From Bacteroidota bacterium (GTDB lineage: Bacteria; Bacteroidota; Bacteroidia; Cytophagales; Cyclobacteriaceae): a stretch of DNA of 64,000 nt. Location: NCBI GenBank assembly GCA_039026865.1, contig JBCCLN010000001.1, positions 1,011 through 65,010 on the forward strand, read 5' to 3'. Below the pieces are notes generated by a model. It saw only the letters and a program-made list of their open reading frames with translations, was not told where the DNA came from and searched no databases. How positions within the stretch are numbered: the first letter of the stretch is position 1; every line of letters starts with the position of its first letter. The translations under genes were made by a program, and so were the position numbers. Positions 1 through 64,000 of the stretch are shown one piece after another.

Positions 1-1
1 T

Positions 2-1036
2 AATGAAAATGCAGCGGCTGTCAACGTCCATTTTGATGACTTTACGGTATATCACGGGAAAACGAATGTGGTATTTACATCTGACTACTATCCTTTCGGA
101 TATGGGTTTAATGAGTATAATAGAACTGCGAGCGTACCACAGAACTTTAGATTTAACAGCTTTGAACTAGATGAAAATACAGGCTGGTATGATTACTTAG
201 CTCGACAGTACGACCCACTAATTGGACGCTTCACAAGTGTTGATCCAGCGGCTGATCTAATGAGAAGACATTCACCTTATAACTATGCGTTTGACAATCC
301 GATCCGGTTCATTGATCCTGATGGAATGATGCCTGATGAGATAATAGATGGTTCTGCAGCTGGAGGTGGTTCTACCAGTAGAACTATCACTTCTGCGGGA
401 AATACAGACTACATTGATGAAGTTACAACCAGTACAACTACAACTAGATCAGTGGTTGATTCTTCAGATCCAGACTATCAAGCTGCATTAGAGCAAAGTG
501 GCATTGATCCATCTAATTTAAGTGGTGAAGCATGGGTAACTCAAACCACCACAACCACTACAACATCTGGAACAGTTTTAGAATATGATGACAGTGGTAA
601 CTTGATTAGTGAAAACACTACTGATTTTACTTTGACAGAGTCTCAAAAAAGTGTTACATTCAAGGATACGAATGGTGGAGATGGAGGTGGAGCTATAATT
701 AATAAAGAGGCAAATGTAACTTATGATCAAAATGCTAGTCCTTCTGATGCTGTTTCAGCGAAAATAAATGATGCGGTTAGTTATAGGTCTGCTAACGGTG
801 TATCTGTTACTAACGGGCAAGACAATGCATCCGCAATAGCAAGACAGCAAAATGCGATAAATAACATAGATAAATATTCTCCTGCTGCAGGTGCATTAGT
901 TTTAAGGTACGCAAGTCTAGGAAGTCTTGCATTTAGTGCCGCAACTTATGGCGTTACAAAATCATTAGAAAGAGGATTGCAATTCTTAAAAAGCGACGGT
1001 GCTCCGTGCAATAACTGTACAAAAACATTCAAATGA
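2..1036 (+). CDS. Rhs repeat-associated core protein with variable C-terminal toxin domain (5' end lies outside the window)
   Basis: Frame is open from base 2 (NENAAAVNVHFDDFTVYHG...). It carries Rhs core motifs SDYYPFG, WYDYLARQYDPLIGRFTSVDP and PYNYAFDNPIRFIDPDGM, followed by a ~235 aa unrecognised C-terminal region. Confidence 0.9.
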   Translation, partial: NENAAAVNVHFDDFTVYHGKTNVVFTSDYYPFGYGFNEYNRTASVPQNFRFNSFELDENTGWYDYLARQYDPLIGRFTSVDPAADLMRRHSPYNYAFDNPIRFIDPDGMMPDEIIDGSAAGGGSTSRTITSAGNTDYIDEVTTSTTTTRSVVDSSDPDYQAALEQSGIDPSNLSGEAWVTQTTTTTTTSGTVLEYDDSGNLISENTTDFTLTESQKSVTFKDTNGGDGGGAIINKEANVTYDQNASPSDAVSAKINDAVSYRSANGVSVTNGQDNASAIARQQNAINNIDKYSPAAGALVLRYASLGSLAFSAATYGVTKSLERGLQFLKSDGAPCNNCTKTFK

Positions 1037-1449
1037 CACTTAAGCTGAGAAGGAACATATTGTCCTACTTATCATATGCGGTATTGATATCACTCTTTTG
1101 TAATGCTATTACCAAGATCAACTTTGAATCACTCGAGATAATAGATTTCGTAAACATTTTTGGATTAGTATTCATTTTTGCATCCTTAATATGGATTTTG
1201 ATTCATCATAATTTTATAGTCATTGACCATAAACAGATTACTATTTACAAGGATTTTTTTAGAATTACGAGAATTGCGATTGCGGATATTGATAAAGTCG
1301 AAGAATCAGTAGGCATTGTTTCAAATACCAACTTTCATTTAAAGAATGGTAAAAAGGAAAAGTTTACCAACTCAAATTTGAAAAGCAAAGATTTGGTTGC
1401 AATGGCTGATTTTTTATCAAAAATGAAAGTAATCAATGTTGAAAGTTAA
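1033..1449 (+). CDS. Putative immunity protein (two N-terminal TM helices plus small soluble PH-like domain)
   Basis: Overlaps the Rhs stop by 4 nt (ATGA); two hydrophobic stretches. Position is typical of cognate immunity genes. Confidence 0.65.
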   Translation: MTLKLRRNILSYLSYAVLISLFCNAITKINFESLEIIDFVNIFGLVFIFASLIWILIHHNFIVIDHKQITIYKDFFRITRIAIADIDKVEESVGIVSNTNFHLKNGKKEKFTNSNLKSKDLVAMADFLSKMKVINVES

Positions 1450-1936
1450 GATTATCTGTTTAATCTTTTTAACCCCAATCTTAGGGGTTTGTCAAAAGTC
1501 TTTCAATAGTCCTGACTATTCATTTAAAAGCCCATCAGACTTCACTTTCAGCAGAGATAATTTTATAGATGGGTTTGTGGATATATTGACCGTGATTGAC
1601 GATGATTCGACTGAAAATGTCAAGTACCTAATTTATTTGCATAAAATAAATATTGGATCAAAAATAGATGCCAGTTACTTAGTTGAGAATCCAACTCAAT
1701 ATACATCTGATCTTAATTGTACTGTTTTGACGAGCAAAGGAGTGTCCTATAATGGATATGATGGATTAGAACTCGAAGTAAAATTTGATAATTCCGATGA
1801 AGTTGTTGGGTATGTTTTTATGACTGCATACAACTCTACTCTTCGAAGAATAATATTTATGGTTCCTAATGAAGAATACTACGAGAAATACTTTTCAGAT
1901 ATTCAAAGCACCTTAAATAATCTGGAATTGAAATAG
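1436..1936 (+). CDS. Exported hypothetical protein (signal peptide), possible second immunity or accessory protein
   Basis: N-terminal hydrophobic signal-like segment; overlaps the previous gene. Confidence 0.55.
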   Translation: MLKVKIICLIFLTPILGVCQKSFNSPDYSFKSPSDFTFSRDNFIDGFVDILTVIDDDSTENVKYLIYLHKINIGSKIDASYLVENPTQYTSDLNCTVLTSKGVSYNGYDGLELEVKFDNSDEVVGYVFMTAYNSTLRRIIFMVPNEEYYEKYFSDIQSTLNNLELK

Positions 1937-1950
1937 ATATTACTAAGACT

Positions 1951-1984
1951 AAAACCCCAATCGGTTCATCTGATTGGGGTTTTA
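1951..1984. terminator. Intrinsic terminator, potentially bidirectional
   Basis: AAAACCCCAATC-ggttcatct-GATTGGGGTTTT(T): 12-bp stem with A/T runs on both sides, 15 nt after the stop at 1936. Confidence 0.85.
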
Positions 1985-2165
1985 TTATCCTCAATATCTA
2001 CCGCTTGTGTAAATCCTATTTCTCCATTTTTCTACTCTTTCCCCCCTTCCTTCTTTCCCTTCCAGTGGTCTAGCCCCCTATTAATCGGACTTTATAAAAT
2101 TGGATATTACTAAACTACCATTTTTGATTGAATTTTATAATCGCAAAGGACGACTAATGGTGATC

Positions 2166-2583
2166 TGTAATAGCCACTATTTAATCTGACAACAGGATTA
2201 ACGGACACTTAGAAAAGTACAATTTCCAGAATCTTGTACGATAAGACTGTCAGTTCATCCAACTCAACCTCAATAGCTAAATTAATCTTACGATCCTTCA
2301 CACCCAAATCATCCTAAAAAATCTCCACCCTATGGGTAGTATTTTTCAGGTTCCCAATTTGTGTGCTTGAATCTTTAGATTAAAAGAGCATTGTTGTTAG
2401 TTTCCCGCGAAAAAAATCGTGCTATTTTTTCGGGCAGCATTTTCACTTTGGCTAAATGCTTGTTGTCTAAGAATGTCCTCATAGGGGTTTTTCCAAAACA
2501 GTATTTTCCTTGATGCGTTCGATTGAGGTTGTATTCATCAATCCACTTATCAAGGTCTTTTTGTAGCTCCTCAAGGCTGTTCT
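2166..2583 (-). mobile_element. IS481-family remnant (transposase C-terminus and probable right end)
   Basis: Minus-strand peptide SLEELQKDLDKWIDEYNLNRTHQGKYCFGKTPMRTFLD matches IS481 transposase C-termini. The minus strand ends in TGTCAGATTAAATAGTGGCTATTACA (2191-2166), resembling IS481 ...TACA ends as I recall them. Confidence 0.7.
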
Positions 2584-3029
2584 TAAATGGTGAAGATGTT
2601 GTTGCAGGAGCAGTTGTAGATATCACAGTTGCAACAGGTGGAGCAGGAGGTGTTCTAATTGCTGCGGCTGCGGCTGGTGGGGCTCTTGGATCGGCAGCTG
2701 GTGATGTCACTGGCCAAGTAACCGAAAACCTCATAGATGGTCAAAGTGTTGGAGATGCTGTTACTAATGTTAGTTTTGAAAATACTGGAAAAAAAGCTTG
2801 GTCAGCAATGTCTAAAAATATTACAACTACTGCAACTACACTTAATAAAATGGGAGCAAGTGCTTCTACAACCCAGGGCGCAGTAGATAATATTACAAAA
2901 GGAATGGGTGAAGTGGGTAAAAATACCGTCAATAATGTTGCGAAAGCCTCGGCAGCAGCTACGGTAGTAACAGAAGGGGCTGTTAAAACCACTGAAATAG
3001 TTCAATCAGAACTAGATAAGCAACAATGA
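2584..3029 (+). pseudogene. Orphan, 5'-truncated Rhs-type toxin C-terminal module (Gly/Ala-rich, hydrophobic)
   Basis: The ORF-track start at 2523 lies inside IS481 sequence. From ~2584 the frame reads GEDVVAGAVVDITVATGGAGGVLIAAAAAGGALGSAAGD, typical of polymorphic toxin tips. It overlaps the next gene (ATGA). Confidence 0.65.
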
Positions 3030-3490
3030 GAAGAGTAATAAGAGTTGGTTTAATATTAAACTATCTTTTTTGGGGTGGGATGTTTGCCTATGCTTTTGCT
3101 CTTTTTGTAGCTTATAACGGTATTTTTGAGGTTTTTGAGTTTAACTGTAAGTATGCTGATGAGTTTAGTGTCTCTTTAAAAGAGAATAAGAAGAGCTATT
3201 ATGTTAGATATTCTTACATTGATAACTCAAAGATTTTTTCAAACAAAGAAGGTATCTCCAAGGACATTTATGATCAGCAAATTGGAGATGTTGAGAATCT
3301 TGAAATTTGCTACAATAGAACTTTTCCTACTCTCAGCTATCTCAAAGGAAAGAATCTGGCACTCAGAAGAAGTAAAGTTGGAATGGTAGTTTCATCTATA
3401 TTTTTGACCCTATTTGTCTTGATTGATTTGTTCTCCGATAAAGAAAAGTGGGCGAACAGGTACGAAAAGGTTTTTGGAATACAGAAATGA
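3026..3490 (+). CDS. Putative immunity protein (TM - soluble domain - TM, DUF3592-like architecture)
   Basis: Two terminal hydrophobic helices; coupled to the orphan toxin stop. Confidence 0.6.
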   Translation: MRRVIRVGLILNYLFWGGMFAYAFALFVAYNGIFEVFEFNCKYADEFSVSLKENKKSYYVRYSYIDNSKIFSNKEGISKDIYDQQIGDVENLEICYNRTFPTLSYLKGKNLALRRSKVGMVVSSIFLTLFVLIDLFSDKEKWANRYEKVFGIQK

Positions 3491-3521
3491 TCAAGACCCT
3501 GCTACAGCAAATGTACGGTGC

Positions 3522-3630
3522 TATTCCAATACTTCTTATGGTCTCAAGTTTATCGATTTCCTTAAATACGCTTTCCAAACCAATTCTTCCGGGATCTGCT
3601 TTCAGCTCATGCAAAGTAACCGCTTTATTG
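3522..3630 (-). pseudogene. Tn3-family transposase fragment
   Basis: Peptide TLHELKADPGRIGLESVFKEIDKLETIRSIGI matches the LKADPG..GLES...EI.KL..IR.IG segment of Tn3 TnpA. It has an in-frame stop upstream and is truncated downstream. Confidence 0.65.
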
Positions 3631-3938
3631 AATCAATCTCTTAAGTAGTGTCTGTAAGAAAAGGATGAAAAGTGATTTTTTCACCTTAAGAGGCCCGAAT
3701 TTATGCTGTTGTTGGACCTGAATCTAAATCAAGAAAACATACCGTCCCCAAAAGTGTGTCCCCAAAAATATGGAAATAAGGTTTCCCACAGGATAACTTC
3801 ATGATTAATGACAACAGGGTCAATCGCCGTAAGTGAACGACTAGTTGGGAGATTCCGAGAAAGACCACCGACTATGCAGGAAACTTTATCTATGAAATGA
3901 AACAAAAGTTTAGCAGAACGGAGTTCATTAATTAACAT

Positions 3939-4076
3939 ATGAAAAATTGGCTAAGTGATTTTGTAAGTCTGTTTATTGGGGTACCAAAAGACAAAGAAGC
4001 TCATAATTGGATAACAATTCTTTCTACTCTTATTTTTGTAGCTCTCATCTGCACCGTTTTTTCCATGGTATTTTAA
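3939..4076 (+). CDS. Possible small membrane protein (45 aa)
   Basis: ATG at 3939 to TAA at 4076: MKNWLSDFVSLFIGVPKDKEAHNWITILSTLIFVALICTVFSMVF. Below the ORF-track cutoff; C-terminal TM helix. Confidence 0.3.
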   Translation: MKNWLSDFVSLFIGVPKDKEAHNWITILSTLIFVALICTVFSMVF

Positions 4077-4171
4077 TTTATACATATAGGTTTACTAAAA
4101 AAATTAGTAATTTTTCGCTTCACTTCAAATGTCATTTTCAAAAATGACAAGGGGCAATAATAAAAATTTAG

Positions 4172-4486
4172 ATGAAATTTTACGCTCTATATGAAAAAGT
4201 AGGACAAAATGGATACTACATCACTTTTGATCCTGTACAAAACAAATATAAGCGATGTAAAAGTAAAGACGATCTAAAGATTTGGGATGTGCTGGATGAA
4301 GAAATGATCCCCTATATCGTTGAAGAAACAGATTTCAGAATGATGCATGCCTTTGAAAAGGTTGAAGAGTTAAAGGTTTTCAAATCAAAATATGAATTCA
4401 AACTTCTTGACGATATAACCTTGGAGCAATTGGAAAAGAATTGGAAAAGCGCTCAGAAACTTGATCCCAAAATACAAATTAAATAA
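4172..4486 (+). CDS. Hypothetical protein
   Basis: Clean 104 aa ORF with no recognised motif. A perfect dyad TGTCATTTT-CA-AAAATGACA lies upstream at 4130-4149. Confidence 0.6.
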   Translation: MKFYALYEKVGQNGYYITFDPVQNKYKRCKSKDDLKIWDVLDEEMIPYIVEETDFRMMHAFEKVEELKVFKSKYEFKLLDDITLEQLEKNWKSAQKLDPKIQIK

Positions 4487-4559
4487 TGGCTATTACAAAT
4501 TTATCTGCCTTAATATCCAGGGGTTGGGTCATAAGCCAACTCATCTTTTTTCGATTGAT

Positions 4560-4662
4560 TTCACTACTTTTAATCATAGGTTCTACTTTTTTGGTTTTAA
4601 TTTCCGCATGTTAATGAATTAGTAGAACCCTCTTAAATTCCAACTAAGTTTGATACGATATC
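4560..4662 (-). repeat. Repeat A: inverted copy of repeat B
   Basis: 4633-4662 is the exact reverse complement of 10115-10144 (30 bp). 4584-4599 matches 10165-10180 (16 bp) and 4560-4571 matches 10209-10220 (12 bp). Confidence 0.95.
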
Positions 4663-5047
4663 AAGCGTTTCGTATCGCTGCTTTTTTTGTGTTAAAAGTG
4701 TTTTTAGATAAGGCACATTTATATACGAAACTTTTAGATCGTTCATTACTGCCCACTCAACTATCAGCGCATTTTGTTTATAGACACCGCCTTCAAGCTG
4801 CCATGTTTGATAAATTTAAATAAGATAAAATCTTATTTTTGTCCGTTTGCTCATGGCTTGAAATCTAGTTGTTTGCGTTGTTACCCATTCTGTTTTTTTA
4901 AAATTATGAAATTGCGTTTTGTGGCTTCATAATTCCGAATTTTTAATGGTAGTAATTAAGTAATTCGCTCGTGATTCAGGTACACCATTAAGCGGCGTAC
5001 TAATATTTAAGTATCTAATCTCGACCTGCAAGCCATTTATTCAGGCA

Positions 5048-6415
5048 TTACTTAATATGCCTGTAGGCTTCTCGTTTTTCAAGCATTTCAAGGCGTTTGA
5101 AATGTTCCTCCAGCACCCAGTAGATTTCACCTGTTTCATAATCAACGTATTTAACGTAACATTGACCCTGTTGAGAAAGCTTGTAAAGATATTGCTCTAT
5201 TGTTTCTTTTTTATGATATGCTGCTAGTAGCATATCTTCATCTGGAATCGCTATGGCTGTAACAGCTACCCCTGACTTCATTTGCTTCCCGAATAATTGC
5301 TGATTGTCTCGTTTTTTGATACATTGTTCTGCTTTCAATATTTCTATTTGGTCAGCCCAATAAGCCTGGAATAATGCCTTGATTAAAAACCCTGGAAAAT
5401 TTCCTATTCGCTTTCTCTTTTGAATTTCATTTTGTTCTAGCCGTTTCTTGTATTCAAGCTTTGCAATAGCAATAGTATGTAGTACATAGAAGGGGCTCCA
5501 CAGGTATTTTTTACCATCTTTCTCCAATGTTTGGTTTACGTGTATTAGCTTACGAATATGATAGATCGTATCTATATCTACCCCATTTTTAGCAAGCTCT
5601 ATTTCATATTCAAACCTAAGATTCAATCGGTTTCTTTCCCGATTCATTTTATCTGAATCAAACAGTAATTCGATTTCTTTGACCACCGCTCCTTTCTTAA
5701 TTCGTTTGTGTTTGAATTGACACCAAGTGCCTTTTAGTTCCGACTCTATTTTTCCTAATAACACGAAAAAACATTTATTCGACATAGTTACACAACCAAT
5801 GGCCATCTTCAGTGCTTTAAGTTCATATTTAATTGTTCCTCTTGCCCATTGATGCCGACGAATCACCCAATACATCATATCTGTATGGTGGACTCTAAAA
5901 TTTGTTAGAAGACGCTCATCGCCTTTTGCGAAGGAAACCATGGAAGCATATTCCTTAAGCCGAAGTATGTGAAGATATAACTTGAATGCCCGAGTAAGTC
6001 GAATTTCAAAGCAACTTGAACTATAAGAAACAGCTTCGAAGGGGCTTATCCTAGTATTACTGGCATCAATCTTCACTTTAAGAACGAAAGCTGCGAATTT
6101 TTGGCTTACTTTGAAACTTTTCTCTTGAAAGTCCATTACAAGTGTTTTTTCCAACTCCCCACCTCGTTTTTTAGCATTTTTTCTGCCTTTATAGATCTCT
6201 TCAAAGTAGACGAGGTAGGTATGTGTTTCCGTGTCTTTCAAATGATCTTTACCTAATATTTTATAAAATACTTTTCTGGCTGCGTAGCGATCAACGCGCT
6301 GTAGAATTTGGTCAATAAGTTCATAAGGACACCTAATTACATCATCTAAGACTGGATATAATCGTTTTACAGTGTTTTCAACTGAATCTTGGAGCTGAAT
6401 CGATTGGGAATTCAT
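5048..6415 (-). CDS. Plasmid replication initiator, Rep_3/RepB-like
   Basis: Winged-helix-type segments (FEIRLTRAFKLYL; HTDMMYWVIRRHQWARGTIKYELKALKMAIG; KHKRIKKGAVVKEIELLF, cf. the Rep_3 GRKV..I.F motif), adjacent to an iteron array. Confidence 0.75.
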   Translation of the reverse strand: MNSQSIQLQDSVENTVKRLYPVLDDVIRCPYELIDQILQRVDRYAARKVFYKILGKDHLKDTETHTYLVYFEEIYKGRKNAKKRGGELEKTLVMDFQEKSFKVSQKFAAFVLKVKIDASNTRISPFEAVSYSSSCFEIRLTRAFKLYLHILRLKEYASMVSFAKGDERLLTNFRVHHTDMMYWVIRRHQWARGTIKYELKALKMAIGCVTMSNKCFFVLLGKIESELKGTWCQFKHKRIKKGAVVKEIELLFDSDKMNRERNRLNLRFEYEIELAKNGVDIDTIYHIRKLIHVNQTLEKDGKKYLWSPFYVLHTIAIAKLEYKKRLEQNEIQKRKRIGNFPGFLIKALFQAYWADQIEILKAEQCIKKRDNQQLFGKQMKSGVAVTAIAIPDEDMLLAAYHKKETIEQYLYKLSQQGQCYVKYVDYETGEIYWVLEEHFKRLEMLEKREAYRHIK

Positions 6416-6833
6416 TGGCTACAATAATGAAATTAATTAATAATTTAGATTAGTCTAAAAATAGTAATAGGAGAATTTAGATTCATCTAAATTATACATA
6501 AAACATTGATAATAAGATTTATAATATGTTTTTGTTAAACAATTACTTGAAGTCAAGAAGATTTATATTTTATTTTTTCTCACCCTTTTTTCAAAACTTG
6601 TTTTGTTCTATAACTAATATTTTTAGCAAAAAATATCCTATCCAAAATAGGAAAGTAATTTACTTTAATTTTCTTAATTTTTTCTAAGAAGTAAAATTTT
6701 GATATTATTTTTAGCAAATCCTTATTTTCCAGAAGTTTTTTGGTTAGAACATATTACTTAAACACATTCATTTAATGAACATATTAATGATTCTATAATC
6801 ACCTAAAAATCAAGAATATATGGGATTAAACAG

Positions 6834-6975
6834 CACTACTTTGTGGAATAAAATGGTCTTGCATTGCACTACTTTGTGGAAATAGAAGCCTTATATTGCA
6901 CCACTTTGTGGATAAATTTATTTTTAACGTCACCACTTTGTGGATGAGTTTATCCACATGTCACCACTTTGTGGA
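6834..6975. repeat. Iteron array with DnaA boxes (putative oriV)
   Basis: Five copies of CACYACTTTGTGGA at 6834, 6867, 6899, 6931 and 6962 (spacing 33, 32, 32, 31). Perfect DnaA boxes TGTGGATAA 6907-6915 and TTATCCACA 6950-6958. Very AT-rich stretch 6420-6830. Confidence 0.85.
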
Positions 6976-7287
6976 ACTCAAAGCTTTAACCCATTTCCGC
7001 TTCTACAGCACAGGGAACTTATGCCAAATATTATTCTGAATCTAAGCAGGTGTTGAAATCGTGAAAGAACGCTTAAAACTGTGACAAGGTGACAGCCTAT
7101 GAAATGTTACACCAAATATTATTTTGTGCTTTTAGTGAGCGCCGCACAAAACACAAAGACCTTAACCCGTAAATCACCAACAAATAGCAGCTGGTTTGAT
7201 TCAAGTAATTGATTTACTGTAGTTGAATATAGTTAAATCGTGATTTGTATCAAAAAAAGGGTGTTTAGCTATTTTTAATTTTCTAAA

Positions 7288-8589
7288 TTGTATCAAAAAA
7301 AGGGTGTGATTGAGTTAGAATACGCACACAACCGAGATAAGGAGCTGATACATATTTCTGAGGTTTCGACAGGGGATCGAGGCCTGCAATGCCCCTTTTG
7401 TTTCGGTGAGATCTTAGCTAAGAAAGGCTTAGTGAAGGAGCATCATTTTGCGCATGTGAAAGACAGCTGTTTAGCCTTAGCCAAACCGTATGAACCTAAA
7501 GAGTGGCCGATTCATTTATCATTATTACAATATCATCAATGGTATTATCAGCGAATTGAAAACGATTACAACGAATTAAAAGATCAGGTCAGTAGGCTGC
7601 GGGAATGGAATAACCTAGCAAATAAGGAAATAGAACAGACCGTAGCAACTCTAAAATTGATGTCGGCTCCATTGAATGGAAAACTTCCTAAGAATAGAGA
7701 ACTGAACCGAAAGGCACTTGATGCATTACTTAACTATAAGGGGAATTTCATAGAACTTTTGGATGCCTTTTCAAGGGTGCGTTTCTCTAAAATTAAGCGT
7801 TATAGCTTGATCCAACATCCTTCATATATGCAGTATGAAAAACGAAACTCCGAAAAGATTTATCCTCGAAGCGTTTGGGAATATTATGACGTAAAGCAAA
7901 TCAATCATATTTCTGGTCCTTATATATTTCCTGAGTCTTTCGAAGAGTGCTTGTATTATCTCTATCATTACTCAAAGAATCAATTGGAGTTGAAAGAAAA
8001 AGAAAGAAGCTTGGCCACATTAAAAGATTTGCGGGATCAAAAAAGCTTACTTGATGAGTTTCACTTATACTATATAAAGATATCAAGACAAGGTGCTGCA
8101 CCTATTTATAAGATTGGGATTACGGCCAGGGATATGGGAAAACGGTTATCAGAAATCCAATCTGACCTTAAAGAAATGAGCACCCTAAATTTTGAAGTTT
8201 TGTTTGTGTTAAAAGGGCTTGGACATTTAGAGACCTTTTTTAAACACAAGTACCAGGAATGGCAATTTGATTATAAGCATTTCACTGAATATTTTGAGTT
8301 GGCTACCGCTCAACATGAGCTTGTTATTGAAGAGTTGGAGCAATTGAAGTATCATATTTCAGAGCGCCGTGAAAAAATCAAAAAAGGAATGGCACGCGCA
8401 AAGGCTAACGGTGTTCATGTCGGTAGGCCGAAAGGATCAGAAAAAATGCAACGCTTTATGGCCAAGCCAAAAAACCAGGAGATTGCTACATTATTGAAAT
8501 CGGGATTAAAGCTCAGGGAAGTAGAAAGAAAAACTGGATGTTCAATAAACACGGTGCGAAAAGTGGAGCAAGCATTATCGGTCAATTAA
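7288..8589 (+). CDS. Fusion protein: CoiA-like Zn-finger N-terminus, GIY-YIG (T5orf172-like) domain, resolvase-type C-terminal HTH
   Basis: LQCPFCFGEILAKKGLVKEHHFAH; YYIKI...IYKIGIT...KRL...LETFFKH...TEYF; EKIKKGMARAKANGVHVGRP...GCSINTVRK. TTG start. Confidence 0.7.
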   Translation: MYQKKGVIELEYAHNRDKELIHISEVSTGDRGLQCPFCFGEILAKKGLVKEHHFAHVKDSCLALAKPYEPKEWPIHLSLLQYHQWYYQRIENDYNELKDQVSRLREWNNLANKEIEQTVATLKLMSAPLNGKLPKNRELNRKALDALLNYKGNFIELLDAFSRVRFSKIKRYSLIQHPSYMQYEKRNSEKIYPRSVWEYYDVKQINHISGPYIFPESFEECLYYLYHYSKNQLELKEKERSLATLKDLRDQKSLLDEFHLYYIKISRQGAAPIYKIGITARDMGKRLSEIQSDLKEMSTLNFEVLFVLKGLGHLETFFKHKYQEWQFDYKHFTEYFELATAQHELVIEELEQLKYHISERREKIKKGMARAKANGVHVGRPKGSEKMQRFMAKPKNQEIATLLKSGLKLREVERKTGCSINTVRKVEQALSVN

Positions 8590-8680
8590 AGATTGAAGCA
8601 TTAGCGCTCAAGGGAATAGCGAGTAATTATTTCGTTTTTTAAATTTCATTTAATTTGGTTTTTAACCATTAATCGAAAAT

Positions 8681-9250
8681 ATGAAATTTGGTTTTGCGAG
8701 AATAAGTAAACGTGATCAAAACCTTGATCGGCAGATAGATTTACTGATTGCTAAAGGAGTTAAGAGAGAGAACATAATTGTTGAAAAGTTGTCTGGCAGA
8801 AAGGAACAAGTTAAGCTTGATAAACTAGTGCAGGACAAAATGCGTGAAGGTGATACCCTGGTAGTAGAAAGTGTTGGCCGTCTCGGACTGACTATCAAAG
8901 AACTAATAAATCTTCTGGACTACTTGAAAGTAAAAGATATTGCCTTTATAAGTTTGAAAGAAAGAATAGATACATCTACTGCTATGGGTCAAGCTTTAAT
9001 GCAAAATGTTGCTATCCTAAAACAGATGGAAGTTGAGATTCTTCGAGAGCGGACAATGGAAAGGCCAAAATCAGCAAGGGCCAGGGGAAGAAAGGGCGGA
9101 CGGCCAAAAGGAACTTACAATAAAATTAAAGCCAATGCAGCTGCTCGTCAATACACACAAGGTGTTCCAGTTGGTCAGATTATAAAAGACCTGGAGATAA
9201 GTACATCTACTCTATATAATTATCTGAGACGTGAAGGTGTAAAAAAATAA
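8681..9250 (+). CDS. Small serine recombinase (resolvase/invertase family)
   Basis: GFARISKRDQNLDRQ (catalytic Ser retained), GDTLVVESVGRLG, ARARGRKGGRP, C-terminal HTH (ISTSTLYNYL). Confidence 0.92.
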   Translation: MKFGFARISKRDQNLDRQIDLLIAKGVKRENIIVEKLSGRKEQVKLDKLVQDKMREGDTLVVESVGRLGLTIKELINLLDYLKVKDIAFISLKERIDTSTAMGQALMQNVAILKQMEVEILRERTMERPKSARARGRKGGRPKGTYNKIKANAAARQYTQGVPVGQIIKDLEISTSTLYNYLRREGVKK

Positions 9251-9293
9251 TTTCGATAAATGGGTTTTGATTAATCGAAATTTTGTATATTTG
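9251..9293 (+). promoter_or_regulatory. Imperfect palindrome overlapping a Bacteroidota-type -33/-7 promoter candidate
   Basis: TTTCGATAA...TTAATCGAAA at 9251-9280; TTTG at 9266-9269 and TATATTTG (TAnnTTTG) at 9286-9293. TTAATCGAAA also occurs at 8669-8678, just before the recombinase start. Confidence 0.45.
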
Positions 9294-9417
9294 AATATGA
9301 TAGGGAAGTAGTTAATGGTTTCCGACCTAGTATTGCTAGTCATTATCGAGCGGTAAAAATTACACCGGTTAACGAAATATTACCACTGCACAACGTATAA
9401 ACAGACGAAGAATAGAA

Positions 9418-9723
9418 ATGGAATATACACCAGAAGAAATATTGCATTATTCACTTAGATGGATCTACAATTTCCACAAAGATGATCTTCAATCTGCACA
9501 TGCAAAATACCATTGTGGTCCTGATTATCATTGGGATAAGTATTTGGGAAAGCTTAAAGAAGGAGTAAATGCCACACAAGCAATGACCGGAGTAGTACTG
9601 AACATGGATGATGAAGGGAAAAAACTATTAATTGATTGGGTTTTAGAAAATTCAAAAGGGCAGATAGAGGATAATAGATGGCTGAAAGAAGCCCAAAGGA
9701 AACACCTAGAGAAGTATAAATAA
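9418..9723 (+). CDS. Hypothetical protein
   Basis: Clean 101 aa ORF, no recognised motif. Confidence 0.6.
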   Translation: MEYTPEEILHYSLRWIYNFHKDDLQSAHAKYHCGPDYHWDKYLGKLKEGVNATQAMTGVVLNMDDEGKKLLIDWVLENSKGQIEDNRWLKEAQRKHLEKYK

Positions 9724-9728
9724 GGAGT

Positions 9729-10087
9729 ATGGAGTTAACCCCATTTTATAGAGGCAAGTTGAAATATAAGTACATCGGAAAAAGAATTGATTATACCTCA
9801 GTTCGTAACTTCATATTAGATTCTGATTTAACTGATGGTTGTGGATCTTTGATGAAGAATTGTTTCCTTTTCAAAGTCAGGAATTCCGCAACCATTCTCC
9901 TGATGGATTCTCCTGGGGATACGGCGGATCTGGACCGGCACAACTAGCACTGGCTATCTGCGTGGAATTGTTTGGCGAAGACCTAGCTTTAAACGTTTAT
10001 CAGTCTTTTAAATCTAAGTATATTGCTATTTTACCTAAGACCGATTTTGAATGTGATTTGGTTGTTAATTTGAATGAATTGAAATAA
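9729..10087 (+). pseudogene. DUF6166-like protein split by a one-base frameshift near 9838 (or a sequencing error)
   Basis: The second frame has RNHSPDGFSWGYGGSGPAQLALAI. The first frame starts at 9729 after AAGGAG. Adding one base at ggttgtgg joins them. Confidence 0.6.
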
Positions 10088-10114
10088 AAAAGTGTAAACT
10101 AAGCGAGGATAATG

Positions 10115-10220
10115 GATATCGTATCAAACTTAGTTGGAATTTAAAAGGATTCCACTAGGTTTACTAAAACCAAAAAAGTAAAACCAACAAGAAGTAGAAG
10201 CCCTGATCAAAAGTAGTGAA
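10115..10220 (+). repeat. Repeat B
   Basis: GATATCGTATCAAACTTAGTTGGAATTTAA (10115-10144) plus two further blocks shared with repeat A; the core CTTAGTTGGAATTTA is shared with repeat C. Confidence 0.95.
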
Positions 10221-10373
10221 TCACAGCTATTTCATTTATTAGTTTACGAACAGAAAAGGTTAAGATATCTAGGCCGTGAGATCGGTCAATTGTTCCGTCG
10301 CAACTCGCTATCCAGGCAAGAAACTCTTCTTCTGTATTATAAGGCCTTTTGTTTCTGTAATATCCACCGCTCA

Positions 10374-11780
10374 TCAGTAATCCCAGGCTCCTGCTCCAGT
10401 ATCAGCCACCACCCAATCAGACCGTAGCTTACCATTGCTGGCAAGCTTTCGTGAGATAGAAGGGTCTTTGGTCAATTTAGAATAACATTTCAATGTGTGC
10501 ATAGTGTCGTCATAGTTCTTTATCCTGAAAGCTGGTACATGGTCTGGTGCAATACGTTGATGAATACAATAAAGAGCAATATGAACCATGCACCTTATCA
10601 AGTTCTTGTTCCTGGGGTCTGTTGTTTCCTTGAATTCAATCTTATTGTTCTCGAAAGTTGCAGCGTTTACATACATGACAGTTTCCCCCGGCAATTGATA
10701 ATTAACGCCTTCATATGCTACATACGCGCCGGCAGCATATGAAACTGTTTCATCATACGCTTCAACGGTTACCGCTTTCCAATTCGCTGATGCCTCGTCA
10801 GGCGCAATACCTGCTTGGATATTCAATAACCCAAAAAGCTCATAGAATGCATCATTATAGCTAACAATCAATCCAACATTAGATGCGGAATAATCAAAAC
10901 CTGGGTCAAACGTATTAAAAGCCACTTGATTCCAAAACTGCGTCAAGCCTGGAAAGAAATGCAACCTACCCTTTGGGTTTATCTCCATTTTAGATAGATA
11001 GAATTCATTGTTGAATCTCACATAGTCGGTAGGCTTAAAAAAGGCGCCCACAGCAAATTCGAAGAATTGCTTAGGCTGCCATGCACCAGACACATATTCA
11101 ACCAGTGTAAAGTCATTGGTATCGACACCTAGATCACCACTCACAGGAGCAACTATTGTTGTGAAGTCTACCAGGTTTTGATTTATCCAAGGATTAAAGA
11201 AAGGTTGAACCACCTCATTAATGAGGTCACCATTCTCCTTAGCGCATTCGTACCACCCCCCTTTATATTTTACGATATCCGTTGGCTCATAATTACCGTC
11301 CTGGCTGTAGACCTTAGTAGACACTAAGATCCAAAACATATCATTCGGAACAGACTGACCCGAGCTGGCCACGTAGCCCTCATAGCGGAGCTGATAGAGC
11401 GCGTTATCGTATTCCACGTAATCACCAACAGAATAAGATGTTTTCAGCGGATCAAAGACTTCATCTGCAAGCTCATTCCAGTAAGTTTCATATCCGGGTT
11501 TTCTGGCCGGATTCAAATAACCTTGTACCTGATAGAGCTTATCGTTTACCCAAACATTGTCACCCTTTAGAGTTTCTTTTTGCACGCTAAAGTCCCTGGT
11601 ATCCAGACCAATCTGGAAAGCGGCTTCTACCTCATACTCATTTGTCAGATATGAGATGATTTCTTCCTTGGCGTCTTCCTCAGAATCAATAATAATTTGG
11701 TTATTGCCTGCGATTAATTGATCAAAATGTTTTTGCTGTATGAAACGGTAATAGTCTGAGTTTCTTAAAAATCGTACCAT
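10374..11780 (-). CDS. Head-tail connector (Mu gp36/DUF1320-like) with a large inserted array of CBM5/12-like repeats
   Basis: The N-terminus (SEEDAKEEIISYLTNEYEVEAAF) and C-terminus (DPRNKNLIRCMVHIALYCIHQRIAPDHVPAFRIKNYDD) resemble gp36-like adaptors; about six aromatic repeats lie between them. It follows terL. Confidence 0.65.
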   Translation of the reverse strand: MVRFLRNSDYYRFIQQKHFDQLIAGNNQIIIDSEEDAKEEIISYLTNEYEVEAAFQIGLDTRDFSVQKETLKGDNVWVNDKLYQVQGYLNPARKPGYETYWNELADEVFDPLKTSYSVGDYVEYDNALYQLRYEGYVASSGQSVPNDMFWILVSTKVYSQDGNYEPTDIVKYKGGWYECAKENGDLINEVVQPFFNPWINQNLVDFTTIVAPVSGDLGVDTNDFTLVEYVSGAWQPKQFFEFAVGAFFKPTDYVRFNNEFYLSKMEINPKGRLHFFPGLTQFWNQVAFNTFDPGFDYSASNVGLIVSYNDAFYELFGLLNIQAGIAPDEASANWKAVTVEAYDETVSYAAGAYVAYEGVNYQLPGETVMYVNAATFENNKIEFKETTDPRNKNLIRCMVHIALYCIHQRIAPDHVPAFRIKNYDDTMHTLKCYSKLTKDPSISRKLASNGKLRSDWVVADTGAGAWDY

Positions 11781-13219
11781 TAGTATGAATGTGAGTTATG
11801 TCTGACAAAAGAAGTGGAAACGGTAGTACCGGCCCTCCCCCCTTTCTTGAATTTATACCAACTATATTTGAGCACTTCGCACAGGAAATAATCCATAGCG
11901 TCAGAAAGGTGATGGTGTTTTTCATACCTTACACCTGTTTTATCGTCTTTTACTTTGCTTTTATCCTTACCTCCGTCTTCATCGCTCAACCCATAGAGCA
12001 GATCTTCAGTGAGCTTCCTGCACTTCATATCTATAAGTATTTTCCAGCCATCCAGATTCTCCGCAAAAATTTCATTAATCCAGTCTCCTCTTAGTTTTAC
12101 TGGAGGAGCCGCCCTGGATACGCGCAATTGAGCCCGGCCACCAAGTTTACCCCCAAACACACGCAATACGATATGAAAGTCATTATGGCCTTGTAAACTC
12201 CTGGTATCTTCTTTACGCCCTGAAGGGTCACCATAGATGAAGACGCCTCCCTTATGGCTTAGAAAGCGCATGACAATAGCCTCAGCCGTAGCGGCGGTTT
12301 TATTACTTTTGGGTGGCCTTCCTAACACCTCTTCAAAAATATAGATTTTTTTATTTTTAGAGTCCACTTGCGCAACCAGGCTGGATAGGTATGGGTATAC
12401 GTTAAAGTCAAAAGCAATGTGCAAAGGCTTATTGCGATCATAGTATTTAGACTTGAGCCCGGTTACTAGGTGAGAGCCGCCATCAAAACCAGAATAGAAA
12501 GCAGCCTCATTGCTCGTTACGTAATTCCAGTTTCCGTAGAATAACCTCTCTCTCATTTCTGTATCTCGCAACCTTTCTAGGTTACTTATATAAACTTTTT
12601 TAAATGCCTCATCGGGATTATCATAAACATTAAAGGGGATATATGCCTCATCAGGAGGTAAATCGATAGGATTACCTTCGTCATCTTGTACAAACCGGGA
12701 ACGGACCCAATTGATCGTGGGGTTTGTAGACATTAAAAGCTTAGGTATCAGCCCATATTCTGCTACTTTCCATCGTATACGGGAACGTAATACCTCTACT
12801 GCCCGCTCAGCGATCTCCGAAACCTCATCTATAAAAGCTCCTGTATACTCTGAAGACCCAAATCGTTCATAATTGGGGTCTGAAGGAGTGGTCGCAAATT
12901 CTTTTAATATAATCTTGGAACCATTGTCAAACGTGATGTCAAGATTAATCTGATTGTAGTTGTAGGGTATTTCCCATTTCTTCAAAAGAGAAAGGATAGT
13001 ATTAAGCGTTGATTCTTTTAGATTTTTTAATGTCTTACGACCAACTACCCATCTCGTGTCATCATAGCGCATGCTCTGTATAATTAACCAAGCAGATCCA
13101 AGGTAGGACTTCCCCCCACCCGCAGCCCCACCGGCAAGGATTAATTCATGTACCCCGTCTTCAAGCACACACCACAACTTATATTGCCGCTCACTGGGTT
13201 TGAAATCAATCCGCTTCAC
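11780..13219 (-). CDS. terL: Terminase large subunit
   Basis: Walker A GGAAGGGKS, Walker B FIDEVSE, STNP motif, nuclease IAFDFN, YGDPSG and HLSDAMDY. Confidence 0.95.
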   Translation of the reverse strand: MKRIDFKPSERQYKLWCVLEDGVHELILAGGAAGGGKSYLGSAWLIIQSMRYDDTRWVVGRKTLKNLKESTLNTILSLLKKWEIPYNYNQINLDITFDNGSKIILKEFATTPSDPNYERFGSSEYTGAFIDEVSEIAERAVEVLRSRIRWKVAEYGLIPKLLMSTNPTINWVRSRFVQDDEGNPIDLPPDEAYIPFNVYDNPDEAFKKVYISNLERLRDTEMRERLFYGNWNYVTSNEAAFYSGFDGGSHLVTGLKSKYYDRNKPLHIAFDFNVYPYLSSLVAQVDSKNKKIYIFEEVLGRPPKSNKTAATAEAIVMRFLSHKGGVFIYGDPSGRKEDTRSLQGHNDFHIVLRVFGGKLGGRAQLRVSRAAPPVKLRGDWINEIFAENLDGWKILIDMKCRKLTEDLLYGLSDEDGGKDKSKVKDDKTGVRYEKHHHLSDAMDYFLCEVLKYSWYKFKKGGRAGTTVSTSFVRHNSHSY

Positions 13220-13808
13220 AGTTGGTCTTCACCCTATTACATACCAAAACTCCTCTTTTTACCGCTTCAATTACTTGATTAAACGGAAACCCTCCCCCCG
13301 GATCTTTCTTACCCTTATTTTTCCCTCTTACATCATCCCCTGACACGTCGGAATGACGTACGATATTTTCAACAGGTATATTAAATCTTCTGCGCCAATC
13401 AACACATTTTTGAATACAAGTCTGAATAACTGCTTTAGAATAGGAAGCAGGATCTTTCATTTTCTGTAAAAAAGTACCATAATCATTGCATCCGGCTATT
13501 AATATCTCTATCCCTAAATAATGATTATTTAAATTCTTCAAATCGTCATGTATACTCTCTCCGGCATGCAGAGCTTTTTCGGTTTCATCTACATTTCCGC
13601 CTATCCAGGATGCTTCGGGGCTAATAAATCCATGAGCAGACAACCCGAGAATAGCTAACCATTCACAGGCATGAATATTCTCAGGATATTTATTAATTTC
13701 TTGCTCTTTTTTGCCATACCATTTCAACGCACCCCGATGGATATATTCGCTCATCGCATGCAGTACAATACCTTTTGGCTGTATCAACTCCCTCATTTCT
13801 TGATACAT
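13206..13808 (-). CDS. N-acetylmuramoyl-L-alanine amidase (Amidase_2-type endolysin)
   Basis: IVLHAM, SAHGFI, ALHAGES, LGIEI, RHSDVS...KDPG. Confidence 0.88.
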   Translation of the reverse strand: MYQEMRELIQPKGIVLHAMSEYIHRGALKWYGKKEQEINKYPENIHACEWLAILGLSAHGFISPEASWIGGNVDETEKALHAGESIHDDLKNLNNHYLGIEILIAGCNDYGTFLQKMKDPASYSKAVIQTCIQKCVDWRRRFNIPVENIVRHSDVSGDDVRGKNKGKKDPGGGFPFNQVIEAVKRGVLVCNRVKTNCEAD

Positions 13809-14023
13809 TAGTAGAGAAGTATAGGAAATTTTTGTTAGTGAAGTTTTTGTTAAAAATTCGAGTATACATTAGATTTGAGTTAAGTATAGTAAAGAACTTT
13901 AGAAAAGATATGGAATTAAGTATATCACATCTGGAAAGAAGTAAATTGGGGAACCTGGGAAGAATTTTATGTATGCTTTTTAACCAATGTGAAAGGAAGA
14001 GTCACCTAGGGTTAATTAAGTAA

Positions 14024-14953
14024 ATGAGCAAAGGAATAAACAGCCCTTTCAGATACGCTGGAGGTAAATTCTACGCGAGAAAGTTAATTCTTAATCATAT
14101 ACCACCCCATACATCATATGTTGAACCGTTTGCAGGTAGTGGTAGTATATTTTTTGCCAAGAAAAAGGTGGAATTTAACCACTTGAATGATTTAGATGAA
14201 GAGCTTGTTAATGTATACAATACAATTAAAGATAATCCTGAAGGGCTAATTGATTTTTTAACCAAACAACCTTTTCATGATGATTCATTGCCGGAAGGTA
14301 AAGTAATAAATGTCGCAAATGGAAGCCCGCTTCCTGCACTTAAAGAATTGCATACGTTTTTCAAGAAGGTGTACACTCCCACTACCCTTCTAGAACAAGC
14401 TGGTCGTTGGTATTACTTAAACAGAACCTCATATAGTGGTATCATGAATTACCAGAATATGTATTGGGGCTATGGAGATAAATTTTCTATGCAACCTAGA
14501 AACTGGCCCGCAAATATTAGAAGAGCAAGTGAAAAGTTGCAGAATGTCGAAATTACCTCTTTAGATTTTGAGGAAGTAATTGATAATGCTCCCGATGGTA
14601 ATTTATTATTTATCGATCCGCCCTATTTTAATACGGATCAAGATAAGTTTTACACACATTCTTTTAACCATAATGACCATCAAAGGCTCCTGGAATGTGT
14701 TGAACGCAATAATGAGAGATTATTCATTTTCATAACTTATGACAACACCCCTGAAATAAGAGAAATGTATAGTTGGATGACCGAAATGCACGATCAGGAG
14801 TGGAATTACTCTATTCAAAGAACAGACAACCAAAAAAATAATTTGGATATTAAAGGCAGCAGGTACAAAGGCAAAGAATTATTCATACTAAACTATAAAA
14901 GAGAAAACCTTGAATTGGTTAAACAAGGAGTTCAATTACGTCTCGAGGTTTGA
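14024..14953 (+). CDS. Orphan DNA adenine methyltransferase (Dam/D12 class), antisense to the phage genes
   Basis: PFRYAGGK, YVEPFAGSGS, NDLDEEL, FIDPPY. Confidence 0.92.
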   Translation: MSKGINSPFRYAGGKFYARKLILNHIPPHTSYVEPFAGSGSIFFAKKKVEFNHLNDLDEELVNVYNTIKDNPEGLIDFLTKQPFHDDSLPEGKVINVANGSPLPALKELHTFFKKVYTPTTLLEQAGRWYYLNRTSYSGIMNYQNMYWGYGDKFSMQPRNWPANIRRASEKLQNVEITSLDFEEVIDNAPDGNLLFIDPPYFNTDQDKFYTHSFNHNDHQRLLECVERNNERLFIFITYDNTPEIREMYSWMTEMHDQEWNYSIQRTDNQKNNLDIKGSRYKGKELFILNYKRENLELVKQGVQLRLEV

Positions 14954-15150
14954 CTTTTTCTATTTTCCACCACTTTGAGTAGACAATTCTCAATTTCATT
15001 GAATGGGCTCCAGTAAGGGTACTCGTTGCTGCTAAGAAATGGTGTAAGTACCATGATTGATGAAATTGGCCTTTGCCGTTTACGAACCTGCATTCTCAAG
15101 CTTTATTATGAAAATGGACAGTTACCGTTTGATTTCCATTGATTAAACCA

Positions 15151-15807
15151 TTATTCATCATTTTCTTCTTCAAATTCTACGTCTTCAGCATCCGGTGTGA
15201 TATCTAAAGGCTCTTGACCTGGTACCACAATGTTAAACTGGAAACCCCTACCGGCCTCATGAGTCACTTTCGCTTCTGCTGGTTTGTTATACCCCAACAT
15301 CTTATTTAGTACTTCAACAGCTCTAATCGAAGCCATCCGCTGTTGGTGAGTGGCCACAGCAGTTCCGGTTCCTTCCTTAACTCTGCCCTCCTCGTCTACT
15401 TCCTGATCTTTCCGGGTGATGATATTAGCCATTTCATCTCGCACCTTTATCAAAGTTTCAATATTGGAAAATCGAATATGCTCGTAGGCGTCAAGCCGAT
15501 CCTGCTGTAACTCTTTGATGTAAGCCTTTACATTAGGCCTTTTTACCATCTCATTAGCTCGCGTATACGTTTTTTCTGTCTTCTCGCCTTTACTATAAAC
15601 TACGGCATAGCAATCGGCTTTTTTACCCATCAGCTGAGGATCAAAGACGTATAAATGACAAAATTGTTCCTGATCACCGTTTAATGGCTTCTCTTCAGGA
15701 TGTTGCTCGTAATAGGCTCTTTGCTCAGCTTGCTTGACTTGCCCCATTTTCTGGATCTTTCGCATGTGCTCAGACCTATCAAACTTTTCAACCCGACTCG
15801 TACCCAA
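15151..15807 (-). CDS. terS: Terminase small subunit
   Basis: QEQFCHLY...AVVYS...RANEMVKRPNVKAYIKEL pattern, RIRAVEVLNKMLG-like segment, acidic tail; upstream of terL. Confidence 0.75.
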   Translation of the reverse strand: MGTSRVEKFDRSEHMRKIQKMGQVKQAEQRAYYEQHPEEKPLNGDQEQFCHLYVFDPQLMGKKADCYAVVYSKGEKTEKTYTRANEMVKRPNVKAYIKELQQDRLDAYEHIRFSNIETLIKVRDEMANIITRKDQEVDEEGRVKEGTGTAVATHQQRMASIRAVEVLNKMLGYNKPAEAKVTHEAGRGFQFNIVVPGQEPLDITPDAEDVEFEEENDE

Positions 15808-15820
15808 AATATAAAAAAAA

Positions 15821-16360
15821 TTATTTCTTACCCCTCTTTGTAGAACCTAGTGAACTCCCAAGATAGAAGCCGGTAACCTGTTTTCGCTCATCCAGCAGCG
15901 AGGTGACCACAGAGGACACAATAGCCACCACCGGAACTAGGCCCTGAAGTACGGTCGCTTGCATATCATTTGGTACGAATAAAATGATTCCCAAATTAAG
16001 AAATGCTACGAATAAAACCAGTATAAGTACATAAGGAATATTCACCTTAAAGATCTTCTTGGAGATCTCATCTGTGGTGTCTTTACTTTTATCGTACATC
16101 TTAGACGCGCGTAAACGACTTTGCTCTTCCAACTCGAAAGCTTCAAAATCTAAAGCATTTAATTGATTTGCCTCTGTAAGAAGCGCATTCCCTGTTTCTC
16201 CGGTTAGCTCAGAAGCAAGCTTATCTTTAAGCTTACCAAAAATAGCCCCTCCTGGATTAGGGGAAACCATTACATCTATCACATCCCCAACCAGATCTGG
16301 TAACCTCTGTGTTACTTTCTGTAGGAATTTACCAACCTTTGTTTTCCTCCCCTTTGTCAT
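15821..16360 (-). CDS. Holin-like membrane protein
   Basis: Two C-terminal TM helices ending in VTGFYLGSSLGS and a basic tail, as in 3TM-holin-like proteins. Confidence 0.65.
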   Translation of the reverse strand: MTKGRKTKVGKFLQKVTQRLPDLVGDVIDVMVSPNPGGAIFGKLKDKLASELTGETGNALLTEANQLNALDFEAFELEEQSRLRASKMYDKSKDTTDEISKKIFKVNIPYVLILVLFVAFLNLGIILFVPNDMQATVLQGLVPVVAIVSSVVTSLLDERKQVTGFYLGSSLGSTKRGKK

Positions 16361-16362
16361 AA

Positions 16363-16638
16363 TTATTTCCCTTTGTATACGTTTAAAATTTCATCCAGTA
16401 CCCCCTTTATGTCTTGCCTCAGACCCCTGATTTCTTGTTTAATTTCTACCAAAGCTTTGTTTTCGATATCAAGAACACGCTTTTCTAGGTTGTTTATCTT
16501 TAAACGATATTCTAGGCGTTTTTCTATCTCTTCTTTGGAATCTTTATGGATACTTCTTTTATACCCTAGATAAGAAATTACACTCGCTTCAAGTGCAATC
16601 AATACCGAACCAATTGCAATAATGGTAGTCAGCTCCAT
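16363..16638 (-). CDS. Single-TM coiled-coil protein (holin/antiholin-like)
   Basis: N-terminal hydrophobic helix followed by a charged heptad region; 2 nt from the next gene. Confidence 0.55.
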   Translation of the reverse strand: MELTTIIAIGSVLIALEASVISYLGYKRSIHKDSKEEIEKRLEYRLKINNLEKRVLDIENKALVEIKQEIRGLRQDIKGVLDEILNVYKGK

Positions 16639-16646
16639 GTCGGTTT

Positions 16647-17120
16647 TTAATCTTTATACTTGTTTCTAATGTTTTCAAGTTTCGATACCAGCTTTTTTGT
16701 TCTGTCAGGGTCTTGAATTTTTAGGTTATCCAAAGCCTCTTTTAATAAATTTTCCTGGTTTTTTTGAAAAGTAATATCATGTCTAATCGAGATATATTCT
16801 TCTATATTACAATTCTCATCCCTCATAGGTGTAATAGTCGTCTGAACACAATAAAATGATCCGTTTTTCGCTCTGTTCCATATACTACCTTCCCACACCT
16901 TTCCACCGGATATTGTTCGCCACATGTTATCGTAAAAATCATGCCTATGAAGCCCGCTTTTCAGTATCCTGTGATTCCGTCCTATTAGTTCGTCTGCACT
17001 ATATCCAGAGATTTCGCAAAATTTGGGATTCACAAAATTGATTATCCCCTTAATATCTGTCACGGAAACCAATGCTGAGTTATCTAAGGCATTAAATATG
17101 TTTCTACATTGATTATCCAT
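16647..17120 (-). CDS. Stand-alone PAS/PAC sensor protein (NifL/Aer-like, probably flavin-binding)
   Basis: VSVTDIKGIINFVNPKFCEISGYSADELIGRNHRIL...FYDNMWRTISGGKVWEGSIWNRAKNGSFYCVQTTITP...YISIRHDIT, then a ~40 aa helical tail. No output domain. Confidence 0.92.
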   Translation of the reverse strand: MDNQCRNIFNALDNSALVSVTDIKGIINFVNPKFCEISGYSADELIGRNHRILKSGLHRHDFYDNMWRTISGGKVWEGSIWNRAKNGSFYCVQTTITPMRDENCNIEEYISIRHDITFQKNQENLLKEALDNLKIQDPDRTKKLVSKLENIRNKYKD

Positions 17121-17312
17121 AAATTCATTGTAGAAATATCAATTTAAATATCTCAAACTTAAGTGCAGACCCTTCCTTACTGAACCGTATAACCATTAAT
17201 GCTCCGAAATAAGTTTTTGGGGCGCAGGGTTAACTATCTTACGTATAGCCTGCCATTCCCCACCTAATTTAAATCATCCTTTCAGAGTATAGGAAATATG
17301 ATTTAATTAGGT

Positions 17313-17618
17313 TTATCCTGGCTTATCTTGTTCTCTAGGTCCATTTTGATCTTCTTCAATTGATTTAGCATTAGCGTACCCAATCATCTGATCTAGAATC
17401 ATTTCCTCAAAGGCGCCCGCCAACTGACCAGCCAAATTTTGCACCTGCTTCCTGTTCTTAATCAGGGCTTGATTAAAATCGATTTTGATATCGTAGCCTG
17501 ACAGTGTGCCGATGACCTGTCCGCTATTAGTTACCTGCAAAGCTAATCGGTCATTTTCTTTGAAAGTAACCTGGCTTACTTCTCCTCCAGCCATTTGATC
17601 TACATCGTTATTTGCCAT
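17313..17618 (-). CDS. Hypothetical protein
   Basis: Co-oriented 101 aa ORF. Confidence 0.65.
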   Translation of the reverse strand: MANNDVDQMAGGEVSQVTFKENDRLALQVTNSGQVIGTLSGYDIKIDFNQALIKNRKQVQNLAGQLAGAFEEMILDQMIGYANAKSIEEDQNGPREQDKPG

Positions 17619-17737
17619 ATTTCTTGTTTTCTTAAAGTATTTCCGATAATGTGATAGGGGCTTATTCAGATCTCCCCCAAAATCTTATTTCTATTTGCGG
17701 ATGTCTCCACTCCCCTTTTAATTAAATAGTCCGATAA

Positions 17738-18463
17738 TTAAAATTTAAAATGATCCCTGGCTCTTTCTTTTATTTGCTCATTCGATTTTCCGCTACCGTT
17801 TCTTAATAAACTAACATAGCGTTGAAAAAGTCCGTTAGAAACTTCTGTATCATATTGAGCGCTATGAGCGGCAAATAGTTCTATACCAAACCTCTCCGCT
17901 ACATCACTTAAGTTATGGCTAATCACCTTTTCATTGGGGGCAAAATACAACCTTGACAGTGATAAAGTGTCCATATAATTAGGCTGGAAATTACCGTAGA
18001 AATCTTCTTTACCGGCAAAGTATTTTCTCGGATCGTGGCCGGTATAACCGCATAGTTGTTGAAGAAAGCCAATGTCAAATACGATATTATGTCCTACTAA
18101 TATCGGTTTAGTGCGCCGCCCGTTATCCAAATTCACTTTCTTGATCTTTTCAAATAGTTCAACCGCTACCTCCTGCAAAGGCTTACCTTTCTTTTCCAAA
18201 AGTTCTTTTGTGATATTGGTGTCCCTTTTCATCATATCCCAGTCATATTCCATTTGCACCGGATCTTCACGCTCAGCCTTTTTGACAATACGCTTCCTTA
18301 AGTCTTTGCGATGATACATTGAAACGTAAGACTGATATCTCTGTAGCTCTTTAAAATCATCAGCTCTAAAGGCTATCATCCCCACCTCAGTGATACCACA
18401 TTTAACCGAGTCTAATCCCCCTGTCTCAAAGTCCAGGCCCACAAAATGATTCATTTTCTTCAT
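17738..18463 (-). CDS. DEDDh 3'-5' exonuclease (DnaQ/epsilon-like)
   Basis: ExoI VGLDFETGG, ExoII GHNIVFDIGFL, ExoIII AHSAQYDT. Confidence 0.9.
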   Translation of the reverse strand: MKKMNHFVGLDFETGGLDSVKCGITEVGMIAFRADDFKELQRYQSYVSMYHRKDLRKRIVKKAEREDPVQMEYDWDMMKRDTNITKELLEKKGKPLQEVAVELFEKIKKVNLDNGRRTKPILVGHNIVFDIGFLQQLCGYTGHDPRKYFAGKEDFYGNFQPNYMDTLSLSRLYFAPNEKVISHNLSDVAERFGIELFAAHSAQYDTEVSNGLFQRYVSLLRNGSGKSNEQIKERARDHFKF

Positions 18464-18640
18464 ACCAGCCTTATGGAAAATATTGCTTCTACTGAAAAAA
18501 TAAGTGAAGATGTCTCGAACCTTCTAGTTCTTTTTTTTCTTAAATAAATTAATGCTAATGTTAGATTAGTCAATTGTAATTGAAAAAAAAGTTTAACTAA
18601 CCTAAGTTTATTCGCTTCTTGCATAGTGACTTTTCTAAAT

Positions 18641-19324
18641 TTATTTATCCGATATGACTTCCAATATCCAACAAGCAATAGCATAAACTATTTCTTCTGC
18701 CTCTCCTACCAATTCTTGCTGAGTACAATCTAACTTTGTTTTATGTTGGTTCTTGGTGCGGTAAAATGCACCCACTATACCTTTTCCAGGATTTTTACGA
18801 TACACCTTATATACTTCTTCATATTGTTTAAAAAGCCCAACTGCACAATTTTCACCTTTTTTCAATCCGGGCTTTGATCTACACACAGTCTCGGCAATAA
18901 TAGTTTTAACACAGTCTTTTACATGCTTCTGTGTAGTTAATATATTGGATATTTTTTGCTTTTCTGTTAAATTTTTTGAACATACATAGTTATCAAAGCA
19001 GTCTTTAATTTTCTTAAACATATTAATGTATTCAATACAGTGATTTAGCGTCATATCATACTCAAACATAGGAGATTTTTTAATTGCAAGTTCACAAATC
19101 AATGATTGGTCAATACGTACTAACAATTCATATAAATAATCATTTACCTGAATAAACCAATCATTTAGCATTATTTGATTATATTCTATTTGATACATAA
19201 ATGTCGTCTCCGGAGGGACAGATATTCGATCGCTTAGACAAACCGCATCAAGTAAATTGTTAACAATTACGTGAATGGGTAGTTGACTTTTTTTTGTAAA
19301 AAGTTTTTGTAAAAAATTAACCAT
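18641..19324 (-). CDS. Hypothetical protein in an AT-rich insert (moron-like)
   Basis: 227 aa with Cys/Ile/Lys-rich composition; the DNA is visibly more AT-rich than neighbouring genes. Confidence 0.6.
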   Translation of the reverse strand: MVNFLQKLFTKKSQLPIHVIVNNLLDAVCLSDRISVPPETTFMYQIEYNQIMLNDWFIQVNDYLYELLVRIDQSLICELAIKKSPMFEYDMTLNHCIEYINMFKKIKDCFDNYVCSKNLTEKQKISNILTTQKHVKDCVKTIIAETVCRSKPGLKKGENCAVGLFKQYEEVYKVYRKNPGKGIVGAFYRTKNQHKTKLDCTQQELVGEAEEIVYAIACWILEVISDK

Positions 19325-19491
19325 TTATCCGTCTTAAAGGTATACAAGTACAAACGTAATTATAGACAAACAAAAATTATTAATTGTAATATTTACTCGC
19401 ACTTTAATTTCATGTTGTAATATCGTTAAGAAATCATTTATGCAGCATAATTCCCCTTCACAAAAAAGAATCAACAACAAAAAGAAAAAAC

Positions 19492-19653
19492 CTATGTCGG
19501 CTCCATCACCACTACCCCATTTACCTCCCCCATTCGCTGGGGTCTGGTGGTGACTGAGATGTCCAAGATAAAACATTCGGCAGTCAGAAAATCACGCATG
19601 TATTCTTTACCAGATGCAGCCTTGCCTGCTAGTATAATTCTACATTTTCTCAC
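19492..19653 (-). pseudogene. Truncated guanylate kinase-like gene (not in the ORF track)
   Basis: GTG at 19653: MRKCRIILAGKAASGKEYMRDFLTAECFILDISVTTRPQRMGEVNGVVVMEPT*. It has a P-loop and the S.TTRP.R.GE..G motif of guanylate kinases, and stops after 53 aa. Confidence 0.75.
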
Positions 19654-19693
19654 CGATTGTTAAAATTTTTCGCATCAATAAAATATATCATCC

Positions 19694-20281
19694 TTAAACT
19701 TGCCCGGTTTCCCTTAACCCTTTACATTTTCTTAGCTTACCCTTCATACATTCAGCCACAATCTTTTCTCTTAATTTCATCTGCCGGTAAAGTTCAGGGG
19801 CCACTCGCCTGATATAATCCATATTTTTCTGATAGTCCTGTAATTCACCCCACCTTGACGCAGACTCCCACCGGCTATGGCACCCCTCAGAACCATTCTG
19901 CCTGATAAGGCAGTGATAGGTAATGTTATCTTTCACAATCACAAAATCCTGGCTCCAAGATCTACGAATAATATGGCTGTGAGATAAATTTTGAGTGTTA
20001 CCACATCCGGTGCATATATGGGGACGCTCAAGCGCAATCTCTCTGTATACGTTAGCTAACTCCCGCTCTATTGTCTGCTGCTTCTCACTCTTGGGCTTTA
20101 CCGATGAAGCCTTTTTAACCTTCCCCTTAAGCAGCAACGCTGCCTTTTTATACTTTTCCGCTAAGGCACCTTCCCCATGTAACCGGGTGTAATTGCATTG
20201 CTGGCATAGGTAGTGTCGTTTGTTAACGATATACCTAGTCTGCCCACATTCACCCTTACACTTTCCCAATTCTCTTATCAA
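19694..20281 (-). CDS. Zn-binding HNH/NinG-like nuclease
   Basis: CKGEC...CQQC, CTGCG...SHSHII...NITYHC...GCHSRWE. Confidence 0.6.
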   Translation of the reverse strand: MIRELGKCKGECGQTRYIVNKRHYLCQQCNYTRLHGEGALAEKYKKAALLLKGKVKKASSVKPKSEKQQTIERELANVYREIALERPHICTGCGNTQNLSHSHIIRRSWSQDFVIVKDNITYHCLIRQNGSEGCHSRWESASRWGELQDYQKNMDYIRRVAPELYRQMKLREKIVAECMKGKLRKCKGLRETGQV

Positions 20282-20337
20282 TTATCTTGGCTTGCGCTTC
20301 TTTTTGCGCTTTCTTTCCCACAACTTATCTAACCCTT

Positions 20338-20871
20338 TTATTCGTCACCAGCTATATATGCCCCTGCATTCAGCTTCTCAGAAGTTACCTCTCCTTGCAG
20401 CTTAGGAATATTTTCTTTAAAAAATTCACTCACCAACTTTCTCCACTCTGTCCAGTACTCAGGTCCCAAAAAGTCAAGACCGTAGATGAAAACCCCTCTA
20501 ACACCATAATTTTCATAGGCTTTTTTGAGCTTTTTAAATTGGTTCACCTTTACTGGGTTGGTCTCGTAGACGATGTAGAAAAGGGTAGGATCTATCACAC
20601 CTCCGTTGTAATCCTTCATTCCACCCTCAAGTAGCGTCTGGCCCGAAGACTTACGAAGTTCTTTTTTTCTTGACACTTCAGGCAGATTCTTGGAAATGTG
20701 TCTGATACATTCCATGGCCACTTTATTGCGAAGCTTTCTTGAATGCTTATAATTCCTTTTTGTATCTTCTAATAATGCTTCAACGGTCATCAGCCTCTCA
20801 GGGTCAGAGGAATTACCTGTACCTTCATCAAATCCTTTTGGTGCCCCTGCTTTATTTTCCCTTGCCATCAT
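20338..20871 (-). CDS. Hypothetical protein
   Basis: Co-oriented ORF overlapping the upstream gene. Confidence 0.65.
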   Translation of the reverse strand: MMARENKAGAPKGFDEGTGNSSDPERLMTVEALLEDTKRNYKHSRKLRNKVAMECIRHISKNLPEVSRKKELRKSSGQTLLEGGMKDYNGGVIDPTLFYIVYETNPVKVNQFKKLKKAYENYGVRGVFIYGLDFLGPEYWTEWRKLVSEFFKENIPKLQGEVTSEKLNAGAYIAGDE

Positions 20872-22417
20872 TTTTCAAATACCACTTCCCATTTATGTAA
20901 TTAATTAAAGTCCTCTTTCCATTCCTATAGGTGATACAGTCCGTATGTAGCCACCCCAATGGCCCCCTGGTGTAACCTAGTGGAATAATACAATTCACCC
21001 CTACTTGGTAGCAGTCATTCAGGATAGATGGCGAGTGCGCATGACCGATAGTCGTTTTTACACCTATCTTAGATAAGTTAGTCGAGCTGCCTCTGGAACC
21101 ATTCGGCCCCACATCTCCGTGCATTCCGTAGTCTATTCCCCTAATAACTTCTGCCACATCACGTTTTAAAAATCGGATATTATGATCTGAAGGCGTGATA
21201 AATTCACTTATGGCAAACTCAAGCATATTCATAAATGAGAACCCGTTACCAGTTTTTACGGCTGACTCATGCTTTTTATGGCTGAGCCAGTGAAAATAAG
21301 AGGCATTAATGCCTAGCTTATCTACCTTCTCCTCGTTTAGCCAACGATCCAACGCTTCATCGTGATTTGAGACCACAATACCTAACTCGTATTTATCACT
21401 GGAAAGAGACGTTAAAAACTTGGCAGCCCCTCGCATTTCATCTCTTACACTTTGCATATCATCTAAATTCTTGGCGTAGTTCAGAAACCGGTCATTTCGG
21501 ACATGATGATTTCTGGCCCAAAAATCAATCAGGTCATGCAAGTAAACCTTATCCGGCTTTAATTGGGATATGAGTTCTTTTGATGCGTTAATAACACTTT
21601 CATCGACCCATGGGTAATGAATATCTCCTTTGGTTAGTACTTCAATACTTTGCCTCTTTTCGATCCCATCGGGTGAGTATTTCCAACACTTGCCCCCTGC
21701 AATATCATAAAAAGTTCCGTTATCTTCGGCCTCGATGTGTCGTAGGTGAAAAATTTCGTTATTTACCACTTCCACAACTACTGCACCGATCTTATGATGG
21801 TACTGCCCTTTCTCCCCCGCCTTACTACGCGAGTAGTTTTTCTCCGTTATTGCTCCTGTGGTAGTTAAGATCTTTGGCATTTTACTACCTGGCGTGGGTA
21901 CCGTCTTGAGGTGTATCTTGGGGTGTGGGAAGATCCCAGATTTATCACCTGTATGACTATCATATCCACTCAGTGGAGCTACGGAAGTAGGTTGAGTACG
22001 CGCAGGATAGATCACTAGATTTTCGTTAAGCGTTCTTTCAGTATCCAATAAGAACGGCTGTATCTCACTTGTCCACCATAGATCCCTTACGTGACGGTGA
22101 TCCGCAGCGTCTTCTTGCGTTTTTGGGTTCCTGTATAGTCCTTTGAAGCAGATAAGTTCAGCCCTCCAATGATGGAGGTAATTCATCAATGCACCATAAA
22201 AACCTTTATGCACTTGCGTTGCATTTTGAGCATAGGTCACCACGAAGCGATTAACATTTTTATTAACGTTCTGTGGCCTTTGATACCAACGGTAAAGGGT
22301 TCTTACAGGAACACCTAAATTCCTAGCCGCTTGGGGAACGCTGCCTCCAAATTCCTGAATTTTTTTTACTACTGTCCCGTGAGACATAGTTATCCGCCGA
22401 TAATTTCCTCTACTCAA
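20852..22417 (-). CDS. T5 A1-like protein: N-terminal HTH plus metallophosphoesterase/nuclease domain
   Basis: HTH (AARNLGVPVRTLYRW); FVVTYAQNATQVH, PHPKIHLKTVP, TTTGAITEKNY; metallo motifs GDIH, HDLIDF, SNHD, HGD, GHAHSP. Confidence 0.7.
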   Translation of the reverse strand: MSRGNYRRITMSHGTVVKKIQEFGGSVPQAARNLGVPVRTLYRWYQRPQNVNKNVNRFVVTYAQNATQVHKGFYGALMNYLHHWRAELICFKGLYRNPKTQEDAADHRHVRDLWWTSEIQPFLLDTERTLNENLVIYPARTQPTSVAPLSGYDSHTGDKSGIFPHPKIHLKTVPTPGSKMPKILTTTGAITEKNYSRSKAGEKGQYHHKIGAVVVEVVNNEIFHLRHIEAEDNGTFYDIAGGKCWKYSPDGIEKRQSIEVLTKGDIHYPWVDESVINASKELISQLKPDKVYLHDLIDFWARNHHVRNDRFLNYAKNLDDMQSVRDEMRGAAKFLTSLSSDKYELGIVVSNHDEALDRWLNEEKVDKLGINASYFHWLSHKKHESAVKTGNGFSFMNMLEFAISEFITPSDHNIRFLKRDVAEVIRGIDYGMHGDVGPNGSRGSSTNLSKIGVKTTIGHAHSPSILNDCYQVGVNCIIPLGYTRGPLGWLHTDCITYRNGKRTLINYINGKWYLKNDGKGK

Positions 22418-22519
22418 TATCCTGCCTTTTGTGTCTTTCTACTAACTTGAATATTATCACTTTTAACACAATCATAAAATCAATGTATACCGCAATTCCT
22501 TCTAAAATTTTATCATTTT

Positions 22520-25500
22520 TTAAATTATTTCCAGTTCCGTCTTAGCATAACTCATTAAAGCGTTATTATCCATATAGTCGTCGTATACGATCTTGGCATT
22601 TACTACCACAATACGCCCTTGAGAGTTAATTACCTCGTCTCTGTAGCCCCCCCACACGTCAGGCCAAATTGTCATAAGGATGAGGTCTTCATTAGACTGT
22701 ATGGTCAGCTTACCCATTGGTCCGTGCTTTGTTGGATATTCTTTCACTTTATTAATGCTGCCACAGGCCACATAGAGTTTATTCCGTTTATTTTCATCAT
22801 CGATAGTAGCAGGGTCAAGCAAGGACAAATTTTTGTGTTTCTTAGATGATTGTGAACTGTAATACACATTTTTGTAATTGATAGTCCCTAGTCCACTCAT
22901 CTCAATTTGCTTGCTACTCCAAAAGAAATTCTTAGTGATTTGATCTTTGGGGTACTCGTGCCCATTGATGGCGTGATGTAGATAGTTATGATACGTTTTC
23001 AAAATACCATACCTGTCCGAAAGCTGATCTATACCTTCAATTTCATCGAAACACCCTGACAAAATCATGTGCATGATCTGCTTTTTATTAATGGTTTTTG
23101 TCTTCATCCGGTCAACAAAGCCTAGGAAGCTATCATATAAACCATTCTCCTCTCTATCTTTAACGATCTCTTTCACCCCTTTTTCACCTACAAAACGTAT
23201 TCTGCTTAGCGACCAATAAATTTTACCTCGCTGAAAATCCGTCTTGAATCTTACATGACTGTAATTAATATTCGGTGGCACAATGTTCACCTCTTCCAGT
23301 TTATTAATTTCGGCAATGAGCGCCCTAAGTTTTTCATCTTTAGCAAATTGAAGTGCTGAAGTGTAGAAATAAATCGGGTAGTTGGCTTTAAGCCATGCGC
23401 TACGATAAGCCATAATAGTGTAACACACTGCATGAGATTTGTTAAATCCATATCCGGCCCCTTTCTCTATCTTATTCCAGATCTGAAGTGCTACAAATTC
23501 ATCACATCCATTTTTCACCGCTCCTTCAATGAACTTGCGTTTATACGAATCCATCAGTTCCTTGATTTTTTTACCCATTGCCTTTCGCACACCATCCGCT
23601 TCAACGTGTGAGAAGCCCGCAATCACCCGGGTAGCCTCCATCACCTGTTCCTGATAAATCATAATCCCATAAGTACTCTTGGTAACTTCTTCCAACCTCC
23701 AGTCATACACTGGTTCCATTTCTCCCGCTTTTAACTTCACATAATCATTATGCGCGTCAATATCCATAGTGGCTGGGCGATATAATGCATTCGCTGCTGT
23801 GAGGTCGTCAATACAGGTAGGCTTCATCTCCATGATGTATTTAGTCATTCCTTCTCCATTAAACTGAAAGATGTCTTGTGTCACTCCATATTGGAAAAGC
23901 TCATAAACTTTAGGATCGTCCAAAGGAAGGTAATCTAAATCAACTTTTTTGCCCGTCTGCTCTTGAATCATCTTAACCATATAATGCTGCTTATCAAGCG
24001 CATCAGAGGCTAGTATATCTTCTTTCAAAAAACCTGCTAACTCAACCATACCTCCCTCCCATTCAGAAATCAAAGTATCATCATGAACACGTAAAGGCAA
24101 CCAATCATAAGCTTCCATGGGCTTTGATTTATCTTTCTTGGGGGTAATCACCATTGCCGCCGGATGTATGGATTGTGACTTAGGCTGGCCGATCAATAAG
24201 CGCATCGGCTCAATCACCCCAGGGTAATCATTTACAAAAGCTTTTAACTTCTTATTGTGCTGACACTCCATAAAGAATTCAGGCATATTCATTTTGATAG
24301 CCTCCTTATCTGAAATCCCTTTGGATAAAGAATTCATCAACTTTGTGTCCACGCCTTTCACTCTGGCAATGTCTTTCATTGTCGCCTTGATTCTCAGGGT
24401 GGTAAACATACCAATAGCAAATACATGATCTTTCCCGTAACGATCACGCATATATTCTTTTACCTCTTGCCTTCGTTCAGATTCCAAATCCACATCAATA
24501 TCTGGAAGGCCCGAGGAAACCCGTTTCTCATTCAGGAACCGTTCAAAGATCAAACCATATTTAATGGGGTCTACGCTAGTAATGCCAAGCAGATAGGAAA
24601 TCAGCGAACCCGCCGCAGATCCTCGACCGGGGCCCACGTAGATATCACGCTGCTTACACCAGTTAATGAGATCCCAAAGGATAAGAAAATAATCTACAAA
24701 ACCTCGGTCATTTCCAGTAGCCTCAGAAGCAATATCTCGAATAACTCTAATTTCCCTTTCCAGGCGCTCATTATAGAGATTTTCCTTCCCTTTAGGAACT
24801 TTTTGGTCGAAGCTATCATCTAGTAAGGCTTCGAACAAATCATTTTGGCCCGCAAACTCGGCTTTCTCTCTTGTAGTCATTTCATATACAGGAAGATGAA
24901 GGGAGGATGTAGCTATTTTCACTTTTGCCCGCTCCGATATCCAAACCGTATTCCCCGCAGCTCGTTCAACTAATCTTTCTAATCGGTTCAAATCATTAGC
25001 CCTGAAAAGAGCCTGTAATTGGTTGTAGTGATCCTCAAAGTGTTTGAAGTATTGATCCTTACTAAGATAATGCGAGGCGCCGGTATCAATTTTATTCAAA
25101 AGCTTTTTTACTTCAAAGTCATCCTTATCCAGGTAGTAAGTGTCAGATAGTAGCACGGGAGCCAACTTCCAATCAGGATAAGTATCCAGGTATTCCTTCG
25201 CATATCCAAGGTGGTCCGCATCTATTTGGTTATGAAGAAACTCACTAACATCTAGCTGATAAAATGCCTCATCAAAATGAATGCTCATCAAATCTGCTGT
25301 GTTTCGCTCAGGTATCCAACACTTACCAAAAACAAAAACATTTCCTTCTCCATAGTTTGATAGTTCGGGAAGGGTGATATATGGATCTTTCCATCTGTCT
25401 ACATTCAATAATTTACTGATACGCAATAGGCCTGCCCATCCTTGCTGAGTGGTGGCGTACACCTTAACCTCATTTTTCTTCCCCTCATGAAGCACATCCA

Positions 25501-26032
25501 TTGACATACCAAAAATAGGCTTGATGCCCGCCTCAACCGCAGCTACCTGGAAGGGTAACGTACCGGCTAGTGTATGCTTTTCACAAATACCCAAAGCATC
25601 CATTCCGTAAAACTTGGCTTTCTTGCACCACATGGCGTAGTCCATAGACCCATTCAGCAATTCATACTTGCCGTGCACACCCAAATTAGTATAAGCTTTG
25701 TATACTTCATAATTCGGTTCGCCAATGTATTTAAATAAATTCATTTCGGCCGGCGATGCCTTGCATGGCGTGTAGTAGAAGCAGCGTCCAAAAAGATATA
25801 CAATGAAGGCTATGCCATCTTCGGTCAGTTCCTCTTCATCAGTATCCTGCAAAATAAGGTCCATATTTTTATCAAAGACGGCTTCATCGCCATTATCAAA
25901 AACATAGAACTTACCAACGCTATTGATTTCCAACACATCATCTTCAATCCAGTCAACTTTTAAGCGATGATCATAAATCCAGTCTTTTAGCCCTTCTCTC
26001 ATTGCAAGGTTCTTACTCATTTGGGATACCAA
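22520..26032 (-). CDS. dnaE: DNA polymerase III alpha subunit (family C)
   Basis: VGPGRGSAAGSLISYLLGIT, LIFERFLN, PDIDVD, HPAAMVI, GIMIYQEQVM, YGFNKSHA, N-terminal PHP-like region, C-terminal OB fold. Confidence 0.96.
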   Translation of the reverse strand: MVSQMSKNLAMREGLKDWIYDHRLKVDWIEDDVLEINSVGKFYVFDNGDEAVFDKNMDLILQDTDEEELTEDGIAFIVYLFGRCFYYTPCKASPAEMNLFKYIGEPNYEVYKAYTNLGVHGKYELLNGSMDYAMWCKKAKFYGMDALGICEKHTLAGTLPFQVAAVEAGIKPIFGMSMDVLHEGKKNEVKVYATTQQGWAGLLRISKLLNVDRWKDPYITLPELSNYGEGNVFVFGKCWIPERNTADLMSIHFDEAFYQLDVSEFLHNQIDADHLGYAKEYLDTYPDWKLAPVLLSDTYYLDKDDFEVKKLLNKIDTGASHYLSKDQYFKHFEDHYNQLQALFRANDLNRLERLVERAAGNTVWISERAKVKIATSSLHLPVYEMTTREKAEFAGQNDLFEALLDDSFDQKVPKGKENLYNERLEREIRVIRDIASEATGNDRGFVDYFLILWDLINWCKQRDIYVGPGRGSAAGSLISYLLGITSVDPIKYGLIFERFLNEKRVSSGLPDIDVDLESERRQEVKEYMRDRYGKDHVFAIGMFTTLRIKATMKDIARVKGVDTKLMNSLSKGISDKEAIKMNMPEFFMECQHNKKLKAFVNDYPGVIEPMRLLIGQPKSQSIHPAAMVITPKKDKSKPMEAYDWLPLRVHDDTLISEWEGGMVELAGFLKEDILASDALDKQHYMVKMIQEQTGKKVDLDYLPLDDPKVYELFQYGVTQDIFQFNGEGMTKYIMEMKPTCIDDLTAANALYRPATMDIDAHNDYVKLKAGEMEPVYDWRLEEVTKSTYGIMIYQEQVMEATRVIAGFSHVEADGVRKAMGKKIKELMDSYKRKFIEGAVKNGCDEFVALQIWNKIEKGAGYGFNKSHAVCYTIMAYRSAWLKANYPIYFYTSALQFAKDEKLRALIAEINKLEEVNIVPPNINYSHVRFKTDFQRGKIYWSLSRIRFVGEKGVKEIVKDREENGLYDSFLGFVDRMKTKTINKKQIMHMILSGCFDEIEGIDQLSDRYGILKTYHNYLHHAINGHEYPKDQITKNFFWSSKQIEMSGLGTINYKNVYYSSQSSKKHKNLSLLDPATIDDENKRNKLYVACGSINKVKEYPTKHGPMGKLTIQSNEDLILMTIWPDVWGGYRDEVINSQGRIVVVNAKIVYDDYMDNNALMSYAKTELEII

Positions 26033-26244
26033 TGATATTTCTCGCCTCGATTTGATTTCTCCATCATCATATCTTCTACTCTTTGAGCTACTCCCACATG
26101 CTCTTCAATCAATAGTGGTAGTAAATATTCTCTTATTTGCTCCCTTTGCTGGCGGAAATTTTTGGGGCACTGAGAACGAATAACTCCTTCAATTTTTTCG
26201 CCTTTTACCCAAAATTCATAGCCACATTTTTTTTCTTCTTCCAC
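26017..26244 (-). CDS. Hypothetical protein
   Basis: Tightly packed between primase and dnaE. Confidence 0.55.
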   Translation of the reverse strand: MEEEKKCGYEFWVKGEKIEGVIRSQCPKNFRQQREQIREYLLPLLIEEHVGVAQRVEDMMMEKSNRGEKYHWYPK

Positions 26245-26245
26245 T

Positions 26246-27262
26246 TTATTTTAATGTTTTAATTGCCACTTTTTCAATACCATAATCAATCGGATGGTAA
26301 AGGCTATTTAAAACCCTCTCTATCTCTTCCACACTCAGGTCACCTGCGTCCTTCTCACTACCATTTTCATCTTTAAAATCTATATACCCAACAAGTACAT
26401 CGAAATACTTATTCAGCTCTTTCGATTTATACTTTGTCATACCTGTAGCGTCTGGATCAAACAAAATGATCAATTGCTTTACGCCCTTCGCCTGTAGCCA
26501 ATACACTTGCTCGTCACTGATCTTTTTGCCAAATGTGCAAACACACTTTAACTGATCCACATCATACAACAATAATTGTCTGGTAAGATTATGAACATCA
26601 AAAGCCCCCTCTACCAAAATCACACTGCTGGTCCGGCCTTCAATCAACTGGTCATAACCATATAGCATTTTAGCCATTTCATTACCGGTAGAGTTTTTAT
26701 ATCTTGGAATCAAGTAACCCTCTTTTGCTTTTTTTACCGTCGTATTATGCTGGTCTATCTTCCACTTAGGCCACACATGTCTGCAAACGTATCCGGTTAT
26801 TCTGCCATGCATATAAACAGGGAGGATCACATAATCTTTATATTTCCAATGCCTGGACCTTCCCCCTTCGAAGTAGAAATAATCATCATCATTCCAACCC
26901 CTCGAATCCAGGTAGTCATCACCGGCTACACGCCTGTAACCGATAGGCAAATTTTCGGTGGGTAAGTCAAGATCTAGTCCCTTTGACTCATTTTTAAACA
27001 GCAAATAATTATCTACTAAGTCCGTCTCAAAATCTGGGCCGCGAAGTAAATCTAGGCGCCCTAGTAGATGTAACAGCTTCCAGGCACCCCCCGATGCTGC
27101 GCACTTAAAGCACTGCCAGGGAAAAAGATCTTTTACAATTGAAACACCTAACTTTGCCTTAGCACCACAGATTGGGCAATCAGCGATGATATTCTTGCGC
27201 CTACTATCGTAAGAGACGTTATCCAAGATGTCGGCAAAGTCTTTGTCCGTGAGTGAATACAT
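26246..27262 (-). CDS. DNA primase (Zn finger plus TOPRIM)
   Basis: CPIC...CFKC Zn ribbon; ILVEGAFDV, FDPDATG, KDAGD. Confidence 0.9.
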   Translation of the reverse strand: MYSLTDKDFADILDNVSYDSRRKNIIADCPICGAKAKLGVSIVKDLFPWQCFKCAASGGAWKLLHLLGRLDLLRGPDFETDLVDNYLLFKNESKGLDLDLPTENLPIGYRRVAGDDYLDSRGWNDDDYFYFEGGRSRHWKYKDYVILPVYMHGRITGYVCRHVWPKWKIDQHNTTVKKAKEGYLIPRYKNSTGNEMAKMLYGYDQLIEGRTSSVILVEGAFDVHNLTRQLLLYDVDQLKCVCTFGKKISDEQVYWLQAKGVKQLIILFDPDATGMTKYKSKELNKYFDVLVGYIDFKDENGSEKDAGDLSVEEIERVLNSLYHPIDYGIEKVAIKTLK

Positions 27263-27392
27263 TACTTTTAAAATCTAAAAAATAATTGACTCTGTATTAC
27301 GAAAAGCTTATTTTTCACTTGCCACCTTATTAGGAATTATAGAGTATATCCCTTGTTCTGGTGCTCATATTCCAAAATCACTCTTCCTATTT

Positions 27393-28757
27393 CTATGCTG
27401 TCATTGACATCATAGTTCTCTTTTTATCATAAAATCGCTCATGGCCATACTTGGTACATATATCAAAAGAAAATCCTGCTTTTGTATACCTTGATTTGTC
27501 AATGAATAATCGCGCCATTTCATCCTCTAACTCTTCCCTGGTTCGATTGATCGTGATAAGCCAAGTTGCTGGTTTTATAATGCCTTTTGCTTCTGACACA
27601 TTGTAACGGGTAAGCACAAACGTTGGTTCATTCAATTTCTCAGGGTCCACTAACCCCGCTTGTGTTGCTGCAAAAACAACACAATGTAATTCTTTAGAAA
27701 TGTCCATCAGCTCGTTGGCAATTTTCATTCGCTTATGGCGCTCATCTTTTGGTGCCCAATCTCTTCGATCCGCAGTATCTAATAATTCCAGATAGTCTAA
27801 AACCAGCACATCAATTTTCTTGTCACTGGTTTTTTCAATATCCAGAATCATCTTGCGTACATCAGCGGTCGAAGCACTTTCTCCAAACTTCTCGTAGGCT
27901 TTAACAAAGATTTCTCCTTTAACCTTTTTATTAATGTAAAAATCATAGCTTTCCAATAGGTCAAGATCTAACAGCCCTGACTCTATGGTAGACATAGGCA
28001 CCCCCGTAATCGTTGCATCATACCCTATTAAAGTTTCATCCCTGGTACCTTCTAGCTGAACATGCAGTACATTTAATCCAAGCTTTGCGTTATGAGCACC
28101 TAGATGACGAAGACATTTCGTCTTTCCACCACCGGAAGATCCCATCACAACCACTAGGTTCCCCTTTTTCTTGCTTAAGCCGCCTGAGAGATGGTCTAGA
28201 AAATCTATTCCAAAGTAGGCTTTTTGTTCAGGTAAGTCATCTTCCAAGACCCGATTAGCTCTTGCCTGTAGAGAGCGATTGGTAAACCCACCCATCACCC
28301 GGTCATAAGTGTTCCCTTTCAATGAAAGATTATTAAGATCTTCACAAAGAGTCTGCAAGATCTTCAGCGCTTCTTTCTTGCCCTTCTCTCCTTTGTTATA
28401 GGCTACCCCTATCTTCTCATATCCAGTAACAAACATACTCTTTCGAATATACTCCTCAAGTTGGTCTGAAAGTTCATCAGGCGTGTTATCTACTTCGGTA
28501 TCCCTTATTTTCTCCAGTAAATCAAAGATATCATCATCATCTTCGAATTTCTGAAAAAGCATACCAATGGACATAGACTTGCCATAGGTAAGCCAGTGTT
28601 TCCTCAAGGCATTAAAAATAAACCGATAATCGTCATCTGGAAGTAGCTCCTCTCTTACATGATCAACCATGGTCGCCATCATGTCCTTATTGCGAAGCGC
28701 CAGGCCAATCACCTCATTAACTAAATTTTTATTAAAATGATGCTTCTTTTCTCTCAT
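27393..28757 (-). CDS. Replicative helicase (DnaB/T4 gp41-like)
   Basis: Walker A GSSGGGKT, QLEG, VLDYLEL, AATQ, DKSRY. Confidence 0.9.
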   Translation of the reverse strand: MREKKHHFNKNLVNEVIGLALRNKDMMATMVDHVREELLPDDDYRFIFNALRKHWLTYGKSMSIGMLFQKFEDDDDIFDLLEKIRDTEVDNTPDELSDQLEEYIRKSMFVTGYEKIGVAYNKGEKGKKEALKILQTLCEDLNNLSLKGNTYDRVMGGFTNRSLQARANRVLEDDLPEQKAYFGIDFLDHLSGGLSKKKGNLVVVMGSSGGGKTKCLRHLGAHNAKLGLNVLHVQLEGTRDETLIGYDATITGVPMSTIESGLLDLDLLESYDFYINKKVKGEIFVKAYEKFGESASTADVRKMILDIEKTSDKKIDVLVLDYLELLDTADRRDWAPKDERHKRMKIANELMDISKELHCVVFAATQAGLVDPEKLNEPTFVLTRYNVSEAKGIIKPATWLITINRTREELEDEMARLFIDKSRYTKAGFSFDICTKYGHERFYDKKRTMMSMTA

Positions 28758-28763
28758 TCACTA

Positions 28764-29027
28764 TCACCATAATTCTTGCATTTCTTCTTTTGAACAGGTT
28801 TTGATTTCAATGATTTGATCTAAATTCTTCACGGGTAAATAGCCGCCAGCCTTGCATATTGCTAAACCATATTTCGATTTACAAACCTGTTCAAGATACT
28901 TCTTTTTAAAAACTCGCTGAAAAGGAAGTAATTCAATATCACCTGCATTTTTTACTAGTAGGCGCCAGGTAGGGGCTTCTTTCGGCATTCCTTCAAAACG
29001 AAACTTTACAAGGGTATAATGCTTCAT
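28764..29027 (-). CDS. Hypothetical protein
   Basis: Co-oriented, 6 nt from the helicase start. Confidence 0.6.
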   Translation of the reverse strand: MKHYTLVKFRFEGMPKEAPTWRLLVKNAGDIELLPFQRVFKKKYLEQVCKSKYGLAICKAGGYLPVKNLDQIIEIKTCSKEEMQELW

Positions 29028-29061
29028 ATAAGCTGGTAAAAATAAAAGTATACATTAACTA

Positions 29062-29475
29062 TCAAAGACCTTCTTCAGAAAATTTTACATTATAGGTTTT
29101 ATAAATACTCCATTTATCTGATTCTTTACTTTTCTTATCCTTAATTTCATCTAGCTCTTCAAGATTCCATTGAATGATCCGTTTAAAATTTCTTGGCCTT
29201 AACATAGTCTCTAATGTAAAGTACTTTAATTGAACGCTGCTTTTGCTGGCTTTATCTTTTTGACGCTCAAAAGCTTCAATTATTTCTACTAATAATGGAT
29301 CGAAAGCTTCAAGGGTATAGCCTTTAAAATAATCTTCAAGCCTTCTCTCCAAGTGTCCTACTTCAAGGGCATCCAACTTTTTCTGTCTGGTACGTGGCTT
29401 CACTTCCGTGATCATATCCAAAAGCCGGTGGCCCAGGTACTTGGCCTTTTCTTTGATGTATTGATCTTTAGTCAT
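29062..29475 (-). CDS. Hypothetical protein
   Basis: Overlaps the sigma factor stop. Confidence 0.6.
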   Translation of the reverse strand: MTKDQYIKEKAKYLGHRLLDMITEVKPRTRQKKLDALEVGHLERRLEDYFKGYTLEAFDPLLVEIIEAFERQKDKASKSSVQLKYFTLETMLRPRNFKRIIQWNLEELDEIKDKKSKESDKWSIYKTYNVKFSEEGL

Positions 29476-30064
29476 TCGCTAATTCCTTTTGAAGTGCCTT
29501 CTTCCCCATATAAACACGCATCTTGGCAGTATCCACTTGTATACCTTCACACTTGGCAATCTCCTTTAGAGACCAGCCCCAATTATGACGCATCAGAAAA
29601 GCTCGGACATACTTTGGATTGATTTTGGGCAAAACCTTTTCCAACTCATCGCTTGCGCCCATGTCCGAAAAATGATGCGTATAATCTATAAAAAGCTCCC
29701 GGTCCTTAAAATACCTGTATTCAATCTTTGACTTTGGAGCATACCTCTGTATAAATGATTTTTTACCCTCTTCCATATCGTCATTTATATCAAAACCTAT
29801 CCATCTTTTCGCCTCAAGCTTACCCACATACCGGATCGTAATAGTGATCAACCATGTTTGAATATTCTTTTCGGTCTTGAATGTGTCGATATACCTGAAA
29901 AGTGATATCAATACCTCCTGGCAATAATCGCCATAATCGGAAGGGTTACTCGTGTAAGTCCTTACCGTGTCATAAATCAAGCCCAAATTAGGCTCTACGT
30001 ACTTTTTAAATAATAACGTACGCTCAGCATGAGAACCATCTTTATCTACTTTCTTTCTTCCCAT
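29468..30064 (-). CDS. ECF-like sigma-70 factor
   Basis: Region 2 (DYCQEVLISLFRYIDTF...IQTWLITITIR) and region 4 (AFLMRHNWGWSLKEIAKCEGIQVDTAKMRVYMGK). Confidence 0.88.
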   Translation of the reverse strand: MGRKKVDKDGSHAERTLLFKKYVEPNLGLIYDTVRTYTSNPSDYGDYCQEVLISLFRYIDTFKTEKNIQTWLITITIRYVGKLEAKRWIGFDINDDMEEGKKSFIQRYAPKSKIEYRYFKDRELFIDYTHHFSDMGASDELEKVLPKINPKYVRAFLMRHNWGWSLKEIAKCEGIQVDTAKMRVYMGKKALQKELAND

Positions 30065-30114
30065 CTACTCTATAAAGATTCTAAAAATTATATGCTTTCT
30101 AATGATTCCTAAGT

Positions 30115-30744
30115 TTATATGTTTTCTAAAGGTTCTATTGGTTCTTTAAGAAAATCATCTAACATTACCACCGGAAACCGGATCTTCCTGGTCTGCTTGC
30201 CCGAATCAGTCATTAAATAGCGTTTAGGCGTAAAGGTGTCTACGAACAATGATGACGTTGGAATGAGCTTACCCGCCTTGCTTACATGAGGGCGTACCAC
30301 TGCCTTTTGCACATAGCATTCAAACTTTTCAAATACCCACTTAATATTTATTGTTGCTAACCTGGTCATGTTATGCATGTCAAAGGCCGACTTTATCTCT
30401 ACCAGGCTTGAATCATCTTGAGCAATGAAATAAGGCATTTTTTTAGGGTTATCCAAAAAATTAAGGTTTGTGTAAAAAACGCCCTCAGCCCTCTTATCCC
30501 AAAAGATTTCAAAGTCCGGGGTATACCGATGTCCTTCTAGAATCTTCGTGCTTTTACACACCTCCTTTACCTTCGTCTTAAGCTGCCGCTTTTGTATCCA
30601 CTCATAGGTTACTGGACCACTTAGAGCAAAACTTTCAATATCCCGGTTATAAAACTTTATAAATCCTCTCCCTTGTAGTTCATCAAGCCACCAGGCAAAA
30701 TATTGCTCCTCTTCGCTATCGAATTTCATTGCTTCCATTAACAC
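30115..30744 (-). CDS. PD-(D/E)XK endonuclease-like protein (DUF1064-like)
   Basis: FDSEEE, YTPDF, VEIKS. Confidence 0.6.
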   Translation of the reverse strand: MLMEAMKFDSEEEQYFAWWLDELQGRGFIKFYNRDIESFALSGPVTYEWIQKRQLKTKVKEVCKSTKILEGHRYTPDFEIFWDKRAEGVFYTNLNFLDNPKKMPYFIAQDDSSLVEIKSAFDMHNMTRLATINIKWVFEKFECYVQKAVVRPHVSKAGKLIPTSSLFVDTFTPKRYLMTDSGKQTRKIRFPVVMLDDFLKEPIEPLENI

Positions 30745-32636
30745 GCTATCTTGCTCTCTCCGTTTTCTTTCTCAATAGTGATCGAATGCTCATAGTTCTC
30801 ATAAACAGCGCCATGACTTACCATTAGCACCGTCGTATTAAGCTGATTCATAGCCCCGATCATCGCCATCAATCCTTCTGCATCACTGGAATCAAGAATC
30901 TCATCAATCACCAATAAATTCAGCCCCTTGCCATCCTTAGCATTTAAATTGATCAGTTTGTTAAAAGTGAGAATAATAGCCAGATTGATTCTGGCCTTCT
31001 CACCATTGGAATTCTTATTAAAGCTTCCAATCTCCTGTCCATCCCGGATAAGGGTCGCTCCGATCTTATCCCGGATTGCTCCACTAGCCAACCTCGACAC
31101 ACCACTGAGCCTGATAGATATATCAGAGCCTATCGACGCTAAATAGTCGTTGGCAAGTAGCTCAATAGATCTTATCGACTTGTTCGCCAAATGCGTCTTA
31201 AATCGCTTGAATACATCCTGTTGGAAAATCAATTGCTCAACTTCTCTTCTCACCTCTTCCACTTTTTTGTCCAGTGGAGCCAACTCTTTTTCAAGCTTGG
31301 CAACTTTATTCCTTAAAGGTGAGATAAGGTCGACTTTCTCTTCTACTGCTTCTTTAGCATCTGCAATGAGCAGATCAAAATACTCTATCCGGGAAGCACA
31401 TATGCCCATATCACTTTCAATTCTTTGAAGCTCCCTTTTCAGATCAACCTGACAGACCTCCAATTTCTCTTTCGCATTTTTTAAACAACTCAATTCCTCT
31501 TCAATCTCACTTATTTCTTCTTCTATTTCTTCTTTTGCCTTATTCTTAGCCTTACCTTTCTCAATAATCATAGACTCCTCTTCTTTTAGAGAAGCAAGGT
31601 TCTTCTTTTCTTCTAAAGGGCTAAAATCTTCATCTGAAACATCAAATTCGTGAGAGCATAAAGGACATTTTACTGTACCTTGTAACTGCACCTCTAATTT
31701 TCTGATTGAGGAGTGAATAGTATTGAATTGTTCTTTCTTTTCTTTTATAGATACGATTAGCTTATTATATTCTTCCTTGGCATCCTGCATATCAGCTTTT
31801 GCATTTGCCCAGTCTTCATTCTCATCAAAATCCACTAATTGCTTGGCAAGTTCACTTTCTTCTTTTTTAATCCGATTCAGCGCAGACTGAAGACTACGCT
31901 TTTTTTGAACTTGACCGGCCTTGTCTCTCCTGTACTCCACAATCTTATCCTCTAGCGTGGGCTTTTCTTCTTCTTTACTCAAAGCTTCACGTATACTTTC
32001 ATTGGTAACATCAATCTTACCTTGCATAACTCTAATTTGTGCATCCTTCTCCGCCAGTTCATTCTGCACATATTCAAGGTCTTTTTCTAGTTCCTCTATA
32101 GCCTGGTCCACTATGTCACCATTACTAAACCGGTTGATTGTCGCTTTTTTCTTGGTATCACTTACATTTAAAAAGGGTTCAAACCGACTTGCTGAAAGGA
32201 TAAAGTAATTGTAGATATCCTCTGAAGGTACACCTATTTGCTCTTCAATAAAATGATTGACTGAATCGGTAGACGTTACATCCTTTGCCACGTCACCATT
32301 TATTTTCACAAATACCACGGATGATTTTTTAGGGTATACAACCCGCTCTATTTCCATCAAATCATTGGTCTGCGAGTTGGTCAGTTTCAGGTAAATTGAA
32401 CTGTTCTTTGCTCCATTTCTTACTAACTCACCATTTTTAACCTTACGGAGCGGGCTGCCGGTCAACCCCATCGCTATGGCTTCCAGCAAAGCAGACTTCC
32501 CCGATCCGTTAGAATGCTGACTATCATTGTCTTTATTATGTCCGTAAATAGTGGTCACCACCCCATTTTCAATGAGGTAGCTAAAAGCCTCAAAGGACAT
32601 CAAATTAGTCGCTTCAACTTTTATCAACGACCACAT
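30738..32636 (-). CDS. SbcC/Rad50/T4 gp46-like ATPase
   Basis: Walker A NGSGKS, coiled coil with CPLC hook, signature SNGEK, Walker B IDEILD, VSH. Confidence 0.92.
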   Translation of the reverse strand: MWSLIKVEATNLMSFEAFSYLIENGVVTTIYGHNKDNDSQHSNGSGKSALLEAIAMGLTGSPLRKVKNGELVRNGAKNSSIYLKLTNSQTNDLMEIERVVYPKKSSVVFVKINGDVAKDVTSTDSVNHFIEEQIGVPSEDIYNYFILSASRFEPFLNVSDTKKKATINRFSNGDIVDQAIEELEKDLEYVQNELAEKDAQIRVMQGKIDVTNESIREALSKEEEKPTLEDKIVEYRRDKAGQVQKKRSLQSALNRIKKEESELAKQLVDFDENEDWANAKADMQDAKEEYNKLIVSIKEKKEQFNTIHSSIRKLEVQLQGTVKCPLCSHEFDVSDEDFSPLEEKKNLASLKEEESMIIEKGKAKNKAKEEIEEEISEIEEELSCLKNAKEKLEVCQVDLKRELQRIESDMGICASRIEYFDLLIADAKEAVEEKVDLISPLRNKVAKLEKELAPLDKKVEEVRREVEQLIFQQDVFKRFKTHLANKSIRSIELLANDYLASIGSDISIRLSGVSRLASGAIRDKIGATLIRDGQEIGSFNKNSNGEKARINLAIILTFNKLINLNAKDGKGLNLLVIDEILDSSDAEGLMAMIGAMNQLNTTVLMVSHGAVYENYEHSITIEKENGESKIAC

Positions 32637-32697
32637 ATCAGTTTTTTATAAGCCAGAATCTTATCCGTAGTGGGAATAGTACAAACTGAATAACCAT

Positions 32698-33774
32698 TTA
32701 CAACGCCTTCAAATAGTCCAAACCTAATTCCTTTTCCAACTCCTGGTCTACACAAAAAGCACCATACTCTTTGATTAACAGTTCTTTATCAAAACTCACA
32801 AAAGAGGCTTGCCGCTCCTCACCTCTAATAGCCACACTCTCTTCCTTAAGCTGTAACCTGTCGGTACCCACTTCAGCAAAAGCCAGCTTATCTATCGTCT
32901 TCAGCTTACTTTCATCACCGGTCAAAATCACTCGTATGCGATCACCTGAATGCTTCTTCTTATGTGTAGCAATCTGATGCAGGAATTCACCGCCCGCCTC
33001 TTCCACAGCTCTTCGATAGGTATGGTATTCCGGCATCTCAGACTTTATAAATTTGTGCGATCCATCGTCATAGAGGATGGTAAACCCTTTATTTACATCT
33101 TCTCCAAAGTTTTGCTGGTGGGTAGACCCAACATAGTAAATCTCATATCCTTCAATTTGGCATTGATTATGGTAGTGGCCAACCAGTACTTTATCAAAAC
33201 CATCAAAGAGAGCCGCGGGTACCTCCTTATTCGTTGTAGCGTTTGCATGAGCCAATCCCCCATTGATTCCCACGTGGGTGATTAATAAATTGAATTTGTC
33301 CTTATCCAACTGCCCTTTTATCGCCTCTACACGATCTTTATAACTCCCTTTTTCTGGAAAGTAAGAAAGCATATGAATAACAACTTTGCCAAAGCCAGGG
33401 CTTCTCAAAATTTCATGAATCCCATGTATTCTAAAGCCCTTAGAGTCAAAAATACTTGGATACCCCTCAAAAGCTTCCTGGTTTACAAGGTCATGATTAC
33501 CTAGTATGGCATCAACTTCTATATCAGCGTCATCCAGGGCTCGGATCGTATTACTAATAGACAAAAGCACATTCAAAGGCTGTGCCGCTCGTGCTGTAAC
33601 CATATCTCCGCCGTGGAAAATTCTTCTCACTTTCAAGTCCTGGCACAAATCAATACACTGCTTCCAGACTTCTTCTATATCGGACGTATTGTTTTTTGTG
33701 AGGTGAGTGTCCGTGAGCAACACACCTATGGGAACTTTTGGCATTAAAAATCTCCCCCTTTTTATGTTCGGCAA
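32698..33774 (-). CDS. SbcD/Mre11/T4 gp47-like nuclease
   Basis: TDTH, GGD, GNHD, LVGHYH, GSTHQQNFGE; adjacent to the gp46-like gene. Confidence 0.92.
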   Translation of the reverse strand: MPNIKRGRFLMPKVPIGVLLTDTHLTKNNTSDIEEVWKQCIDLCQDLKVRRIFHGGDMVTARAAQPLNVLLSISNTIRALDDADIEVDAILGNHDLVNQEAFEGYPSIFDSKGFRIHGIHEILRSPGFGKVVIHMLSYFPEKGSYKDRVEAIKGQLDKDKFNLLITHVGINGGLAHANATTNKEVPAALFDGFDKVLVGHYHNQCQIEGYEIYYVGSTHQQNFGEDVNKGFTILYDDGSHKFIKSEMPEYHTYRRAVEEAGGEFLHQIATHKKKHSGDRIRVILTGDESKLKTIDKLAFAEVGTDRLQLKEESVAIRGEERQASFVSFDKELLIKEYGAFCVDQELEKELGLDYLKAL

Positions 33775-33854
33775 AATAAGGCATTAAAAATACCCGAAAC
33801 TATCAATTCAATAGGTTTATTTGGCAATTTCTTTACCCCTTTTGATGCACCGTC

Positions 33855-34904
33855 TTAAAAGGGTGCTTTTTCAGCTCCTCCGGTTTTCTCAGCCTCAAGG
33901 ATGGCATCTAGCAAATCATCCTTGGTCATGCCTCGCCTTACCCGAATAGCTAAATCATTATCCATGATCCACTGCTTTAGCTCATTGCGATTCATGTCTT
34001 CAAAATCCTTATCCCCCTCTTCTTTTCTACTTTCTTTGCTCCCACCAGGAGCTTCGGTCAACATGGCTCTAAGCTCCGCTGCTATCTCTTGAAATTCTTC
34101 CTCCTCAAAGATGCCCAAATTATGCTCTTTGTCATACATCTTTAACCCACTCATGGCTTTATCAAACTCCCCTTGATGGTAAACGCCTTCAGAAAACAGC
34201 AGTTCAGTCAATGGCTTCTGCTCTTTCAACCAGGCAAGATCGTCATCTGTCAAGACATGCGCAGAATTAGTGGGAACGCTGACTTTGTACTTGTCATTGA
34301 CATTCGCTTTAGGATTATATTTAATGTTAATGATACAACCCTCTTTAATGTCTGAAACTATATCAACACCATCAGGGTTATCCTCATAGTCAACCAGAGA
34401 GGCATCATCGAGTTCTTTTAGTACGCTGATTTTATATTCTATGGGACCTCTTATCCACTTGTCACCTTCTTTTTTCTTCGCGTAGGACAGAAAAGTAGTT
34501 TTCGGAGAAATACGGGTTTCCCAGGCAGTCATTACATCCAATAAAGCACCGCGTTCTTTAACACTCAATTGAGTGTCTGAAAGAATGGTTTCAGTAGCTA
34601 TGCGTATATACTCCTCCACCACATCCCTTTCCTGTGCGCCATGATGTCTTGCATTTTTGATGGGCCTACGGCTCTTTATCTCCTCTCCGTCTTTTTCCCT
34701 AATATACGGCAGCCATGATACAACCAACTTCTGATAGTAGCTGTCTCTTTCAGCCGTTCCAGGGTGTGCTGGGAAAAATCTGATTTTATTTGTTCCCGGT
34801 TCTATTTTAGGTTCCTTTGAGGAACCATTTCTGATTTCATCATCCTGCTCCTTAATGTTTTTCAGAGTCATACCTTTCCACTCCTCGCGATTAATTTTAC
34901 TCAT
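33855..34904 (-). CDS. Probable ssDNA-binding protein (T4 gp32-like) with a C-terminal small helical (Rho-N/HeH-like) domain
   Basis: N-terminal KIRFFP strand pattern, acidic linker, tail ending in a hydrophobic residue; sits in the replication cluster. Confidence 0.55.
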   Translation of the reverse strand: MSKINREEWKGMTLKNIKEQDDEIRNGSSKEPKIEPGTNKIRFFPAHPGTAERDSYYQKLVVSWLPYIREKDGEEIKSRRPIKNARHHGAQERDVVEEYIRIATETILSDTQLSVKERGALLDVMTAWETRISPKTTFLSYAKKKEGDKWIRGPIEYKISVLKELDDASLVDYEDNPDGVDIVSDIKEGCIINIKYNPKANVNDKYKVSVPTNSAHVLTDDDLAWLKEQKPLTELLFSEGVYHQGEFDKAMSGLKMYDKEHNLGIFEEEEFQEIAAELRAMLTEAPGGSKESRKEEGDKDFEDMNRNELKQWIMDNDLAIRVRRGMTKDDLLDAILEAEKTGGAEKAPF

Positions 34905-35289
34905 CTGTTAAATTAAATTTTTCAGCTCTTAATTTCTTAAAATTTTAATGTAAATAAATCGGGCGTATCATTAAATGGAAAGTATACACTAACTTCATTT
35001 AAGTAAAATTTCGCCCATAATAATTAGTAATCAATCCATTTATCTAAAATTTTATTTTAAAGTATGTCGATTTTTAAGAAATTAACCGACATATAAATCT
35101 TTTACTGAATTCCACCCTTTTCTTCATCGTATGACCTTTTTCAGTTGATTTTATCATCTATAAAATTTCACCTCCTTAATTCCTTTAAGTTGTGATACAA
35201 ATTAAATTAGTGTATCTCTAAATTACAAGTATACATCAACTTATTATAATCAATTTTTATTTCAAATAGTTACTACCATAGTAGTCATT

Positions 35290-35748
35290 TCAAATTTTGA
35301 TATGAATTGCTTCAATATACAAATCCTGGTAAGAGGGATCGCTGACTTCTTGGGGAAGTGGTATATGCAAGTTCAACGTTTCCATTGCCCAAATACGTAC
35401 CTTCTCAATAAACAATATGAACTCTTTACTGGTTAATCCTCTAGTAGATCCTCCTATTTGCGTTTGATTTCCCGTAATGTCAATTCTCTTAGGGTTAAAT
35501 TTATATTTAAGTAATTCATGAATATCCTCGGCATCTATACCCGTATGCTGATGAATAGATCTCACTACCACTCCATGGTAGTATCTGTTAGCCTGCAATG
35601 ATCGGTTTTTTTTATGATCGCACAGATAAATTGTATATTCTGTATTCTCCTTAAGTCTCAGCTTTATGAAGTCCTTAGCTTTATCAAATTCGGATAACCC
35701 TTTATCGTCAAATTCTTCAACACTAAATTTAATCTTTCCTGCAATCAT
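35290..35748 (-). CDS. NinB/Orf-like recombination protein
   Basis: RSLQANRYYHGVV, IHELLK, STRGLTSKEFILFIEKVRIWA. Confidence 0.75.
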   Translation of the reverse strand: MIAGKIKFSVEEFDDKGLSEFDKAKDFIKLRLKENTEYTIYLCDHKKNRSLQANRYYHGVVVRSIHQHTGIDAEDIHELLKYKFNPKRIDITGNQTQIGGSTRGLTSKEFILFIEKVRIWAMETLNLHIPLPQEVSDPSYQDLYIEAIHIKI

Positions 35749-35994
35749 ATACTCTTTTAGATTTTACCAAGCCTATCTTAGCTCTAGTCAATAATATAAT
35801 TTTAGCCCTCTTTAATCTCCGATGAAAAGAAGATAAAAGCAAATCTTTAGCATCATTTATATTTTTTAACATCATGAAAATAGATGTAAAGCTAATAGAG
35901 GAGGTGATCTCTTAATTTCTCAAAAACAACAACAATCACCTTGACCACATTCTTCCCTATAGTAGAAAAGTTCATATATCGTAATGCATAGCCT

Positions 35995-37530
35995 TTACAT
36001 TTCCACAGCCATTAAATCAATGGAATCTTTCTCGGAGGTTATTTGCTCTTCATATGGGACAAAATACAATGCTCGCTTAGCCCTCGTTATCGCTACAAAT
36101 TGTAGGTTTTTCTCTTGAATAAGGGATTCCCGAGTCTTAGCAAACTTACTAGGTATAAGATCCCATCTAAGTAAAAATACCCGGTCTGCTTCAAGCCCTT
36201 TTGATTTATGTATACTGGAAAGTATAATCGAATTCTTCTGAGGGTGAAAAATATCTTGTATTCGGTCTATCAGTTGGCTAACGGTAGACACACGAGCCGC
36301 AAGGATTTTAAGGGCTTTGTTAATACTTTCCTGTTTTTGATACACTTCCGTATTAGATGGGACCCTAACGCCCTTCTTAAATAGTTGTTCTTTAATACTT
36401 TCTAGTAGATTGTCTAAATGAAAGAAGAAAGAAGAAAGCAACCGGTTTTTAAAAGGTCGGACAATCTTAAGGTATTGCCCGACCAATTCATCGCCTATAA
36501 TATACGCTTTCTTCCCTTGATCAATCAAATCAAAATAAGCTTCAATCAAAGGATCATTATTTCTGCAAAGTACAAAATCCCCCGCTTCCGCACAATCCAG
36601 TCCTTTCCAGTCCACAACCCCTTCGGGTGAGGAAGAATTAGTTGTTATTTCAGGACTGTATTTTTGCGCCTCTTCCACAATACGTTTTGCACATCTGTAG
36701 CTTACAGATAAAGGAAGGCAAGTCGTATTATTTCGCTCTGTAAACTTAGAAAAGCTATTGCTGTCTGCGCCACTGAATCCGTAAATCGCTTGATAAGGGT
36801 CTCCCACGCTGATAATTCGCTGACTGGTAATCCTATCAAGTAAAGCATGTTGACATAAATTTAAATCCTGGCATTCGTCAATCATCACCAGATCATAAGT
36901 AGTTGTGATTACATGCGCTAAAGTGACTGGAAGATAGACCATGTCGGTAAAGTCAATCTCATACTTACTACCAGAAGGTAAATTTTGCCTGTTATTATAT
37001 AAATCAACGATAGAGTGAAAGGCTAAAAACTCATGTACCGATACAGGCAATTCATATTTTAGAAATAAAGCTTCAATTGCATCAGTGTCCCGGATATCTG
37101 TCAGCGTTACCCTTACCATATTCCAGGCGTTAGCAAGGTCATATTTTGATTTAGCAATAGTAGTAGGCGGTAAATCACTATTTGCAAAGAGCTTACCGGC
37201 CAAACGATAGCTCTTTTTCTCATTTACCTTTACTGCACTACCATAAGTCCTAAATAACATATTATTTCCCAATGAATGCAAAGTACTAACTTTGAATTTA
37301 GGAGGCAAACGTTTACCTAGTTCCTCTACAATAGACCTATTAAAGGCTACGAAGATAGAATTAAGTTCCGAAGGAAGCAACTTTGATATTTCTACCAAAG
37401 TAGTAGTTTTTCCAGACCCCGCAGTCGCCTTAACTAATATATTATTCGAGGAAGTTAATACTTCTTTGAAAATAGCCCTTTGATGTCTTGAGTAATTCAC
37501 TCTTGTAGAAATATTTAATAATTTTAACAC
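35995..37530 (-). CDS. UvrD/Rep-type SF1 helicase
   Basis: ATAGSGKTT, IDECQD, VGDPYQAIYGF, SYRC, SIHKSKGLE, VAITRA. Confidence 0.93.
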   Translation of the reverse strand: MLKLLNISTRVNYSRHQRAIFKEVLTSSNNILVKATAGSGKTTTLVEISKLLPSELNSIFVAFNRSIVEELGKRLPPKFKVSTLHSLGNNMLFRTYGSAVKVNEKKSYRLAGKLFANSDLPPTTIAKSKYDLANAWNMVRVTLTDIRDTDAIEALFLKYELPVSVHEFLAFHSIVDLYNNRQNLPSGSKYEIDFTDMVYLPVTLAHVITTTYDLVMIDECQDLNLCQHALLDRITSQRIISVGDPYQAIYGFSGADSNSFSKFTERNNTTCLPLSVSYRCAKRIVEEAQKYSPEITTNSSSPEGVVDWKGLDCAEAGDFVLCRNNDPLIEAYFDLIDQGKKAYIIGDELVGQYLKIVRPFKNRLLSSFFFHLDNLLESIKEQLFKKGVRVPSNTEVYQKQESINKALKILAARVSTVSQLIDRIQDIFHPQKNSIILSSIHKSKGLEADRVFLLRWDLIPSKFAKTRESLIQEKNLQFVAITRAKRALYFVPYEEQITSEKDSIDLMAVEM

Positions 37531-37635
37531 TATTGAGATCTAATCGAAAGTCGATTACTTTATACCCGTTGTGTTATCTCATCTCAATGAATATTACTTG
37601 AATATCTCGGGTAAAACAAAACTCATTCTTATTTA

Positions 37636-37914
37636 TTATTTATCAAGAGGAAAAAGTGGTAGCTGTATATAACGAGGAAAAATATTTCTTGTAACAAATT
37701 CTTCGATATTTGAGCACGCCAAAAAGTCGGAACTCCATTTGCGGATCGTCTTCTCGTCTATCTCAAGTAGATTAACGATATGGGATAGATCATATCCCCG
37801 ATTAATCAATTCGATACACTTCAATTTATCAGCTACTTTTTTGTCGAGGGTACAATGTTGAATGTCGAATAAATCCCGAACATTTTGTTTGCTTAGAGGA
37901 AATTCCATAATCAT
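37636..37914 (-). CDS. Small HTH DNA-binding protein
   Basis: GYDLSHIVNLLEIDEKTIRKW HTH; ends in QLPLFPLDK. Confidence 0.65.
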   Translation of the reverse strand: MIMEFPLSKQNVRDLFDIQHCTLDKKVADKLKCIELINRGYDLSHIVNLLEIDEKTIRKWSSDFLACSNIEEFVTRNIFPRYIQLPLFPLDK

Positions 37915-38085
37915 TTAAATTTATACAAAATCAGCAAAATGGATATATTTTTTCAAGTAATTATTACCATGGTTATAGCGAACCTTTCAATCTTATTATA
38001 ATCTTAATGTAAATATAAACAGTTACGCATTTTATGTCTTTCAAAAGTATATATAGGCCTATGTATACTGCAAATATATTTTCAA

Positions 38086-38514
38086 CTATTTTTCTAATTC
38101 ATCGATAAATTTTTGAATTGATGCAATAACTTCTTCGCGATCTTTATGTATCTTATCTTTATTTTTACGGATATAACTAAGCGCCCTTCGCATTCTTAAA
38201 TTATTATAATAATCAACGTGTTTAGGATTAATAGCCTTCTTGCGTGTAACATGAAGTCCATTTTTGCGATATTCTTTCAGGTATATAGCGTAGCGCTTAG
38301 TTCTAAAAGAAGGGTTATCTGAAAAACCGATAACCCACTCAATTAAAGATACTTCAGGTTTATAGTCTAGCTTTTTGCTTGGACATATTACGGTGTACAG
38401 TAGAGGTTCATGTAGAAAAATAAACCTTCCCACGTGAGTATCAATAAATCTTCTGCGCTGATAAGAACCATTAGGTCTTCCCCTTTTTTGCTGTACTTTT
38501 TGTTGTTTTTTCAC
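38086..38514 (-). CDS. Basic hypothetical protein with an AT-hook-like KRGRP motif
   Basis: Lys/Arg-rich 142 aa ORF. Confidence 0.55.
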   Translation of the reverse strand: MKKQQKVQQKRGRPNGSYQRRRFIDTHVGRFIFLHEPLLYTVICPSKKLDYKPEVSLIEWVIGFSDNPSFRTKRYAIYLKEYRKNGLHVTRKKAINPKHVDYYNNLRMRRALSYIRKNKDKIHKDREEVIASIQKFIDELEK

Positions 38515-38596
38515 CCTCTATAGGCTTTTCCTTTTTCAAGTCAATAGCTTTTCTAATATTAAAAGTCTTGCCTTTCAATATGCTCGCTTTTTTCAT

Positions 38597-40882
38597 TTAT
38601 TGAGATTTTAATTTTTTCTTCAGTTCGGATAATTCACTGGACAATTCTTGAATCGCTTTGATCATAGGACAAATAAATTCAGTATATCTTAGTCCGTAAC
38701 TGTCCACATCTTCACCCTTAACTGTTCCTATTTGCCTTATAAAACCTGCAAAATCCTTTACCCCTTCCTCAGTTTTTAAGGTCTCTTCCACTTCCTGTGC
38801 AATCAATCCATAATGAGTTCTTTCACCCGTAATCCATTTGTACTTCACCGGGTTTAAGGAATTAATAAATTCCAGGCCAAGGTCCGATCTTTCTATCTCT
38901 TTCTTTTCTCTTCTATCGGACGTAGATATCATTCCATTTAAGGCATATATAGTATCAAATATATTATAAAGTCTTCCAAGATTTATAATTCCAGGGTATC
39001 CCGGCACTACCGCACCATTCTCCCCATCAGCTCCATTACCATTTCCTTTGCTTCTAATACCTGGAGTTAAAATAACGTCTCCTCCATCAGCTCCTTTTAT
39101 ATTCGTTCCTGTCGGAAAGGCAGCATGCCCTGCCTCTAATTTAAGGGAGCCCCCAGGTATGGCAGCATCATTAAAATTTGTGATCGTTCCTCCATCCCCT
39201 GCCTTTAGTGTTAAGATCCTTGCTTTAGTCCCAGCGGGAGTATTTAGCGATATAGATAAAGACTTATCAGAAACTATAGTTGATGTAGTGTCATCAGAAC
39301 TGCCACCATTCAAAATGATATCTCCGCCTTCAATTTCCCCGTACCCTACATGTACGCCTGTGCCTACAAATTTACCGGTACTATTAATAACAACATCATT
39401 ATCAAGACGATAATTATTCTGAGTATTAATCACACCATAAGTATTAACTCCTCCCCCACCTACAAACTGTCTAGAAGTATTGATCACATCAATATCATCT
39501 ATGCGATACTCATTCGAAGTATTAATTACACCTATAGTATCAACACCCCCCGAACCAACAAACTGCCTAGAGGTATTGATCACATCAGTATTATCTATTC
39601 GGTAACTAGTCCAAGTATTAATCACCCCATTTGTATTAACGCCTCCCGGGCCTACAAATTGACTGGCAGTGTTAATCACATCTACATTATCAAGACGATA
39701 TTCATTTGATGTATTAATCAAGCCTGAAGTATTTACACCCCCTGATCCTACAAAAGTATTAGAAGTGATAATATCTGTAGAAATAGAAATTGTACGGTTA
39801 GTGCTTAAATCTCCACCTCCGGACAAACCATTACTGGTAAATACGGAAACCTGATTTTTTAGTCTCGCCCATGCTATACTTCCATTGGAGTCAACAACTT
39901 CAAGGCTATTCACGTCTAGCCTCCCGGTGGCATAAATTCTTAAGGTTCCATTCCAATTATTTTCTGCACCGTAACCAAACTCGAAAAGATCATTGGTGCT
40001 ATTATCATCACCCGCCGCAAATCTCATTGTAGCAGCATTATTACTTTCAATATGGGTGATCCTTCCAACATCATTAGTAGTAGCCGGGAAGGTAATAGTT
40101 GAAAACCCACCGGTTTTACGTACAGTCAGCGCAGCAACGCTGGTAGAATCTAGTGTCGCCTCATTTCCTATAAAAGATCCGCCTACCGATAGGTCAGAGT
40201 TAAAAGATGCATCCCCGGATACTGCAATCCCCCCTGAAGCAGATAAGCCATCCATTACATTAACACCATTATTGAAAATAGCAGCGCTACCCGAAACCTG
40301 GAACCCCCCTTTAAAACTGGAATTGCTTCCCACATCCAGATTACCACCAATCACGGCTAACCCCCCACTTACTTCAAGCGTATCGTTGGCCCTTACCTTT
40401 CCGCTAAAATTCACCTCTTGGGCGATCGTTTGGCTAAGAGCTACCGGATTTTTCAAAACAACATCAGAGCCTACCACATCCTGTACGTACCTCCGAACAG
40501 GTGTACTCGCTGATATCTTCAAAGACCTTTCCGTACTTACAAAAGTAGAGCTTAGTGCCGTCGCATAATCTTTAGATGCCTCTCTTGATATAGCATCGGT
40601 ATACAATCTGCTACTGGAATTATCCTGAGCATTAATATACTGATCGGTTGCTAGATCTACTTCATTCGCGCCTGCAAAAACACGTATCCGGTTGCCTAAC
40701 CAGACAAACCCGCTAGATATAGTGTAAACCGTACCAGAAGTATTGGTGAGATCTACACCACTGATCACGAACGGGTCTCTTCCGGCGTAAAAAGACTCAA
40801 AAGATTTACTTAAATCCTGTAGTGCCTGTAAATCTTCATTAAGTAGCCTTCTACCCCCGGTGTTTAATACAATTTCTACCAT
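38597..40882 (-). CDS. Tail fibre/spike with C-terminal intramolecular chaperone (peptidase S74-like)
   Basis: TSDRREKKEI cleavage motif, HYGLIAQEVE, LRYTEFICPMIKAIQEL coiled coil; internal beta-rich repeats. Confidence 0.88.
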   Translation of the reverse strand: MVEIVLNTGGRRLLNEDLQALQDLSKSFESFYAGRDPFVISGVDLTNTSGTVYTISSGFVWLGNRIRVFAGANEVDLATDQYINAQDNSSSRLYTDAISREASKDYATALSSTFVSTERSLKISASTPVRRYVQDVVGSDVVLKNPVALSQTIAQEVNFSGKVRANDTLEVSGGLAVIGGNLDVGSNSSFKGGFQVSGSAAIFNNGVNVMDGLSASGGIAVSGDASFNSDLSVGGSFIGNEATLDSTSVAALTVRKTGGFSTITFPATTNDVGRITHIESNNAATMRFAAGDDNSTNDLFEFGYGAENNWNGTLRIYATGRLDVNSLEVVDSNGSIAWARLKNQVSVFTSNGLSGGGDLSTNRTISISTDIITSNTFVGSGGVNTSGLINTSNEYRLDNVDVINTASQFVGPGGVNTNGVINTWTSYRIDNTDVINTSRQFVGSGGVDTIGVINTSNEYRIDDIDVINTSRQFVGGGGVNTYGVINTQNNYRLDNDVVINSTGKFVGTGVHVGYGEIEGGDIILNGGSSDDTTSTIVSDKSLSISLNTPAGTKARILTLKAGDGGTITNFNDAAIPGGSLKLEAGHAAFPTGTNIKGADGGDVILTPGIRSKGNGNGADGENGAVVPGYPGIINLGRLYNIFDTIYALNGMISTSDRREKKEIERSDLGLEFINSLNPVKYKWITGERTHYGLIAQEVEETLKTEEGVKDFAGFIRQIGTVKGEDVDSYGLRYTEFICPMIKAIQELSSELSELKKKLKSQ
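39368..39754 (-). repeat. Four tandem 96-bp (32 aa) repeats in the tail fibre
   Basis: FVG units begin at 39754, 39658, 39562, 39466 and 39370; consensus FVG.GGV.T.GVINT.N.YR.D..DVINT.RQ. Confidence 0.92.
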
Positions 40883-40885
40883 ATT

Positions 40886-41398
40886 TTATACATATACTAT
40901 ATCATAGTCAAAAGGTGAAACCCGATAGCTTTCAACCGTTCCCACAATTTGTCTTATCAATTCATCATTACCCTCGAATGTAGCGGGTAATAAAACTCTA
41001 AAACTTTTCGGAATATCACCCGCCTTTTCAGAAGAGAAATAGACGTCAGGAGCTGAGTCGCTTTCATATTCATAATAAGTAAAAACTTCTAATACCCCCG
41101 TTTCAAAAGAAAAATAGGTACTTATGGCTAAGTCCTCATCATGAACAATCTCTATCTTATCGTTAATAGAAGTAAAAAAAGCATTATATGTGGCATTTAG
41201 GTAGGCTTCAAAAAGCAATGTCTGTGAGGTCAAGGTGGCCACAATTCTGGTATCGTTTACATAGCGCAAAAACGTATCATTCAGAAATCGTAAAGGAAAA
41301 GTCAAAGCAAGCAACCACTGCGTTTGTCTGGGTTTCCTTAAAAATGGCGGGATCAGTCTTTGAACAGTCTTCTCTAAACTTAGATTGTAGTTCGCCAT
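40886..41398 (-). CDS. Baseplate wedge protein (putative)
   Basis: RLIPPFLRKPRQTQWLLAL pattern; lies between the baseplate J-like gene and the fibre. Confidence 0.65.
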   Translation of the reverse strand: MANYNLSLEKTVQRLIPPFLRKPRQTQWLLALTFPLRFLNDTFLRYVNDTRIVATLTSQTLLFEAYLNATYNAFFTSINDKIEIVHDEDLAISTYFSFETGVLEVFTYYEYESDSAPDVYFSSEKAGDIPKSFRVLLPATFEGNDELIRQIVGTVESYRVSPFDYDIVYV

Positions 41399-42238
41399 TT
41401 AAACGTCTACCTCTATCGTGATTAAATCTGCAAATGTCTCCCCTAATGTTGTGCTTGCCTTTAAATAACCGCTCTCTAGTATTACCCTTCTGTCTACGTT
41501 CGTATCCACAGGACTTAAAATATCCTTAAAGCTCCTTATCGTTATATTGTTAACATCTACATCTACTACATTGGCCACGCTAAGCACCGCTTCTTCAAAT
41601 TTCTGTTTATAAAATATAGCATCGAAAGGTAAGCTGACCATGAAATTATTTATTGCCGTCTCTACCTTGGTAAAAATCGTTTCATTGCTAAAAACACCAT
41701 CGTGATAAACCGTCATCTTGGGCAACAGCAGATCTGGATCCAGACTACTAATAAATATCTGTGTACCTGCAAATTTAATTTGTTCAAAATACTTATTAAG
41801 GCGTACCACTTCTATACCATCAAGTTTCTGAAGATTGGACACATTTCCCTTAGCCAGCTTCAAGATTAAGGCTCTGCCTTGCAGAGTATTTGATTCAGTA
41901 TAAGCCGCGCGTGTCACTAATCTTTGCGATTCAATAACCGGGTCATATCCGAGTTGAGTTCCGTTATTAATCACAACAAGCTCAGACCCATCCTGATACT
42001 CCAGAGCTTTTTGAGAATACCACATAGCAGTACCTTGTATGCGCTGATCCAGTAGGATATCAACTTCCTCTTTAAAGAAATCCCATAACACCTCATGCGT
42101 GTAGATAGCAACGGCCACGATAAATGTCCATAGCCTCCATATAGCAGTAGAAGAACGGCTATTGAGCTTGGATAACTCAGGTCTGCTATCTTTATATTTA
42201 ATGATACTCTCCTGTATGGTTTGTATGGATCTGGCCAT
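41399..42238 (-). CDS. Baseplate J-like protein
   Basis: MARSIQTIQ...SSTAIWRLWTFIVA, GTAMWY...ALEYQ, LSVANVVDV. Confidence 0.72.
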   Translation of the reverse strand: MARSIQTIQESIIKYKDSRPELSKLNSRSSTAIWRLWTFIVAVAIYTHEVLWDFFKEEVDILLDQRIQGTAMWYSQKALEYQDGSELVVINNGTQLGYDPVIESQRLVTRAAYTESNTLQGRALILKLAKGNVSNLQKLDGIEVVRLNKYFEQIKFAGTQIFISSLDPDLLLPKMTVYHDGVFSNETIFTKVETAINNFMVSLPFDAIFYKQKFEEAVLSVANVVDVDVNNITIRSFKDILSPVDTNVDRRVILESGYLKASTTLGETFADLITIEVDV

Positions 42239-42475
42239 TTTTACCCCTTTGAAGTATAGGTAAAAATTTAGTGAAATGTTAAAATAGGTGATGATTGAAA
42301 ACCTTCATTAATACCTTAGCAGTTGTTAATTACTTTTGTGCGGTGTTTATCTATAGACCATTACTTTGCAATGGTTCTTTCCTGAATATAGTTATCATTG
42401 TATAACTTTTATTGAAAATATCTGCTATGCATTTTGAAAACTTTGCCCTTTCCTTTGGTGTACTAGATACGAATA

Positions 42476-44032
42476 CTAATCATCATAGGTTAGTACTACC
42501 CAAGAGGGGCTAATCGAAGAGTTTGCCATATATAAATTATATTCCTGCGTCCAGTTTACGGCTAATTCCCTACTCGAAACAGACACCTTTATTGGGGCAG
42601 CAAATAAACTTCCCTCGCCACCTATTAATCCTGTCTCATTTTCATCATAATAATTTTTCCATTTAGTGAAGGTTGGGTAATAACTAGGTATTGCAAACCA
42701 TGGAAAACCATCATAATAGAATTCTCTATCTATAGAATTTGACACTTCTGCAACCATTTTAGCGCCTTTATATACATCGACGTTTCCGATCACACCATCA
42801 GGACTTACCCCAAAAAACCAAGGATATACACCAAGATATTCGACATTATTACCAGAAACCAACGTTCCTCCAGGTATCTGTCCTAAAGGATGTGGATTCC
42901 CAAAGTTGTCAGTTTTAATTGGTCCTTCAGCGTGATCGATTTCACAATGGTATGTAATAATGCCATCAATAAAAATCAGCGTGTCGGTGAATTCCGAATC
43001 AGGTATAGCATCTTTGGATGTTAAAACAACATCATCTTTATAAAGACGAAATTCAGAGGCTGCCCCAGCATCACGCTGATAATAGTAAACGTATAATTTT
43101 GATAGATGTTGAGCACCTATCTCTCCAACTTTTTGATCTACTGAATTAATGTATAAATCAGGCGCTCTATAGAAAGGCTGTACTACCCTTACTAATAAAG
43201 CTTCCGCTAACTGCTGAAAAGTCGTCCCTGCCGGAAAGGTTTGCCCGTGTTGAGCCCCCCCTACATTATCACCCCCAATATTTACCGTGATAGCAGAGGT
43301 GAGCGCAGCATTGACATCAAGGCTTTCCTGTTCAGCAATTTTAATAAAGTTAGTGTCTGAGGCCAGGTATTTATAAATGGCCCACCCGGAACTGACACTT
43401 GCATCGGCACTCGCATCTGCCACATAAATATTTTGTTGATCATTCAGGAAACCTGCCTGGGCGTCCCTGTCGGCAATATCTGTAGCTGTGGCATCTACGC
43501 TAACCACGCCCTGTATGAGATTATAAAGTTTATTCAGGGTATCACCTTCTGAAGGTACCCCATCTTTTAAAGCCATAATTGCTGAAGATAGAGCAGGGTC
43601 GGCAAAGGCGATAGCCAATGTCTTACTTACAGCAATGACCGCAATGGTTAAAGAGCTAGAAGTGATTACCGGTGGAATGCTAAAATTCGCGGGGTCAAAG
43701 GATATAGTCACCTCCTGAGAAGGGACGATCTTTATGTAATAAAGCTGATTGTCTTCAAAAAAATCACCCTCAGTATCAATGGCGGATAGCTGCGTACTCG
43801 CATGGACGTTTAATTCAAAAATTCGGGTAGTAGTAAAATTCAGAGAAGTAGATTCATTAGAAATAGTCAAGTCCTGAGATGGTAGACTCAAGTCCCCGAT
43901 CCCAAGAGAAGTTTTAAATTCACCAAAAGATATTTTTGAAGTAACACCCGTTAAGGTCCTCCAAAACGGAAACTCATCATCATCTAAAAGAACATCCTGG
44001 TTTTGTAATTCTATAATTGTTCGTTGAGCCAT
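42476..44032 (-). CDS. Virion structural protein (fibre-like, mosaic)
   Basis: DTLNKL motif, FPAGTT and Ig-like beta-rich C-terminal half; located in the tail module. Confidence 0.55.
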   Translation of the reverse strand: MAQRTIIELQNQDVLLDDDEFPFWRTLTGVTSKISFGEFKTSLGIGDLSLPSQDLTISNESTSLNFTTTRIFELNVHASTQLSAIDTEGDFFEDNQLYYIKIVPSQEVTISFDPANFSIPPVITSSSLTIAVIAVSKTLAIAFADPALSSAIMALKDGVPSEGDTLNKLYNLIQGVVSVDATATDIADRDAQAGFLNDQQNIYVADASADASVSSGWAIYKYLASDTNFIKIAEQESLDVNAALTSAITVNIGGDNVGGAQHGQTFPAGTTFQQLAEALLVRVVQPFYRAPDLYINSVDQKVGEIGAQHLSKLYVYYYQRDAGAASEFRLYKDDVVLTSKDAIPDSEFTDTLIFIDGIITYHCEIDHAEGPIKTDNFGNPHPLGQIPGGTLVSGNNVEYLGVYPWFFGVSPDGVIGNVDVYKGAKMVAEVSNSIDREFYYDGFPWFAIPSYYPTFTKWKNYYDENETGLIGGEGSLFAAPIKVSVSSRELAVNWTQEYNLYMANSSISPSWVVLTYDD

Positions 44033-44038
44033 ATTTCT

Positions 44039-44368
44039 TTATACATTTAGTACTATTTCATCCCCCAATTCCGTGACTATAAAGTCCCCGGATTCCGTAC
44101 CCAAAAATTCATGTTGAAGTGAAGGGTCGGTAAACTCACCCTCCCCATCAAAATTTGTAACTATATGATTATTTACCGTTAAAAAACGCACCACCTCATT
44201 GTCGCGAATATTTGCTTCATCAGTGACAAGGACAGTGCCGTTCACTAGCACAGTTTCCAGGCCTAAATCTGGATTATCTCGCATCAATTGCTCCACCCCC
44301 AACAGGCTTCCGTATACCTGGATGGACACATCGTAAATACTTTGCCCATATTGCACTGTATATGCCAT
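44039..44368 (-). CDS. LysM-like/tail X baseplate protein
   Basis: YTVQYGQSIYDVSIQVYGS...NPDL...L..GTVL. Confidence 0.75.
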   Translation of the reverse strand: MAYTVQYGQSIYDVSIQVYGSLLGVEQLMRDNPDLGLETVLVNGTVLVTDEANIRDNEVVRFLTVNNHIVTNFDGEGEFTDPSLQHEFLGTESGDFIVTELGDEIVLNV

Positions 44369-45058
44369 CTACTTATCTTCAAATAACTCGCTGGAGTCAA
44401 CACTGATCCGGCCATCTTCCGTAATGGAAATCCTGTCTACCTTCAATTCGTCCTTCGCCCACTCTTTTCGTATCCTGTTTTCCAACTCTTGAATATTACT
44501 TACCCCGTTAATTTCTCGCAAAATTTCAACCCCTTTAGTAGGATCATTCAATAAATTTCCCTTATTGGCCAACAAAAGCATTTTTTCATTTTGTTCAATG
44601 GAATCATCAATGGAAAAATCCCCTATCTCGTAGGTTCGAAGCGTAAATCCTCCCCTATTACCCAAATAACTCTGATACACACTTCCATCAAATACAATAT
44701 TATACCCAAAATCATCTATTCCTCTCACATTAAAAGGAGTGATTAATCGCTGCTTTTCATCCACCGCAAAAAACTTCGGCGTTTCCGTACGTATACCCAA
44801 ATTATCTACATGATAAACATAGATTAAAAAAGGAGTATCAGTAATGTTCGACTCAGGTATCTGAACAAAATCATCCATGACAAGTCCTGCCTGAAAACTC
44901 AAAACATTTGATCCTGTAGAAGTTAACTCAACTCCAAGAACTGGAAACCCGTTTTCATCACCTTCATAATTGGAAGTATGGAAAAATGGATTGTTGGAAT
45001 TCACAACCGTCAGATCATCGCTTGAAGCAATAGCTATTAGAATATCGTTTCTATTCAT
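44369..45058 (-). CDS. Baseplate protein, gp25-like C-terminus (putative)
   Basis: C-terminal LLLANKGNLLNDPTKGV...RIRKEW; position in the baseplate module. Confidence 0.55.
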   Translation of the reverse strand: MNRNDILIAIASSDDLTVVNSNNPFFHTSNYEGDENGFPVLGVELTSTGSNVLSFQAGLVMDDFVQIPESNITDTPFLIYVYHVDNLGIRTETPKFFAVDEKQRLITPFNVRGIDDFGYNIVFDGSVYQSYLGNRGGFTLRTYEIGDFSIDDSIEQNEKMLLLANKGNLLNDPTKGVEILREINGVSNIQELENRIRKEWAKDELKVDRISITEDGRISVDSSELFEDK

Positions 45059-45283
45059 TTAACTAATACTTCCTGTCCCCGTTCCGGTAACAGGCCCCCC
45101 GGTTGCACTTGACCCCACTACAGTAGTAATGACGGTTCCGGTTTTTATGTAGTCTGTTATAGCTCCCGCAAGATCATCCGCAAATTGCTTAATCTGATCC
45201 TTGCTTTCCTGGGTTGCTGTAGCGTTATATCCTAATACTAGGTTTTCAATAACCGTCGATAAATACGCAGGCACTAAAGGCAT
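45059..45283 (-). CDS. Small spike-tip-like structural protein
   Basis: 74 aa ending GGPVTGTGTGSIS; follows the spike gene apart from the ParA insert. Confidence 0.5.
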   Translation of the reverse strand: MPLVPAYLSTVIENLVLGYNATATQESKDQIKQFADDLAGAITDYIKTGTVITTVVGSSATGGPVTGTGTGSIS

Positions 45284-45420
45284 AAACTTAAAACAATTAG
45301 TTACCTCATAGTATAGGCAAAATACTTTTACTATGTTTAATAGATTGATACCATAAGGTCTATATCTTATATTTTCTTTAGATTGTATCCTGTTTACCTA
45401 AACTATATAAACAATAGAAA

Positions 45421-45579
45421 CTATAGATCCTATAGAGCCTTTCGAAACCTTTAAATATAATTGGAATCACTTTTATTTATTCGAGGTTCTTTACGCCTTT
45501 CACCAAAAAATTTGCATAAGGGAAAATATATATACTCTTTATAAAGTATATTTTGTTACTTTTCTATAGATTCTATAGA
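45421..45579. repeat. Candidate partition centromere
   Basis: CTATAGATCCTATAGA (45421-45436) and CTATAGATTCTATAGA (45564-45579) are 15/16 identical; each is two CTATAG palindromes 9 bp apart. They lie upstream of parA. Confidence 0.45.
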
Positions 45580-45693
45580 TTCTTTCTAAACTTTTTTTTA
45601 ATAATAAACTTTGTCATCTTGATTTGCTTTCTTATCATTGTCCCCGGAATATAAACCCACCTTTTCATTTAAATAATTAAAAATCATTTTTAA

Positions 45694-46467
45694 ATGAGTA
45701 AAACTATCTGTGCGATCAATGCAAAAGGAGGAGTAGCAAAGACAACCATCATTGTGAACTTAGCCGGAGCGCTGGCTAAACTTGAAAAAAAAGTATTAGT
45801 AGTAGACCTGGACCCTCAAGGAAACACTACGGAAAACCTCGGCTGCCAGGATGTAAAAGCAGACATTACCGATCTTTTACTGAAAGGTAAAAAGTTTGCT
45901 CAGGTAATGGTCGATAGGGGGGACATGCATGTTATTCCGGCTATCCATCAAAGAAGTATAAACCTGGAAACGGAACTGACCGTCACCTCACTAGGCGAAA
46001 TAAAGCTTTTAAAGGCAATTAAAGACCGGAGTGATGATTATGACTATATTCTCATAGATTGTCCTCCAGGGTTAGGGAAAATTACCAGAAACGCCGTTTA
46101 TGCCGCTAACTACTACATCATACCAATGATGGCGGAGCCTTTTTCCCTGGCCGGCCGCAATTTCATCATCAAATTCGCGAATGAAGCGCTGGAATTCAAT
46201 GACGATTTAAAAGCACTTGGGTTCGTCTTCAGTAAATACAATGAAGATCTGAGAAATAACCTTAAACACTTTGTCGTTCGCACGGTAAACAAAGATGATT
46301 TTCCCACTTTCAATACATTTATTAGAGAAGATACAAAGCTTCAATCATGCATCCCCTTTGGACAACACATTTTTGAGTTCACAGAAAATGATTCAAAATT
46401 AAAATCAACGAATGCCGTAGAAGATTACCTGGATTTAGCAAAAGAAGTCATCCAAAAAACAAAATAA
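45694..46467 (+). CDS. parA: ParA-family partition ATPase (type Ib, no N-terminal HTH)
   Basis: KGGVAKTT deviant Walker A, VDLDPQGN, YILIDCPPG, YIIPM. Confidence 0.93.
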   Translation: MSKTICAINAKGGVAKTTIIVNLAGALAKLEKKVLVVDLDPQGNTTENLGCQDVKADITDLLLKGKKFAQVMVDRGDMHVIPAIHQRSINLETELTVTSLGEIKLLKAIKDRSDDYDYILIDCPPGLGKITRNAVYAANYYIIPMMAEPFSLAGRNFIIKFANEALEFNDDLKALGFVFSKYNEDLRNNLKHFVVRTVNKDDFPTFNTFIREDTKLQSCIPFGQHIFEFTENDSKLKSTNAVEDYLDLAKEVIQKTK

Positions 46468-46470
46468 ATC

Positions 46471-46827
46471 ATGCCCACACCAGAAGAAATTGAAGCTAAA
46501 CTTAGAGCAAAAGATCAGGAAGATAAAGAAAAAAGAAGTCCCAAAACCGCAAAAAAAATCGCAGAAAGTGAAAAGAAATCTTCTGGAAAAACAGCAAAAA
46601 AAACAAGTTTAGTAAGGTACATTAATGTAGATTATAATAAAAAAAGAGGAACAGAATCCTATCATATGCACCCGGATTATGCCGAAATAATCCTTAAAAT
46701 TCAATACCTGAAACATCACAGAAATAAAGGAGGAACTCTGGAATACCTCATAGATTTTTTCCTCAATAACATATCCGAAACGCAAAGGAAAGAACTGCTC
46801 AAAATAAATATCAATGAAGACTACTGA
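46471..46827 (+). CDS. Putative ParA partner (centromere-binding, ParG/RHH-like)
   Basis: 3 nt after parA; flexible charged N-terminus and a compact strand-helix-helix-like C-terminus. Confidence 0.55.
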   Translation: MPTPEEIEAKLRAKDQEDKEKRSPKTAKKIAESEKKSSGKTAKKTSLVRYINVDYNKKRGTESYHMHPDYAEIILKIQYLKHHRNKGGTLEYLIDFFLNNISETQRKELLKININEDY

Positions 46828-47693
46828 AGGAAGTTCACCGTACTCTTTATATCATCAATCCTGTTCTTGATGGCTGTAAAGGTCGCTATGTTGATAAGTG
46901 GCTGTGTACCTATCGCCGTGCTGACGGTAGCCTGTTCCAGTCCTTCACAAATATCTGCTAATAGCTGGGCCGCTGTTGCTCCAAGTACCATCGGCTCAAC
47001 TGTTCCGCCAGCTTCAGAAACCAATTGAATCGTGTTGGATTTAATATCGATACGCGTCTTATCCACAAAATCAATATAAGAATCATCGTCCCCTTCTCTT
47101 AAAGTAACTTTAGCGTTATCTTTCGTTATCTGGAAAATAAAATCTTTGTCTTCGTTCAGTTCCTTTAGAGATATCGTAACCGTGTGACCATCATGAGCAA
47201 TCTCGGTATCCTGCCCATCTAAGGTAAAATTCTCAAAATCCTCTTCATTTTCTGTGGTCACGCGTTCAACCTTTGATATAATTTCTCGATCGGAAACTTG
47301 CATAACCAGGTTTACATGATTGCACAAAATCACAAAAGAATCTTGACCACTGTCTTGCATCAAAACCACTACTTGAGAGAATAATTTTGGAAAAATAACC
47401 GTGCCTCTTGTTATACCTTCTAAAGTCGCGTTTAATCTGGAATTGTAAATAATTGGTGACCCATTATTAGGTAAAACATCGATGGTGCCAAAGCCGTCAC
47501 CGTTTGGGTCATCATAGACCGCAACGACATCTCCAATTATTACTTGCTCTTCACGTAATTTTGGAAACTCCTGGTCAACAATTCTTTTGATAGAATCACG
47601 GATTGATACTTTAGCACTGGCTTTCACGGTCTTATCCATAATTCTTAAATTTATGTGGTATTTGAACAGTCTGCCAATACCCATCTTGACCAA
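46821..47693 (-). CDS. Baseplate central spike (Mu gp45/gpV-like)
   Basis: OB-fold-like N-terminus (GTIDV...FPKLFSQVVV), beta-rich C-terminus, EPMVLG motif. The true start may be M19. Confidence 0.7.
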   Translation of the reverse strand: MVKMGIGRLFKYHINLRIMDKTVKASAKVSIRDSIKRIVDQEFPKLREEQVIIGDVVAVYDDPNGDGFGTIDVLPNNGSPIIYNSRLNATLEGITRGTVIFPKLFSQVVVLMQDSGQDSFVILCNHVNLVMQVSDREIISKVERVTTENEEDFENFTLDGQDTEIAHDGHTVTISLKELNEDKDFIFQITKDNAKVTLREGDDDSYIDFVDKTRIDIKSNTIQLVSEAGGTVEPMVLGATAAQLLADICEGLEQATVSTAIGTQPLINIATFTAIKNRIDDIKSTVNFLQ

Positions 47694-48837
47694 AGGTCTT
47701 GTGCACGGATTTTATGATAAACTCCCCGTTCTTTTCAGTATTAGTAGGGTCTATAACATACAAGGTTGTGGCAGGTTGCAAATTGTTATCTCCGAAGGCG
47801 ATAAAATGTCCGCCAAATCCAGTATCTACAATCTTAAAAAAATCACCCATCACATTCTCTAAAAGTTCATCGCGTTCAAGTCCGTAGTAGTGAAGGGTGC
47901 GAGTCTGATACTGGTCCAGGTTAATCGTGGTATTATTCAGGTCTCGTTCAATCCTCTGCGCATCTTCCCGGACTTCCTCTTGGGTTTTACGTGTGTCAGC
48001 TTCTTGAACTACGATAAGTCGATCATCCATTTCTTCAGGATGCAACACGACAGTCATAGTTAGGCTTTTATTATTTTGATGTCTTGAGACAGCCCGAACG
48101 GCCACAGCTCGCTTATCAATCGTATTCAATATAAGCTGGTCACCATTATCTGCTGGTACATCGTACTCCAGATTGTAAGTAGGTGGAGTATAATCAGGGG
48201 CTTCGCTGGACCTTAATATATTCGCGCTGTTACTGAAAAAACTCCTCCCCACAACTAGCTGGCCATCTCTGATATAAGAAATTAGTCCGTCTTTCTTCCA
48301 CTCATTAAGTATCTGAGCAACGGTTACATTGTTAAATCGGATTTTACCAAAAGTAATCTGCTCAGGTTTAACAACTGAGTGTAGGGAAACACCAGTACCA
48401 TCTAGCAATTGATCAATAAAATCACTTAACTTATTTCTCGGGCCTCGTAGACTCAGTGAAATCTTCTTTCGCTTGAGTAGCCACGCTGCATCTTCACATA
48501 AGAGCGCAAAAGGGCGCTTAGGATCAATACCGGTAACGTAGCCCTGAAAAACCAGAGCATTGTTAAAATCATAGCCTAGCTTGATTTCGATACTATCACC
48601 CGGCCTGAAAAGGCCACGTTGAGTGAACCCATCCGAATCCATCAATACATAAGTGTTGAGTCCGCTAGTATCTTTTACAATCCATCGATTATGTTTCGGT
48701 AAAACGACTTTCGCAGTATCCGTTACCGTATCATAACTTGAATCAACGGTTACGCTAATACACTCAAAAAATTTTACAAAATCACCTCCTGGATTAGTTA
48801 CCTTTATTTCGCAACTTATTTTATTGTATTGACTCAT
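47632..48837 (-). CDS. Baseplate hub (Mu gp44/gpD-like)
   Basis: LTDTA-like SYDTVTDTAKVVLP, GDSIEIKLGYD, VFQGYVT, LCED, EFIIKSVHKTFG. Confidence 0.8.
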   Translation of the reverse strand: MSQYNKISCEIKVTNPGGDFVKFFECISVTVDSSYDTVTDTAKVVLPKHNRWIVKDTSGLNTYVLMDSDGFTQRGLFRPGDSIEIKLGYDFNNALVFQGYVTGIDPKRPFALLCEDAAWLLKRKKISLSLRGPRNKLSDFIDQLLDGTGVSLHSVVKPEQITFGKIRFNNVTVAQILNEWKKDGLISYIRDGQLVVGRSFFSNSANILRSSEAPDYTPPTYNLEYDVPADNGDQLILNTIDKRAVAVRAVSRHQNNKSLTMTVVLHPEEMDDRLIVVQEADTRKTQEEVREDAQRIERDLNNTTINLDQYQTRTLHYYGLERDELLENVMGDFFKIVDTGFGGHFIAFGDNNLQPATTLYVIDPTNTEKNGEFIIKSVHKTFGQDGYWQTVQIPHKFKNYG

Positions 48838-48855
48838 TTTAGTTACTCAATCAGC

Positions 48856-49734
48856 CTATAGGCTGATTTCCCCACCTTCCGGTGTCTCAGAGTTACCGAA
48901 AAACTGATCAATAGCAGATTGTAATTCCGCTCTAAGGTCTTGTTCACGGGTAATCGCTGCATCCACAATAGTACCAATCCTGCTATTTTCTTGGAGTGAC
49001 GTCTTATTGGAGACCTCAATAAACACATCACTTGGCTCATTACTGATCGCTTTAATCACAAATTTCTGCGTATTGTATACCCCAGGCTCTTGTGAGAATG
49101 AAAACGACTCCACAAGCATCTCGGTAATACCATTCCTGGCCAGCTGTGGGCTTACCACACTTAATGGCTCATTGGAATCTAGAACTTCCTTTAATGCCCG
49201 AAAATCATCCGTTGGGTAGGTAGTAGGCATGTCGGTAGAAAGTATACCTGAAATAGTGATCTCATAATCACCATCGGATACATAAACTTTCCGGGTACCT
49301 TTTCGGCCATTGGTTCGGGTCTTCACAATATTTTTACGCAAACTTGGGGTGATCAAAGCACTATCAATCAAGATCTGGTCATACGTTCTGGATTCAGTCT
49401 GCCCTTCTCTGTTCAAAACCGTGTATTCCCCGGCCAGCACTACTAGGTAGTTCCGAACCGGAGTATCAAACTTGGATACATAGGGGTAGGGGTCGCCCGC
49501 ATCGCCGAATAGCGTATTGGCAAATAGATTAGCAAATTCTTGTGCGCCCTGAGGTAAATCACGTTCCCCCCTTAATATCTCCTTGCCTGCCTGAATTACT
49601 CGCGTTGCACCATCATTACGAAGCACTCGTAAGGCGCTTTGAATCACAGCATTACCCCGGCCTAGATTTCCCAAAAGCTCAAATCTCCTTTGATCCTGGC
49701 GCTGAGGTGTTTGTATTAAATCAAATGTTGCCAT
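48856..49734 (-). CDS. Tail tube initiator-like protein (DUF6046-like)
   Basis: KNIVKT...GTRKVYVSDGDYEITISG; directly after the tape measure gene. Confidence 0.7.
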   Translation of the reverse strand: MATFDLIQTPQRQDQRRFELLGNLGRGNAVIQSALRVLRNDGATRVIQAGKEILRGERDLPQGAQEFANLFANTLFGDAGDPYPYVSKFDTPVRNYLVVLAGEYTVLNREGQTESRTYDQILIDSALITPSLRKNIVKTRTNGRKGTRKVYVSDGDYEITISGILSTDMPTTYPTDDFRALKEVLDSNEPLSVVSPQLARNGITEMLVESFSFSQEPGVYNTQKFVIKAISNEPSDVFIEVSNKTSLQENSRIGTIVDAAITREQDLRAELQSAIDQFFGNSETPEGGEISL

Positions 49735-52287
49735 TTAGTTAGATAGTCCTAGTTCCGTATCTCTTACTGTCTCAATCAACCCATTGGCGATCATATCAAA
49801 GACATTTTCCCCTTTTTCATCCTCAAGCAGAGTGCTCACGCTTTCCACATTCAGTAGATTCCCTATATATATAATAATATTTTTCCCCCCTGAAACAGAA
49901 GAAGGTTCTGACACAACCGAATCTTTTTCAACCAATGTCAATGCATCACCTCCCCCTAAGTCAGCTTCTATAGTTGAAGAAATCTGACGAATGGCACCAG
50001 ATTTCCCTGAGCCATAGTTCGGTGCCGCGGAAGCAGGATTTGCAAGCAAATTTGTTAAATTAAAAGTTTTGGCTTCCGCTCCTTGCTGTTTACCCTTTTT
50101 AATCGCAGATCCCACTGCCTTTTCATCAAATTCATCCGCAATTGCTTTGATTAATCCGAAACTACTTGCCCCAAAAATGGCTTTTACCCATTCATTTTCT
50201 GCAATCTTTTTTGCAAATCCAACTACCTTGCCCCAAATATTATCAAAAAAGTTACCTATACTTTCAAAAACGCTGAAGACAGGTGCCGCTACTACCTTGA
50301 GGCCTTTAAAGAATGCACCTAATGCCTTCTTAAGTGGCTCTAGCTTCTGCCCAATTTGGTGGACCAACATAGACCATGACTGCCAAACCAGCTTACCGTA
50401 GAAAACTAATTTCTGAAAAAGGCCACCAATCCAGGTACCCAAAGGGACAAGTAGGTTGTTCCATATAGCGGAAAAAAGCTTCCTCACATTACCTATCCAG
50501 GTACCAAAACCCTTGAAAACAAGTTTTAAAAGATTGAATACAGTGAATACCGCAGCCCTGAATCCTTCCCACTTATTCCATGCATAAATTAGAGCCACAA
50601 TGAGAACCTGTATGGCAGTAATGATGAGTCCTACTGGATTAGAACGCATCGCCGCATTGAGGCCCACTATTGCAACCCTCAAAATTCCAATAGCACGGCT
50701 TACACCGGCAATAATACCAGAGATCAGACCAAACGTCTTCAGTATCATAAAAACTTCAAACGCACCCACTGCTACAGACCTTAACGATTTCCAATGGTCC
50801 CTAGCGAATGTTAAAAAACGTTGCAAGTAATTAAAAGCCTGCCCTATAGCATTACCTAAGACAAGAAAAGCCTTACCTGTCCCGTCTATAACGAATTGAC
50901 CAGGGCCATTAAGCCACTGGAAAAAGTTATTCAGGGTTGTAATAATTATACTTAGCCCAGGTTTAACTTTTTCAAAAAGCGTTATCGATAGATTTTCAAA
51001 ATTAGCCCTCATCTTAGCCACTTGTCCGGAGAAGGTCTCCATCTTTGCTTTTGAAAGGGCATCTGAAATGCCCTTCACATTCCTTATTTCATTGTTAACC
51101 TTATCGATAAGAAACCCTCCGTCCTCAGTACGTTGCGTTGATAATGCCCCAAACGCGGTGCCACCAAATATTCCAAATATTTCTTTGCGATCATCAGCAC
51201 TCACATCGAGCGCATCAATCTCTTTCACGATCTGACGTAAAGGCTTTAATACCCTATGTCCATCTTCACTCATTTTAGTGAAGGAAATACCGTATTTTTC
51301 CATGGAAGCCCTGGCGCTGTTAGTAGGGGCTATCATACGAATAATCATCTGTCTCAGGTTGGTACCCGCGCGTGATCCTTTGATCCCTGCATTACCAAGT
51401 AGCCCAATGGCTGCCGCCAGCTCTTCAAACTCAATACCATTTTGGGCAGCTACATTACCGGCATAAGAGAAAGACTGACCTAGTTCCCCTAAATTAACGT
51501 TAGTGCGCGTAAACGTACCCGTAAGTACATCCGCCACATCTATCATTCTGCTGCTGGCAATACCCATACCTGTACTGATATTAGTAACAATATCAGCAGC
51601 TTGCTCTACGCCCAGGTTACCAACCGCAGCAATATTTGTAACGGCAGGAAGCGCCTCATCTATTTGCATGATATTCATACCCGCCATAGCCATAAACTTG
51701 GTCGCATCAGCAACCTGACTCATGGTATAAATAGTGTCAGTTCCTACTTGCCCGATTTTACCCTTCAGGCCGGTAAAAAGATCCTCACTAAATTTATCAG
51801 ATTCCTCAAGAATGCCGCGAATGTCTACGAGCTTCTTCTCAAATTGAGACCCTGCATTAATCATTGAACTGAATGCCGCGATCGTTGCCACAGGCGTGAG
51901 GTATGATCCTATTAAGTCCCTGCTTGGCATTACGCCTCTTCCATTCCCTCCACCTCTGACACCGGATACTAAACCAGCGTCGCTTCTTCTATTGTTTCCT
52001 CCAGCACCTAGTGTTTTCAATCGATTCATCTTATTGATCAATCGATCCATATGGCCATTAGCTACTTTTAATTGCTTGTTGAATGCAAGTTGTTTTTCCC
52101 CACCTAGGTGAGTGATCGATTTGCTTAGTGTGGTAACCTTCTGTCGTGTACTGGTTAATTTTTTTTCAACCCCCCCGAAAAGATTTTTTACTTTATTAAC
52201 ATTCTTCTCGGCATTCTTGGCAAACTTGGTCAGGGTATTCGATGCATTATCCTTAATAAGAAGGTTAAACTGTACACTTTCAGTCAT
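49735..52287 (-). CDS. Tail tape measure protein (TP901-type core)
   Basis: Ala/Gly-rich helical; GIKGSRAGTNLR, NPVGLII, hydrophobic repeats. Confidence 0.93.
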   Translation of the reverse strand: MTESVQFNLLIKDNASNTLTKFAKNAEKNVNKVKNLFGGVEKKLTSTRQKVTTLSKSITHLGGEKQLAFNKQLKVANGHMDRLINKMNRLKTLGAGGNNRRSDAGLVSGVRGGGNGRGVMPSRDLIGSYLTPVATIAAFSSMINAGSQFEKKLVDIRGILEESDKFSEDLFTGLKGKIGQVGTDTIYTMSQVADATKFMAMAGMNIMQIDEALPAVTNIAAVGNLGVEQAADIVTNISTGMGIASSRMIDVADVLTGTFTRTNVNLGELGQSFSYAGNVAAQNGIEFEELAAAIGLLGNAGIKGSRAGTNLRQMIIRMIAPTNSARASMEKYGISFTKMSEDGHRVLKPLRQIVKEIDALDVSADDRKEIFGIFGGTAFGALSTQRTEDGGFLIDKVNNEIRNVKGISDALSKAKMETFSGQVAKMRANFENLSITLFEKVKPGLSIIITTLNNFFQWLNGPGQFVIDGTGKAFLVLGNAIGQAFNYLQRFLTFARDHWKSLRSVAVGAFEVFMILKTFGLISGIIAGVSRAIGILRVAIVGLNAAMRSNPVGLIITAIQVLIVALIYAWNKWEGFRAAVFTVFNLLKLVFKGFGTWIGNVRKLFSAIWNNLLVPLGTWIGGLFQKLVFYGKLVWQSWSMLVHQIGQKLEPLKKALGAFFKGLKVVAAPVFSVFESIGNFFDNIWGKVVGFAKKIAENEWVKAIFGASSFGLIKAIADEFDEKAVGSAIKKGKQQGAEAKTFNLTNLLANPASAAPNYGSGKSGAIRQISSTIEADLGGGDALTLVEKDSVVSEPSSVSGGKNIIIYIGNLLNVESVSTLLEDEKGENVFDMIANGLIETVRDTELGLSN

Positions 52288-52554
52288 ATATTAGTATAGG
52301 TAAAATTTAAAGCTGATGTTTTGATGAGTAATTCGATATAGCTAATGGTTACGAGAGTTATTGAACCAGCTTAGAAAGACGAAAGGTTTTGTCAAAAGAA
52401 TCTCAGAGAGATTGGATAATAATAGCCACACTGGCGGCATTGCAAATACAAAAAATTCCACTGAATCTCAGGAAAGGTGTGTAAAAAGTTAAAAGAGGAG
52501 TAGTAACTAGCTTTTGTTAAAGCTAAAAAGAAAGGTTAAAAGAAAGAAGTCACA

Positions 52555-52812
52555 TCACTGTGTCCTTCTTATCATTTCGAATACCTTACGTCCTTTCGTA
52601 TCTAAAACTTTACCGGAGTTATTTTTTTTTGTTTTTTGACCCGTATTATAAATTTTGTTATAAAGCCAATTTGCGTCTTCCGCTAGTACTGCGAACATTT
52701 CATCGTCCAACCGGTCAATATCCACACCTGGAAAAAGATGACGGATAAGAATTAATCGTTTTCTAATCCCATCTCTGTCAGGCTTATCGGATACCTCCGA
52801 TTGGTCTAGAAC
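52555..52812 (-). CDS. -1 frameshift extension of the tail assembly chaperone (lambda gpGT-like; not in the ORF track)
   Basis: Slippery A AAA AAG at 52818-52812. The -1 frame is open for 85 codons (VLDQSEVSDKPDRDGIRKRLILIRHLFPGVDIDRLDDEMFAVLAEDANWL...) to TGA ending at 52555. Confidence 0.75.
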   Translation of the reverse strand, partial: VLDQSEVSDKPDRDGIRKRLILIRHLFPGVDIDRLDDEMFAVLAEDANWLYNKIYNTGQKTKKNNSGKVLDTKGRKVFEMIRRTQ

Positions 52813-53156
52813 TTTTTTATGGTAGCGGATCTAACTTTTAGCAACTCTTCTAGCTGGTTGACCGCACCTAAAAAAATATCGTCATCATTTTTAATTTCTT
52901 CGTCACCTTCCAAGAAGCATGAATTGATAATTACCTTACCTCCGGGAATTACCTCACTTTTAGCGGCCATGCTCGTAAAAGCGGAAAATTCTTGAAGATT
53001 AGGCTTTCTAATCCAGGCCCTGTATACCTCTTTTTCGTCTTCTTCATCACCAAAAACCTCAATAAGATATACTTTACTTTGTCTGTGCTTTTTCTTAATT
53101 TTTTCAGCTTCATCAGACAAGGTAATTTGCAGGTCCAATTCTTTTTCTTTTCTCAT
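52806..53156 (-). CDS. Tail assembly chaperone
   Basis: Small protein between tube and tape measure; ends IKKF over the slippery site. Confidence 0.8.
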   Translation of the reverse strand: MRKEKELDLQITLSDEAEKIKKKHRQSKVYLIEVFGDEEDEKEVYRAWIRKPNLQEFSAFTSMAAKSEVIPGGKVIINSCFLEGDEEIKNDDDIFLGAVNQLEELLKVRSATIKKF

Positions 53157-53247
53157 AATTTTCTCAAACTTTATTTGAAACTCTGAAAGGGATAGGTAAA
53201 ACCCTTAATATATTTAGTGGCGCTTCAAGTATAAATGCGCCTATAGA

Positions 53248-53703
53248 TTAATTACCTAGTCCTATGATATTGCTATCATTCCACTGAATGTGGGAAGGAT
53301 TAAGCTCCAATTCTTTCTCTATCATCATATCATCTTGCGATACTTCCACACCATTATTACTAATGTAGCAATTCTTAATAACGTGTGTGACCACACGTGC
53401 AGCTACAGGATGCAGATAACTCACAATCACATCAAACTCTCCAAGATCCTGAAGTCTGCCAGACGGAATGTTACTACGAATATCCTCTATATCTTCCATA
53501 TGCAAGGTAATCTTAGCCTCAGACTCTACGTTTCCAAATCCTCTGGAAACCGGGAAATTACCTGCCCCATAGTTAAATTCAGTTTTCTGCTCGTCTGAAT
53601 ATTCAATTTTAGATACACCATTAAGCGGAGTACTAATATTTGAAAATCTAATCTCGACCTGTGACCAGCTATAGGCTTTGCCATTGATTAAAGGTTGTGC
53701 CAT
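53248..53703 (-). CDS. Tail tube protein
   Basis: INGKAYSWSQV, YGAGNFPVSRGFGN, FDVIVSY; follows the sheath gene. Confidence 0.85.
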   Translation of the reverse strand: MAQPLINGKAYSWSQVEIRFSNISTPLNGVSKIEYSDEQKTEFNYGAGNFPVSRGFGNVESEAKITLHMEDIEDIRSNIPSGRLQDLGEFDVIVSYLHPVAARVVTHVIKNCYISNNGVEVSQDDMMIEKELELNPSHIQWNDSNIIGLGN

Positions 53704-53731
53704 CTATACTTGAATTTTCTTGTTTTAAAAT

Positions 53732-55021
53732 TTATTGTGATGTACTGGCCGCTAACCCAATCTCTACCTCTACTTCTTTATTCACACCAACTGGTATAAT
53801 TCGATACTTTATATTCAGCTTATCGGTAGCAAGTACATCCTGATTGGGATCAATTTCTACTGTAAAATCACTAATTTCCAAAGCAATTCGCATCTGTGAA
53901 AGCTGAAAGCTTACTAGGGATTTAAATTGCTGAATGGTCGCTATCGAAAGGGTTCCGTCAGTAGCTACATAGAGAGGCTGATTCAACGTAGGAAGAAGTG
54001 CAGTGCGCACGAGTCTTCTGGACTTATCGATTACGCGATTTCGCGCAAACGTTCTATAATCACCGGTCGATGCTGTCGTATCACTGGTGAAATAGGTACC
54101 GGATCGGCCTACATATTTAATTGGGAAGACATACCCCAAATTCTCAAACGAATCCAATTGAGTTCTGGAAAGAGCATCAATGTTGGTAGAATCTGCCAAT
54201 CGTTTACTGGTAGGACTTTCATCAGCGATCGACCCAAATCCAAAAGCAATCGTATCCAGATCCGTACCTCCAACATTGAAATTATTGACCCAACCTATAC
54301 TTTCGTGTACCTTAGCAAGTGTAGCAATACCTAAAGCAGTACCTACTGTGCCAATAGTTGCTTTCTTGGCCTCATTCCCGCTTTGCAAATCTTTAATGAA
54401 ATCCGAGTTGCCTTGACCAATTAATACGGTTACGCGATGGTCGGACCCAAGTACAGTAGGAATCAGTGACCTATCCACATCAATACCACCTACTGAAGAA
54501 GTATTGGCATGAAGCAATACAGAGTAAGGCTGATTCAATGCCGCGTCGCTTTCAGCAGTGCTTTGAATAGCTCCGGTCAGGGTAGGAGTATAGGGATCTG
54601 TACTCATCGCTCCGGGCAACCAAAGATCTTGCTTGGTGTACACGCCTATTTGACGGATTTTACCCTGTGAAGCTTTCTGTACATCAGACAAAAAGCTGAA
54701 GTCACCATCCGCAGTAATATCTCGTACACCAATGAATAACTGACCGTTTGGGTTAATACGGAAAAATTCCTTGATATGGTAATGAGGCACCCCATTTTCG
54801 TAATTATTCGTTGGAGTCACGGAATCAAATGCCTTAAAACCTAAATCCTCAGCCTCTTTAAATGAAAAAACCTCGTATACATCACCATTTGAACCTGTAT
54901 TATTGGTTGACGTTGGAAAGGTAGCTACATCAAATACAAGTGCAGAAATATGGTCCTCTCCGGCCAAGGCCCTGAAAAGATTTCTATCCGTAACCTTATA
55001 TGTTATTTGCGGTAAAGCCAT
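53732..55021 (-). CDS. Tail sheath protein (DUF2586-like)
   Basis: HESIGWV, RNRVIDKSRR, C-terminal IDPNQDVL...IIPVGV. Confidence 0.88.
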   Translation of the reverse strand: MALPQITYKVTDRNLFRALAGEDHISALVFDVATFPTSTNNTGSNGDVYEVFSFKEAEDLGFKAFDSVTPTNNYENGVPHYHIKEFFRINPNGQLFIGVRDITADGDFSFLSDVQKASQGKIRQIGVYTKQDLWLPGAMSTDPYTPTLTGAIQSTAESDAALNQPYSVLLHANTSSVGGIDVDRSLIPTVLGSDHRVTVLIGQGNSDFIKDLQSGNEAKKATIGTVGTALGIATLAKVHESIGWVNNFNVGGTDLDTIAFGFGSIADESPTSKRLADSTNIDALSRTQLDSFENLGYVFPIKYVGRSGTYFTSDTTASTGDYRTFARNRVIDKSRRLVRTALLPTLNQPLYVATDGTLSIATIQQFKSLVSFQLSQMRIALEISDFTVEIDPNQDVLATDKLNIKYRIIPVGVNKEVEVEIGLAASTSQ

Positions 55022-55034
55022 GTAATGGAATTAT

Positions 55035-55340
55035 TTATGATTTGTAAAAAGGGTTCTTTACCTTCTTGATTTCCTTTAATGCCTTTAGCATCGGACTTTC
55101 AAAAAATAATCGCTCGTTTTTGTCGATATAGAAATATTTGTCCGATAAATGCACTTTTAAAACTCTGTCATACTTTTTATAGATACATCCCCTTTCGGCT
55201 TCCTTTGTAAAAGTTTCTTTTTGAACAGATTCATTCTTTATCGCTGATTTTTCACTTGGAGGGACATCTTTCTGCTCTTCTTTTTTAGATTTTGACACTG
55301 GCATTATCGAATATTTTTTTGTTAAGTATAAAAAGGGCAA
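55035..55340 (-). CDS. Small hypothetical virion-associated protein
   Basis: Between capsid and sheath genes; the likely start is the second Met. Confidence 0.5.
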   Translation of the reverse strand: MPFLYLTKKYSIMPVSKSKKEEQKDVPPSEKSAIKNESVQKETFTKEAERGCIYKKYDRVLKVHLSDKYFYIDKNERLFFESPMLKALKEIKKVKNPFYKS

Positions 55341-55433
55341 GCTTTTGCCTTGACAGCTAGGCCCCTTATTAAAGATTTAGTCCTATTCCTTAAAGAGCTA
55401 ATACGCTTAGTTAACATTCAACCCATTTCTACA

Positions 55434-56444
55434 TTAAGCAAGAGTAAACGGAGTATGTAATACCAATTCAGAAGGCTGGGGGATTTCCGTGTCAGCTTTC
55501 ATCAACATCTTGAAAAAGTAAAGTTCAGAATTATTCTGTAGCTTATCTACCTGAAGTACTTCATCGTCATTCACCACGTCCACTCCCATCCATAAGTTAG
55601 ATTGCATACTCGGAGAAAACCGGCCACTTAGTAACGTTTCCACAGGGAATCCATTCACTTTGACGATTCGTATACCTCGGAAAGAATCCCTGTTTGTCCC
55701 GGTATAGTCAGCATTCTTAAATTGTTGTTCAATCAGGTGTTGATCGTAAAGGTCCCAGGTCGCCCAATCCATAACAATTTTTAAATCCTTGGCACCTCTG
55801 ATGGATTTGGGAATAGCATTAAAAAGATCATTGAGAGCGGTAATAATAGCAGCTCCGGTATTAAGTCGGGAATTACCTGAAAGAATAACCTGATCTCCGG
55901 TAGAGCCATTTATTACACTGTAAAGCATTTTAAAAAGAAGTCCGTCAAATTTATTAAGGTTCCCGGACCCTGGCTCAATACCTCCGGCAGCACCACCTGT
56001 GGTCATGGTTCCCGAGGTCGTTTTCTTCCCGTGCCAGATTGCGGTTCCCAAATATAGATTCAGCCGCTTGAAAATTTCACTTACCATGGTCACCTGAACT
56101 GTAGGGTCTAGTTCTCTAAATACAAGGTTTCCTTTAGGCTGCGCAAACCTCCAAAATTGTTCTAAATCTCTCGGATTAAACTCCGTGTATACCATGAAAT
56201 CTTGAGGCTCTAATTTCTTTTCATCAAGGGTGAAAATACCTTGTGAATTCACCGGTGTCTCTGGTGTGGCAATTCGGTCCTGAACAATCTCGCTAAGAGT
56301 CATCCTAGGAATAGTATATTCTTTTTGTATACCAGATCTAACCATCAGTAGACCTTTATCTACCGTATCATTGCCTGTGAAAGCTTTAGTAATAAAAGCC
56401 TCTAAGACTTCACCCGAATAAGTAGAAGTAATTGCATAACTCAT
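55434..56444 (-). CDS. Major capsid protein
   Basis: 336 aa directly after the protease/scaffold gene; FNPRDLEQFW, FDGLL and YFFKMLMKAD motifs. Confidence 0.8.
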   Translation of the reverse strand: MSYAITSTYSGEVLEAFITKAFTGNDTVDKGLLMVRSGIQKEYTIPRMTLSEIVQDRIATPETPVNSQGIFTLDEKKLEPQDFMVYTEFNPRDLEQFWRFAQPKGNLVFRELDPTVQVTMVSEIFKRLNLYLGTAIWHGKKTTSGTMTTGGAAGGIEPGSGNLNKFDGLLFKMLYSVINGSTGDQVILSGNSRLNTGAAIITALNDLFNAIPKSIRGAKDLKIVMDWATWDLYDQHLIEQQFKNADYTGTNRDSFRGIRIVKVNGFPVETLLSGRFSPSMQSNLWMGVDVVNDDEVLQVDKLQNNSELYFFKMLMKADTEIPQPSELVLHTPFTLA

Positions 56445-56479
56445 TAGTCGTCCTTTATTTATCGTTTTTTTTTAATTGA

Positions 56480-57781
56480 TTAGGCGTACTCTTTGGATAA
56501 CCGGGCATTGATGTCTTGGAGCGTAGACGCTATGCTAGGAAGCCTAAGTCCATTAGCATCATCAACATTAGCACCATCTCCAGCAAATACGTCACCCTTA
56601 GAAGCTTTTACCAATTCAGACAAGGGCTTTTTCTCACCGATGGCGGTTAAGCTGGCAATGGCTGTTTTTGCGCATTCGGGGTTTGAAGTTAATAGGTTGG
56701 CCCATACTTCTTTTTCATCTTTTGGAATCCGGCCGTCAGTTACAGCTTCAGAGATAAGCTTATCATTCTCAGCTTTGACTGCTGCTTCTTTTTCGGCTTC
56801 AAACTCTTTAAGTCTATTCGCTAGTTCATTAATCATGGATGCCGAAGCTTCTACTTTTTCATGAGCCTTCTTCAACTCAGTGCCCATAGTTGTGTTGGTC
56901 ACTTCTAACACACCATTAGATTTTTCCAGCTCAGTAGCACGATTAAGCAAATCTTTAATCTTGGCCTTAGCACTAGCCGTAGAAGCATTCACTTCTAGGC
57001 CCAATTCTGCATTGATTTCTTCAAGCATCTTATCGGTTTTTGTTTGAGTATTAAAAATTTTATTGTGAAATGAACTAATCCGATTACCTAATTCGTCGAA
57101 TTTCTCTCCCAGGTCTTTGGCGTCAATTCTAACTATATTCGTCCTGGGTGAAGAGTTGAATATCATCGCCTTCACATCAGCAATAGTGTTCTGTATTACC
57201 GAAATTTCCTCCCTTCTTTGCGCAGGAGTTTCAATAATATTTTCACGCTGAATAAACCCTTTGTCAACAGCCATTTCCGCATCCATCCACGTACCATCCT
57301 GCCCATCTTCACCTTTCATCAAAGATGTAATCTCTCCCCTTTCCTTGTTCAATCTCGCCATATACAGCTTAATAAGCTGTTCTCTGAAAATATTCAACTG
57401 CTGGTCATCCACGTCAACTAGGCTGGTAGAAGTGAAAAATGGATTATGCACCATTAAAGAAGCATAATCCATCATTTTTGTGCGTTCGGCGACGATTGAA
57501 ACAATACTAGCCATACTCGCGGCTATCCCTACAATCACGCCTTCTGTAGGCACGCCGGAGTTCATAATTGTATCTACGATAGACCATCCATGACGCACAG
57601 AACCACCGGCAGAGTTAACCCGGATTTGGATAGAGGAAGAAAAGTGTTCGAGGTATTTAAATTCTCCTATGAAATCCTGAGTAGAAGACTCGTTTATATC
57701 ATGAAAAAGGTTAATGACTGATTTGCCGCCTTCAATGGCATTCTCAATACATTTAAATCCTGTTTGTTCAGCTTCTTTCAC
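56480..57781 (-). CDS. ClpP-like head maturation protease fused to a scaffold domain
   Basis: VNSAGGSV, GIAASMAS, LMVHNP, TWMDAEMAVDKGF; coiled-coil C-terminus. GTG start. Confidence 0.9.
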   Translation of the reverse strand: MKEAEQTGFKCIENAIEGGKSVINLFHDINESSTQDFIGEFKYLEHFSSSIQIRVNSAGGSVRHGWSIVDTIMNSGVPTEGVIVGIAASMASIVSIVAERTKMMDYASLMVHNPFFTSTSLVDVDDQQLNIFREQLIKLYMARLNKERGEITSLMKGEDGQDGTWMDAEMAVDKGFIQRENIIETPAQRREEISVIQNTIADVKAMIFNSSPRTNIVRIDAKDLGEKFDELGNRISSFHNKIFNTQTKTDKMLEEINAELGLEVNASTASAKAKIKDLLNRATELEKSNGVLEVTNTTMGTELKKAHEKVEASASMINELANRLKEFEAEKEAAVKAENDKLISEAVTDGRIPKDEKEVWANLLTSNPECAKTAIASLTAIGEKKPLSELVKASKGDVFAGDGANVDDANGLRLPSIASTLQDINARLSKEYA

Positions 57782-57867
57782 AGAGAGGTAATCCTCGATT
57801 TGATGTTATCAAACCAGTATAGGATTACTTATGAAAAAAGGTTAATAAAAATTCAAATTTTTACAAA

Positions 57868-58149
57868 TTATTCTATAATTTCGCGGCCGGCATACTCTTC
57901 CATCAACATCCGAAAGCTTCCCTCATCTAATTGAACCACATATTGAGTCCCTGAAACCATTGTAATATCAGTTAAAGAATCGTTTCTTGCGAAAAACGTC
58001 TCCACTTGATCCATATTAAAATACAGGTTTCTAAAATGTAACTGTTCTTCTTCATTCCGACGTTCGGTATACATTCCCTCTTCTTCTTCTAAACTTATAT
58101 CGTGAAGTTCTTCGGCATATACCGCAGGCAATAAATGCATTACTTTCAT
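57868..58149 (-). CDS. Hypothetical protein
   Basis: Co-oriented acidic 93 aa ORF. Confidence 0.55.
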   Translation of the reverse strand: MKVMHLLPAVYAEELHDISLEEEEGMYTERRNEEEQLHFRNLYFNMDQVETFFARNDSLTDITMVSGTQYVVQLDEGSFRMLMEEYAGREIIE

Positions 58150-58279
58150 ACGTTCAAATCCTTAAAATTTGTCTTACTCGTATTCCTTTTCATGTATAAA
58201 AAATAGTTGAATCTTTTCTAACGAATAGGCTAAAGCCGGAGTAATTCATGTCTATACTATTTCTTCTATGCCCTCGTCC

Positions 58280-58819
58280 TTAGCGGGCAAGATCAGCTTC
58301 ATCAACAAAATTTGGATACAATACTGGAGCGTTCGGATTAATAGTCGGGTCGTTTGCATTCTCATAATCTCCATAAATATCCCCAGATGTATCTTGAAAT
58401 GTAAGCTTATAATATGCATTCCACTCAATAATGTTATCATAAAATTCTGGTTGCTCATCCAGGTATTTTTCAATAGTAATTAATGACTCGTGGATATCTT
58501 TGCCTCGAATTACTGCCTTATTGACCATATTGACCACATCAAATATAAGCGTTTCATCTAGTATCAACTCATGTAACACAATTTTAATACGTACAGTCGC
58601 ATCAGCAAGCGAGGTGCCCCTTCCTTGAGTAGTATGTAAAATATTTTCAAACTTGATAAATAGGGCCGGGAAAGGAGTCACCTCTTCTGTATTTTGCGCC
58701 CCTCGTATTTTAGACATCTGTCCACTTTCCACTTCAATCGTCTTAAAGTAAGTAGTACCCTGGTCAGGAGCCAATATCTTTTCAAGTTCTTGCTTCAATG
58801 CTAAGTACACTTCCTTCAT
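58280..58819 (-). CDS. Tail terminator/neck protein (Mu gp37-like, putative)
   Basis: FPALFIKF, QGRG...ATVRIKIV; position in the head-tail module. Confidence 0.6.
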   Translation of the reverse strand: MKEVYLALKQELEKILAPDQGTTYFKTIEVESGQMSKIRGAQNTEEVTPFPALFIKFENILHTTQGRGTSLADATVRIKIVLHELILDETLIFDVVNMVNKAVIRGKDIHESLITIEKYLDEQPEFYDNIIEWNAYYKLTFQDTSGDIYGDYENANDPTINPNAPVLYPNFVDEADLAR

Positions 58820-59229
58820 TTTCTGGAAAAACTTTTTAATACCACTGAGCGAATAACCTCAGCGCTTTTCCTATTCAATTCATAGGAATTTCCCATATAT
58901 TTTCGTTGCACTTGGTTTATTCCTTTATTGTGGTAATAACCGTATGGAGTATCATTGTATACTTGAATACCGCCTGAAATAATACGCCATTCATTGGATC
59001 TGCTTAACTTACCGGTTTCGTATAGTATCCGGTCTTTCGGTCTCCGATTTCCAACACGAGTAGCCCATTTTTCGAAATGTACATCGGTAAAACCTTCTTG
59101 CTTAAAACTATCATCAAAGTGTTTTTTAGCTATCTTACCTAAAGCGGGGTACATCTTTCTGGTCCTATCCGAAGCCAGCCGGTTAGGGTAGGACTTTACT
59201 AACTTCAAAAATCTGTCCGGGGTCAACAT
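58816..59229 (-). CDS. Virion morphogenesis protein (Mu gpG-like)
   Basis: FDDSFKQEGF...W, ILYETGKLSRS, YNDTPYGYYHNKG, QRKYMG. Confidence 0.8.
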   Translation of the reverse strand: MLTPDRFLKLVKSYPNRLASDRTRKMYPALGKIAKKHFDDSFKQEGFTDVHFEKWATRVGNRRPKDRILYETGKLSRSNEWRIISGGIQVYNDTPYGYYHNKGINQVQRKYMGNSYELNRKSAEVIRSVVLKSFSRK

Positions 59230-59232
59230 ATA

Positions 59233-61440
59233 TTATCTGGTAAATAACTGCTGTCCTTCCGTGACAGATTTTCTAATATCATCCACAAATTTAGACGGGA
59301 CATTAAAGTAAGGGTGATGCTCCCCAAATATAACCCCCGTCTCACCAACATTACCTCTAAACACTTCAGGAACTTCCGAAATGTCAGGTAACTTTCGGTC
59401 CTTATTGATTGTTCTTCCGTCAGTAGTACCCGTATCAAATACGGTACATCTGCACCCATATTCCCATGGCGGCAAGAAGTAGCCCCAAAACGAATCGTTC
59501 TTTCGCCTGCGTATACCGTCTAATTGTTGATGATTAGCACGCACGCGATCATCGCCTACTGTCTGGTACTGGAGGATGGTATTGGGATCATCGATACCTC
59601 GCCATATGGCTGAAACCCGCATCGAATGTTCGATATGATTAGACTCTGCAGTAAAAAAAAGTTTATTGTATATGGAATTCAATTTTCTGCTCTCCGCCTG
59701 GAATAAATCTAATCTTCCTTTGAAGCTATCTTTGGATTGATGGATGGAATGAAGCAATTGGAATTGCTTTACGGCAGCAAAAGCCCAAACGTGATCCCAT
59801 ACACCCCGAAAATATTTATTTTCGGGGTGTCCCAGGTCTATAGTTCCAAGATCCACACCATATCCTGATCTCACAGCCTCCAAAAATTGCTCAGCGCTTT
59901 TTAACACAAGATCTGCATCTGTAACTATTTCCTCGCCCTCTAATATTTGCGGTAGGAGAGGGGCTAATATTTCGTAATACTCCTCATGTTTCTTAGGAGC
60001 TATTGCATTGATTAGCTTGACACGGTCAGCAAGATGCGTATGTCCTCTGGCTGGCTCGTAGATTTTAGACACTGAAGTAAGGAGTGGATGCTTGGCTGTA
60101 TCTAGTCCTACAGAAGCAATGATAGTATCAAAAATTCCTGTGGTGCTTTTATTCAACGAAGCAGCAATAGTTGATTGGTTTCTTAAAAAGTTCACTTGAT
60201 CATCGCCTGCACCTCCGGTTTCCAGGAGACCGCCATTGCTTTCTTTCAGGATTTGACGGCCTACTTTGATCCCCGTCTGTTTCTCAATTTCTTCAGGGTC
60301 AATCTCATAGCTCTTGGTCAATACATCAAGTATTTCCTTCACTTCACCGGGAGACAATTCATTGTTATTACTATAAACAAATTCCTGGTCACCCCTAATC
60401 GCCATACCCTTTTCCCTGAATCGCCACATAAACTGTTCATTAACAACATGTACAACAAACTCACGCATTGCCTCTACGTGGTTTTTGTAAATTTGATATT
60501 GAATCTGAGCAGCTCCCACATAGGTTTGCTGTTCCGTGGTCGCCGTCTGGCTTAGAATAAGCTTGGTCAGCTCATCATTGCATACTCTCACCAGTTCTGT
60601 ATAAATCTTATTGGTATCATTGGAAATCTGATCTTTGATATCAATTTCATCATCAATGCCCGTGATGATGATTCGCTGGTCCCTGGAAGAAGCAATCTCA
60701 TTAGCCAGTCTTTGTTTATCCTCTGTTTCATCCATAACCGTTTTACCATGCACCAGAGGGACACCATAAGTTTCTGCTGTCTGGGTATGAGCCGAAATAG
60801 CGAAACGTTTAGACATTACCATAGGCGCAGCTTTCAAAAGCCAACCAAACTGCTCATCCCCATCAATAAGCACATAATCTGTTCTAAATCGATCGGTGGT
60901 GACATCCCACCCTGCGTTATCTTCAGGATATTCAAGTATCAGATGATCGCCCGGAGCCACATTGCGTCGCTCAATCGATTCAATTTTCTCCAGTGTGCCC
61001 GTGTTTGGATTCACCCCCCCCAACTCAATCATACTGTACGCGTACAGCTTGGAAAACAAAATCTCTTTCACAAGTTTTGTAAACCATCGGGTTCGAATCA
61101 GCTTGGTCGCTGCATCATCCCTGCTCCTATCTGCATTAGCTATAAAATACCGCTCCCCTAAAATGTGATGAAATAGCGTATTGATTATACTGGTAAGATG
61201 CAAGTCCTGCATCGTATAATCATAAATATCCATTAACCTAAAGCGATGATCAACCCGGCTGCTAAGATGCTTGTAATACTTGTAGTTACTTACATACTGA
61301 TATTCACGTAAATAATCCGCAACCCTTTTTTTCCCCCGGTCATAATAAGCATAAAGCTTGTCAAATTCAATACCATCGGTTCTGGTAGGCCCCATTCCTG
61401 AGAATATAGATCGATTCATTCCTGCGCTATTCAATGGCAT
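59233..61440 (-). CDS. Portal protein (Mu gp29/DUF935-like) fused to minor head protein (Mu gpF/SPP1 gp7-like)
   Basis: N-terminal portal motifs (DLHL, GWLLKAAP, ETYGVP, NDELTKLILSQT) and C-terminal LQYQTVGDDRVRANHQQLDG...PPWEYGCRCTV, in one frame. Confidence 0.85.
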   Translation of the reverse strand: MPLNSAGMNRSIFSGMGPTRTDGIEFDKLYAYYDRGKKRVADYLREYQYVSNYKYYKHLSSRVDHRFRLMDIYDYTMQDLHLTSIINTLFHHILGERYFIANADRSRDDAATKLIRTRWFTKLVKEILFSKLYAYSMIELGGVNPNTGTLEKIESIERRNVAPGDHLILEYPEDNAGWDVTTDRFRTDYVLIDGDEQFGWLLKAAPMVMSKRFAISAHTQTAETYGVPLVHGKTVMDETEDKQRLANEIASSRDQRIIITGIDDEIDIKDQISNDTNKIYTELVRVCNDELTKLILSQTATTEQQTYVGAAQIQYQIYKNHVEAMREFVVHVVNEQFMWRFREKGMAIRGDQEFVYSNNNELSPGEVKEILDVLTKSYEIDPEEIEKQTGIKVGRQILKESNGGLLETGGAGDDQVNFLRNQSTIAASLNKSTTGIFDTIIASVGLDTAKHPLLTSVSKIYEPARGHTHLADRVKLINAIAPKKHEEYYEILAPLLPQILEGEEIVTDADLVLKSAEQFLEAVRSGYGVDLGTIDLGHPENKYFRGVWDHVWAFAAVKQFQLLHSIHQSKDSFKGRLDLFQAESRKLNSIYNKLFFTAESNHIEHSMRVSAIWRGIDDPNTILQYQTVGDDRVRANHQQLDGIRRRKNDSFWGYFLPPWEYGCRCTVFDTGTTDGRTINKDRKLPDISEVPEVFRGNVGETGVIFGEHHPYFNVPSKFVDDIRKSVTEGQQLFTR

Positions 61441-61525
61441 AACCTAGTATAGGCAAAAAGAAAGAAGCTCGTTATAAATTGCTAAAGATTGGTTTGGATT
61501 GCTCCTATATCAATCCGAGCCAATA

Positions 61526-61894
61526 TCACCTGAACTCAAAATTCGCTCTCACGCCCGAAATATACCTTTTGCGGGTCAGACGGCCGGGAGCGGCTAAATC
61601 AATTACACGAGGGTATTTGGTATTCCAATACCGGAAATATTTAATCAATTTGTTAAAATGTGAAGGGTGAGAAAGGTACACGCATAAATGATTCGTATTC
61701 TTAAGGTAGTCGCGCATCAATTCAAGGTTTCTCAACCTCCATTTTTTACTCACTTGATTAGGATAAAAAATAGATAAAACGATAACACCTCCAAAATAAA
61801 AATTCAATACATTTTTTGACCGATAGACGTCTTCCTTTATCAAATCATAATCCTGATAGTTGTTAACTATTTTTAATAGCGTTGATATATACAT
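61526..61894 (-). CDS. Hypothetical protein
   Basis: First minus-strand ORF of the phage block. Confidence 0.5.
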   Translation of the reverse strand: MYISTLLKIVNNYQDYDLIKEDVYRSKNVLNFYFGGVIVLSIFYPNQVSKKWRLRNLELMRDYLKNTNHLCVYLSHPSHFNKLIKYFRYWNTKYPRVIDLAAPGRLTRKRYISGVRANFEFR

Positions 61895-62266
61895 ATAGGG
61901 TTTAATAATTTTCTATTCCTTAATCCCTCTTCTCTGAAGGGAGAAAGGAAAAAGACCCCCTTACCCCCTAAAGATGTTACTCCTCGGTCGAAATGTCTAA
62001 CGGCTGAATTACCCCCTAACTACTACTTACAGATCCTCTTCGAATACAATTAATACTGTAGAAGAGTTGATCAATGTGTTCATCACAGCCTGCTACCTAC
62101 TACCTACCCGGGCAAAACGGGGTTGGGTTTTATACTGACAAGGTAACCTTTTCCAGTTTTGCGTTTTTTTACCCTAAAAGAGTGAGGTCTCCGCTTTTTC
62201 CTCTTTAATAAGTCACAATAATAATATAGGTAAACCAAAAAAAGAAGGTATAGACAATGTTTCATT

Positions 62267-62294
62267 CTTAGTTGGAATTTAGAGGGGTTTACTA
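62267..62294 (+). repeat. Repeat C (core shared with A and B)
   Basis: CTTAGTTGGAATTTA at 62267-62281, then GAGGGGTTTACTA (A: AGAGGGTTCTACTA; B: AAAGGATTCCACTA). Confidence 0.85.
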
Positions 62295-62381
62295 TGCTAT
62301 CCTTGTGCTTCATTTCTTGCGCCTCGAAAACAATAACTGCCAACTAACTTTTATCAGACAGGGAGGATAAAAACTAACGAA

Positions 62382-62403
62382 TTTCAAAATACGTATTTTG
62401 AAA
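62382..62403. promoter_or_regulatory. Perfect 22-bp palindrome, candidate operator
   Basis: TTTCAAAATACGTATTTTGAAA, ending 1 nt before the ATG at 62405. Confidence 0.6.
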
Positions 62404-62404
62404 C

Positions 62405-63531
62405 ATGAGAACGGAGGTGAATGTAAATGCTAACATGCTAACTTGGGCAATAGACCGAGCAAGATATGATTTGCATGAATTTGCAGAAATAATGCCTCGA
62501 ATTACTGACTGGATAAATGGAGATAAAAAACCTACAGTCAAACAGTTAGAAAAGTTTTCCAAAAAAGTCTATTTACCCTTCGGCTATTTATTCCTACCAG
62601 AACCCCCTCAAGAGAAAGTACCAATACCCTTCTTTCAGACTAACGGAAATCAAACAGAGAAAGTAAGTATCAATGTTTATGATATTATTTTGCTACTTCA
62701 GCAAAGACAAAATTGGTTAAAGGAGTACTTAGTTGATAATGGACATGATACTTTAGATTTCGTAGGAAAATTTAAAGGAAGTAATGATATCATGTCCATT
62801 GTCAATAGCATTCGGGAAGTGCTAAGACTTCCTGAGGATTGGGTAAGACATTTTAAGACTTGGGAAGAAACTCTAAATCATCTTGTTGAAGTAATCGAAG
62901 ACAGAGAATAATTACTGTTTTCAATGGAGTTGTTGAGAACAACACTTACCGTGCAATTGAAGTTGAAGAATGTAGAGGTTTTGTCTTAGTTGACGAGGTT
63001 TCTCCTTTTATGTTCATAAATAACTCCGATGGTAAAGCTGCTCAACTATTTACCATCGTTCACGAACTTGCTCATATTTGGACTGGCCAAAGTGCTGGAT
63101 TTGATTTCCAAACTCTTCAACCTGCGAGTGATGCAATTGAGATTTTATGCGATAAAGTTGCAGCCGAATTTTTAGTTCCTCAAAGTGCTTTCAATGAAAA
63201 GTGGAGCGATAATCCAAGCATAAGTGCATGCTCTCGTTACTTCAAGGTTAGCGAAATTGTAATTGCTAGAAGAGCACTTGACACTGGAAAAATTACAAGA
63301 AGTCAATTTTACGAATTTTACGAAGAATACAAGAACAGAGAATTTGTAAAGAGACAGAATCAAAGTCCTGATGGTGATTTTTATGCAACAGCCAAGAAAA
63401 GGTTAAGCATGACATTTGCTACCCACATCAATAATGCAGTCAAAACAGGCCAGCTACTTTATCGAGATGCCTACAAATTGACTAGCATGAAGGGAGATAC
63501 TTTCGATAGGTTTTTTGCTAAGACCATATAA
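62405..63531 (+). pseudogene. XRE-HTH plus ImmA/IrrE metallopeptidase gene split by a one-base deletion near 62906 (or a sequencing error)
   Basis: First ORF has an HTH (KPTVKQLEKFSKK). Restoring one G (aga gGa ata att) gives RGIITVFNGVVENNTYRAIEVEECRGFVLVDE, in frame with the second ORF carrying HELAH. Confidence 0.85.
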
Positions 63532-64000
63532 TTTCTATGAAGACATACTGCCTAGTTAAAAGTAAAAGAAAAAATAATGAAAAATCTTCCCTATGGTTAA
63601 AATAGTACACCGAATATCTCAAAAACTAAACAGGCTTCAGAAGTTACAAAGGAATATGATATCAAGTAGCCTATTTGGTTCCTCTGGAATTAAAAAGAAA
63701 GTCATAAATGGAGAATACGAACTCTAAATACAAATTAATACTTCATCGTTTAGCACAGATTTCGAATTAACAGAAACGTACTACCCCGTGAAAACTCCGA
63801 ATCAGAATAAAGAATCCGAGATAATTTATATAAATAATAAAATAAACCGAAATAAATTTTACTTAAACTTTGTATCTAAGCTTAATGTATACTTCATTTA
63901 CATTTTACAAGTTATTTAAGATATTTATATATCGATAATATAAAAATAAAACTATGGGTCAACTTTGACACATTTAATTACCTACCTGAGAAAAAATGAC

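Follow-up and report, generated by a model that had tools for sequence, protein, structure and literature searches.

An iteron origin at the integrase position and a separate partition cassette in a Bacteroidota myovirus lineage that very probably persists as a plasmid

Tailed temperate phages of the P1, SSU5 and N15 groups (surveyed in PMC7969092) carry a plasmid replication initiator together with iterons, ParA-type partition and a site-specific recombinase, lack a chromosomal integrase, and have their replication and morphogenesis genes on one replicon. In P1 the initiator is RepA, and its oriR bears DnaA boxes. The myovirus described here, found in a 64,000-nt stretch of metagenomic DNA from a marine Bacteroidota bacterium (the window), is alike in these respects, although no sequence relationship to P1 was found: its nearest records in the phage collection are Bacteroidota phages, and Bacteroidota is also its host phylum. 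It further differs from P1 in having a full DnaE/DnaQ/DnaB/primase replisome and no RepL-type lytic replicon, in its recombinase, which is a small serine enzyme in a non-conserved insert with no Cre/lox equivalent, and in that its plasmid state is a prediction. A second origin, a toxin-antitoxin pair and a C1-type repressor, unlike in P1, were not identified in the window phage.

Cluster A mycobacteriophages offer a parallel within one lineage, as some members have an integrase and others a plasmid-maintenance module and extrachromosomal persistence. In the latter the parABS cassette replaces the integration cassette at the corresponding locus. Phages without an integration module account for 20% of the cluster (PMC7969092). 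These phages, which show no sequence relationship to ours, gain parABS only and replicate by phage functions, whereas the window lineage has a dedicated Rep_3/iteron origin at the integrase position and its par cassette separately in the tail module. Carjivirus communis, the prototypic crAssphage, is likewise a Bacteroidota phage with plasmid-type replication genes and no integrase, and it has been proposed to persist as a plasmid (PMC10983915; PMC7969092), but it is a podovirus-like member of the Crassvirales with RepL-type proteins, an unrelated backbone and no such Rep_3/iteron origin.

The closest cultured relative is Bacteroides phage BS-TP1 (PQ571274, 111.7 kb; about 31-39% amino acid identity), a temperate phage obtained by induction, for which its authors report no homologous sequence in bacterial chromosomes (PMC12694917). 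BS-TP1 shares with the window phage the order portal-MuF, protease, capsid, sheath, tape measure, fibres, SbcCD, sigma factor, DnaB, primase, DnaE, DnaQ-like, TerS and TerL, followed by a homologue of the gene at 10374-11780. Two genes past this homologue lies the tyrosine integrase gp119, at the place where the window lineage has iterons and rep. A long arm of small genes occupies the opposite strand of BS-TP1, which, unlike the window phage, also carries a DGR and a ribonucleotide reductase.

The phage unit of the window spans 4663-62252 (57.6 kb). Its Mu-like head, myovirus tail and Bacteroidota host phylum are as the original prediction had them; it represents a Bacteroidota myovirus lineage whose host is probably one of the Cytophagales. 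Its backbone is made up as follows:
10374-15807 (-), packaging/lysis block with a CBM_5_12 protein, TerL, Amidase_2 and TerS
10374-11780 (-), CBM_5_12 protein, 468 aa
11780-13219 (-), TerL
13206-13808 (-), Amidase_2
14024-14953 (+), Dam-type methyltransferase, within the packaging/lysis block
15151-15807 (-), TerS
16647-37530 (-), replication, recombination and regulation block: PAS protein, DnaQ-like exonuclease, phrog_1745 (a phosphoesterase annotated 'DNA transfer protein'), DnaE, primase, DnaB-like helicase, sigma factor, SbcC/SbcD-like, NinB and UvrD
17738-18463 (-), DnaQ-like exonuclease
22520-26032 (-), DnaE
26246-27262 (-), Toprim primase
27393-28757 (-), DnaB-like helicase
30738-33774 (-), SbcC/SbcD-like
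35995-37530 (-), UvrD
38597-45058 (-), tail fibre (Peptidase_S74 C-terminus) and distal tail or baseplate genes
46821-61894 (-), tail/head block, including baseplate or hub genes, DUF6046, tube and orf122
49735-52287 (-), tape measure
53732-55021 (-), DUF2586 sheath
55434-56444 (-), major capsid
56480-57781 (-), Clp/Mu-like protease
59233-61440 (-), Portal_Mu fused to Mu_F
61932-62173, conserved blocks of non-coding DNA ahead of orf122 and the portal

The replication genes that had been listed for this DNA (DnaE, DnaQ-like exonuclease, primase, DnaB-like helicase and the gp46/47-like SbcC/SbcD pair) were recovered, with the exception of SSB, whose likeliest candidate (33855-34904) matches nothing and yields an uninformative structure model (pLDDT 39). 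One of the blocks in 61932-62173 shares 89% identity with relative L030 across 104 nt, and these blocks are candidates for a pac site or a late-promoter site. In line with the original prediction, the ORFs of 4663-62252 that were scanned include neither an integrase of the tyrosine or large serine type nor MuA/MuB or an XRE/S24 repressor, and the BS-TP1 integrase used as a phmmer query had no match in the window. No repressor or lysogeny switch was identified; a split HTH/ImmA (Peptidase_M78) gene lies just beyond the phage block, at 62405-63531.

The origin region consists of the following features:
5048-6415 (-), rep, an ORF of 455 aa predicted to encode a divergent Rep_3-superfamily (WH1-WH2) replication initiator
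6416-6833 (-), AT-rich stretch (~80% AT) from the iteron array to the rep start
6834-6975 (-), five iterons, TCCACAAAGT(G/A)GTG, with a period of 32-33 nt
6976-7287 (-), origin flank with two CCAAATATTATT motifs (7019-7038 and 7107-7126) kept in relatives

The window has no iterons other than these five, against 0.19 expected by chance, and two of the window's three perfect DnaA boxes lie inside it, at 6907-6915(-) and 6950-6958(+). The AT-rich stretch contains two copies of the palindrome TTTAGA-N-TCTAAA (6433-6502), a candidate operator that is kept in relatives, and the origin flank includes a host-genome repeat at 7160-7230. Searched directly, the Rep sequence had no match in Pfam, PHROG, NCBIfam or PDB. 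A profile built from Rep and three close homologues found 53 relatives among 1.84e9 representative proteins; Pfam Rep3_C is matched by 37 of the 47 relatives that were aligned, and Rep3_N by 25. The top PDB matches of the AF2 model of Rep (pLDDT 63) are without exception Pi, RepE and related Rep iteron initiators (46/46, best E 2.5e-4), and its match in BFVD is COG5527, 'initiation of plasmid replication'. Circular plasmids of marine Cytophagales, 93-98 kb in size, carry distant homologues (E 2e-18 to 2e-6, 23-26% identity across about 70% of the protein) that are annotated as replication initiation proteins; the plasmids are those of Pontibacter sp. G13 (CP134698), Tunicatimonas pelagia (CP120684) and Chondrinema litorale (CP111064). 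These iteron plasmids encode the nearest Rep homologues found on sequenced plasmids, and the Pontibacter plasmid has a ParA family gene near its replication gene, but none of the three has a portal match. By transitive homology, predicted fold and plasmid homologues, Rep is thus assigned to the Rep_3 superfamily as a divergent member, and the iteron Rep_3-type replicon of the original prediction stands.

The partition cassette that had also been predicted is present as well, on the opposite strand within the tail module:
45400-45583 (+), clusters of CTATAG palindromes upstream of parA
45694-46467 (+), parA, 257 aa, without an N-terminal HTH domain (AAA_31 4e-43, phrog_164 1e-49)
46471-46827 (+), ParA partner, 118 aa, directly after parA

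The CTATAG clusters are a candidate centromere or operator; relatives have other palindromes (CTTAAG, GTTAAC) at the same place upstream of parA.

Two relatives were found on metagenome contigs of ~102-104 kb, with TerL and sheath 66-77% identical in amino acids to those of the window; about 42 kb of each ~103-kb contig was inspected, so that their arm may yet hold an integrase. In both, the terminase module is immediately followed by rep and iterons, ParA and its partner occupy the same tail-module position, and the gene order agrees with that of the window. In relative L006 collinearity extends over window 19996->10406 (728->9146) and 6425->5342 (9991->11077). Homologous iterons are present in L006 and L007, with the period of 32-33 nt common to all three phages and a differing sequence (TCCACAAAGTGGTG in the window versus TCCCCAAAGTGAGG in the relatives); origins of the lineage hold 3-5 iterons each. 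DnaA boxes, the CCAAATATTATT motifs, AT-rich DNA and a palindrome ahead of the rep start are shared by all three origins. The recurrence of the Rep/iteron and ParA/partner modules at the same positions in two relatives supports their belonging to the phage lineage rather than to an unrelated plasmid remnant. The rep segment had no DNA match in the plasmid collection, and on long contigs close homologues of Rep were found solely in the phage context of the relatives. The window unit is not just a compact form of the phage: ~42 kb that its relatives carry between rep and portal is missing from it.

Close relatives thus keep Rep, and an integrase in its place was seen only in the distant relatives BS-TP1 and MT835494 (~22-39% amino acid identity), at the same locus in BS-TP1. 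MT835494 has a tyrosine integrase and a homologous replisome without a Rep-profile match; BS-TP1 has neither a Rep-profile match nor a ParA/partner pair of the window type in its tail module. Comparison of these genomes shows an exchange, in the window lineage, of the integrative lysogeny module for a predicted plasmid-type maintenance set. One part, right after the terminase module, is an iteron origin in which a Rep_3 initiator is combined with 3-5 iterons, DnaA boxes and AT-rich DNA; the other, in the tail module, pairs a small ParA and its likewise small partner with short palindromic repeats.

Because Rep and partition genes occur where the distant cultured relative has an integrase, the lineage very probably persists as a plasmid. 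After infection the genome would circularise, and Rep acting on the iterons with host DnaA would open the AT-rich stretch for low-copy theta replication, the copies being segregated by ParA and its partner. On induction, the phage DnaB-like helicase, primase, DnaE, DnaQ-like exonuclease, SbcCD, UvrD and NinB would supply the genome copies for packaging by a headful or pac mechanism. The dual replication strategy proposed earlier found no support, since a second origin was nowhere seen and Rep could serve both modes.

Between the origin and the packaging block the window phage has an insertion:
7288-10114 (+), insert of ~2.8 kb, missing from both relatives
7288-8589 (+), CoiA_N/endonuclease-like gene with a recombinase HTH tail
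8681-9250 (+), small serine recombinase of the resolvase/invertase type (Pfam Resolvase 2e-26; phrog_125 DNA invertase 4e-43)
9418-9723 (+), ORF of 101 aa
9839-10087 (+), DUF6166

The resolvase gene noted in the original prediction is therefore real but, judged by its absence from both relatives, lies outside the conserved phage backbone. A variant from the same metagenome joins 8589 to 9398, bypassing the serine recombinase.

Truncated inverted-repeat ends, derived from a multicopy tyrosine-recombinase element, border the phage unit on both sides; the window holds three remnants of this element:
4503-4662 (-), end remnant A, IRL type, tip at 4662, interior towards lower coordinates
10115-10234 (+), end remnant B, IRL-like, tip at 10115, interior towards higher coordinates
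62253-62305 (+), end remnant C, IRR type, tip at 62253, interior towards higher coordinates

Identity with canonical copies is 96% over 160 nt for remnant A, which has private variants, and about 92% over 53 nt for remnant C, with divergence beyond in both; remnant B equals A in its first 30 nt and is otherwise degenerate. The repeat CTTAGTTGGAATTTA, at 4634-4648(-), 10129-10143(+) and 62267-62281(+), is the core of the element's terminal inverted repeats. The boundaries of the unit are the element ends at 4662 and 62253 and not att sites. The element terminates many contigs of the Bacteroidota MAG JBCDKO01 and encodes tandem tyrosine recombinases (Phage_integrase 2e-24, SAM-like N-terminal domain 1.6e-10), and the depth of remnant A in the metagenome is 500-2000x. 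RIT and Tn554-like transposons are alike in being multicopy, with tandem co-oriented tyrosine recombinases and imperfect terminal inverted repeats (for the recombinase-in-trio, or RIT, family see PMC3414803). For the boundary element, two recombinase ORFs were seen, in one decayed copy, and no intact copy that could show a trio was recovered; the window has truncated ends alone, the recombinase gene of the element being absent.

The two ends flanking the unit have the same orientation. Orphan Rhs cassettes adjoin, as the original prediction stated; the borders themselves are the truncated element ends. Depth is 18.6 over the phage, 15-16 over the rep segment and 16-18.4 over the flanks, with minima that follow low GC, and coverage thus gives no indication of a plasmid state of the window copy. 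No extrachromosomal form was seen, either as excess depth or as a link from 62252 to 4663 among k=31 unitigs, which are blind to rare forms and repeat junctions; nor was a target duplication seen at the unit ends. Homologues of the right-flank gene occur in Bacteroidota chromosomes, at 74-76% identity in Cyclobacteriaceae MAGs, and position 1 of the window falls within a high-depth Rhs repeat, as expected of a linear contig broken at a repeat. Given the truncated element ends and a depth equal to that of the flanks, the window copy, perhaps a reduced derivative, most likely became part of a larger replicon (probably the chromosome) via copies of the mobile element and not via a phage integrase. 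Entry through two element copies demands later truncation of both, to the 160 nt and 53 nt that are left. The reading that we prefer, and that we hold to have about an even chance of being right in full, is that the lineage swapped its integrase for the Rep/iteron and par set, and that the window copy was embedded through mobile-element ends, without the ~42-kb arm and with the 2.8-kb insert.

It is unlikely, but consistent with several of these observations, that the same phage-plasmid is not integrated and the entire 78,751-bp contig is a circular episome. The roughly 21 kb from 62253 round to 4662 would then be transposon-like cargo (an ImmA-type gene, Rhs-type toxin tips and small ORFs) between IRR and IRL ends in correct inverted orientation, and this cargo would replace the variable arm (~42 kb) that the relatives have. 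Ends A and C are properly inverted in such a circle and a single insertion accounts for both, while the cargo falls exactly at the variable arm, backbone homology reaching to ~62173 and to the rep 3' end. Equal depth of phage and 'flank' would be automatic, and the right-flank gene is missing from the MAG with the same mobile element. However, orphan Rhs tip arrays are typical of chromosomes, and a start in a high-depth Rhs core repeat is what a broken linear contig would show. The recombinase genes of the element are absent from the visible 6.4 kb of the cargo unit, the target duplication is absent, and 14.7 kb of the contig lies outside the data seen.

We consider it quite unlikely that the phage is no phage-plasmid at all. 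Rep and iterons would then be an ordinary phage origin recognition system that loads the phage DnaB-like helicase in lytic growth, ParA would serve another purpose, for example replication or assembly positioning or host interference, and a virulent or pseudolysogenic phage would have entered the contig by a recombination accident. Rep relatives at 31-35% identity do occur on contigs of 56-63 kb that have phage-like genes, a ligase and a homing endonuclease among them, and no structural genes in common, so the Rep family may also act as a plain phage initiator. The replication block has no other recognisable initiator, no repressor was found in the phage block, and the sigma factor, DnaE replisome, SbcCD and phrog_1745 resemble a virulent-phage gene set; ParA homologues of some virulent phages have an uncertain role (PMC7969092). 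Against this, BS-TP1 and MT835494 run a homologous replisome without a Rep-profile match, which argues that the replisome is independent of such a Rep. Rep moreover occupies the integrase position of BS-TP1, its homologues replicate bona fide Cytophagales plasmids, and the DnaA boxes suggest reliance on host initiation. The ParA/partner/repeat cassette is kept in three genomes with lineage-specific repeats, and the depth ratio of phage to flanks is 1:1.

Embedding of the phage-plasmid through mobile-element ends is also much to be preferred over an assembly artefact, in which a free circle of 57.6 kb with one intact element copy (a few kb) between rep and orf122 was assembled by exit from the element repeat into truncated remnants elsewhere in the host genome. 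Such a copy would account precisely for the tips at 4662 and 62253 and for their orientations, the sample contains the element at roughly 30 genome equivalents, and all k=31 unitigs end at it, including a 52,168-bp unitig equal to window 10115-62282; the artefact is nevertheless improbable, because remnant C is just 53 nt long with private variants (GAGGGG, CTATCC), so that an assembler k above ~60 or ordinary reads would span only a real junction, unique k-mer depth beside C is 18.6 in the phage and 18.4 in the flank, and remnant A has private variants too.

Good records of phage-plasmids exist for Proteobacteria, Firmicutes and Actinobacteria. According to the main survey (PMC7969092), the number counted in Bacteroides and some other clades is probably too low, because replicases there are hard to recognise. 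The phage at window positions 4663-62252 very probably belongs to a lineage that is a new Bacteroidota member of this category. The category itself is already known; what is new here is the Rep family and a clean swap of the lysogeny module. The ORF list and family scans divide the window into four parts.

1-4500: orphan Rhs-type C-terminal tips, small downstream ORFs and an rve fragment
4663-10114: rep, iterons and a few accessory genes
10115-62252, nearly all minus strand: a complete myovirus
from 62405: a split HTH/ImmA (Peptidase_M78) gene

Genes for TerS, TerL, portal-MuF, protease, capsid, sheath, tube, tape measure, baseplate, fibre and amidase were all found. The virion, packaging and lysis genes are intact, and gene order is collinear with that of relatives. 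The phage genes are grouped as follows.

Packaging/lysis block: TerS, TerL (Terminase_3), Amidase_2 lysin
Replication/recombination block: DnaQ-like exonuclease, phrog_1745 phosphoesterase, DnaE, Toprim primase, DnaB-like helicase, sigma factor, SbcC/SbcD-like proteins, NinB, UvrD
Tail/head block: fibre, baseplate genes, tape measure, tube, DUF2586 sheath, capsid, Clp/Mu-like protease, Portal_Mu-Mu_F fusion
Further phage genes: Dam-type methylase, PAS protein

The window contains no tRNA genes and no Rfam family at the gathering threshold. The original prediction listed a resolvase, ParA with a partner, replisome genes and an SSB. All of these were confirmed except the SSB, whose likely candidate (33855-34904) matched no family or PDB entry and gave an unusable AF2 model (pLDDT 39). 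The same prediction held that the phage block has no integrase, MuA/MuB or XRE/S24 repressor, and none was found there; integrases were likewise absent from the ~42 kb inspected of each ~103-kb contig of the two close relatives. Mu likeness is confined to the head module (Portal_Mu, Phage_Mu_F and Mu-like_Pro_N). A transposable, Mu-like phage was rejected, as no transposase was found in the block. The HTH_23 protein at 20852-22417 is a phrog_1745 phosphoesterase. This protein of 521 aa joins an N-terminal HTH_23 to a metallophosphoesterase body, and its phrog_1745 match (9e-140) is to a family annotated 'DNA transfer protein'. Searches of the distant cultured Bacteroides phage BS-TP1, the uncultured phage MT835494 and the fetched parts of the close relatives gave no homologue of it.

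Rep (5048-6415) has no direct match in Pfam (E<=0.01), PHROG or NCBIfam, and neither the protein nor its profile matched any PDB sequence. Only three close homologues exist among 5.8e9 proteins, and a profile of Rep and these three recovered 53 relatives among 1.84e9 representative proteins. Once aligned, 37 of 47 relatives matched Pfam Rep3_C and 25 of 47 matched Rep3_N, and the predicted membership of Rep in the Rep_3 superfamily rests on this transitive homology. For the putative tandem winged-helix (WH1-WH2) fold, the AF2 model of Rep is of moderate confidence (pLDDT 63); each of its best 46 PDB matches is Pi, RepE or a related Rep protein, with E-values from 2.5e-4, probabilities up to 1.0 and TM-scores of only 0.3-0.37. 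In BFVD the model matched a COG5527 'initiation of plasmid replication' protein. The nearest relatives in the plasmid collection (tblastn) are proteins annotated for replication initiation, encoded on circular plasmids of 93-98 kb in Pontibacter, Tunicatimonas and Chondrinema, all marine Cytophagales. Window 4500-10400 had no blastn match among plasmids, nor did Rep among phage records, and nothing was found with the Rep protein or alignments in IMG/VR, GTDB genomes or a first JGI scan. More distant relatives, of 31-35% identity, lie on contigs Ga0316204_10001471 (62,954 bp) and Ga0306906_1000081 (56,065 bp). Genes on these contigs encode an SNF2-type helicase, an ATP-dependent DNA ligase and a NUMOD4/HNH homing endonuclease, besides two large proteins (1517 and 1761 aa). 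Since these contigs share no gene with the window besides the Rep relative, the Rep family may span several phage-like lineages.

The proposal of a Rep_3-type iteron replicon was upheld by these transitive matches together with the DNA upstream of rep. Five iterons with a period of 32-33 nt are found there (0.19 expected) and nowhere else in the window. The window has three perfect DnaA boxes, two of which fall within the iteron array, and ~400 nt at ~80% AT separate the array from the rep start. Judged on sequence, this layout of candidate iterons, DnaA boxes and AT-rich DNA adjoining rep is the same in both close relatives, ENA contig ERZ26052130 ctg16244c (102,360 bp, Rep identity 59%) and Logan contig SRR33155360_3101 (104,363 bp, Rep identity 52%). 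Their rep spacers hold 3-4 copies of an iteron, TCCCCAAAGTGAGG, that keeps the period and differs slightly in sequence from the window's, along with DnaA boxes and CCAAATATTATT motifs as in the window. Directly before the rep start lies the palindrome TTTAGAC-N3-GTCTAAA (window 6433-6502), which is present in two slightly variant copies in the window, is unrelated in sequence to the iterons and is kept in all three phages. Rep, or else another regulator, may use it as an operator.

The partition genes lie elsewhere, in the tail module. ParA (257 aa) matches AAA_31 at 4e-43 and NCBIfam ParA_partition at 9e-30, the latter under that model's cut-off. It is followed by a partner of 118 aa that matches no Pfam, PHROG or NCBIfam family, and palindromic repeats lie upstream; size and order fit a candidate type Ib cassette (small ParA with a small non-ParB partner). 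Both relatives have ParA and a small partner on the opposite strand in exactly the same tail-module position, where they were located by gene context, the word-indexed ParA search not having listed them. The repeats before parA read CTATAG in the window and CTTAAG or GTTAAC in the relatives. By homology, ParA, its partner and the repeats form a putative partition system. The rep-ori-par fragment might also serve as a backbone for vectors in marine Bacteroidota that are poorly tractable.

In both relatives a single strand carries the order DnaQ-like...TerS...amidase-TerL-470-aa protein, with rep ~650 bp downstream. Blastn showed window 19996->10406 and 6425->5342 to be collinear with one of them (locus L006), and the interruption of this collinearity marks 7288-10114 as extra DNA in the window. 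None of the genes of 7288-10114 has a homologue in either relative, and the serine recombinase lies inside this insert; it is bypassed in a variant with the joint 8589->9398 in the marine metagenome run SRR22824308 (X1), which holds 93% of sampled words of window 58000-64000. The ORF at 7288-8589 (433 aa) combines a CoiA_N-like N-terminus, an endonuclease-like middle (phrog_681) and a serine-recombinase C-terminal HTH (phrog_125, residues 360-426), and X1 contains a second haplotype of it with variants at 7395-8506. Near the left edge of the insert, 7160-7230 consists of a hairpin followed by TTGATTCAAGTAATTGATTTACTGTAGTTGAATAT and is repeated at ~1500x in the metagenome, with copies in loci L010 and L013 of the Bacteroidota MAG JBCDKO01.

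Wider relationships are remote. TerL alignments found nothing in GTDB and relatives of only 36-48% identity in IMG/VR. The closest phage-collection records are BS-TP1 (111.7 kb) and MT835494, at ~22-39% amino acid identity. The backbone order of BS-TP1 is that of the window phage, and its tyrosine integrase lies two genes past the homologue of 10374-11780, the position occupied by iterons and rep in the window lineage; the Rep module therefore sits in the slot of a lysogeny module. MT835494 too has a tyrosine integrase. A broad Rep-family HMM found no match in either phage, and the window-type ParA is absent from both. As both carry a homologous replisome, that replisome works without Rep. BS-TP1 was obtained by induction, and its authors detected nothing homologous to it in bacterial chromosomes (PMC12694917); its induction indicates that it is temperate. 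A replisome independent of Rep, combined with the position of rep in the lysogeny slot, is the strongest argument, a comparative one, that Rep and Par probably serve as maintenance functions.

The phage-plasmid reading of the original prediction is supported in part: Rep and Par are syntenic in the relatives, and rep lies where BS-TP1 has an integrase; a plasmid form was not observed. Both close relatives keep rep, and integrases appear in the distant BS-TP1 and MT835494. The swap of integrase and rep-iterons at one locus, with par elsewhere, opens a direct way to study how temperate phages switch from one mode of lysogeny to another. A previously unannotated Rep family and its iterons tie a marine Bacteroidota myovirus lineage (~52-104 kb) to Cytophagales plasmids, and a Rep profile could reveal further elements of this kind in metagenomes.

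The sequences themselves show which parts are present, how these are conserved and placed, and that integrase and rep have been exchanged. How the element would work is predicted from its protein families and gene set. On the model of the Rep_3/iteron family, Rep monomers would occupy the iterons and melt the AT-rich DNA together with host DnaA, giving theta replication at low copy number. The palindrome before rep may serve as an autoregulatory operator. ParA and its partner would segregate copies through the CTATAG repeats, as the ParA family suggests. From the gene set, lytic amplification would depend on the phage replisome and recombination genes, and late transcription on the phage sigma factor.

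The limits of the present copy are set by a multicopy mobile element. The 15-mer CTTAGTTGGAATTTA occurs at 10129(+), 62267(+) and 4634(-), and a GTDB genome scan placed it ~15-30 nt inside the ends of this element, at which many contigs of JBCDKO01 terminate. The element has imperfect terminal inverted repeats of ~35 nt and two end types, IRL starting GATATCGTATCAAACTTAGTTGGAATTTAAGAGGG and IRR starting GA(T/C)AATGTTTCATTCTTAGTTGGAATTTAGAGGG. A decayed MAG copy (L023) has inverted ends and two tandem tyrosine recombinase ORFs (Phage_integrase 2e-24; SAM-like N-terminal domain 1.6e-10), and such tandem recombinases suggest that the element may be RIT- or Tn554-like. An intact copy was not recovered among MAG loci L008-L029, nor was a third recombinase gene. 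Three truncated ends lie in the window.

End A, 4503-4662: IRL, tip at 4662, interior leftward, 160 nt, 96% identity to canonical copies
End B, 10115-10234: IRL-like, tip at 10115, interior rightward, degenerate past 30 nt
End C, 62253-62305: IRR, tip at 62253, interior rightward, 53 nt

The relatives carry a ~42-kb arm between rep and portal with ligases, KilA-N/ANT, Dam, DUF932 and many small genes. Backbone homology to them stops at ~62173 in one direction and at the rep 3' end in the other, and these limits, together with the truncated element ends, identify 4663-62252 as the phage backbone lacking this arm.

How this backbone came to lie between its flanks can be explained in several ways. 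There is an even chance that the copy truly lies within a larger replicon and lacks the arm of its relatives. Ends A and C share one orientation, as they would if a replicon had been fused between two element copies in direct repeat, and such a fusion requires later truncation of both. Unitig depth in X1 (k=31) is 18.6 over the phage and 15-16.3 over the rep segment; the left flank has 16.3-18 and the right flank 18.4, and two lower values (6.4 and 10.8) belong to the shortest, most AT-rich unitigs. In the k=31 unitigs of this one metagenome phage depth thus equals flank depth, with no copy-number excess; no circle junction or free form was seen in them. If instead the 78,751-bp source contig is circular, the DNA running from C through the junction to A would form a cargo unit of 21 kb in the position of the variable arm, with its ends A and C correctly inverted. 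There is a weak preference for embedding: the window starts inside a high-depth Rhs repeat, like a broken linear contig, arrays of orphan Rhs genes are typical of chromosomes, and homologues of the right-flank gene occur in Bacteroidota chromosomes. A mis-join through the element repeat is less likely, as C is short with private variants and unique-k-mer depths agree on both sides. As the position of this copy between transposon ends illustrates, contigs that appear to hold "integrase-less prophages" can be cointegrates or cargo junctions and not att-mediated insertions.

It is quite improbable that the phage-plasmid shuttles between plasmid and integrated states through the tyrosine recombinases of the host transposon acting in trans, with 4634-4662, 10115-10143 and 62253-62281 as surrogate att sites. 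Were this so, it could fuse reversibly with any of ~30 host element copies, and sub-segments could be inverted or excised.

The 15-nt direct repeat at 10129/62267 and an X1 unitig of 52,168 bp that is exactly window 10115-62282 suggested attL and attR of an excisable 52-kb prophage that left Rep outside. This reading was rejected, because the repeat is the terminal inverted repeat of the tyrosine-recombinase element, with a third, inverted copy at 4634. It is also countered by the synteny of Rep with the phage in relatives, the lack of a phage integrase and the nature of the unitig breaks: the A, B and C stretches reach 500-2500x in X1 amid surroundings of ~18x, and these repeat k-mers account for every break. 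An invertible segment, with the serine invertase-like gene lying between inverted A and B, was likewise set aside, the repeats being those of the tyrosine-recombinase element and the recombinase lying in the non-conserved insert. Translation of the MAG copy ruled out a DDE insertion sequence as the repeat source. In one X1 unitig of depth 14.5, position 4666 is linked to 10185 with a change of strand, a joint not reproduced on short references; it could represent an inverted 4663-10114 segment or a second related locus.

As to the host, Cyclobacterium and Cyclobacteriaceae MAGs have counterparts of the right-flank gene at 74-76% identity, and the plasmid-borne Rep homologues come from Cytophagales. 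The boundary element and the 7160-7230 repeat are common to marine Bacteroidota MAGs present in the same sample. GC content is 0.39 in the phage and 0.38 in the MAG loci.

Non-coding blocks occupy 61932-62029 and 62130-62173, upstream of orf122 and portal. One block from the 61932-62173 region is 89% identical over 104 nt to positions 2243-2346 of the relative L030, compared with only ~65-72% for the coding DNA of the two phages. Three GGGGGT(A/C) motifs occur in the conserved block upstream of orf122, and 61932-62029 gave neither an RNA-structure signal nor an Rfam match. The block upstream of orf122 and portal may be either a pac site or a DNA site of late promoters.

Outside the unit, the left flank (68-1036, 2523-3029, 2375-2734) holds two orphan Rhs-type C-terminal toxin tips with small ORFs after each that are probably immunity genes, and an rve_3 integrase-core fragment on the opposite strand. 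The Rhs core part at 1-400 has a depth of ~146x and is thus repeated in the community. Just outside end C, an HTH/ImmA-IrrE (Peptidase_M78) regulator is split into ORFs 62405-62911 and 63010-63531. Because the phrog_2439 profile has 367 positions, intact genes of this kind probably encode ~370 aa, and the split gene reflects either a frameshift or a pseudogene.

What the first reader, a model, noticed from the sequence alone, without database searches (positions are those of the whole stretch)
10374..11780. Neck adaptor expanded about threefold by an array of CBM5/12-like repeats
Seen: gp36-like N- and C-terminal halves are separated by ~330 aa holding about six units such as FDPLKTSYSVGDYVEYDNALY, YSQDGNYEPTDIVKYKGGWY, FDPGFDYSASNVGLIVSYNDAFY and YDETVSYAAGAYVAYEGVNY, most preceded by a Trp. 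Known: Y..GD.V.Y.G..Y is the chitin-binding CBM5/12 signature, and gp36-type adaptors are normally ~140 aa and ring-forming. Inference: the virion would carry a multivalent glycan-binding collar, possibly binding the host's polysaccharide substrate or capsule.
Basis: partly seen in the sequence, partly recalled or inferred. Interest (0 to 1): 0.62.

Follow-up and report, generated by a model that had tools for sequence, protein, structure and literature searches.

The report
Phage neck adaptor with built-in repeat collar
The ring protein that joins head to tail in this marine Bacteroidota phage has six small sugar-binding-type modules spliced into one loop, and relatives carry none to about seven at the same spot; the modules lack the residues that bind chitin, so what the collar does is still open.

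Summary
ORF 10374-11780 (-), 468 aa, overlaps the large terminase stop (TAATG). It is a Mu gp36/DUF1320-type head-tail adaptor. About 325 aa of beta structure are inserted in one loop between its N- and C-terminal helices.

- **Repeats:** a repeat profile finds six units, plus one 40-aa non-repeat beta-meander.
- **Unit fold:** the unit is a CBM5/12 fold. Pfam scores 29.3 bits (cut-off 26.2), the unit profile hits solved chitin-binding domains at 1e-8, and an AF2 unit model gives TM 0.63-0.79.
- **Adaptor identity:** this rests on relatives. An exhaustive search gives 259 cluster representatives; 111 of the best 150 hit PF07030. Foldseek finds Mu gpJ.
- **Family pattern:** the insert always sits at the same site, in steps of about 48 aa (0 to about 7 units). 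Copy number changed at least 46 times among 133 proteins. This protein is at the long extreme.

Chitin binding is not supported. The CBM5 aromatic pair and the CBM12 tryptophan are absent family-wide, and the host MAG (near Ekhidna) has no GH18 and no other CBM5/12.

Likeliest function is an accessory neck collar of 72 modules for weak multivalent polysaccharide adhesion. That function is inferred. This is a new variant of a known kind; I found no paper describing it.

The parts
10374..11780 (-). Whole gene: 468-aa head-tail adaptor with an inserted repeat array (P0001)
   Evidence: AF2 model with mean pLDDT 93 and pTM 0.85
11595..11780 (-). aa 1-62: N-terminal helices of the gp36/DUF1320 adaptor core (H7-11, H16-23, H27-45, H51-59)
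   Evidence: The N-domain profile (aa 4-55) is found in 142 of 150 relatives. With the insert removed, the PF07030 match spans profile positions 11-96.
11460..11585 (-). aa 66-107: unit 0, a truncated CBM5/12-like unit lacking the first strand, ending in W101
   Evidence: unit profile hit at aa 73-101, 19.6 bits
11319..11459 (-). aa 108-154: unit 1 (FDPLKTSYSVGDYVEYDNALY...W150)
   Evidence: unit profile hit at aa 109-150, 31.4 bits
11169..11318 (-). aa 155-204: unit 2 (YSQDGNYEPTDIVKYKGGWY...W198)
   Evidence: Unit profile 36.9 bits. AF2 of this unit alone gives pLDDT 92.5. Foldseek TM 0.63-0.79 to solved CBM5/12 domains.
11046..11168 (-). aa 205-245: extra three-stranded beta-meander, not a CBM-like unit. 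Present in P0002 and P0004; absent from P0003 and shorter relatives.
   Evidence: strands E217-220, E225-230, E233-236; alignment A3; 29 of 41 positions are gaps in P0003
10920..11045 (-). aa 246-287: unit 3 (FKPTDYVRFNNEFY...W283)
   Evidence: unit profile 10.7 bits
10767..10919 (-). aa 288-338: unit 4 (FDPGFDYSASNVGLIVSYNDAFY...W334)
   Evidence: unit profile 17.4 bits
10629..10766 (-). aa 339-384: unit 5 (YDETVSYAAGAYVAYEGVNY...), lacking the terminal Pro/Trp. This is the best Pfam CBM_5_12 stretch.
   Evidence: Pfam stretch at aa 341-362; unit profile 23.7 bits
10479..10628 (-). aa 385-434: C-terminal helices of the adaptor core (DPRN...; H392-410, H417-434)
   Evidence: PF07030 stretch at aa 392-431. 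The C-domain profile is found in 141 of 150 relatives. D388, P389 and R390 are invariant in A3.
10374..10478 (-). aa 435-468 plus stop: extended C-arm. By analogy with Mu gp36, this is the part that inserts into the portal clip.
   Evidence: No regular secondary structure, and pLDDT falls to 50-71. The Mu gp36 C-arm forms a four-stranded sheet with the portal clip (PMC11915804).
11780..13219 (-). Large terminase subunit, immediately upstream and probably translationally coupled (TAATG)
   Evidence: PHROG terminase large subunit, E 4e-26
59233..61440 (-). Mu-type portal fused to a Mu F-like domain: the presumed docking partner of the adaptor
   Evidence: Portal_Mu E 3.9e-45, Phage_Mu_F E 7.9e-10

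Best explanation
The gene encodes the phage's head-tail adaptor, of the Mu gp36 / gene product J / DUF1320 type. By analogy with Mu, twelve copies form the ring under the Mu-type portal. The helical core builds the ring and the floppy C-arm plugs into the portal clip. In the loop between the N-terminal helices and the helix that starts at DPRN, the protein carries about 325 aa: six CBM5/12-fold beta-modules plus one extra beta-meander. An insert of that size on each of twelve subunits can only lie on the outside of the ring. The virion should therefore carry a collar of 72 such modules around its neck. Relatives carry 0 to about 7 unit-lengths at this same site, and the number changes often, so the collar looks like an accessory rather than a part needed for assembly. 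Its likeliest job is weak, multivalent adhesion to a polysaccharide: host capsule or exopolysaccharide, or marine particle or mucus glycans. This would not be chitin bound in the canonical way.

Shown: homology of the core and of the units, the fold, the fixed insertion site, and the graded copy number. Inferred: 12-fold stoichiometry, outward projection, and presence in the virion. Speculative: the ligand and any effect on adsorption.
For: **Core identity**
- PF07030 matches weakly on the native protein (13.4 bits).
- With the insert removed in silico, the match rises to 17.8 bits and covers profile positions 11-96 of 124.
- Exhaustive phmmer finds 259 cluster representatives.
- Of the best 150, 111 hit PF07030 (best E 2.4e-14) and 72 hit CBM_5_12 (best E 3e-14).
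- Insert-free relatives align to Mu gp36 by hhalign at E 3.4e-5 over 107 columns.
- Their best PDB sequence matches are Mu gene product J, 9khx and 5ydn.
- The AF2 model (pLDDT 93, pTM 0.85) hits the Mu neck entries 9khx_A, 9knu_M and 5ydn by Foldseek at probability 0.80-0.84, with rmsd 1.0 A over 48 columns for 5ydn.

**Context**
- The phage has a Portal_Mu portal and a Mu-collinear head module.
- No other gp36-like gene is found in the whole assembly.
- Short relatives annotated 'adaptor' or 'head-tail adaptor' in Porphyromonas and Bacteroides phage records, and an unannotated one in Flavobacterium phage fF4, lie beside or overlap the terminase gene.
- The long relatives also sit directly after the large terminase gene.

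**Units**
- Pfam CBM_5_12 scores 29.3 bits against a cut-off of 26.2.
- The unit profile hits solved CBM12/CBM5 domains at 2.6e-8 to 7.6e-6.
- The unit model has TM 0.63-0.79 and rmsd 1.6-2.8 A to them.

**Series**
- The insert is at one site, with lengths 3, about 48, 95, 140, 160, 200, 215-255, 266, 308 and about 330 aa.
- Copy number changes at least 46 times on 133 tips, against 81 +/- 2.8 for shuffled labels.

**Hints of adhesion**
- The insert is 18% aromatic, against 10% in the core.
- The same fold occurs in phage tail fibres and receptor-binding complexes: 7-7-1, A-1(L) and Milano.
Against: - P0001 itself does not reach the PF07030 cut-off, so the adaptor assignment is transitive.
- The gene is not between the capsid and tail genes as in Mu. 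It sits after the terminase.
- No virion proteomics or EM exists for this phage.
- Against glycan binding: the known binding aromatics of CBM5 and CBM12 are missing in nearly all units.
- The insert evolves no faster than the core: 49-69% against 50-61% identity to P0002. That is unlike a typical receptor-binding part.
- pTM 0.85 suggests a rigid, packed body rather than flexible beads.
- Outward projection is a steric argument. I could not inspect model coordinates.
Confidence: 0.5

Rival explanations
1. Same protein and same collar, but the modules are purely architectural. They would form a rigid skirt that braces the portal vertex against the capsid floor or the top of the sheath, or a docking platform for other neck appendages, as the T4 collar holds whiskers. 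There would be no sugar binding.
For: - The canonical binding aromatics are absent.
- The whole 468-aa chain is predicted as one confident body, pTM 0.85.
- The insert is conserved like the core.
- CBM5/12-fold modules occur as building blocks in phage fibres and in the Anabaena contractile injection system baseplate and cap.
Against: - A brace or dock has to fit fixed partners. Yet the number of units runs from 0 to about 7 and changed at least 46 times among 133 relatives.
- Insert-free relatives evidently assemble without any collar.
- I identified no candidate docked appendage gene next to the adaptor.
Confidence: 0.3
2. One reading: a chitin-binding collar. It would tether the phage to chitin particles or to the polysaccharide substrate on which the host feeds.
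For: - The units are true homologues of chitin-binding domains: 1ED7 at E 7.7e-8, Vibrio chitin deacetylase CBM12 at 2.6e-8, and TM about 0.7.
- The host lineage, marine Cytophagales near Ekhidna, lives in particle-rich water.
Against: - The CBM5 Y-W/W-W pair, nearly fully conserved and needed for binding (PMC8449059), is aromatic in only 3-5% of 233 units.
- The position matching ChiA1 W687 is aromatic in 4% of units.
- The 91%-complete host MAG has no GH18 chitinase and no other CBM5/12 domain.
- Many relatives are in gut Bacteroides and oral Porphyromonas phages, where chitin is not an obvious substrate.
Confidence: 0.07
3. The protein is not a virion adaptor. It would be a gp36-derived protein recruited to another role next to the terminase, such as a packaging accessory or a secreted or lysis-released glycan-binding protein.
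For: - It sits after the large terminase at the very end of the leftward gene block, not in the head-tail joining region.
- The direct PF07030 score is below the cut-off.
Against: - It keeps both halves of the adaptor core and the C-arm. D388, P389 and R390 are invariant among the 14 closest relatives (A3), and R390 is kept in at least 90% of the 150 (A1).
- It is the only gp36-like gene in a phage with a Mu-type portal.
- Insert-free relatives annotated as adaptors lie beside the terminase gene in several Porphyromonas phages.
Confidence: 0.05

Closest known systems
Bacteriophage Mu gp36 (gene product J; Pfam PF07030 / DUF1320); PDB 5YDN, 9KHX, 9KNU
   Same: - Helical domain plus extended C-arm.
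- Sequence relationship through insert-free relatives: hhalign E 3.4e-5, and 111 of 150 relatives hit PF07030.
- Foldseek probability 0.80-0.84.
- It is partnered with a Mu-type portal.
- In Mu it is a dodecamer whose C-arm joins the portal clip sheet, and it docks the tail terminator directly (PMC11915804).
   Different: - Mu gp36 is 141 aa with no insert. This protein carries about 325 extra residues in one loop.
- The gene sits after the large terminase, not after the capsid gene.
- P0001 itself scores below the Pfam cut-off.
CBM5/CBM12 chitin-binding domains (Pfam PF02839): B. circulans ChiA1 ChBD (1ED7), S. griseus ChiC ChBD (2D49), Vibrio chitin oligosaccharide deacetylase CBM12 pair (4NY2, 3WX7), S. 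marcescens ChiB CBM5
   Same: - Same small beta fold, TM 0.63-0.79.
- Same core signature: Y..GD.V.Y.G..Y ... P ... W.
- Significant profile matches.
   Different: - The surface aromatics that bind chitin are not kept.
- Six copies sit inside a virion ring protein rather than one or two on a secreted enzyme.
- Most units carry a family-specific 'C..NG..F.DIRIPG' segment where the binding loop would be.
Expanded relatives in public records: Bacteroides phage BS-TP1 gp122 (340 aa, annotated hypothetical), UniProt A0A8S5N071 (338 aa), A0A6J5R4Q7 (281 aa, named 'Bacteriophage Mu, Gp36'), Flavobacterium phage lotta8-2 DUF1320 protein (190 aa)
   Same: - Same family, same insertion site and same kind of unit.
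- BS-TP1 gp122 and the metagenomic homologue P0002 sit right after the large terminase gene; lotta8-2 and FPSV-S1 share the family and the unit.
   Different: - They carry fewer units, roughly 1 to 4.
- None is described or discussed in the papers I could search. The BS-TP1 paper does not mention the protein.
Neck collars, whiskers and neck fibres made of separate proteins (T4 collar and whiskers, lactococcal neck passage structure, cyanophage A-1(L) neck fibres)
   Same: - Extra, often carbohydrate-directed, structures displayed at the head-tail junction.
- This comparison is from general knowledge. The A-1(L) neck fibres are from the abstract listed.
   Different: - Those are separate gene products docked on the neck.
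- Here the appendage is an insertion inside the adaptor chain itself, so its stoichiometry is fixed at one array per ring subunit.

Membership tests
Mu gp36 / DUF1320 head-tail adaptor (PF07030) | The protein itself matches the Pfam model above the gathering score (24.7 bits) | tested here: not met
   13.4 bits, E 0.086, on the native protein. 17.8 bits, E 0.0038, spanning profile positions 11-96 after in-silico removal of the insert. The six-frame family search of the assembly finds nothing.
Mu gp36 / DUF1320 head-tail adaptor (PF07030) | Homology to bona fide members through intermediate sequences | tested here: met
   111 of the 150 best relatives hit PF07030, best E 2.4e-14. N- and C-domain profiles are both found in 133 of 150. 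Insert-free relatives against Mu gp36 give hhalign E 3.4e-5, probability 72%. The top PDB sequence hits are Mu gene product J.
Mu gp36 / DUF1320 head-tail adaptor (PF07030) | Fold: helical domain plus extended C-arm | tested here: met
   AF2 gives helices at aa 7-59 and 392-434 and an unstructured tail at aa 435-468. Foldseek hits 5ydn, 9khx_A and 9knu_M at probability 0.80-0.84, but E-values are 1.1-2.3 because the query is multi-domain.
Mu gp36 / DUF1320 head-tail adaptor (PF07030) | Dodecameric ring bound to the portal clip in the virion | not testable with these tools
   Only indirect evidence: a Portal_Mu portal in the same phage, and this is the sole gp36-like gene.
Mu gp36 / DUF1320 head-tail adaptor (PF07030) | Gene lies in the head-tail joining block, after the major capsid gene as in Mu | tested here: not met
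   The gene follows the large terminase. Only a 101-aa ORF lies between the capsid and sheath genes. Relatives in Porphyromonas, Bacteroides and Flavobacterium phages, several of them annotated as adaptors, also lie beside the terminase gene.
CBM5/12 carbohydrate-binding module (PF02839) | Pfam model above the gathering score (26.2 bits) | tested here: met
   29.3 bits for P0001, 31.5 for P0002 and 29.0 for P0003. 72 of 150 relatives hit the model, best E 3e-14. Matches cover mainly the first half of the model (positions 1-22 of 44).
CBM5/12 carbohydrate-binding module (PF02839) | The small three-stranded beta fold of solved CBM5/12 domains | tested here: met
   The unit-2 model (pLDDT 92.5) has TMq 0.71 and rmsd 1.7 A to 2D49, 0.74 to 1WVV and 0.72 to VhCOD (probability 1.00), and 0.70 to ChiB (probability 0.99).
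CBM5/12 carbohydrate-binding module (PF02839) | Exposed aromatic binding residues: consecutive Y-W/W-W in CBM5, and the Trp two residues before the conserved Pro in CBM12 (ChiA1 W687) | tested here: not met
   Aromatic frequency over 233 family units is 0.03 and 0.05 at the pair positions and 0.04 at P-2. In P0001 only unit 3 has an aromatic (F) at P-2; that count is my reading of the sequence. The mapping comes from the 1ED7 alignment and PMC8449059. The role of W687 is from my own recall.
CBM5/12 carbohydrate-binding module (PF02839) | Binds chitin or cellulose | not testable with these tools
   This needs binding assays. Context does not favour it: the host MAG has no GH18 and no other CBM5/12.

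The most novel reading that the evidence does not exclude
Bacteroidota phages have turned the head-tail adaptor into a tunable adhesion organ. CBM5/12-fold units have lost the chitin site and gained a new ligand surface: the family-specific NG..F.DIRIPG loop. They are stacked 0 to 7 deep on each of the twelve ring subunits. The resulting neck collar of up to 72-84 modules would hold virions on host capsule or EPS, gut mucus or marine polysaccharide particles. Copy number would be selected lineage by lineage for avidity. That would be a neck-located counterpart of capsid Ig-domain adherence to mucus.
Probability: 0.3. Interest if true: 0.7.

Novelty: new variant of a known kind. Interest (0 to 1): 0.52.

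Why it matters
Head-tail adaptors are treated as small, invariant plumbing. This family shows one loop of the adaptor acting as an expansion slot that accepts 0 to about 7 modules. The slot is used across phages of gut Bacteroides, Flavobacterium and marine Cytophagales; the Porphyromonas matches seen here look insert-free. If the collar binds glycans, virion adhesion is not confined to tail tips and capsid decorations. It would also give a simple, countable trait (unit number) to relate to habitat. Cultivated phages carrying roughly 0, 1, 2 and 4 units already exist, so the question can be tested directly. On the practical side, several records, such as BS-TP1 gp122, could be re-annotated from 'hypothetical protein' to 'head-tail adaptor'.

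Tried and rejected
- **PHROGs scan:** the protein gave only noise.
- **Word-indexed protein search:** found just two relatives. The exhaustive search was needed.
- **The search for related loci:** the protein in viral contigs gave nothing. Alignments A1 and A3 were too divergent to seed a scan. The terminase in genome contigs gave nothing.
- **Whole-chain Foldseek against the PDB:** gave only weak E-values because the chain is multi-domain. I therefore modelled and searched a single unit.
- **Misassembled fusion:** rejected. The same architecture is seen at 58%, 38% and 30% identity on independent contigs.
- **Shared module with the tail fibre or a host protein:** rejected. No other CBM_5_12 or unit-profile hit occurs in the ten large phage ORFs scanned or in the host assembly.
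- **Circular contig:** considered, since it would put the adaptor next to the portal. The contig ends share no terminal overlap of 11-200 bases.
- **Literature:** searches for CBM-bearing or domain-bearing adaptors found nothing relevant. A search for W687 found no paper holding the term.
- **Model geometry:** I could not obtain model coordinates. Solvent exposure of aromatics and the shape of the array were not examined.
Full report
**1. The observation**

The finding's coordinates are exact. An ORF of 468 aa runs from 11780 down to 10374 on the minus strand. Its ATG shares one base with the TAA stop of the upstream gene (TAATG). That upstream gene is the large terminase subunit (PHROG E 4e-26).

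A profile seeded on the units of this protein and iterated over its family finds six units, at aa 73-101, 109-150, 158-194, 246-283, 291-334 and 342-378.
- The first unit is truncated at its N-terminal side.
- The last unit lacks the terminal Pro and Trp.
- Between units 2 and 3 lies a 40-aa three-stranded meander (aa 205-245) that is not a repeat.
- The Trp 'preceding' most units is the last core residue of the unit before it.

The repeat signal is far beyond chance. Against every stop-to-stop frame of 60 aa or more in the 4.4-Mb assembly (13,557 frames), the unit profile hits only this ORF, at E 2.8e-37.

**2. The two ends are a Mu gp36-type adaptor**

On its own the protein gives only a weak PF07030 match (13.4 bits, aa 392-431). 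Joining aa 1-70 to aa 384-468 in silico raises this to 17.8 bits. The match then spans profile positions 11-96 of 124, so both halves contribute. That is still under Pfam's cut-off of 24.7 bits.

The decisive evidence is transitive.
- An exhaustive phmmer search of 1.84 billion representatives finds 259 proteins at E <= 1e-3, with lengths of 115 to 473 aa.
- Of the best 150, 111 hit PF07030 (best E 2.4e-14).
- Seven relatives with no or almost no insert (136-170 aa) align to Mu gp36 by hhalign over 107 columns (E 3.4e-5, probability 72%).
- The best PDB sequence matches of those relatives are Mu gene product J (9khx, 5ydn).

An AlphaFold2 model built with the 150-sequence alignment is very confident (mean pLDDT 93, pTM 0.85).
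- Helices lie at aa 7-59 and 392-434.
- The region from aa 75 to 385 is nearly all beta.
- The tail from aa 435 is unstructured.

Foldseek finds the Mu neck chains 9khx_A and 9knu_M and the crystal structure 5ydn at probability 0.80-0.84. In Mu, gp36 is a dodecamer made of a helical domain and a C-arm. The C-arm inserts into the portal clip, and the ring docks the tail terminator directly (PMC11915804).

**3. Context**

The window is mostly one phage genome with a contractile-tail gene set.
- It has a Portal_Mu portal fused to a Mu F-like domain, a homologue of Mu G, a protease, a capsid protein, a sheath, a tube and a tape measure.
- The order matches Mu up to the capsid gene.
- Only a 101-aa ORF lies between the capsid and sheath genes, where Mu has gp35-gp38.

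No other gp36-like gene exists in the assembly. This ORF is therefore the only adaptor candidate.

The position beside the terminase recurs in the lineage.
- Short relatives in Porphyromonas phage records, annotated 'adaptor', overlap or abut the terminase gene. Bacteroides phage records carry them as 'head-tail adaptor', and the fF4 match lies next to a putative terminase.
- The same synteny holds for the long homologues in a 102-kb metagenomic contig and in Bacteroides phage BS-TP1.

The host MAG's RpoB is 91-94% identical to that of an Ekhidna sp. MAG and of an unclassified Bacteroidota MAG, so the host is a marine member of the Cytophagales. The phage contig matches the rest of the MAG in composition.

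**4. The insert is a graded, family-wide feature**

I located the N- and C-domain profiles in each relative. This shows a single insertion site, after the '...YL..EYE.E..F' helix and before the 'DPRN' helix. Insert lengths are quantised: 3 aa, about 45-50, 90-100, 115-145, about 160, about 200, 215-255, 266, 308 and 327-332 aa. The step is about 48 aa.
- Seven of 133 proteins have no insert.
- Most have two to four unit-lengths.
- Only P0001, P0002 and P0004 reach about seven unit-lengths, that is six units plus the meander.

On a tree of the core alone, the size class changes at least 46 times, against 81 +/- 2.8 for shuffled labels. The nearest neighbours of P0001 are the next-longest forms. 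Copy number is therefore heritable but labile, and this protein is the end of a lineage that kept growing.

In the host's order, 22 of 201 genomes hold a family member, and all but the window's own sit in open frames of 116-245 aa.

Among isolated phages, roughly:
- lotta8/pippi8 carry one unit;
- FPSV-S1 carries two;
- BS-TP1 gp122 (340 aa, 'hypothetical protein') carries four.

BFVD also holds expanded members, such as A0A8S5N071 (338 aa, E 1.6e-26) and a 281-aa protein auto-named 'Bacteriophage Mu, Gp36'.

**5. The units have the CBM5/12 fold but not its binding site**

Evidence for the fold:
- Pfam CBM_5_12 passes its cut-off (29.3 against 26.2 bits).
- A 64-unit profile hits solved domains by sequence: the Vibrio cholerae deacetylase CBM12 (2.6e-8), the B. 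circulans ChiA1 chitin-binding domain 1ED7 over its full length (7.7e-8), a C. violaceum chitinase (4.7e-7) and P. furiosus 2RTS (7.6e-6).
- An AF2 model of unit 2 alone (pLDDT 92.5) superposes on CBM5/12 domains with TM 0.63-0.79 and rmsd 1.6-2.8 A.
- It superposes equally well on modules in phage tail fibres (7-7-1, A-1(L), Milano) and in an Anabaena contractile injection system.

- In CBM5 the chitin contact is a consecutive Y-W/W-W pair that is almost fully conserved, while a Tyr and a Trp belong to the hydrophobic core (PMC8449059).
- In the CBM12 of ChiA1 the critical residue is W687, from my own recall. By the alignment it lies two residues before the conserved Pro.
- Over 233 units of the family, those positions are aromatic in 3%, 5% and 4% of cases.
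- The core positions are aromatic in 96-100% of cases.
- Most units instead carry a family-specific 'C..NG..F.DIRIPG' segment there.

The host MAG has no GH18 chitinase and no CBM5/12 domain other than this one.

**6. What it most likely does**

Shown:
- an adaptor core with an inserted array of six CBM5/12-fold modules;
- a fixed insertion site;
- variable copy number.

Inferred:
- twelve copies per virion, as in Mu;
- outward projection of the arrays, because about 37 kDa per subunit cannot fit in the DNA channel or at the portal or tail interfaces;
- hence a collar of 72 modules.

Function is open.

I favour weak multivalent adhesion to a polysaccharide other than chitin.
- Copy number is so labile, and insert-free relatives exist, that the collar looks like an accessory.
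- The insert is rich in aromatics (18% against 10% in the core).
- The fold recurs in receptor-binding parts of other phages.

A purely architectural role (brace or dock) is a serious rival.
- The known binding residues are gone.
- The chain is predicted as one rigid body (pTM 0.85).
- The insert evolves at the same rate as the core.

**7. Novelty**

The architecture is visible in public databases, but only as automatic names. I found no paper that describes an adaptor carrying CBM-type repeats.

Two other first-stage notes of this scan report the same pattern, with inserts of about 150 and 170 aa, in other genomes. A third reports a gp36 adaptor fused to a beta-helix. These agree with the family-wide picture but are unchecked notes.

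I class this as a new variant of a known kind: a known ring protein used as an expansion slot for a known fold.

Noticed in passing
window 53732-61440 (-): The head module is collinear with Mu: a portal fused to an F-like domain, a 137-aa homologue of Mu G (phrog_26), a 179-aa ORF, a protease and the capsid gene. Only one 101-aa ORF (55035-55340) lies between the capsid and sheath genes, where Mu has gp35-gp38. I did not identify the tail terminator.
   Followed up: partly
window 7288-10087 (+): Downstream of the adaptor the strand flips. The genes there are a serine resolvase (8681-9250), a 433-aa protein with a CoiA-like zinc-finger N-terminus (7288-8589) and a DUF6166 protein (9839-10087). 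BS-TP1 has a tyrosine integrase at the equivalent place. This element may therefore be maintained differently, and other notes of this scan mention iterons at 6420-6975.
   Followed up: no
window 22520-37530 (-): The phage encodes much of its own replisome: a DNA polymerase III alpha-like protein of 1170 aa (22520-26032), a Toprim primase-like protein, a DnaB-like helicase, a UvrD-like helicase and a DEDDh exonuclease (17738-18463).
   Followed up: no
window 38597-40882 (-): A 761-aa tail fibre or spike candidate has a C-terminal Peptidase_S74 intramolecular chaperone domain. It carries no CBM5/12 unit, so the adaptor repeats are not shared with the tail receptor-binding gear.
   Followed up: partly
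L001 7157-8179 (Bacteroides phage BS-TP1, PQ571274 gp122): gp122 is annotated 'hypothetical protein', but it is a 340-aa member of this adaptor family with about four units, sitting directly after the large terminase. It is the best cultivated model for testing the collar.
   Followed up: partly
whole assembly G000: The host MAG (4.4 Mb, 489 contigs, 91% complete) is closest to Ekhidna (RpoB 91-94% identity). It shows no GH18 chitinase and no CBM5/12 domain apart from the phage adaptor.
   Followed up: yes

Follow-up and report, generated by a model that had tools for sequence, protein, structure and literature searches.

What is a stand-alone sensor domain doing at the head of a phage's late genes? 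The question is posed by the window analyzed here, a stretch of 64,000 nucleotides in which the gene for a short PAS protein comes first in a tight row of minus-strand genes that ends in terS. The source of the PAS gene is a marine Bacteroidota phage; the phage measures ~79–104 kb and carries a replication module with a PolIII-alpha-type polymerase, a primase, and a helicase. The sequence was found in marine metagenome DNA runs only, with no RNA run containing it, and a 7.7-kb megablast search of GenBank phages returned no match.

One answer can be envisioned in which a sensor captured from a PAS kinase, now an accessory gene heading a late unit, gates the timing of the holin by redox through the membrane proteins of the lysis apparatus. 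We hold this reading tentatively, as quite possible yet short of probable. Several other roles for the gene are conceivable, and each draws on a different part of the evidence.

Architecture of the late unit

Along the minus strand, the PAS gene (16647–17120; 157 aa) is followed by an ORF of 91 aa (16363–16638), an ORF of 179 aa (15821–16360), and, as the final gene of the unit, terS (15151–15807; 218 aa, with a TTG start). The gaps between them are 8, 2, and 13 nt; the ORFs and the close spacing that the sequence-only reading had described were both reproduced. The next late unit is made up of an amidase endolysin (Amidase_2, 200 aa; 13206–13825, minus strand) and TerL (11780–13219), the start of which is overlapped by the endolysin gene. 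The endolysin matches Pfam Amidase_2 (4e-12) and the PHROG endolysin families, and terS matches phrog_51 (1.4e-10) and Pfam Terminase_2 (3.1e-4, under that model's cut-off). Identity of terS is 24% to the terS of BS-TP1, and 73% and 58% to the orthologs in two related contigs, L002 and L038. BS-TP1 gp130, which at 157 aa has the length of the PAS protein, was considered as a misannotated PAS and rejected as a true terS homolog. Accessory genes have been inserted nearby: a D12 methyltransferase gene lies on the opposite strand, and a 227-aa ORF near the PAS unit stands where most of a guanylate kinase is replaced.

A late-promoter-like element (17286–17313, minus strand) precedes the unit and overlaps the stop codon of a 101-aa gene. 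Its core, CCTATACT at 17286–17293, has on its upstream side a T-rich tract and, at ~20 nt, an AACCTA element. The earlier description of this site as a copy of a late-promoter-like motif holds up well, with 10 copies of CCTATACT in the window against 1.75 expected, a count reached by none of 100 shuffles. Seven of the eight minus-strand copies are intergenic. The genes behind the copies are those for portal/minor head, head protease, tape measure, and two tail-region genes, with other copies heading the PAS unit and, at 13818–13825, the unit of amidase and TerL; the replication module at 18–37 kb contains none. An extended pattern, consisting of AAC(C/T)TT, a T-rich tract, and CCTATACT, is common to copies in the window, L002, and L038, where such copies precede structural, lysis, and packaging genes. 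Scanning for sigma-70 promoters and terminators gave results at shuffle level, these models not being informative for Bacteroidota. Because of the short intergenic gaps and the distribution of the motif, the PAS-terS unit looks late and co-transcribed.

The distance from motif to start is 166 nt before the PAS ATG, versus 5–35 nt at the other copies, and this leader contains a conserved hairpin (17219–17261, minus strand) of the form GGGG..(G)CAGG - loop - CCTG(C)..CCCC. The unit begins with the motif and the hairpin in each of the three contigs, the hairpin lying at the same place between the motif and the first gene. In the hairpin alignment, 23 of 24 cells are paired, with 2 compensatory pairs, which 60 of 500 shuffles match. 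The whole leader folds no more stably than its shuffles (z 0.06), and Rfam gave no match over 15–18 kb. No T run comes after the hairpin, which is therefore not an intrinsic terminator.

Because the unit also encodes terS, the position of the PAS gene equally fits a role in packaging. In such a role the PAS protein would contact terS, the terminase, or another late protein and couple packaging or assembly to energy state. TerS lies in the same tight unit and TerL in the next, and the conserved leader hairpin is near terS, where pac-type or regulatory sites often lie; however, two membrane protein genes separate PAS from terS, and L038 packages without any PAS. We know of no precedent for redox-sensor control of packaging, and a regulator of packaging or another late process has only a slim chance of being the right explanation.

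The PAS protein: class, relatives, and distribution

Pfam recognizes the PAS protein through PAS_9 (3.7e-17; 62.9 bits, cut-off 27), PAS (8.6e-15; 55.2 bits, cut-off 22.6), and PAS_3 (7.9e-14; 52.1 bits, cut-off 25.6), and TIGR00229 matches at 72.8 bits (cut-off 22.9). No domain besides PAS was found by Pfam, in agreement with the original view that an output domain is missing. The AF2 model (pLDDT 86.7, core above 90) has an N-cap helix at residues 3–15, a core at 17–115, and two tail helices at 117–136 and 138–156, which correspond to the helical tail of ~40 aa proposed from the letters. Strands at 17–22, 26–30, 76–83, 89–100, and 106–115 form a five-stranded antiparallel beta-sheet with flanking helices. 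Foldseek returned 625 PDB matches at E<=0.001; all 50 of the matches listed are PAS/LOV domains, the best being 3EWK (rmsd 1.0 Å, 117 columns, 44% identity). A match of the model in BFVD to T4-type holin T (E 0.1) was dropped, finding no support in PMC11413866.

The sequence also points to a cofactor. In a PDB sequence search, MmoS PAS-A (3EWK, 2.6e-42), Aer (8DIK, 3.2e-17), and NifL (2GJ3, 3.5e-14) outrank every LOV/FMN domain; the Foldseek ranking is similar, but with the MrLOVe chains 9vf7_A and 9vf7_C above 8DIK and 2GJ3. The flavin pocket of Aer and MmoS is formed by T18, G28, H53, R57, M69/W70, N85, and R115: H53 stacks on the isoalloxazine, R115 lies over N5, M69/W70 are on the adenine, and R57 is a basic residue to the phosphate, with N85, G28, and T18 also in the pocket (PMC9668731). 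Alignment to the PDB relatives gives S15, G25, H50, K54, M66/W67, N82, and R113 as the counterparts in the PAS protein, and the L002 ortholog is identical at all seven positions. Invariant pocket columns are G25, W67, and N82 in alignment A5 and H50, K54, M66, W67, N82, and R113 in A6. With FAD-binding MmoS, Aer, and NifL as its closest relatives and counterparts for the named pocket residues, the protein keeps the NifL/Aer-type assignment first given to it. From sequence and model, we are confident in placing it as a stand-alone, cytoplasmic member of the FAD-binding MmoS PAS-A/Aer/NifL PAS1 class, with flavin binding predicted. A LOV photoreceptor was ruled out: the adduct motif GXNCRFLQ is replaced by GRNHRILK in the window and by GRNHRIFK in L002, with His in place of the photoactive Cys. 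This replacement, together with an FAD pocket of the Aer/MmoS type, argues for a redox sensor rather than a blue-light sensor.

The closest cellular relatives are soluble PAS-histidine kinases of 365–378 aa from Flavobacteriaceae/Bacteroidota. To their N-terminal PAS plus linker the phage protein is 50–58% identical, with the alignment running from the N-cap into the signaling helix (linker DITFQKNQE in the phage versus DITKQKNQE in the kinase); the ~40-aa tail corresponds to the start of the histidine-kinase signaling helix. The ~180 cellular and viral relatives examined (the best 80 genomic, 80 metagenomic, and 21 IMG/VR homologs) are all embedded in multidomain sensors, and none outside this phage lineage is a stand-alone PAS. 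The stand-alone state is derived and, among these relatives, confined to this lineage. The 21 IMG/VR loci came from an alignment-based scan and all lie in multidomain proteins of 303–1526 aa, single-protein scans of IMG/VR with the PAS and with the 179-aa protein giving no match. Scanning metagenomes with the two phage PAS sequences yielded 80 loci, the best 52% identical, with no stand-alone or phage-like PAS among them. In phages, tblastn with the PAS found only the Aer cargo genes of P1/SJ46-type elements (34–36% identity). A wider pairing of PAS with lysis genes in other phages, a check that the sequence-only reading had proposed, did not emerge: neither GenBank nor IMG/VR gave another phage with a stand-alone PAS of the subfamily beside lysis genes, and the literature yielded no relevant report linking PAS to holins, to lysis timing, or to phages. 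Judged by its relatives, the phage PAS most likely began as the N-terminal sensor of a soluble PAS-histidine kinase of Bacteroidota, which was captured and cut short.

Because the protein resembles the truncated N-terminus of such a kinase, a host kinase is supported as an alternative target. A truncated PAS with its linker may heterodimerize with a host PAS-histidine kinase or another PAS protein and so block or rewire redox signaling, its place in the lysis/packaging unit then being incidental; such a decoy would act much as the small LOV protein VVD does in antagonizing the White Collar complex. The nearest Flavobacteriaceae/Bacteroidota relatives are indeed compact N-cap-PAS-DHp-CA kinases, at 50–58% identity, and the phage PAS keeps exactly the elements that mediate PAS-kinase dimerization; it is also accessory, self-promoted in L002, and lower in GC than the core genes. 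Yet that identity is the highest to any cellular PAS and is equal across many phyla, giving no hint of a specific host partner, and the change of a near-invariant YWV to YCV in both phage copies suggests an altered surface. The promoter, moreover, is of the late type shared with lysis and packaging genes, which is late for the manipulation of host transcriptional signaling. We regard decoy action as unlikely, yet as a serious rival to redox gating.

Among related phages, the window and one sister contig, L002, carry PAS (orthologs 68% identical), and the gene is precisely absent from the third relative, L038, which keeps the promoter, the leader hairpin, and the 95-aa, 184-aa, and terS genes. 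About 30 BS-TP1-like relatives are without the PAS, 91-aa, and 179-aa genes. Synteny, which the sequence-only reading had proposed as a check, is kept in part: the position of PAS is conserved in one other contig, but only in that one, and the L038 unit does without it. Since L038 keeps the whole unit, PAS is an optional add-on rather than integral to the lysis module, and the lysis proteins work in its absence. The L002 gene has an extra promoter copy of its own, and the GC content of PAS is below that of the core genes.

Comparison with the L002 ortholog gives a pN of 0.21, comparable to that of TerL and terS, and a pS of 0.90, values indicating that the PAS gene is under purifying selection. 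A decaying, functionless remnant of a captured host gene, which truncation relative to all cellular homologs and absence from L038 might suggest, is accordingly disfavored and very improbable: the frame is intact in two phages with saturated synonymous sites, pN is like that of TerL and terS, the cofactor-pocket residues are all conserved, and the fold is predicted with confidence. The same distribution could also reflect a moron unrelated to its neighbors, a general flavoprotein or an oxygen/ROS sensor with host targets that sits at a permissive site past a strong late promoter. The clean presence/absence polymorphism directly after the leader, the separate promoter copy in L002, the D12 methyltransferase and 227-aa ORF also inserted nearby, and the several short uncharacterized PAS proteins of uncultured phages in BFVD are consistent with this. 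An 8-nt gap to the next cistron is harder to reconcile with it, as is a position kept across a divergence with saturated synonymous sites, and the retention of the signaling-type residues H50, N82, and R113 argues for a sensor over a mere flavin carrier. On balance we consider an unrelated moron improbable.

Membrane proteins of the late region

By TM scan, the 91-aa and 179-aa proteins are the sole membrane proteins of the late region, and the amidase endolysin has no signal, SAR, or TM segment. With an amidase that has no export signal and only these two membrane proteins in the late region, a holin is needed.

The 179-aa protein has an N-terminal region of ~105 aa, TM segments at 111–129 and 137–155, and a basic C-tail ending ...GSTKRGKK. 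Its soluble N-terminal region (105 aa, predicted cytoplasmic) is unusually long for a holin. The protein belongs to phrog_1544, annotated "unknown function," a family of at least 157 cluster representatives of ~165–200 aa with the motif ER..V..F(F/Y)(F/L)GSS.GSK. Of 10 contexts outside this lineage, 6 have the family member directly after an endolysin gene, and these endolysins are of the M15/DD-peptidase (L004, L005, L006), GH108 (L225, L226), and CHAP (L227) classes; adjacency to endolysins of three enzyme classes is a holin-type signature for the family. No Pfam family reaches threshold on 60 phrog_1544 members, and NCBIfam gave no match to the 179-aa protein. The AF2 model is all-helical (pLDDT 70) and has no BFVD fold match below E 1; metagenome and genome scans with the 179-aa alignment gave no match. 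The holin-like label survives in part: two TM segments, a charged tail, and a family adjoining endolysins agree with it, but the protein falls in no named holin family. By the association of its family with endolysins, the 179-aa protein behaves like one of holin type. In the window, the amidase gene lies ~2 kb downstream of the 179-aa gene, past terS and the inverted methyltransferase gene; in L038, only terS lies between the 184-aa gene and the amidase.

The 91-aa protein begins with an acidic N-terminus and a single TM segment (residues 3–21 in the TM scan), followed by the KR-rich YKRSIHKDSK. Its predicted topology is N-out/C-in, which would place its coiled coil in the cytoplasm, within reach of the PAS protein. 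It matches phrog_1863 at 8e-7. Pfam DUF2730 (PF10805) reaches 4.9e-5 with the L002 ortholog (23.8 bits, cut-off 24.9; collinear over 84 of 102 positions) and E 0.013 with the L038 ortholog, the window copy having no match. For phrog_736, the Mu gp25 family, which Mu gp25 itself matches at 5e-33, the values are 0.074 for the window copy, 8.8e-7 for L002, and 2.5e-4 for L038; hhalign of the 91-aa family against Mu gp25 alone gave a probability of 10%. A profile search of 5.8 billion proteins recovered three members, all already known, and tblastn against phages found nothing. Pfam, NCBIfam, and PADLOC assign neither the 91-aa nor the 179-aa protein to a named holin or defense family.

Releasins of the DUF2730 family have an N-terminal TMD with an N-out/C-in orientation and are encoded no more than 5 genes away from an endolysin (PMC9239132). 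Here the amidase is the fourth gene downstream of the 91-aa gene, within that range. The releasin Mu gp25 is likewise ~90–100 aa, with an N-terminal TM segment, predicted to run N-out/C-in, and a helical domain on the cytoplasmic side, and its gene also lies just upstream of the terminase genes. The settings differ: Mu gp25 comes from transposable Mu-like phage, in some cases with a SAR endolysin, whereas the phage here is not Mu-like and its endolysin, a soluble amidase, has no SAR domain. On these comparisons the 91-aa protein may be remotely DUF2730/releasin-like, the resemblance being weak.

A possible redox input to the timing of lysis

A PAS protein with no enzymatic or DNA-binding output must, we infer, signal through protein-protein contact, which could be made by the beta-sheet, the N-cap, or the tail helices. 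The most likely partners would be cytoplasmic parts of the lysis membrane proteins translated alongside it: the coiled coil of the 91-aa protein or the 105-aa N-terminal region of the 179-aa protein. The redox state of the flavin would report host respiration or oxygen, and the PAS protein, acting like a cytoplasmic antiholin or co-holin, would shift the trigger time of the holin. Such redox gating is plausible; the link to lysis comes from gene position and order in just two contigs. Further observations count against gating. In L002, PAS is self-promoted, like a self-contained moron, and its function need not relate to its neighbors; in this phage, moreover, the endolysin is not adjacent to the 179-aa gene. 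A more specific form, in which the flavin-PAS is a cofactor-based cytoplasmic regulator of the holin module and host respiratory or oxygen state, not holin concentration alone, sets the time of lysis, appears somewhat unlikely.

Known systems share parts of this arrangement. MmoS PAS-A, Aer, and NifL PAS1 form the N-terminal part of kinases, chemoreceptors, or anti-activators, whereas the phage PAS stands alone with a 40-aa tail, is phage-encoded, and lies in a late-gene unit. The midpoint potentials of MmoS and Aer are near -290 mV. In form it is closer to the short LOV proteins (PpSB1-LOV, PpSB2-LOV, PF5-LOV, and MrLOVe) and VVD, which share the N-cap, flavin PAS core, and C-terminal J-alpha-type helices; the short LOV proteins are likewise without an effector domain (Foldseek TM 0.70–0.76). 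The output of short LOV proteins and VVD is dimer rearrangement or partner binding.

Antiholins such as T4 RIII, T4 RI, lambda S107, and P1 LydB are regulators of lysis timing encoded in or beside lysis cassettes, and the known ones take superinfection or membrane potential as their signal rather than a bound redox cofactor. Like PAS in the present proposal, antiholins are small accessory proteins with holin-linked genes, dispensable for lysis, that shift timing by contact with a holin domain (for T4 RI, see PMC11413866). PAS has no sequence or fold relation to them, its role being read from position only. Another parallel comes from VqmA of vibriophage VP882, a PAS receptor that the phage encodes and that governs its switch to lysis. 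Both would be phage-borne PAS sensors tying a lysis decision to a signal, which for VqmA is a small molecule. VqmA, however, binds DPO, has a DNA-binding output, and acts on antirepressor transcription in a temperate phage; the PAS here is a flavin-type protein lacking any output domain.

Two further results do not depend on this proposal. Judged by its gene neighborhoods, the unnamed ~175-aa family phrog_1544 has the character of a holin family and could be given a name; and a late promoter motif with a conserved leader hairpin is now defined for an uncultured group of Bacteroidota phages. As for the sensor itself, no life-history trait of a lytic phage matters more than when it lyses the cell, and the holin clock is known to be set by holin dose and membrane potential, together with superinfection in lysis inhibition of the T-even, N4, and ICP1 type. 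If the proposal is true, host redox or oxygen state would be added to these inputs through a cofactor-bearing sensor, making the PAS protein the first of the antiholin-like proteins to take its input from a redox cofactor. Such control would be relevant in the ocean, where particle-attached Flavobacteriia face steep oxygen gradients.

Probable late transcription of the PAS unit

The window represents part of an uncultured marine phage, about 79 kb long and recovered from a metagenome. Its nearest sequenced relative is Bacteroides phage BS-TP1 (TerL identity only 46%), and it has no relative in GenBank at the nucleotide level. Its replication module (18-37 kb) encodes a PolIII-alpha-type polymerase, primase, helicase, SbcCD and exonuclease; myovirus-type structural genes (portal/minor head, head protease, sheath, tape measure, fibre) occupy 38-62 kb. 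On the minus strand, the exonuclease (18463-17738) and a 101 aa protein (17618-17313) are followed by a 192-nt intergenic leader and by the genes for PAS (17120-16647), for proteins of 91 aa (16638-16363) and 179 aa (16360-15821), and for terS (15807-15151); the amidase gene (13808-13206, minus) overlaps that of TerL (13219-11780, minus). The gaps of 8, 2 and 13 nt reported for the PAS-terS unit are exact.

Between terS and the amidase, a D12-class N6-adenine DNA methyltransferase gene (14024-14953, plus) splits the lysis/packaging genes and is an accessory insertion, since the two related contigs, L002 and L038, lack it at that place. At 19492-19653 and 18641-19324 (minus), the guanylate kinase gene appears truncated: only ~48 N-terminal residues match the orthologs (176 aa in L002, 169 aa in L038), and the place of the missing part is taken by an insertion-like 227 aa ORF of GC 0.31 with no family match. 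Outside both late and replication modules lies a cluster of small plus-strand ORFs (1033-4076; 138, 166, 154 and 45 aa) with predicted TM segments or signal-like N-termini.

The late-promoter-like motif that the sequence-only reading placed at 17286-17293 is indeed there, as the minus-strand 8-mer CCTATACT. It is reasonable to call it a putative late promoter because it is enriched (10 copies in the window against 1.75 expected), is absent from the replication module, is reused in extended form in L002 and L038, and stands ahead of structural, lysis and packaging genes: seven of its eight minus-strand copies are intergenic, just upstream of portal/minor-head, head protease, tape measure, two tail-region genes, the PAS unit and the amidase-TerL unit. 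The copies have in common a T-rich tract and an AAC(C/T)TT element ~20 nt upstream.

The copy serving the PAS unit is unusual in standing 166 nt from the PAS start, with a hairpin-bearing leader between. Comparison of the three phages places this G/C-rich hairpin (window 17261-17219, minus; L002 about 9788-9838; L038 about 3147-3189) directly after the motif heading the (PAS)-91-179-terS unit in all three, and its two compensatory pairs give suggestive support by covariation, from three sequences and short of significance. With no match in Rfam and no T run after it, the hairpin might serve RNA stability or regulation, or bind a protein near terS. It is strongly supported that PAS is made late and shares its transcript with the holin-type 179 aa protein, the 91 aa coiled-coil protein tethered to the membrane, and terS; a packaging role for PAS seems improbable.

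A flavin-type sensor domain and its ancestry

The protein had been read as a NifL/Aer-like flavin sensor lacking an output domain, which is correct as far as sequence can tell. PAS is the only domain found by Pfam and NCBIfam, and in the PDB the FAD-binding domains of MmoS (PAS-A, E 2.6e-42), Aer (3.2e-17) and NifL (PAS1, 3.5e-14) outrank all LOV/FMN domains. A confident AF2 model (pLDDT 86.7) places an N-cap helix before the PAS core and two helices in the tail, and superposes on MmoS PAS-A at 1.0 A. All the flavin-pocket and signalling residues named for Aer and MmoS (PMC9668731) have counterparts in alignments, kept in both phage copies: Aer T18, G28, H53, R57, M69/W70, N85 and R115 correspond to S15, G25, H50, K54, M66/W67, N82 and R113. 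Unlike LOV domains, the phage protein has His in place of the LOV cysteine, and is therefore not a photoreceptor. Its identity as a soluble, predicted flavin-type sensor without output domain is thus strongly supported. The near-invariant cellular beta-strand YWV reads YCV in the window (C91, codon about 16848-16850) and in L002, a phage-specific change that might mark an altered interaction surface.

The MmoS-type subtype is very common in cells, with more than 567 matches at 43-60% identity across many bacterial and archaeal phyla in a genome scan. In the best 80 of these the domain always sits within a protein of at least 339 aa (median 770 aa), it is likewise embedded in larger proteins in 80 metagenomic and 21 IMG/VR matches, and none of these three sets contains a stand-alone PAS similar to the phage copy. 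Among the IMG/VR contigs, L042-L056 encode 404-718 aa proteins with one or two MmoS-type PAS domains and a conserved kinase-like C-terminal half (KNTYLEHAAKILRHDMHSGINTY ... DNGRG ... GTGLGL); these may be sensor kinases borne by phages or may belong to host flanks. The closest Flavobacteriaceae/Bacteroidota relatives, soluble kinases of compact build (365-378 aa; N-cap/PAS/DHp/CA), are 50-58% identical from the N-cap into the signalling helix, with the junction DITKQKNQE where the phage has DITFQKNQE. The simplest history would be capture of the 5' part of a soluble PAS-kinase gene. The GC content of the phage gene (0.35) lies under the 0.41-0.43 of core neighbours, as does that of other accessory genes of the window.

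This ancestry, together with retained dimerisation elements, fits the main rival account of PAS function, in which the truncated sensor titrates a host PAS kinase; late expression does not fit, and we consider that account unlikely. A moron unrelated to its neighbours is comparably unlikely.

Membrane-protein neighbours and conservation of the unit

Apart from the 91 aa and 179 aa proteins, the late region encodes no membrane protein, and the amidase has no export signal and therefore requires a holin. The 179 aa protein (105 aa soluble N-terminal region, two TM helices, basic tail), earlier described as holin-like, belongs to phrog_1544, a family annotated as of unknown function with at least 157 cluster representatives in a profile search, a very uniform length of ~175 aa and a conserved C-terminal motif. 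Pfam, NCBIfam and fold searches gave no named match for the family; gene context speaks for the holin-like description. Adjacency to endolysins of varied enzyme class is the usual signature by which holins are recognised, and an endolysin directly precedes the phrog_1544 member in 6 of 10 contexts outside the window lineage, spanning three enzyme classes: M15/DD-peptidase in three Vibrio-phage lineages (L004-L006), GH108 or CHAP in three metagenomic contigs (L225-L227). By this context in unrelated phages, phrog_1544 is a candidate for a new family of holins. As in the window, the phrog_1544 member of prophage L143 is preceded by a TM plus coiled-coil protein.

The 91 aa protein, an N-terminal TM followed by a coiled coil, has a predicted N-out/C-in topology. 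Matches of its orthologs to DUF2730 and phrog_736 (Mu gp25 "releasin" family) lie near the threshold; the window's own copy gives none, and hhalign gives only a weak result for Mu gp25 by itself, so that we speak of resemblance to this family rather than assignment. Endolysin release requires Mu gp25, a cytoplasmic protein tethered to the membrane (PMC9239132), and the 91 aa protein is likewise predicted to be membrane-tethered with a cytoplasmic C-terminal part.

Only L002 and L038 carry the 91/179 pair besides the window. L002 (TerL 77% identical) has the window's gene order and PAS at 68% identity, with a further copy of the promoter 27 nt upstream of the start of PAS. L038 (TerL 67% identical) reads exonuclease, 107 aa, promoter, hairpin, 95 aa, 184 aa, terS, amidase, TerL; the arrangements with and without PAS part ways just after the common leader stretch ...AAAACTTA..TTTCGG. 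The pairing of PAS with a holin-type gene recurs in L002 and is missing from L038, and searches of phages, IMG/VR and metagenomes found no second lineage with the PAS-holin/terS layout. Since L038 keeps the unit without it, PAS is an optional first cistron. It is nevertheless maintained under selection: pN between window and L002 is 0.21 while pS is 0.90 (synonymous sites saturated), and TerL, the 179 aa protein and terS give values in the same range. That the gene is a dead remnant is thus highly improbable.

Near the corresponding region L038 has a Gad2-family (anti-Gabija) gene and a ThyX gene (11954-12559 and 1227-1895), both lacking there in the window. Some 30 BS-TP1-like relatives (TerL 41-48% identical) have the common backbone without the PAS, 91 aa and 179 aa genes. 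In BS-TP1 (2809-3417) and IMG/VR relatives L007-L030, terS and endolysin are separated by the gene for a 202 aa protein whose N-terminus carries a TM; the BS-TP1 copy (phrog_38864, unknown function) has no Pfam match and was labelled "GAF domain-containing" by its depositors from structure alignment. It may be another example of a sensor-type domain among the lysis/packaging genes of these phages.

Proposed contact signalling and lysis timing

Phages were already known to carry PAS sensors: for uncultured phages, BFVD lists PAS kinases and several short PAS proteins that are uncharacterised, and phage VP882 has the characterised PAS-HTH receptor VqmA, whereas the window protein has no output domain. 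Unusual here is an FAD-type domain without output, kept under selection as first cistron of a holin/terS late unit, of which literature searches found no description. The trio of PAS, 91 aa and 179 aa proteins has no similarity to known defence systems. Weighing on significance are the dispensability of PAS for the module, a layout known from only two contigs of an uncultured phage, and a credible rival target.

The observation made in the sequence-only reading is confirmed, and its interpretation as environmentally gated lysis is partly supported. Accessory holin regulators are typically optional and encoded within the lysis cassette. For that reason, because the genes are almost contiguous and co-regulated, and because redox or respiration is a sensible input for ending virion production, the cytoplasmic parts of the 91 aa and 179 aa lysis membrane proteins rank as the likeliest targets; that PAS would signal to them by contact is a tentative conclusion from position. 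Redox gating of lysis is, on this positional evidence, a good hypothesis, under which a redox or respiration signal would enter the decision to stop virion production.
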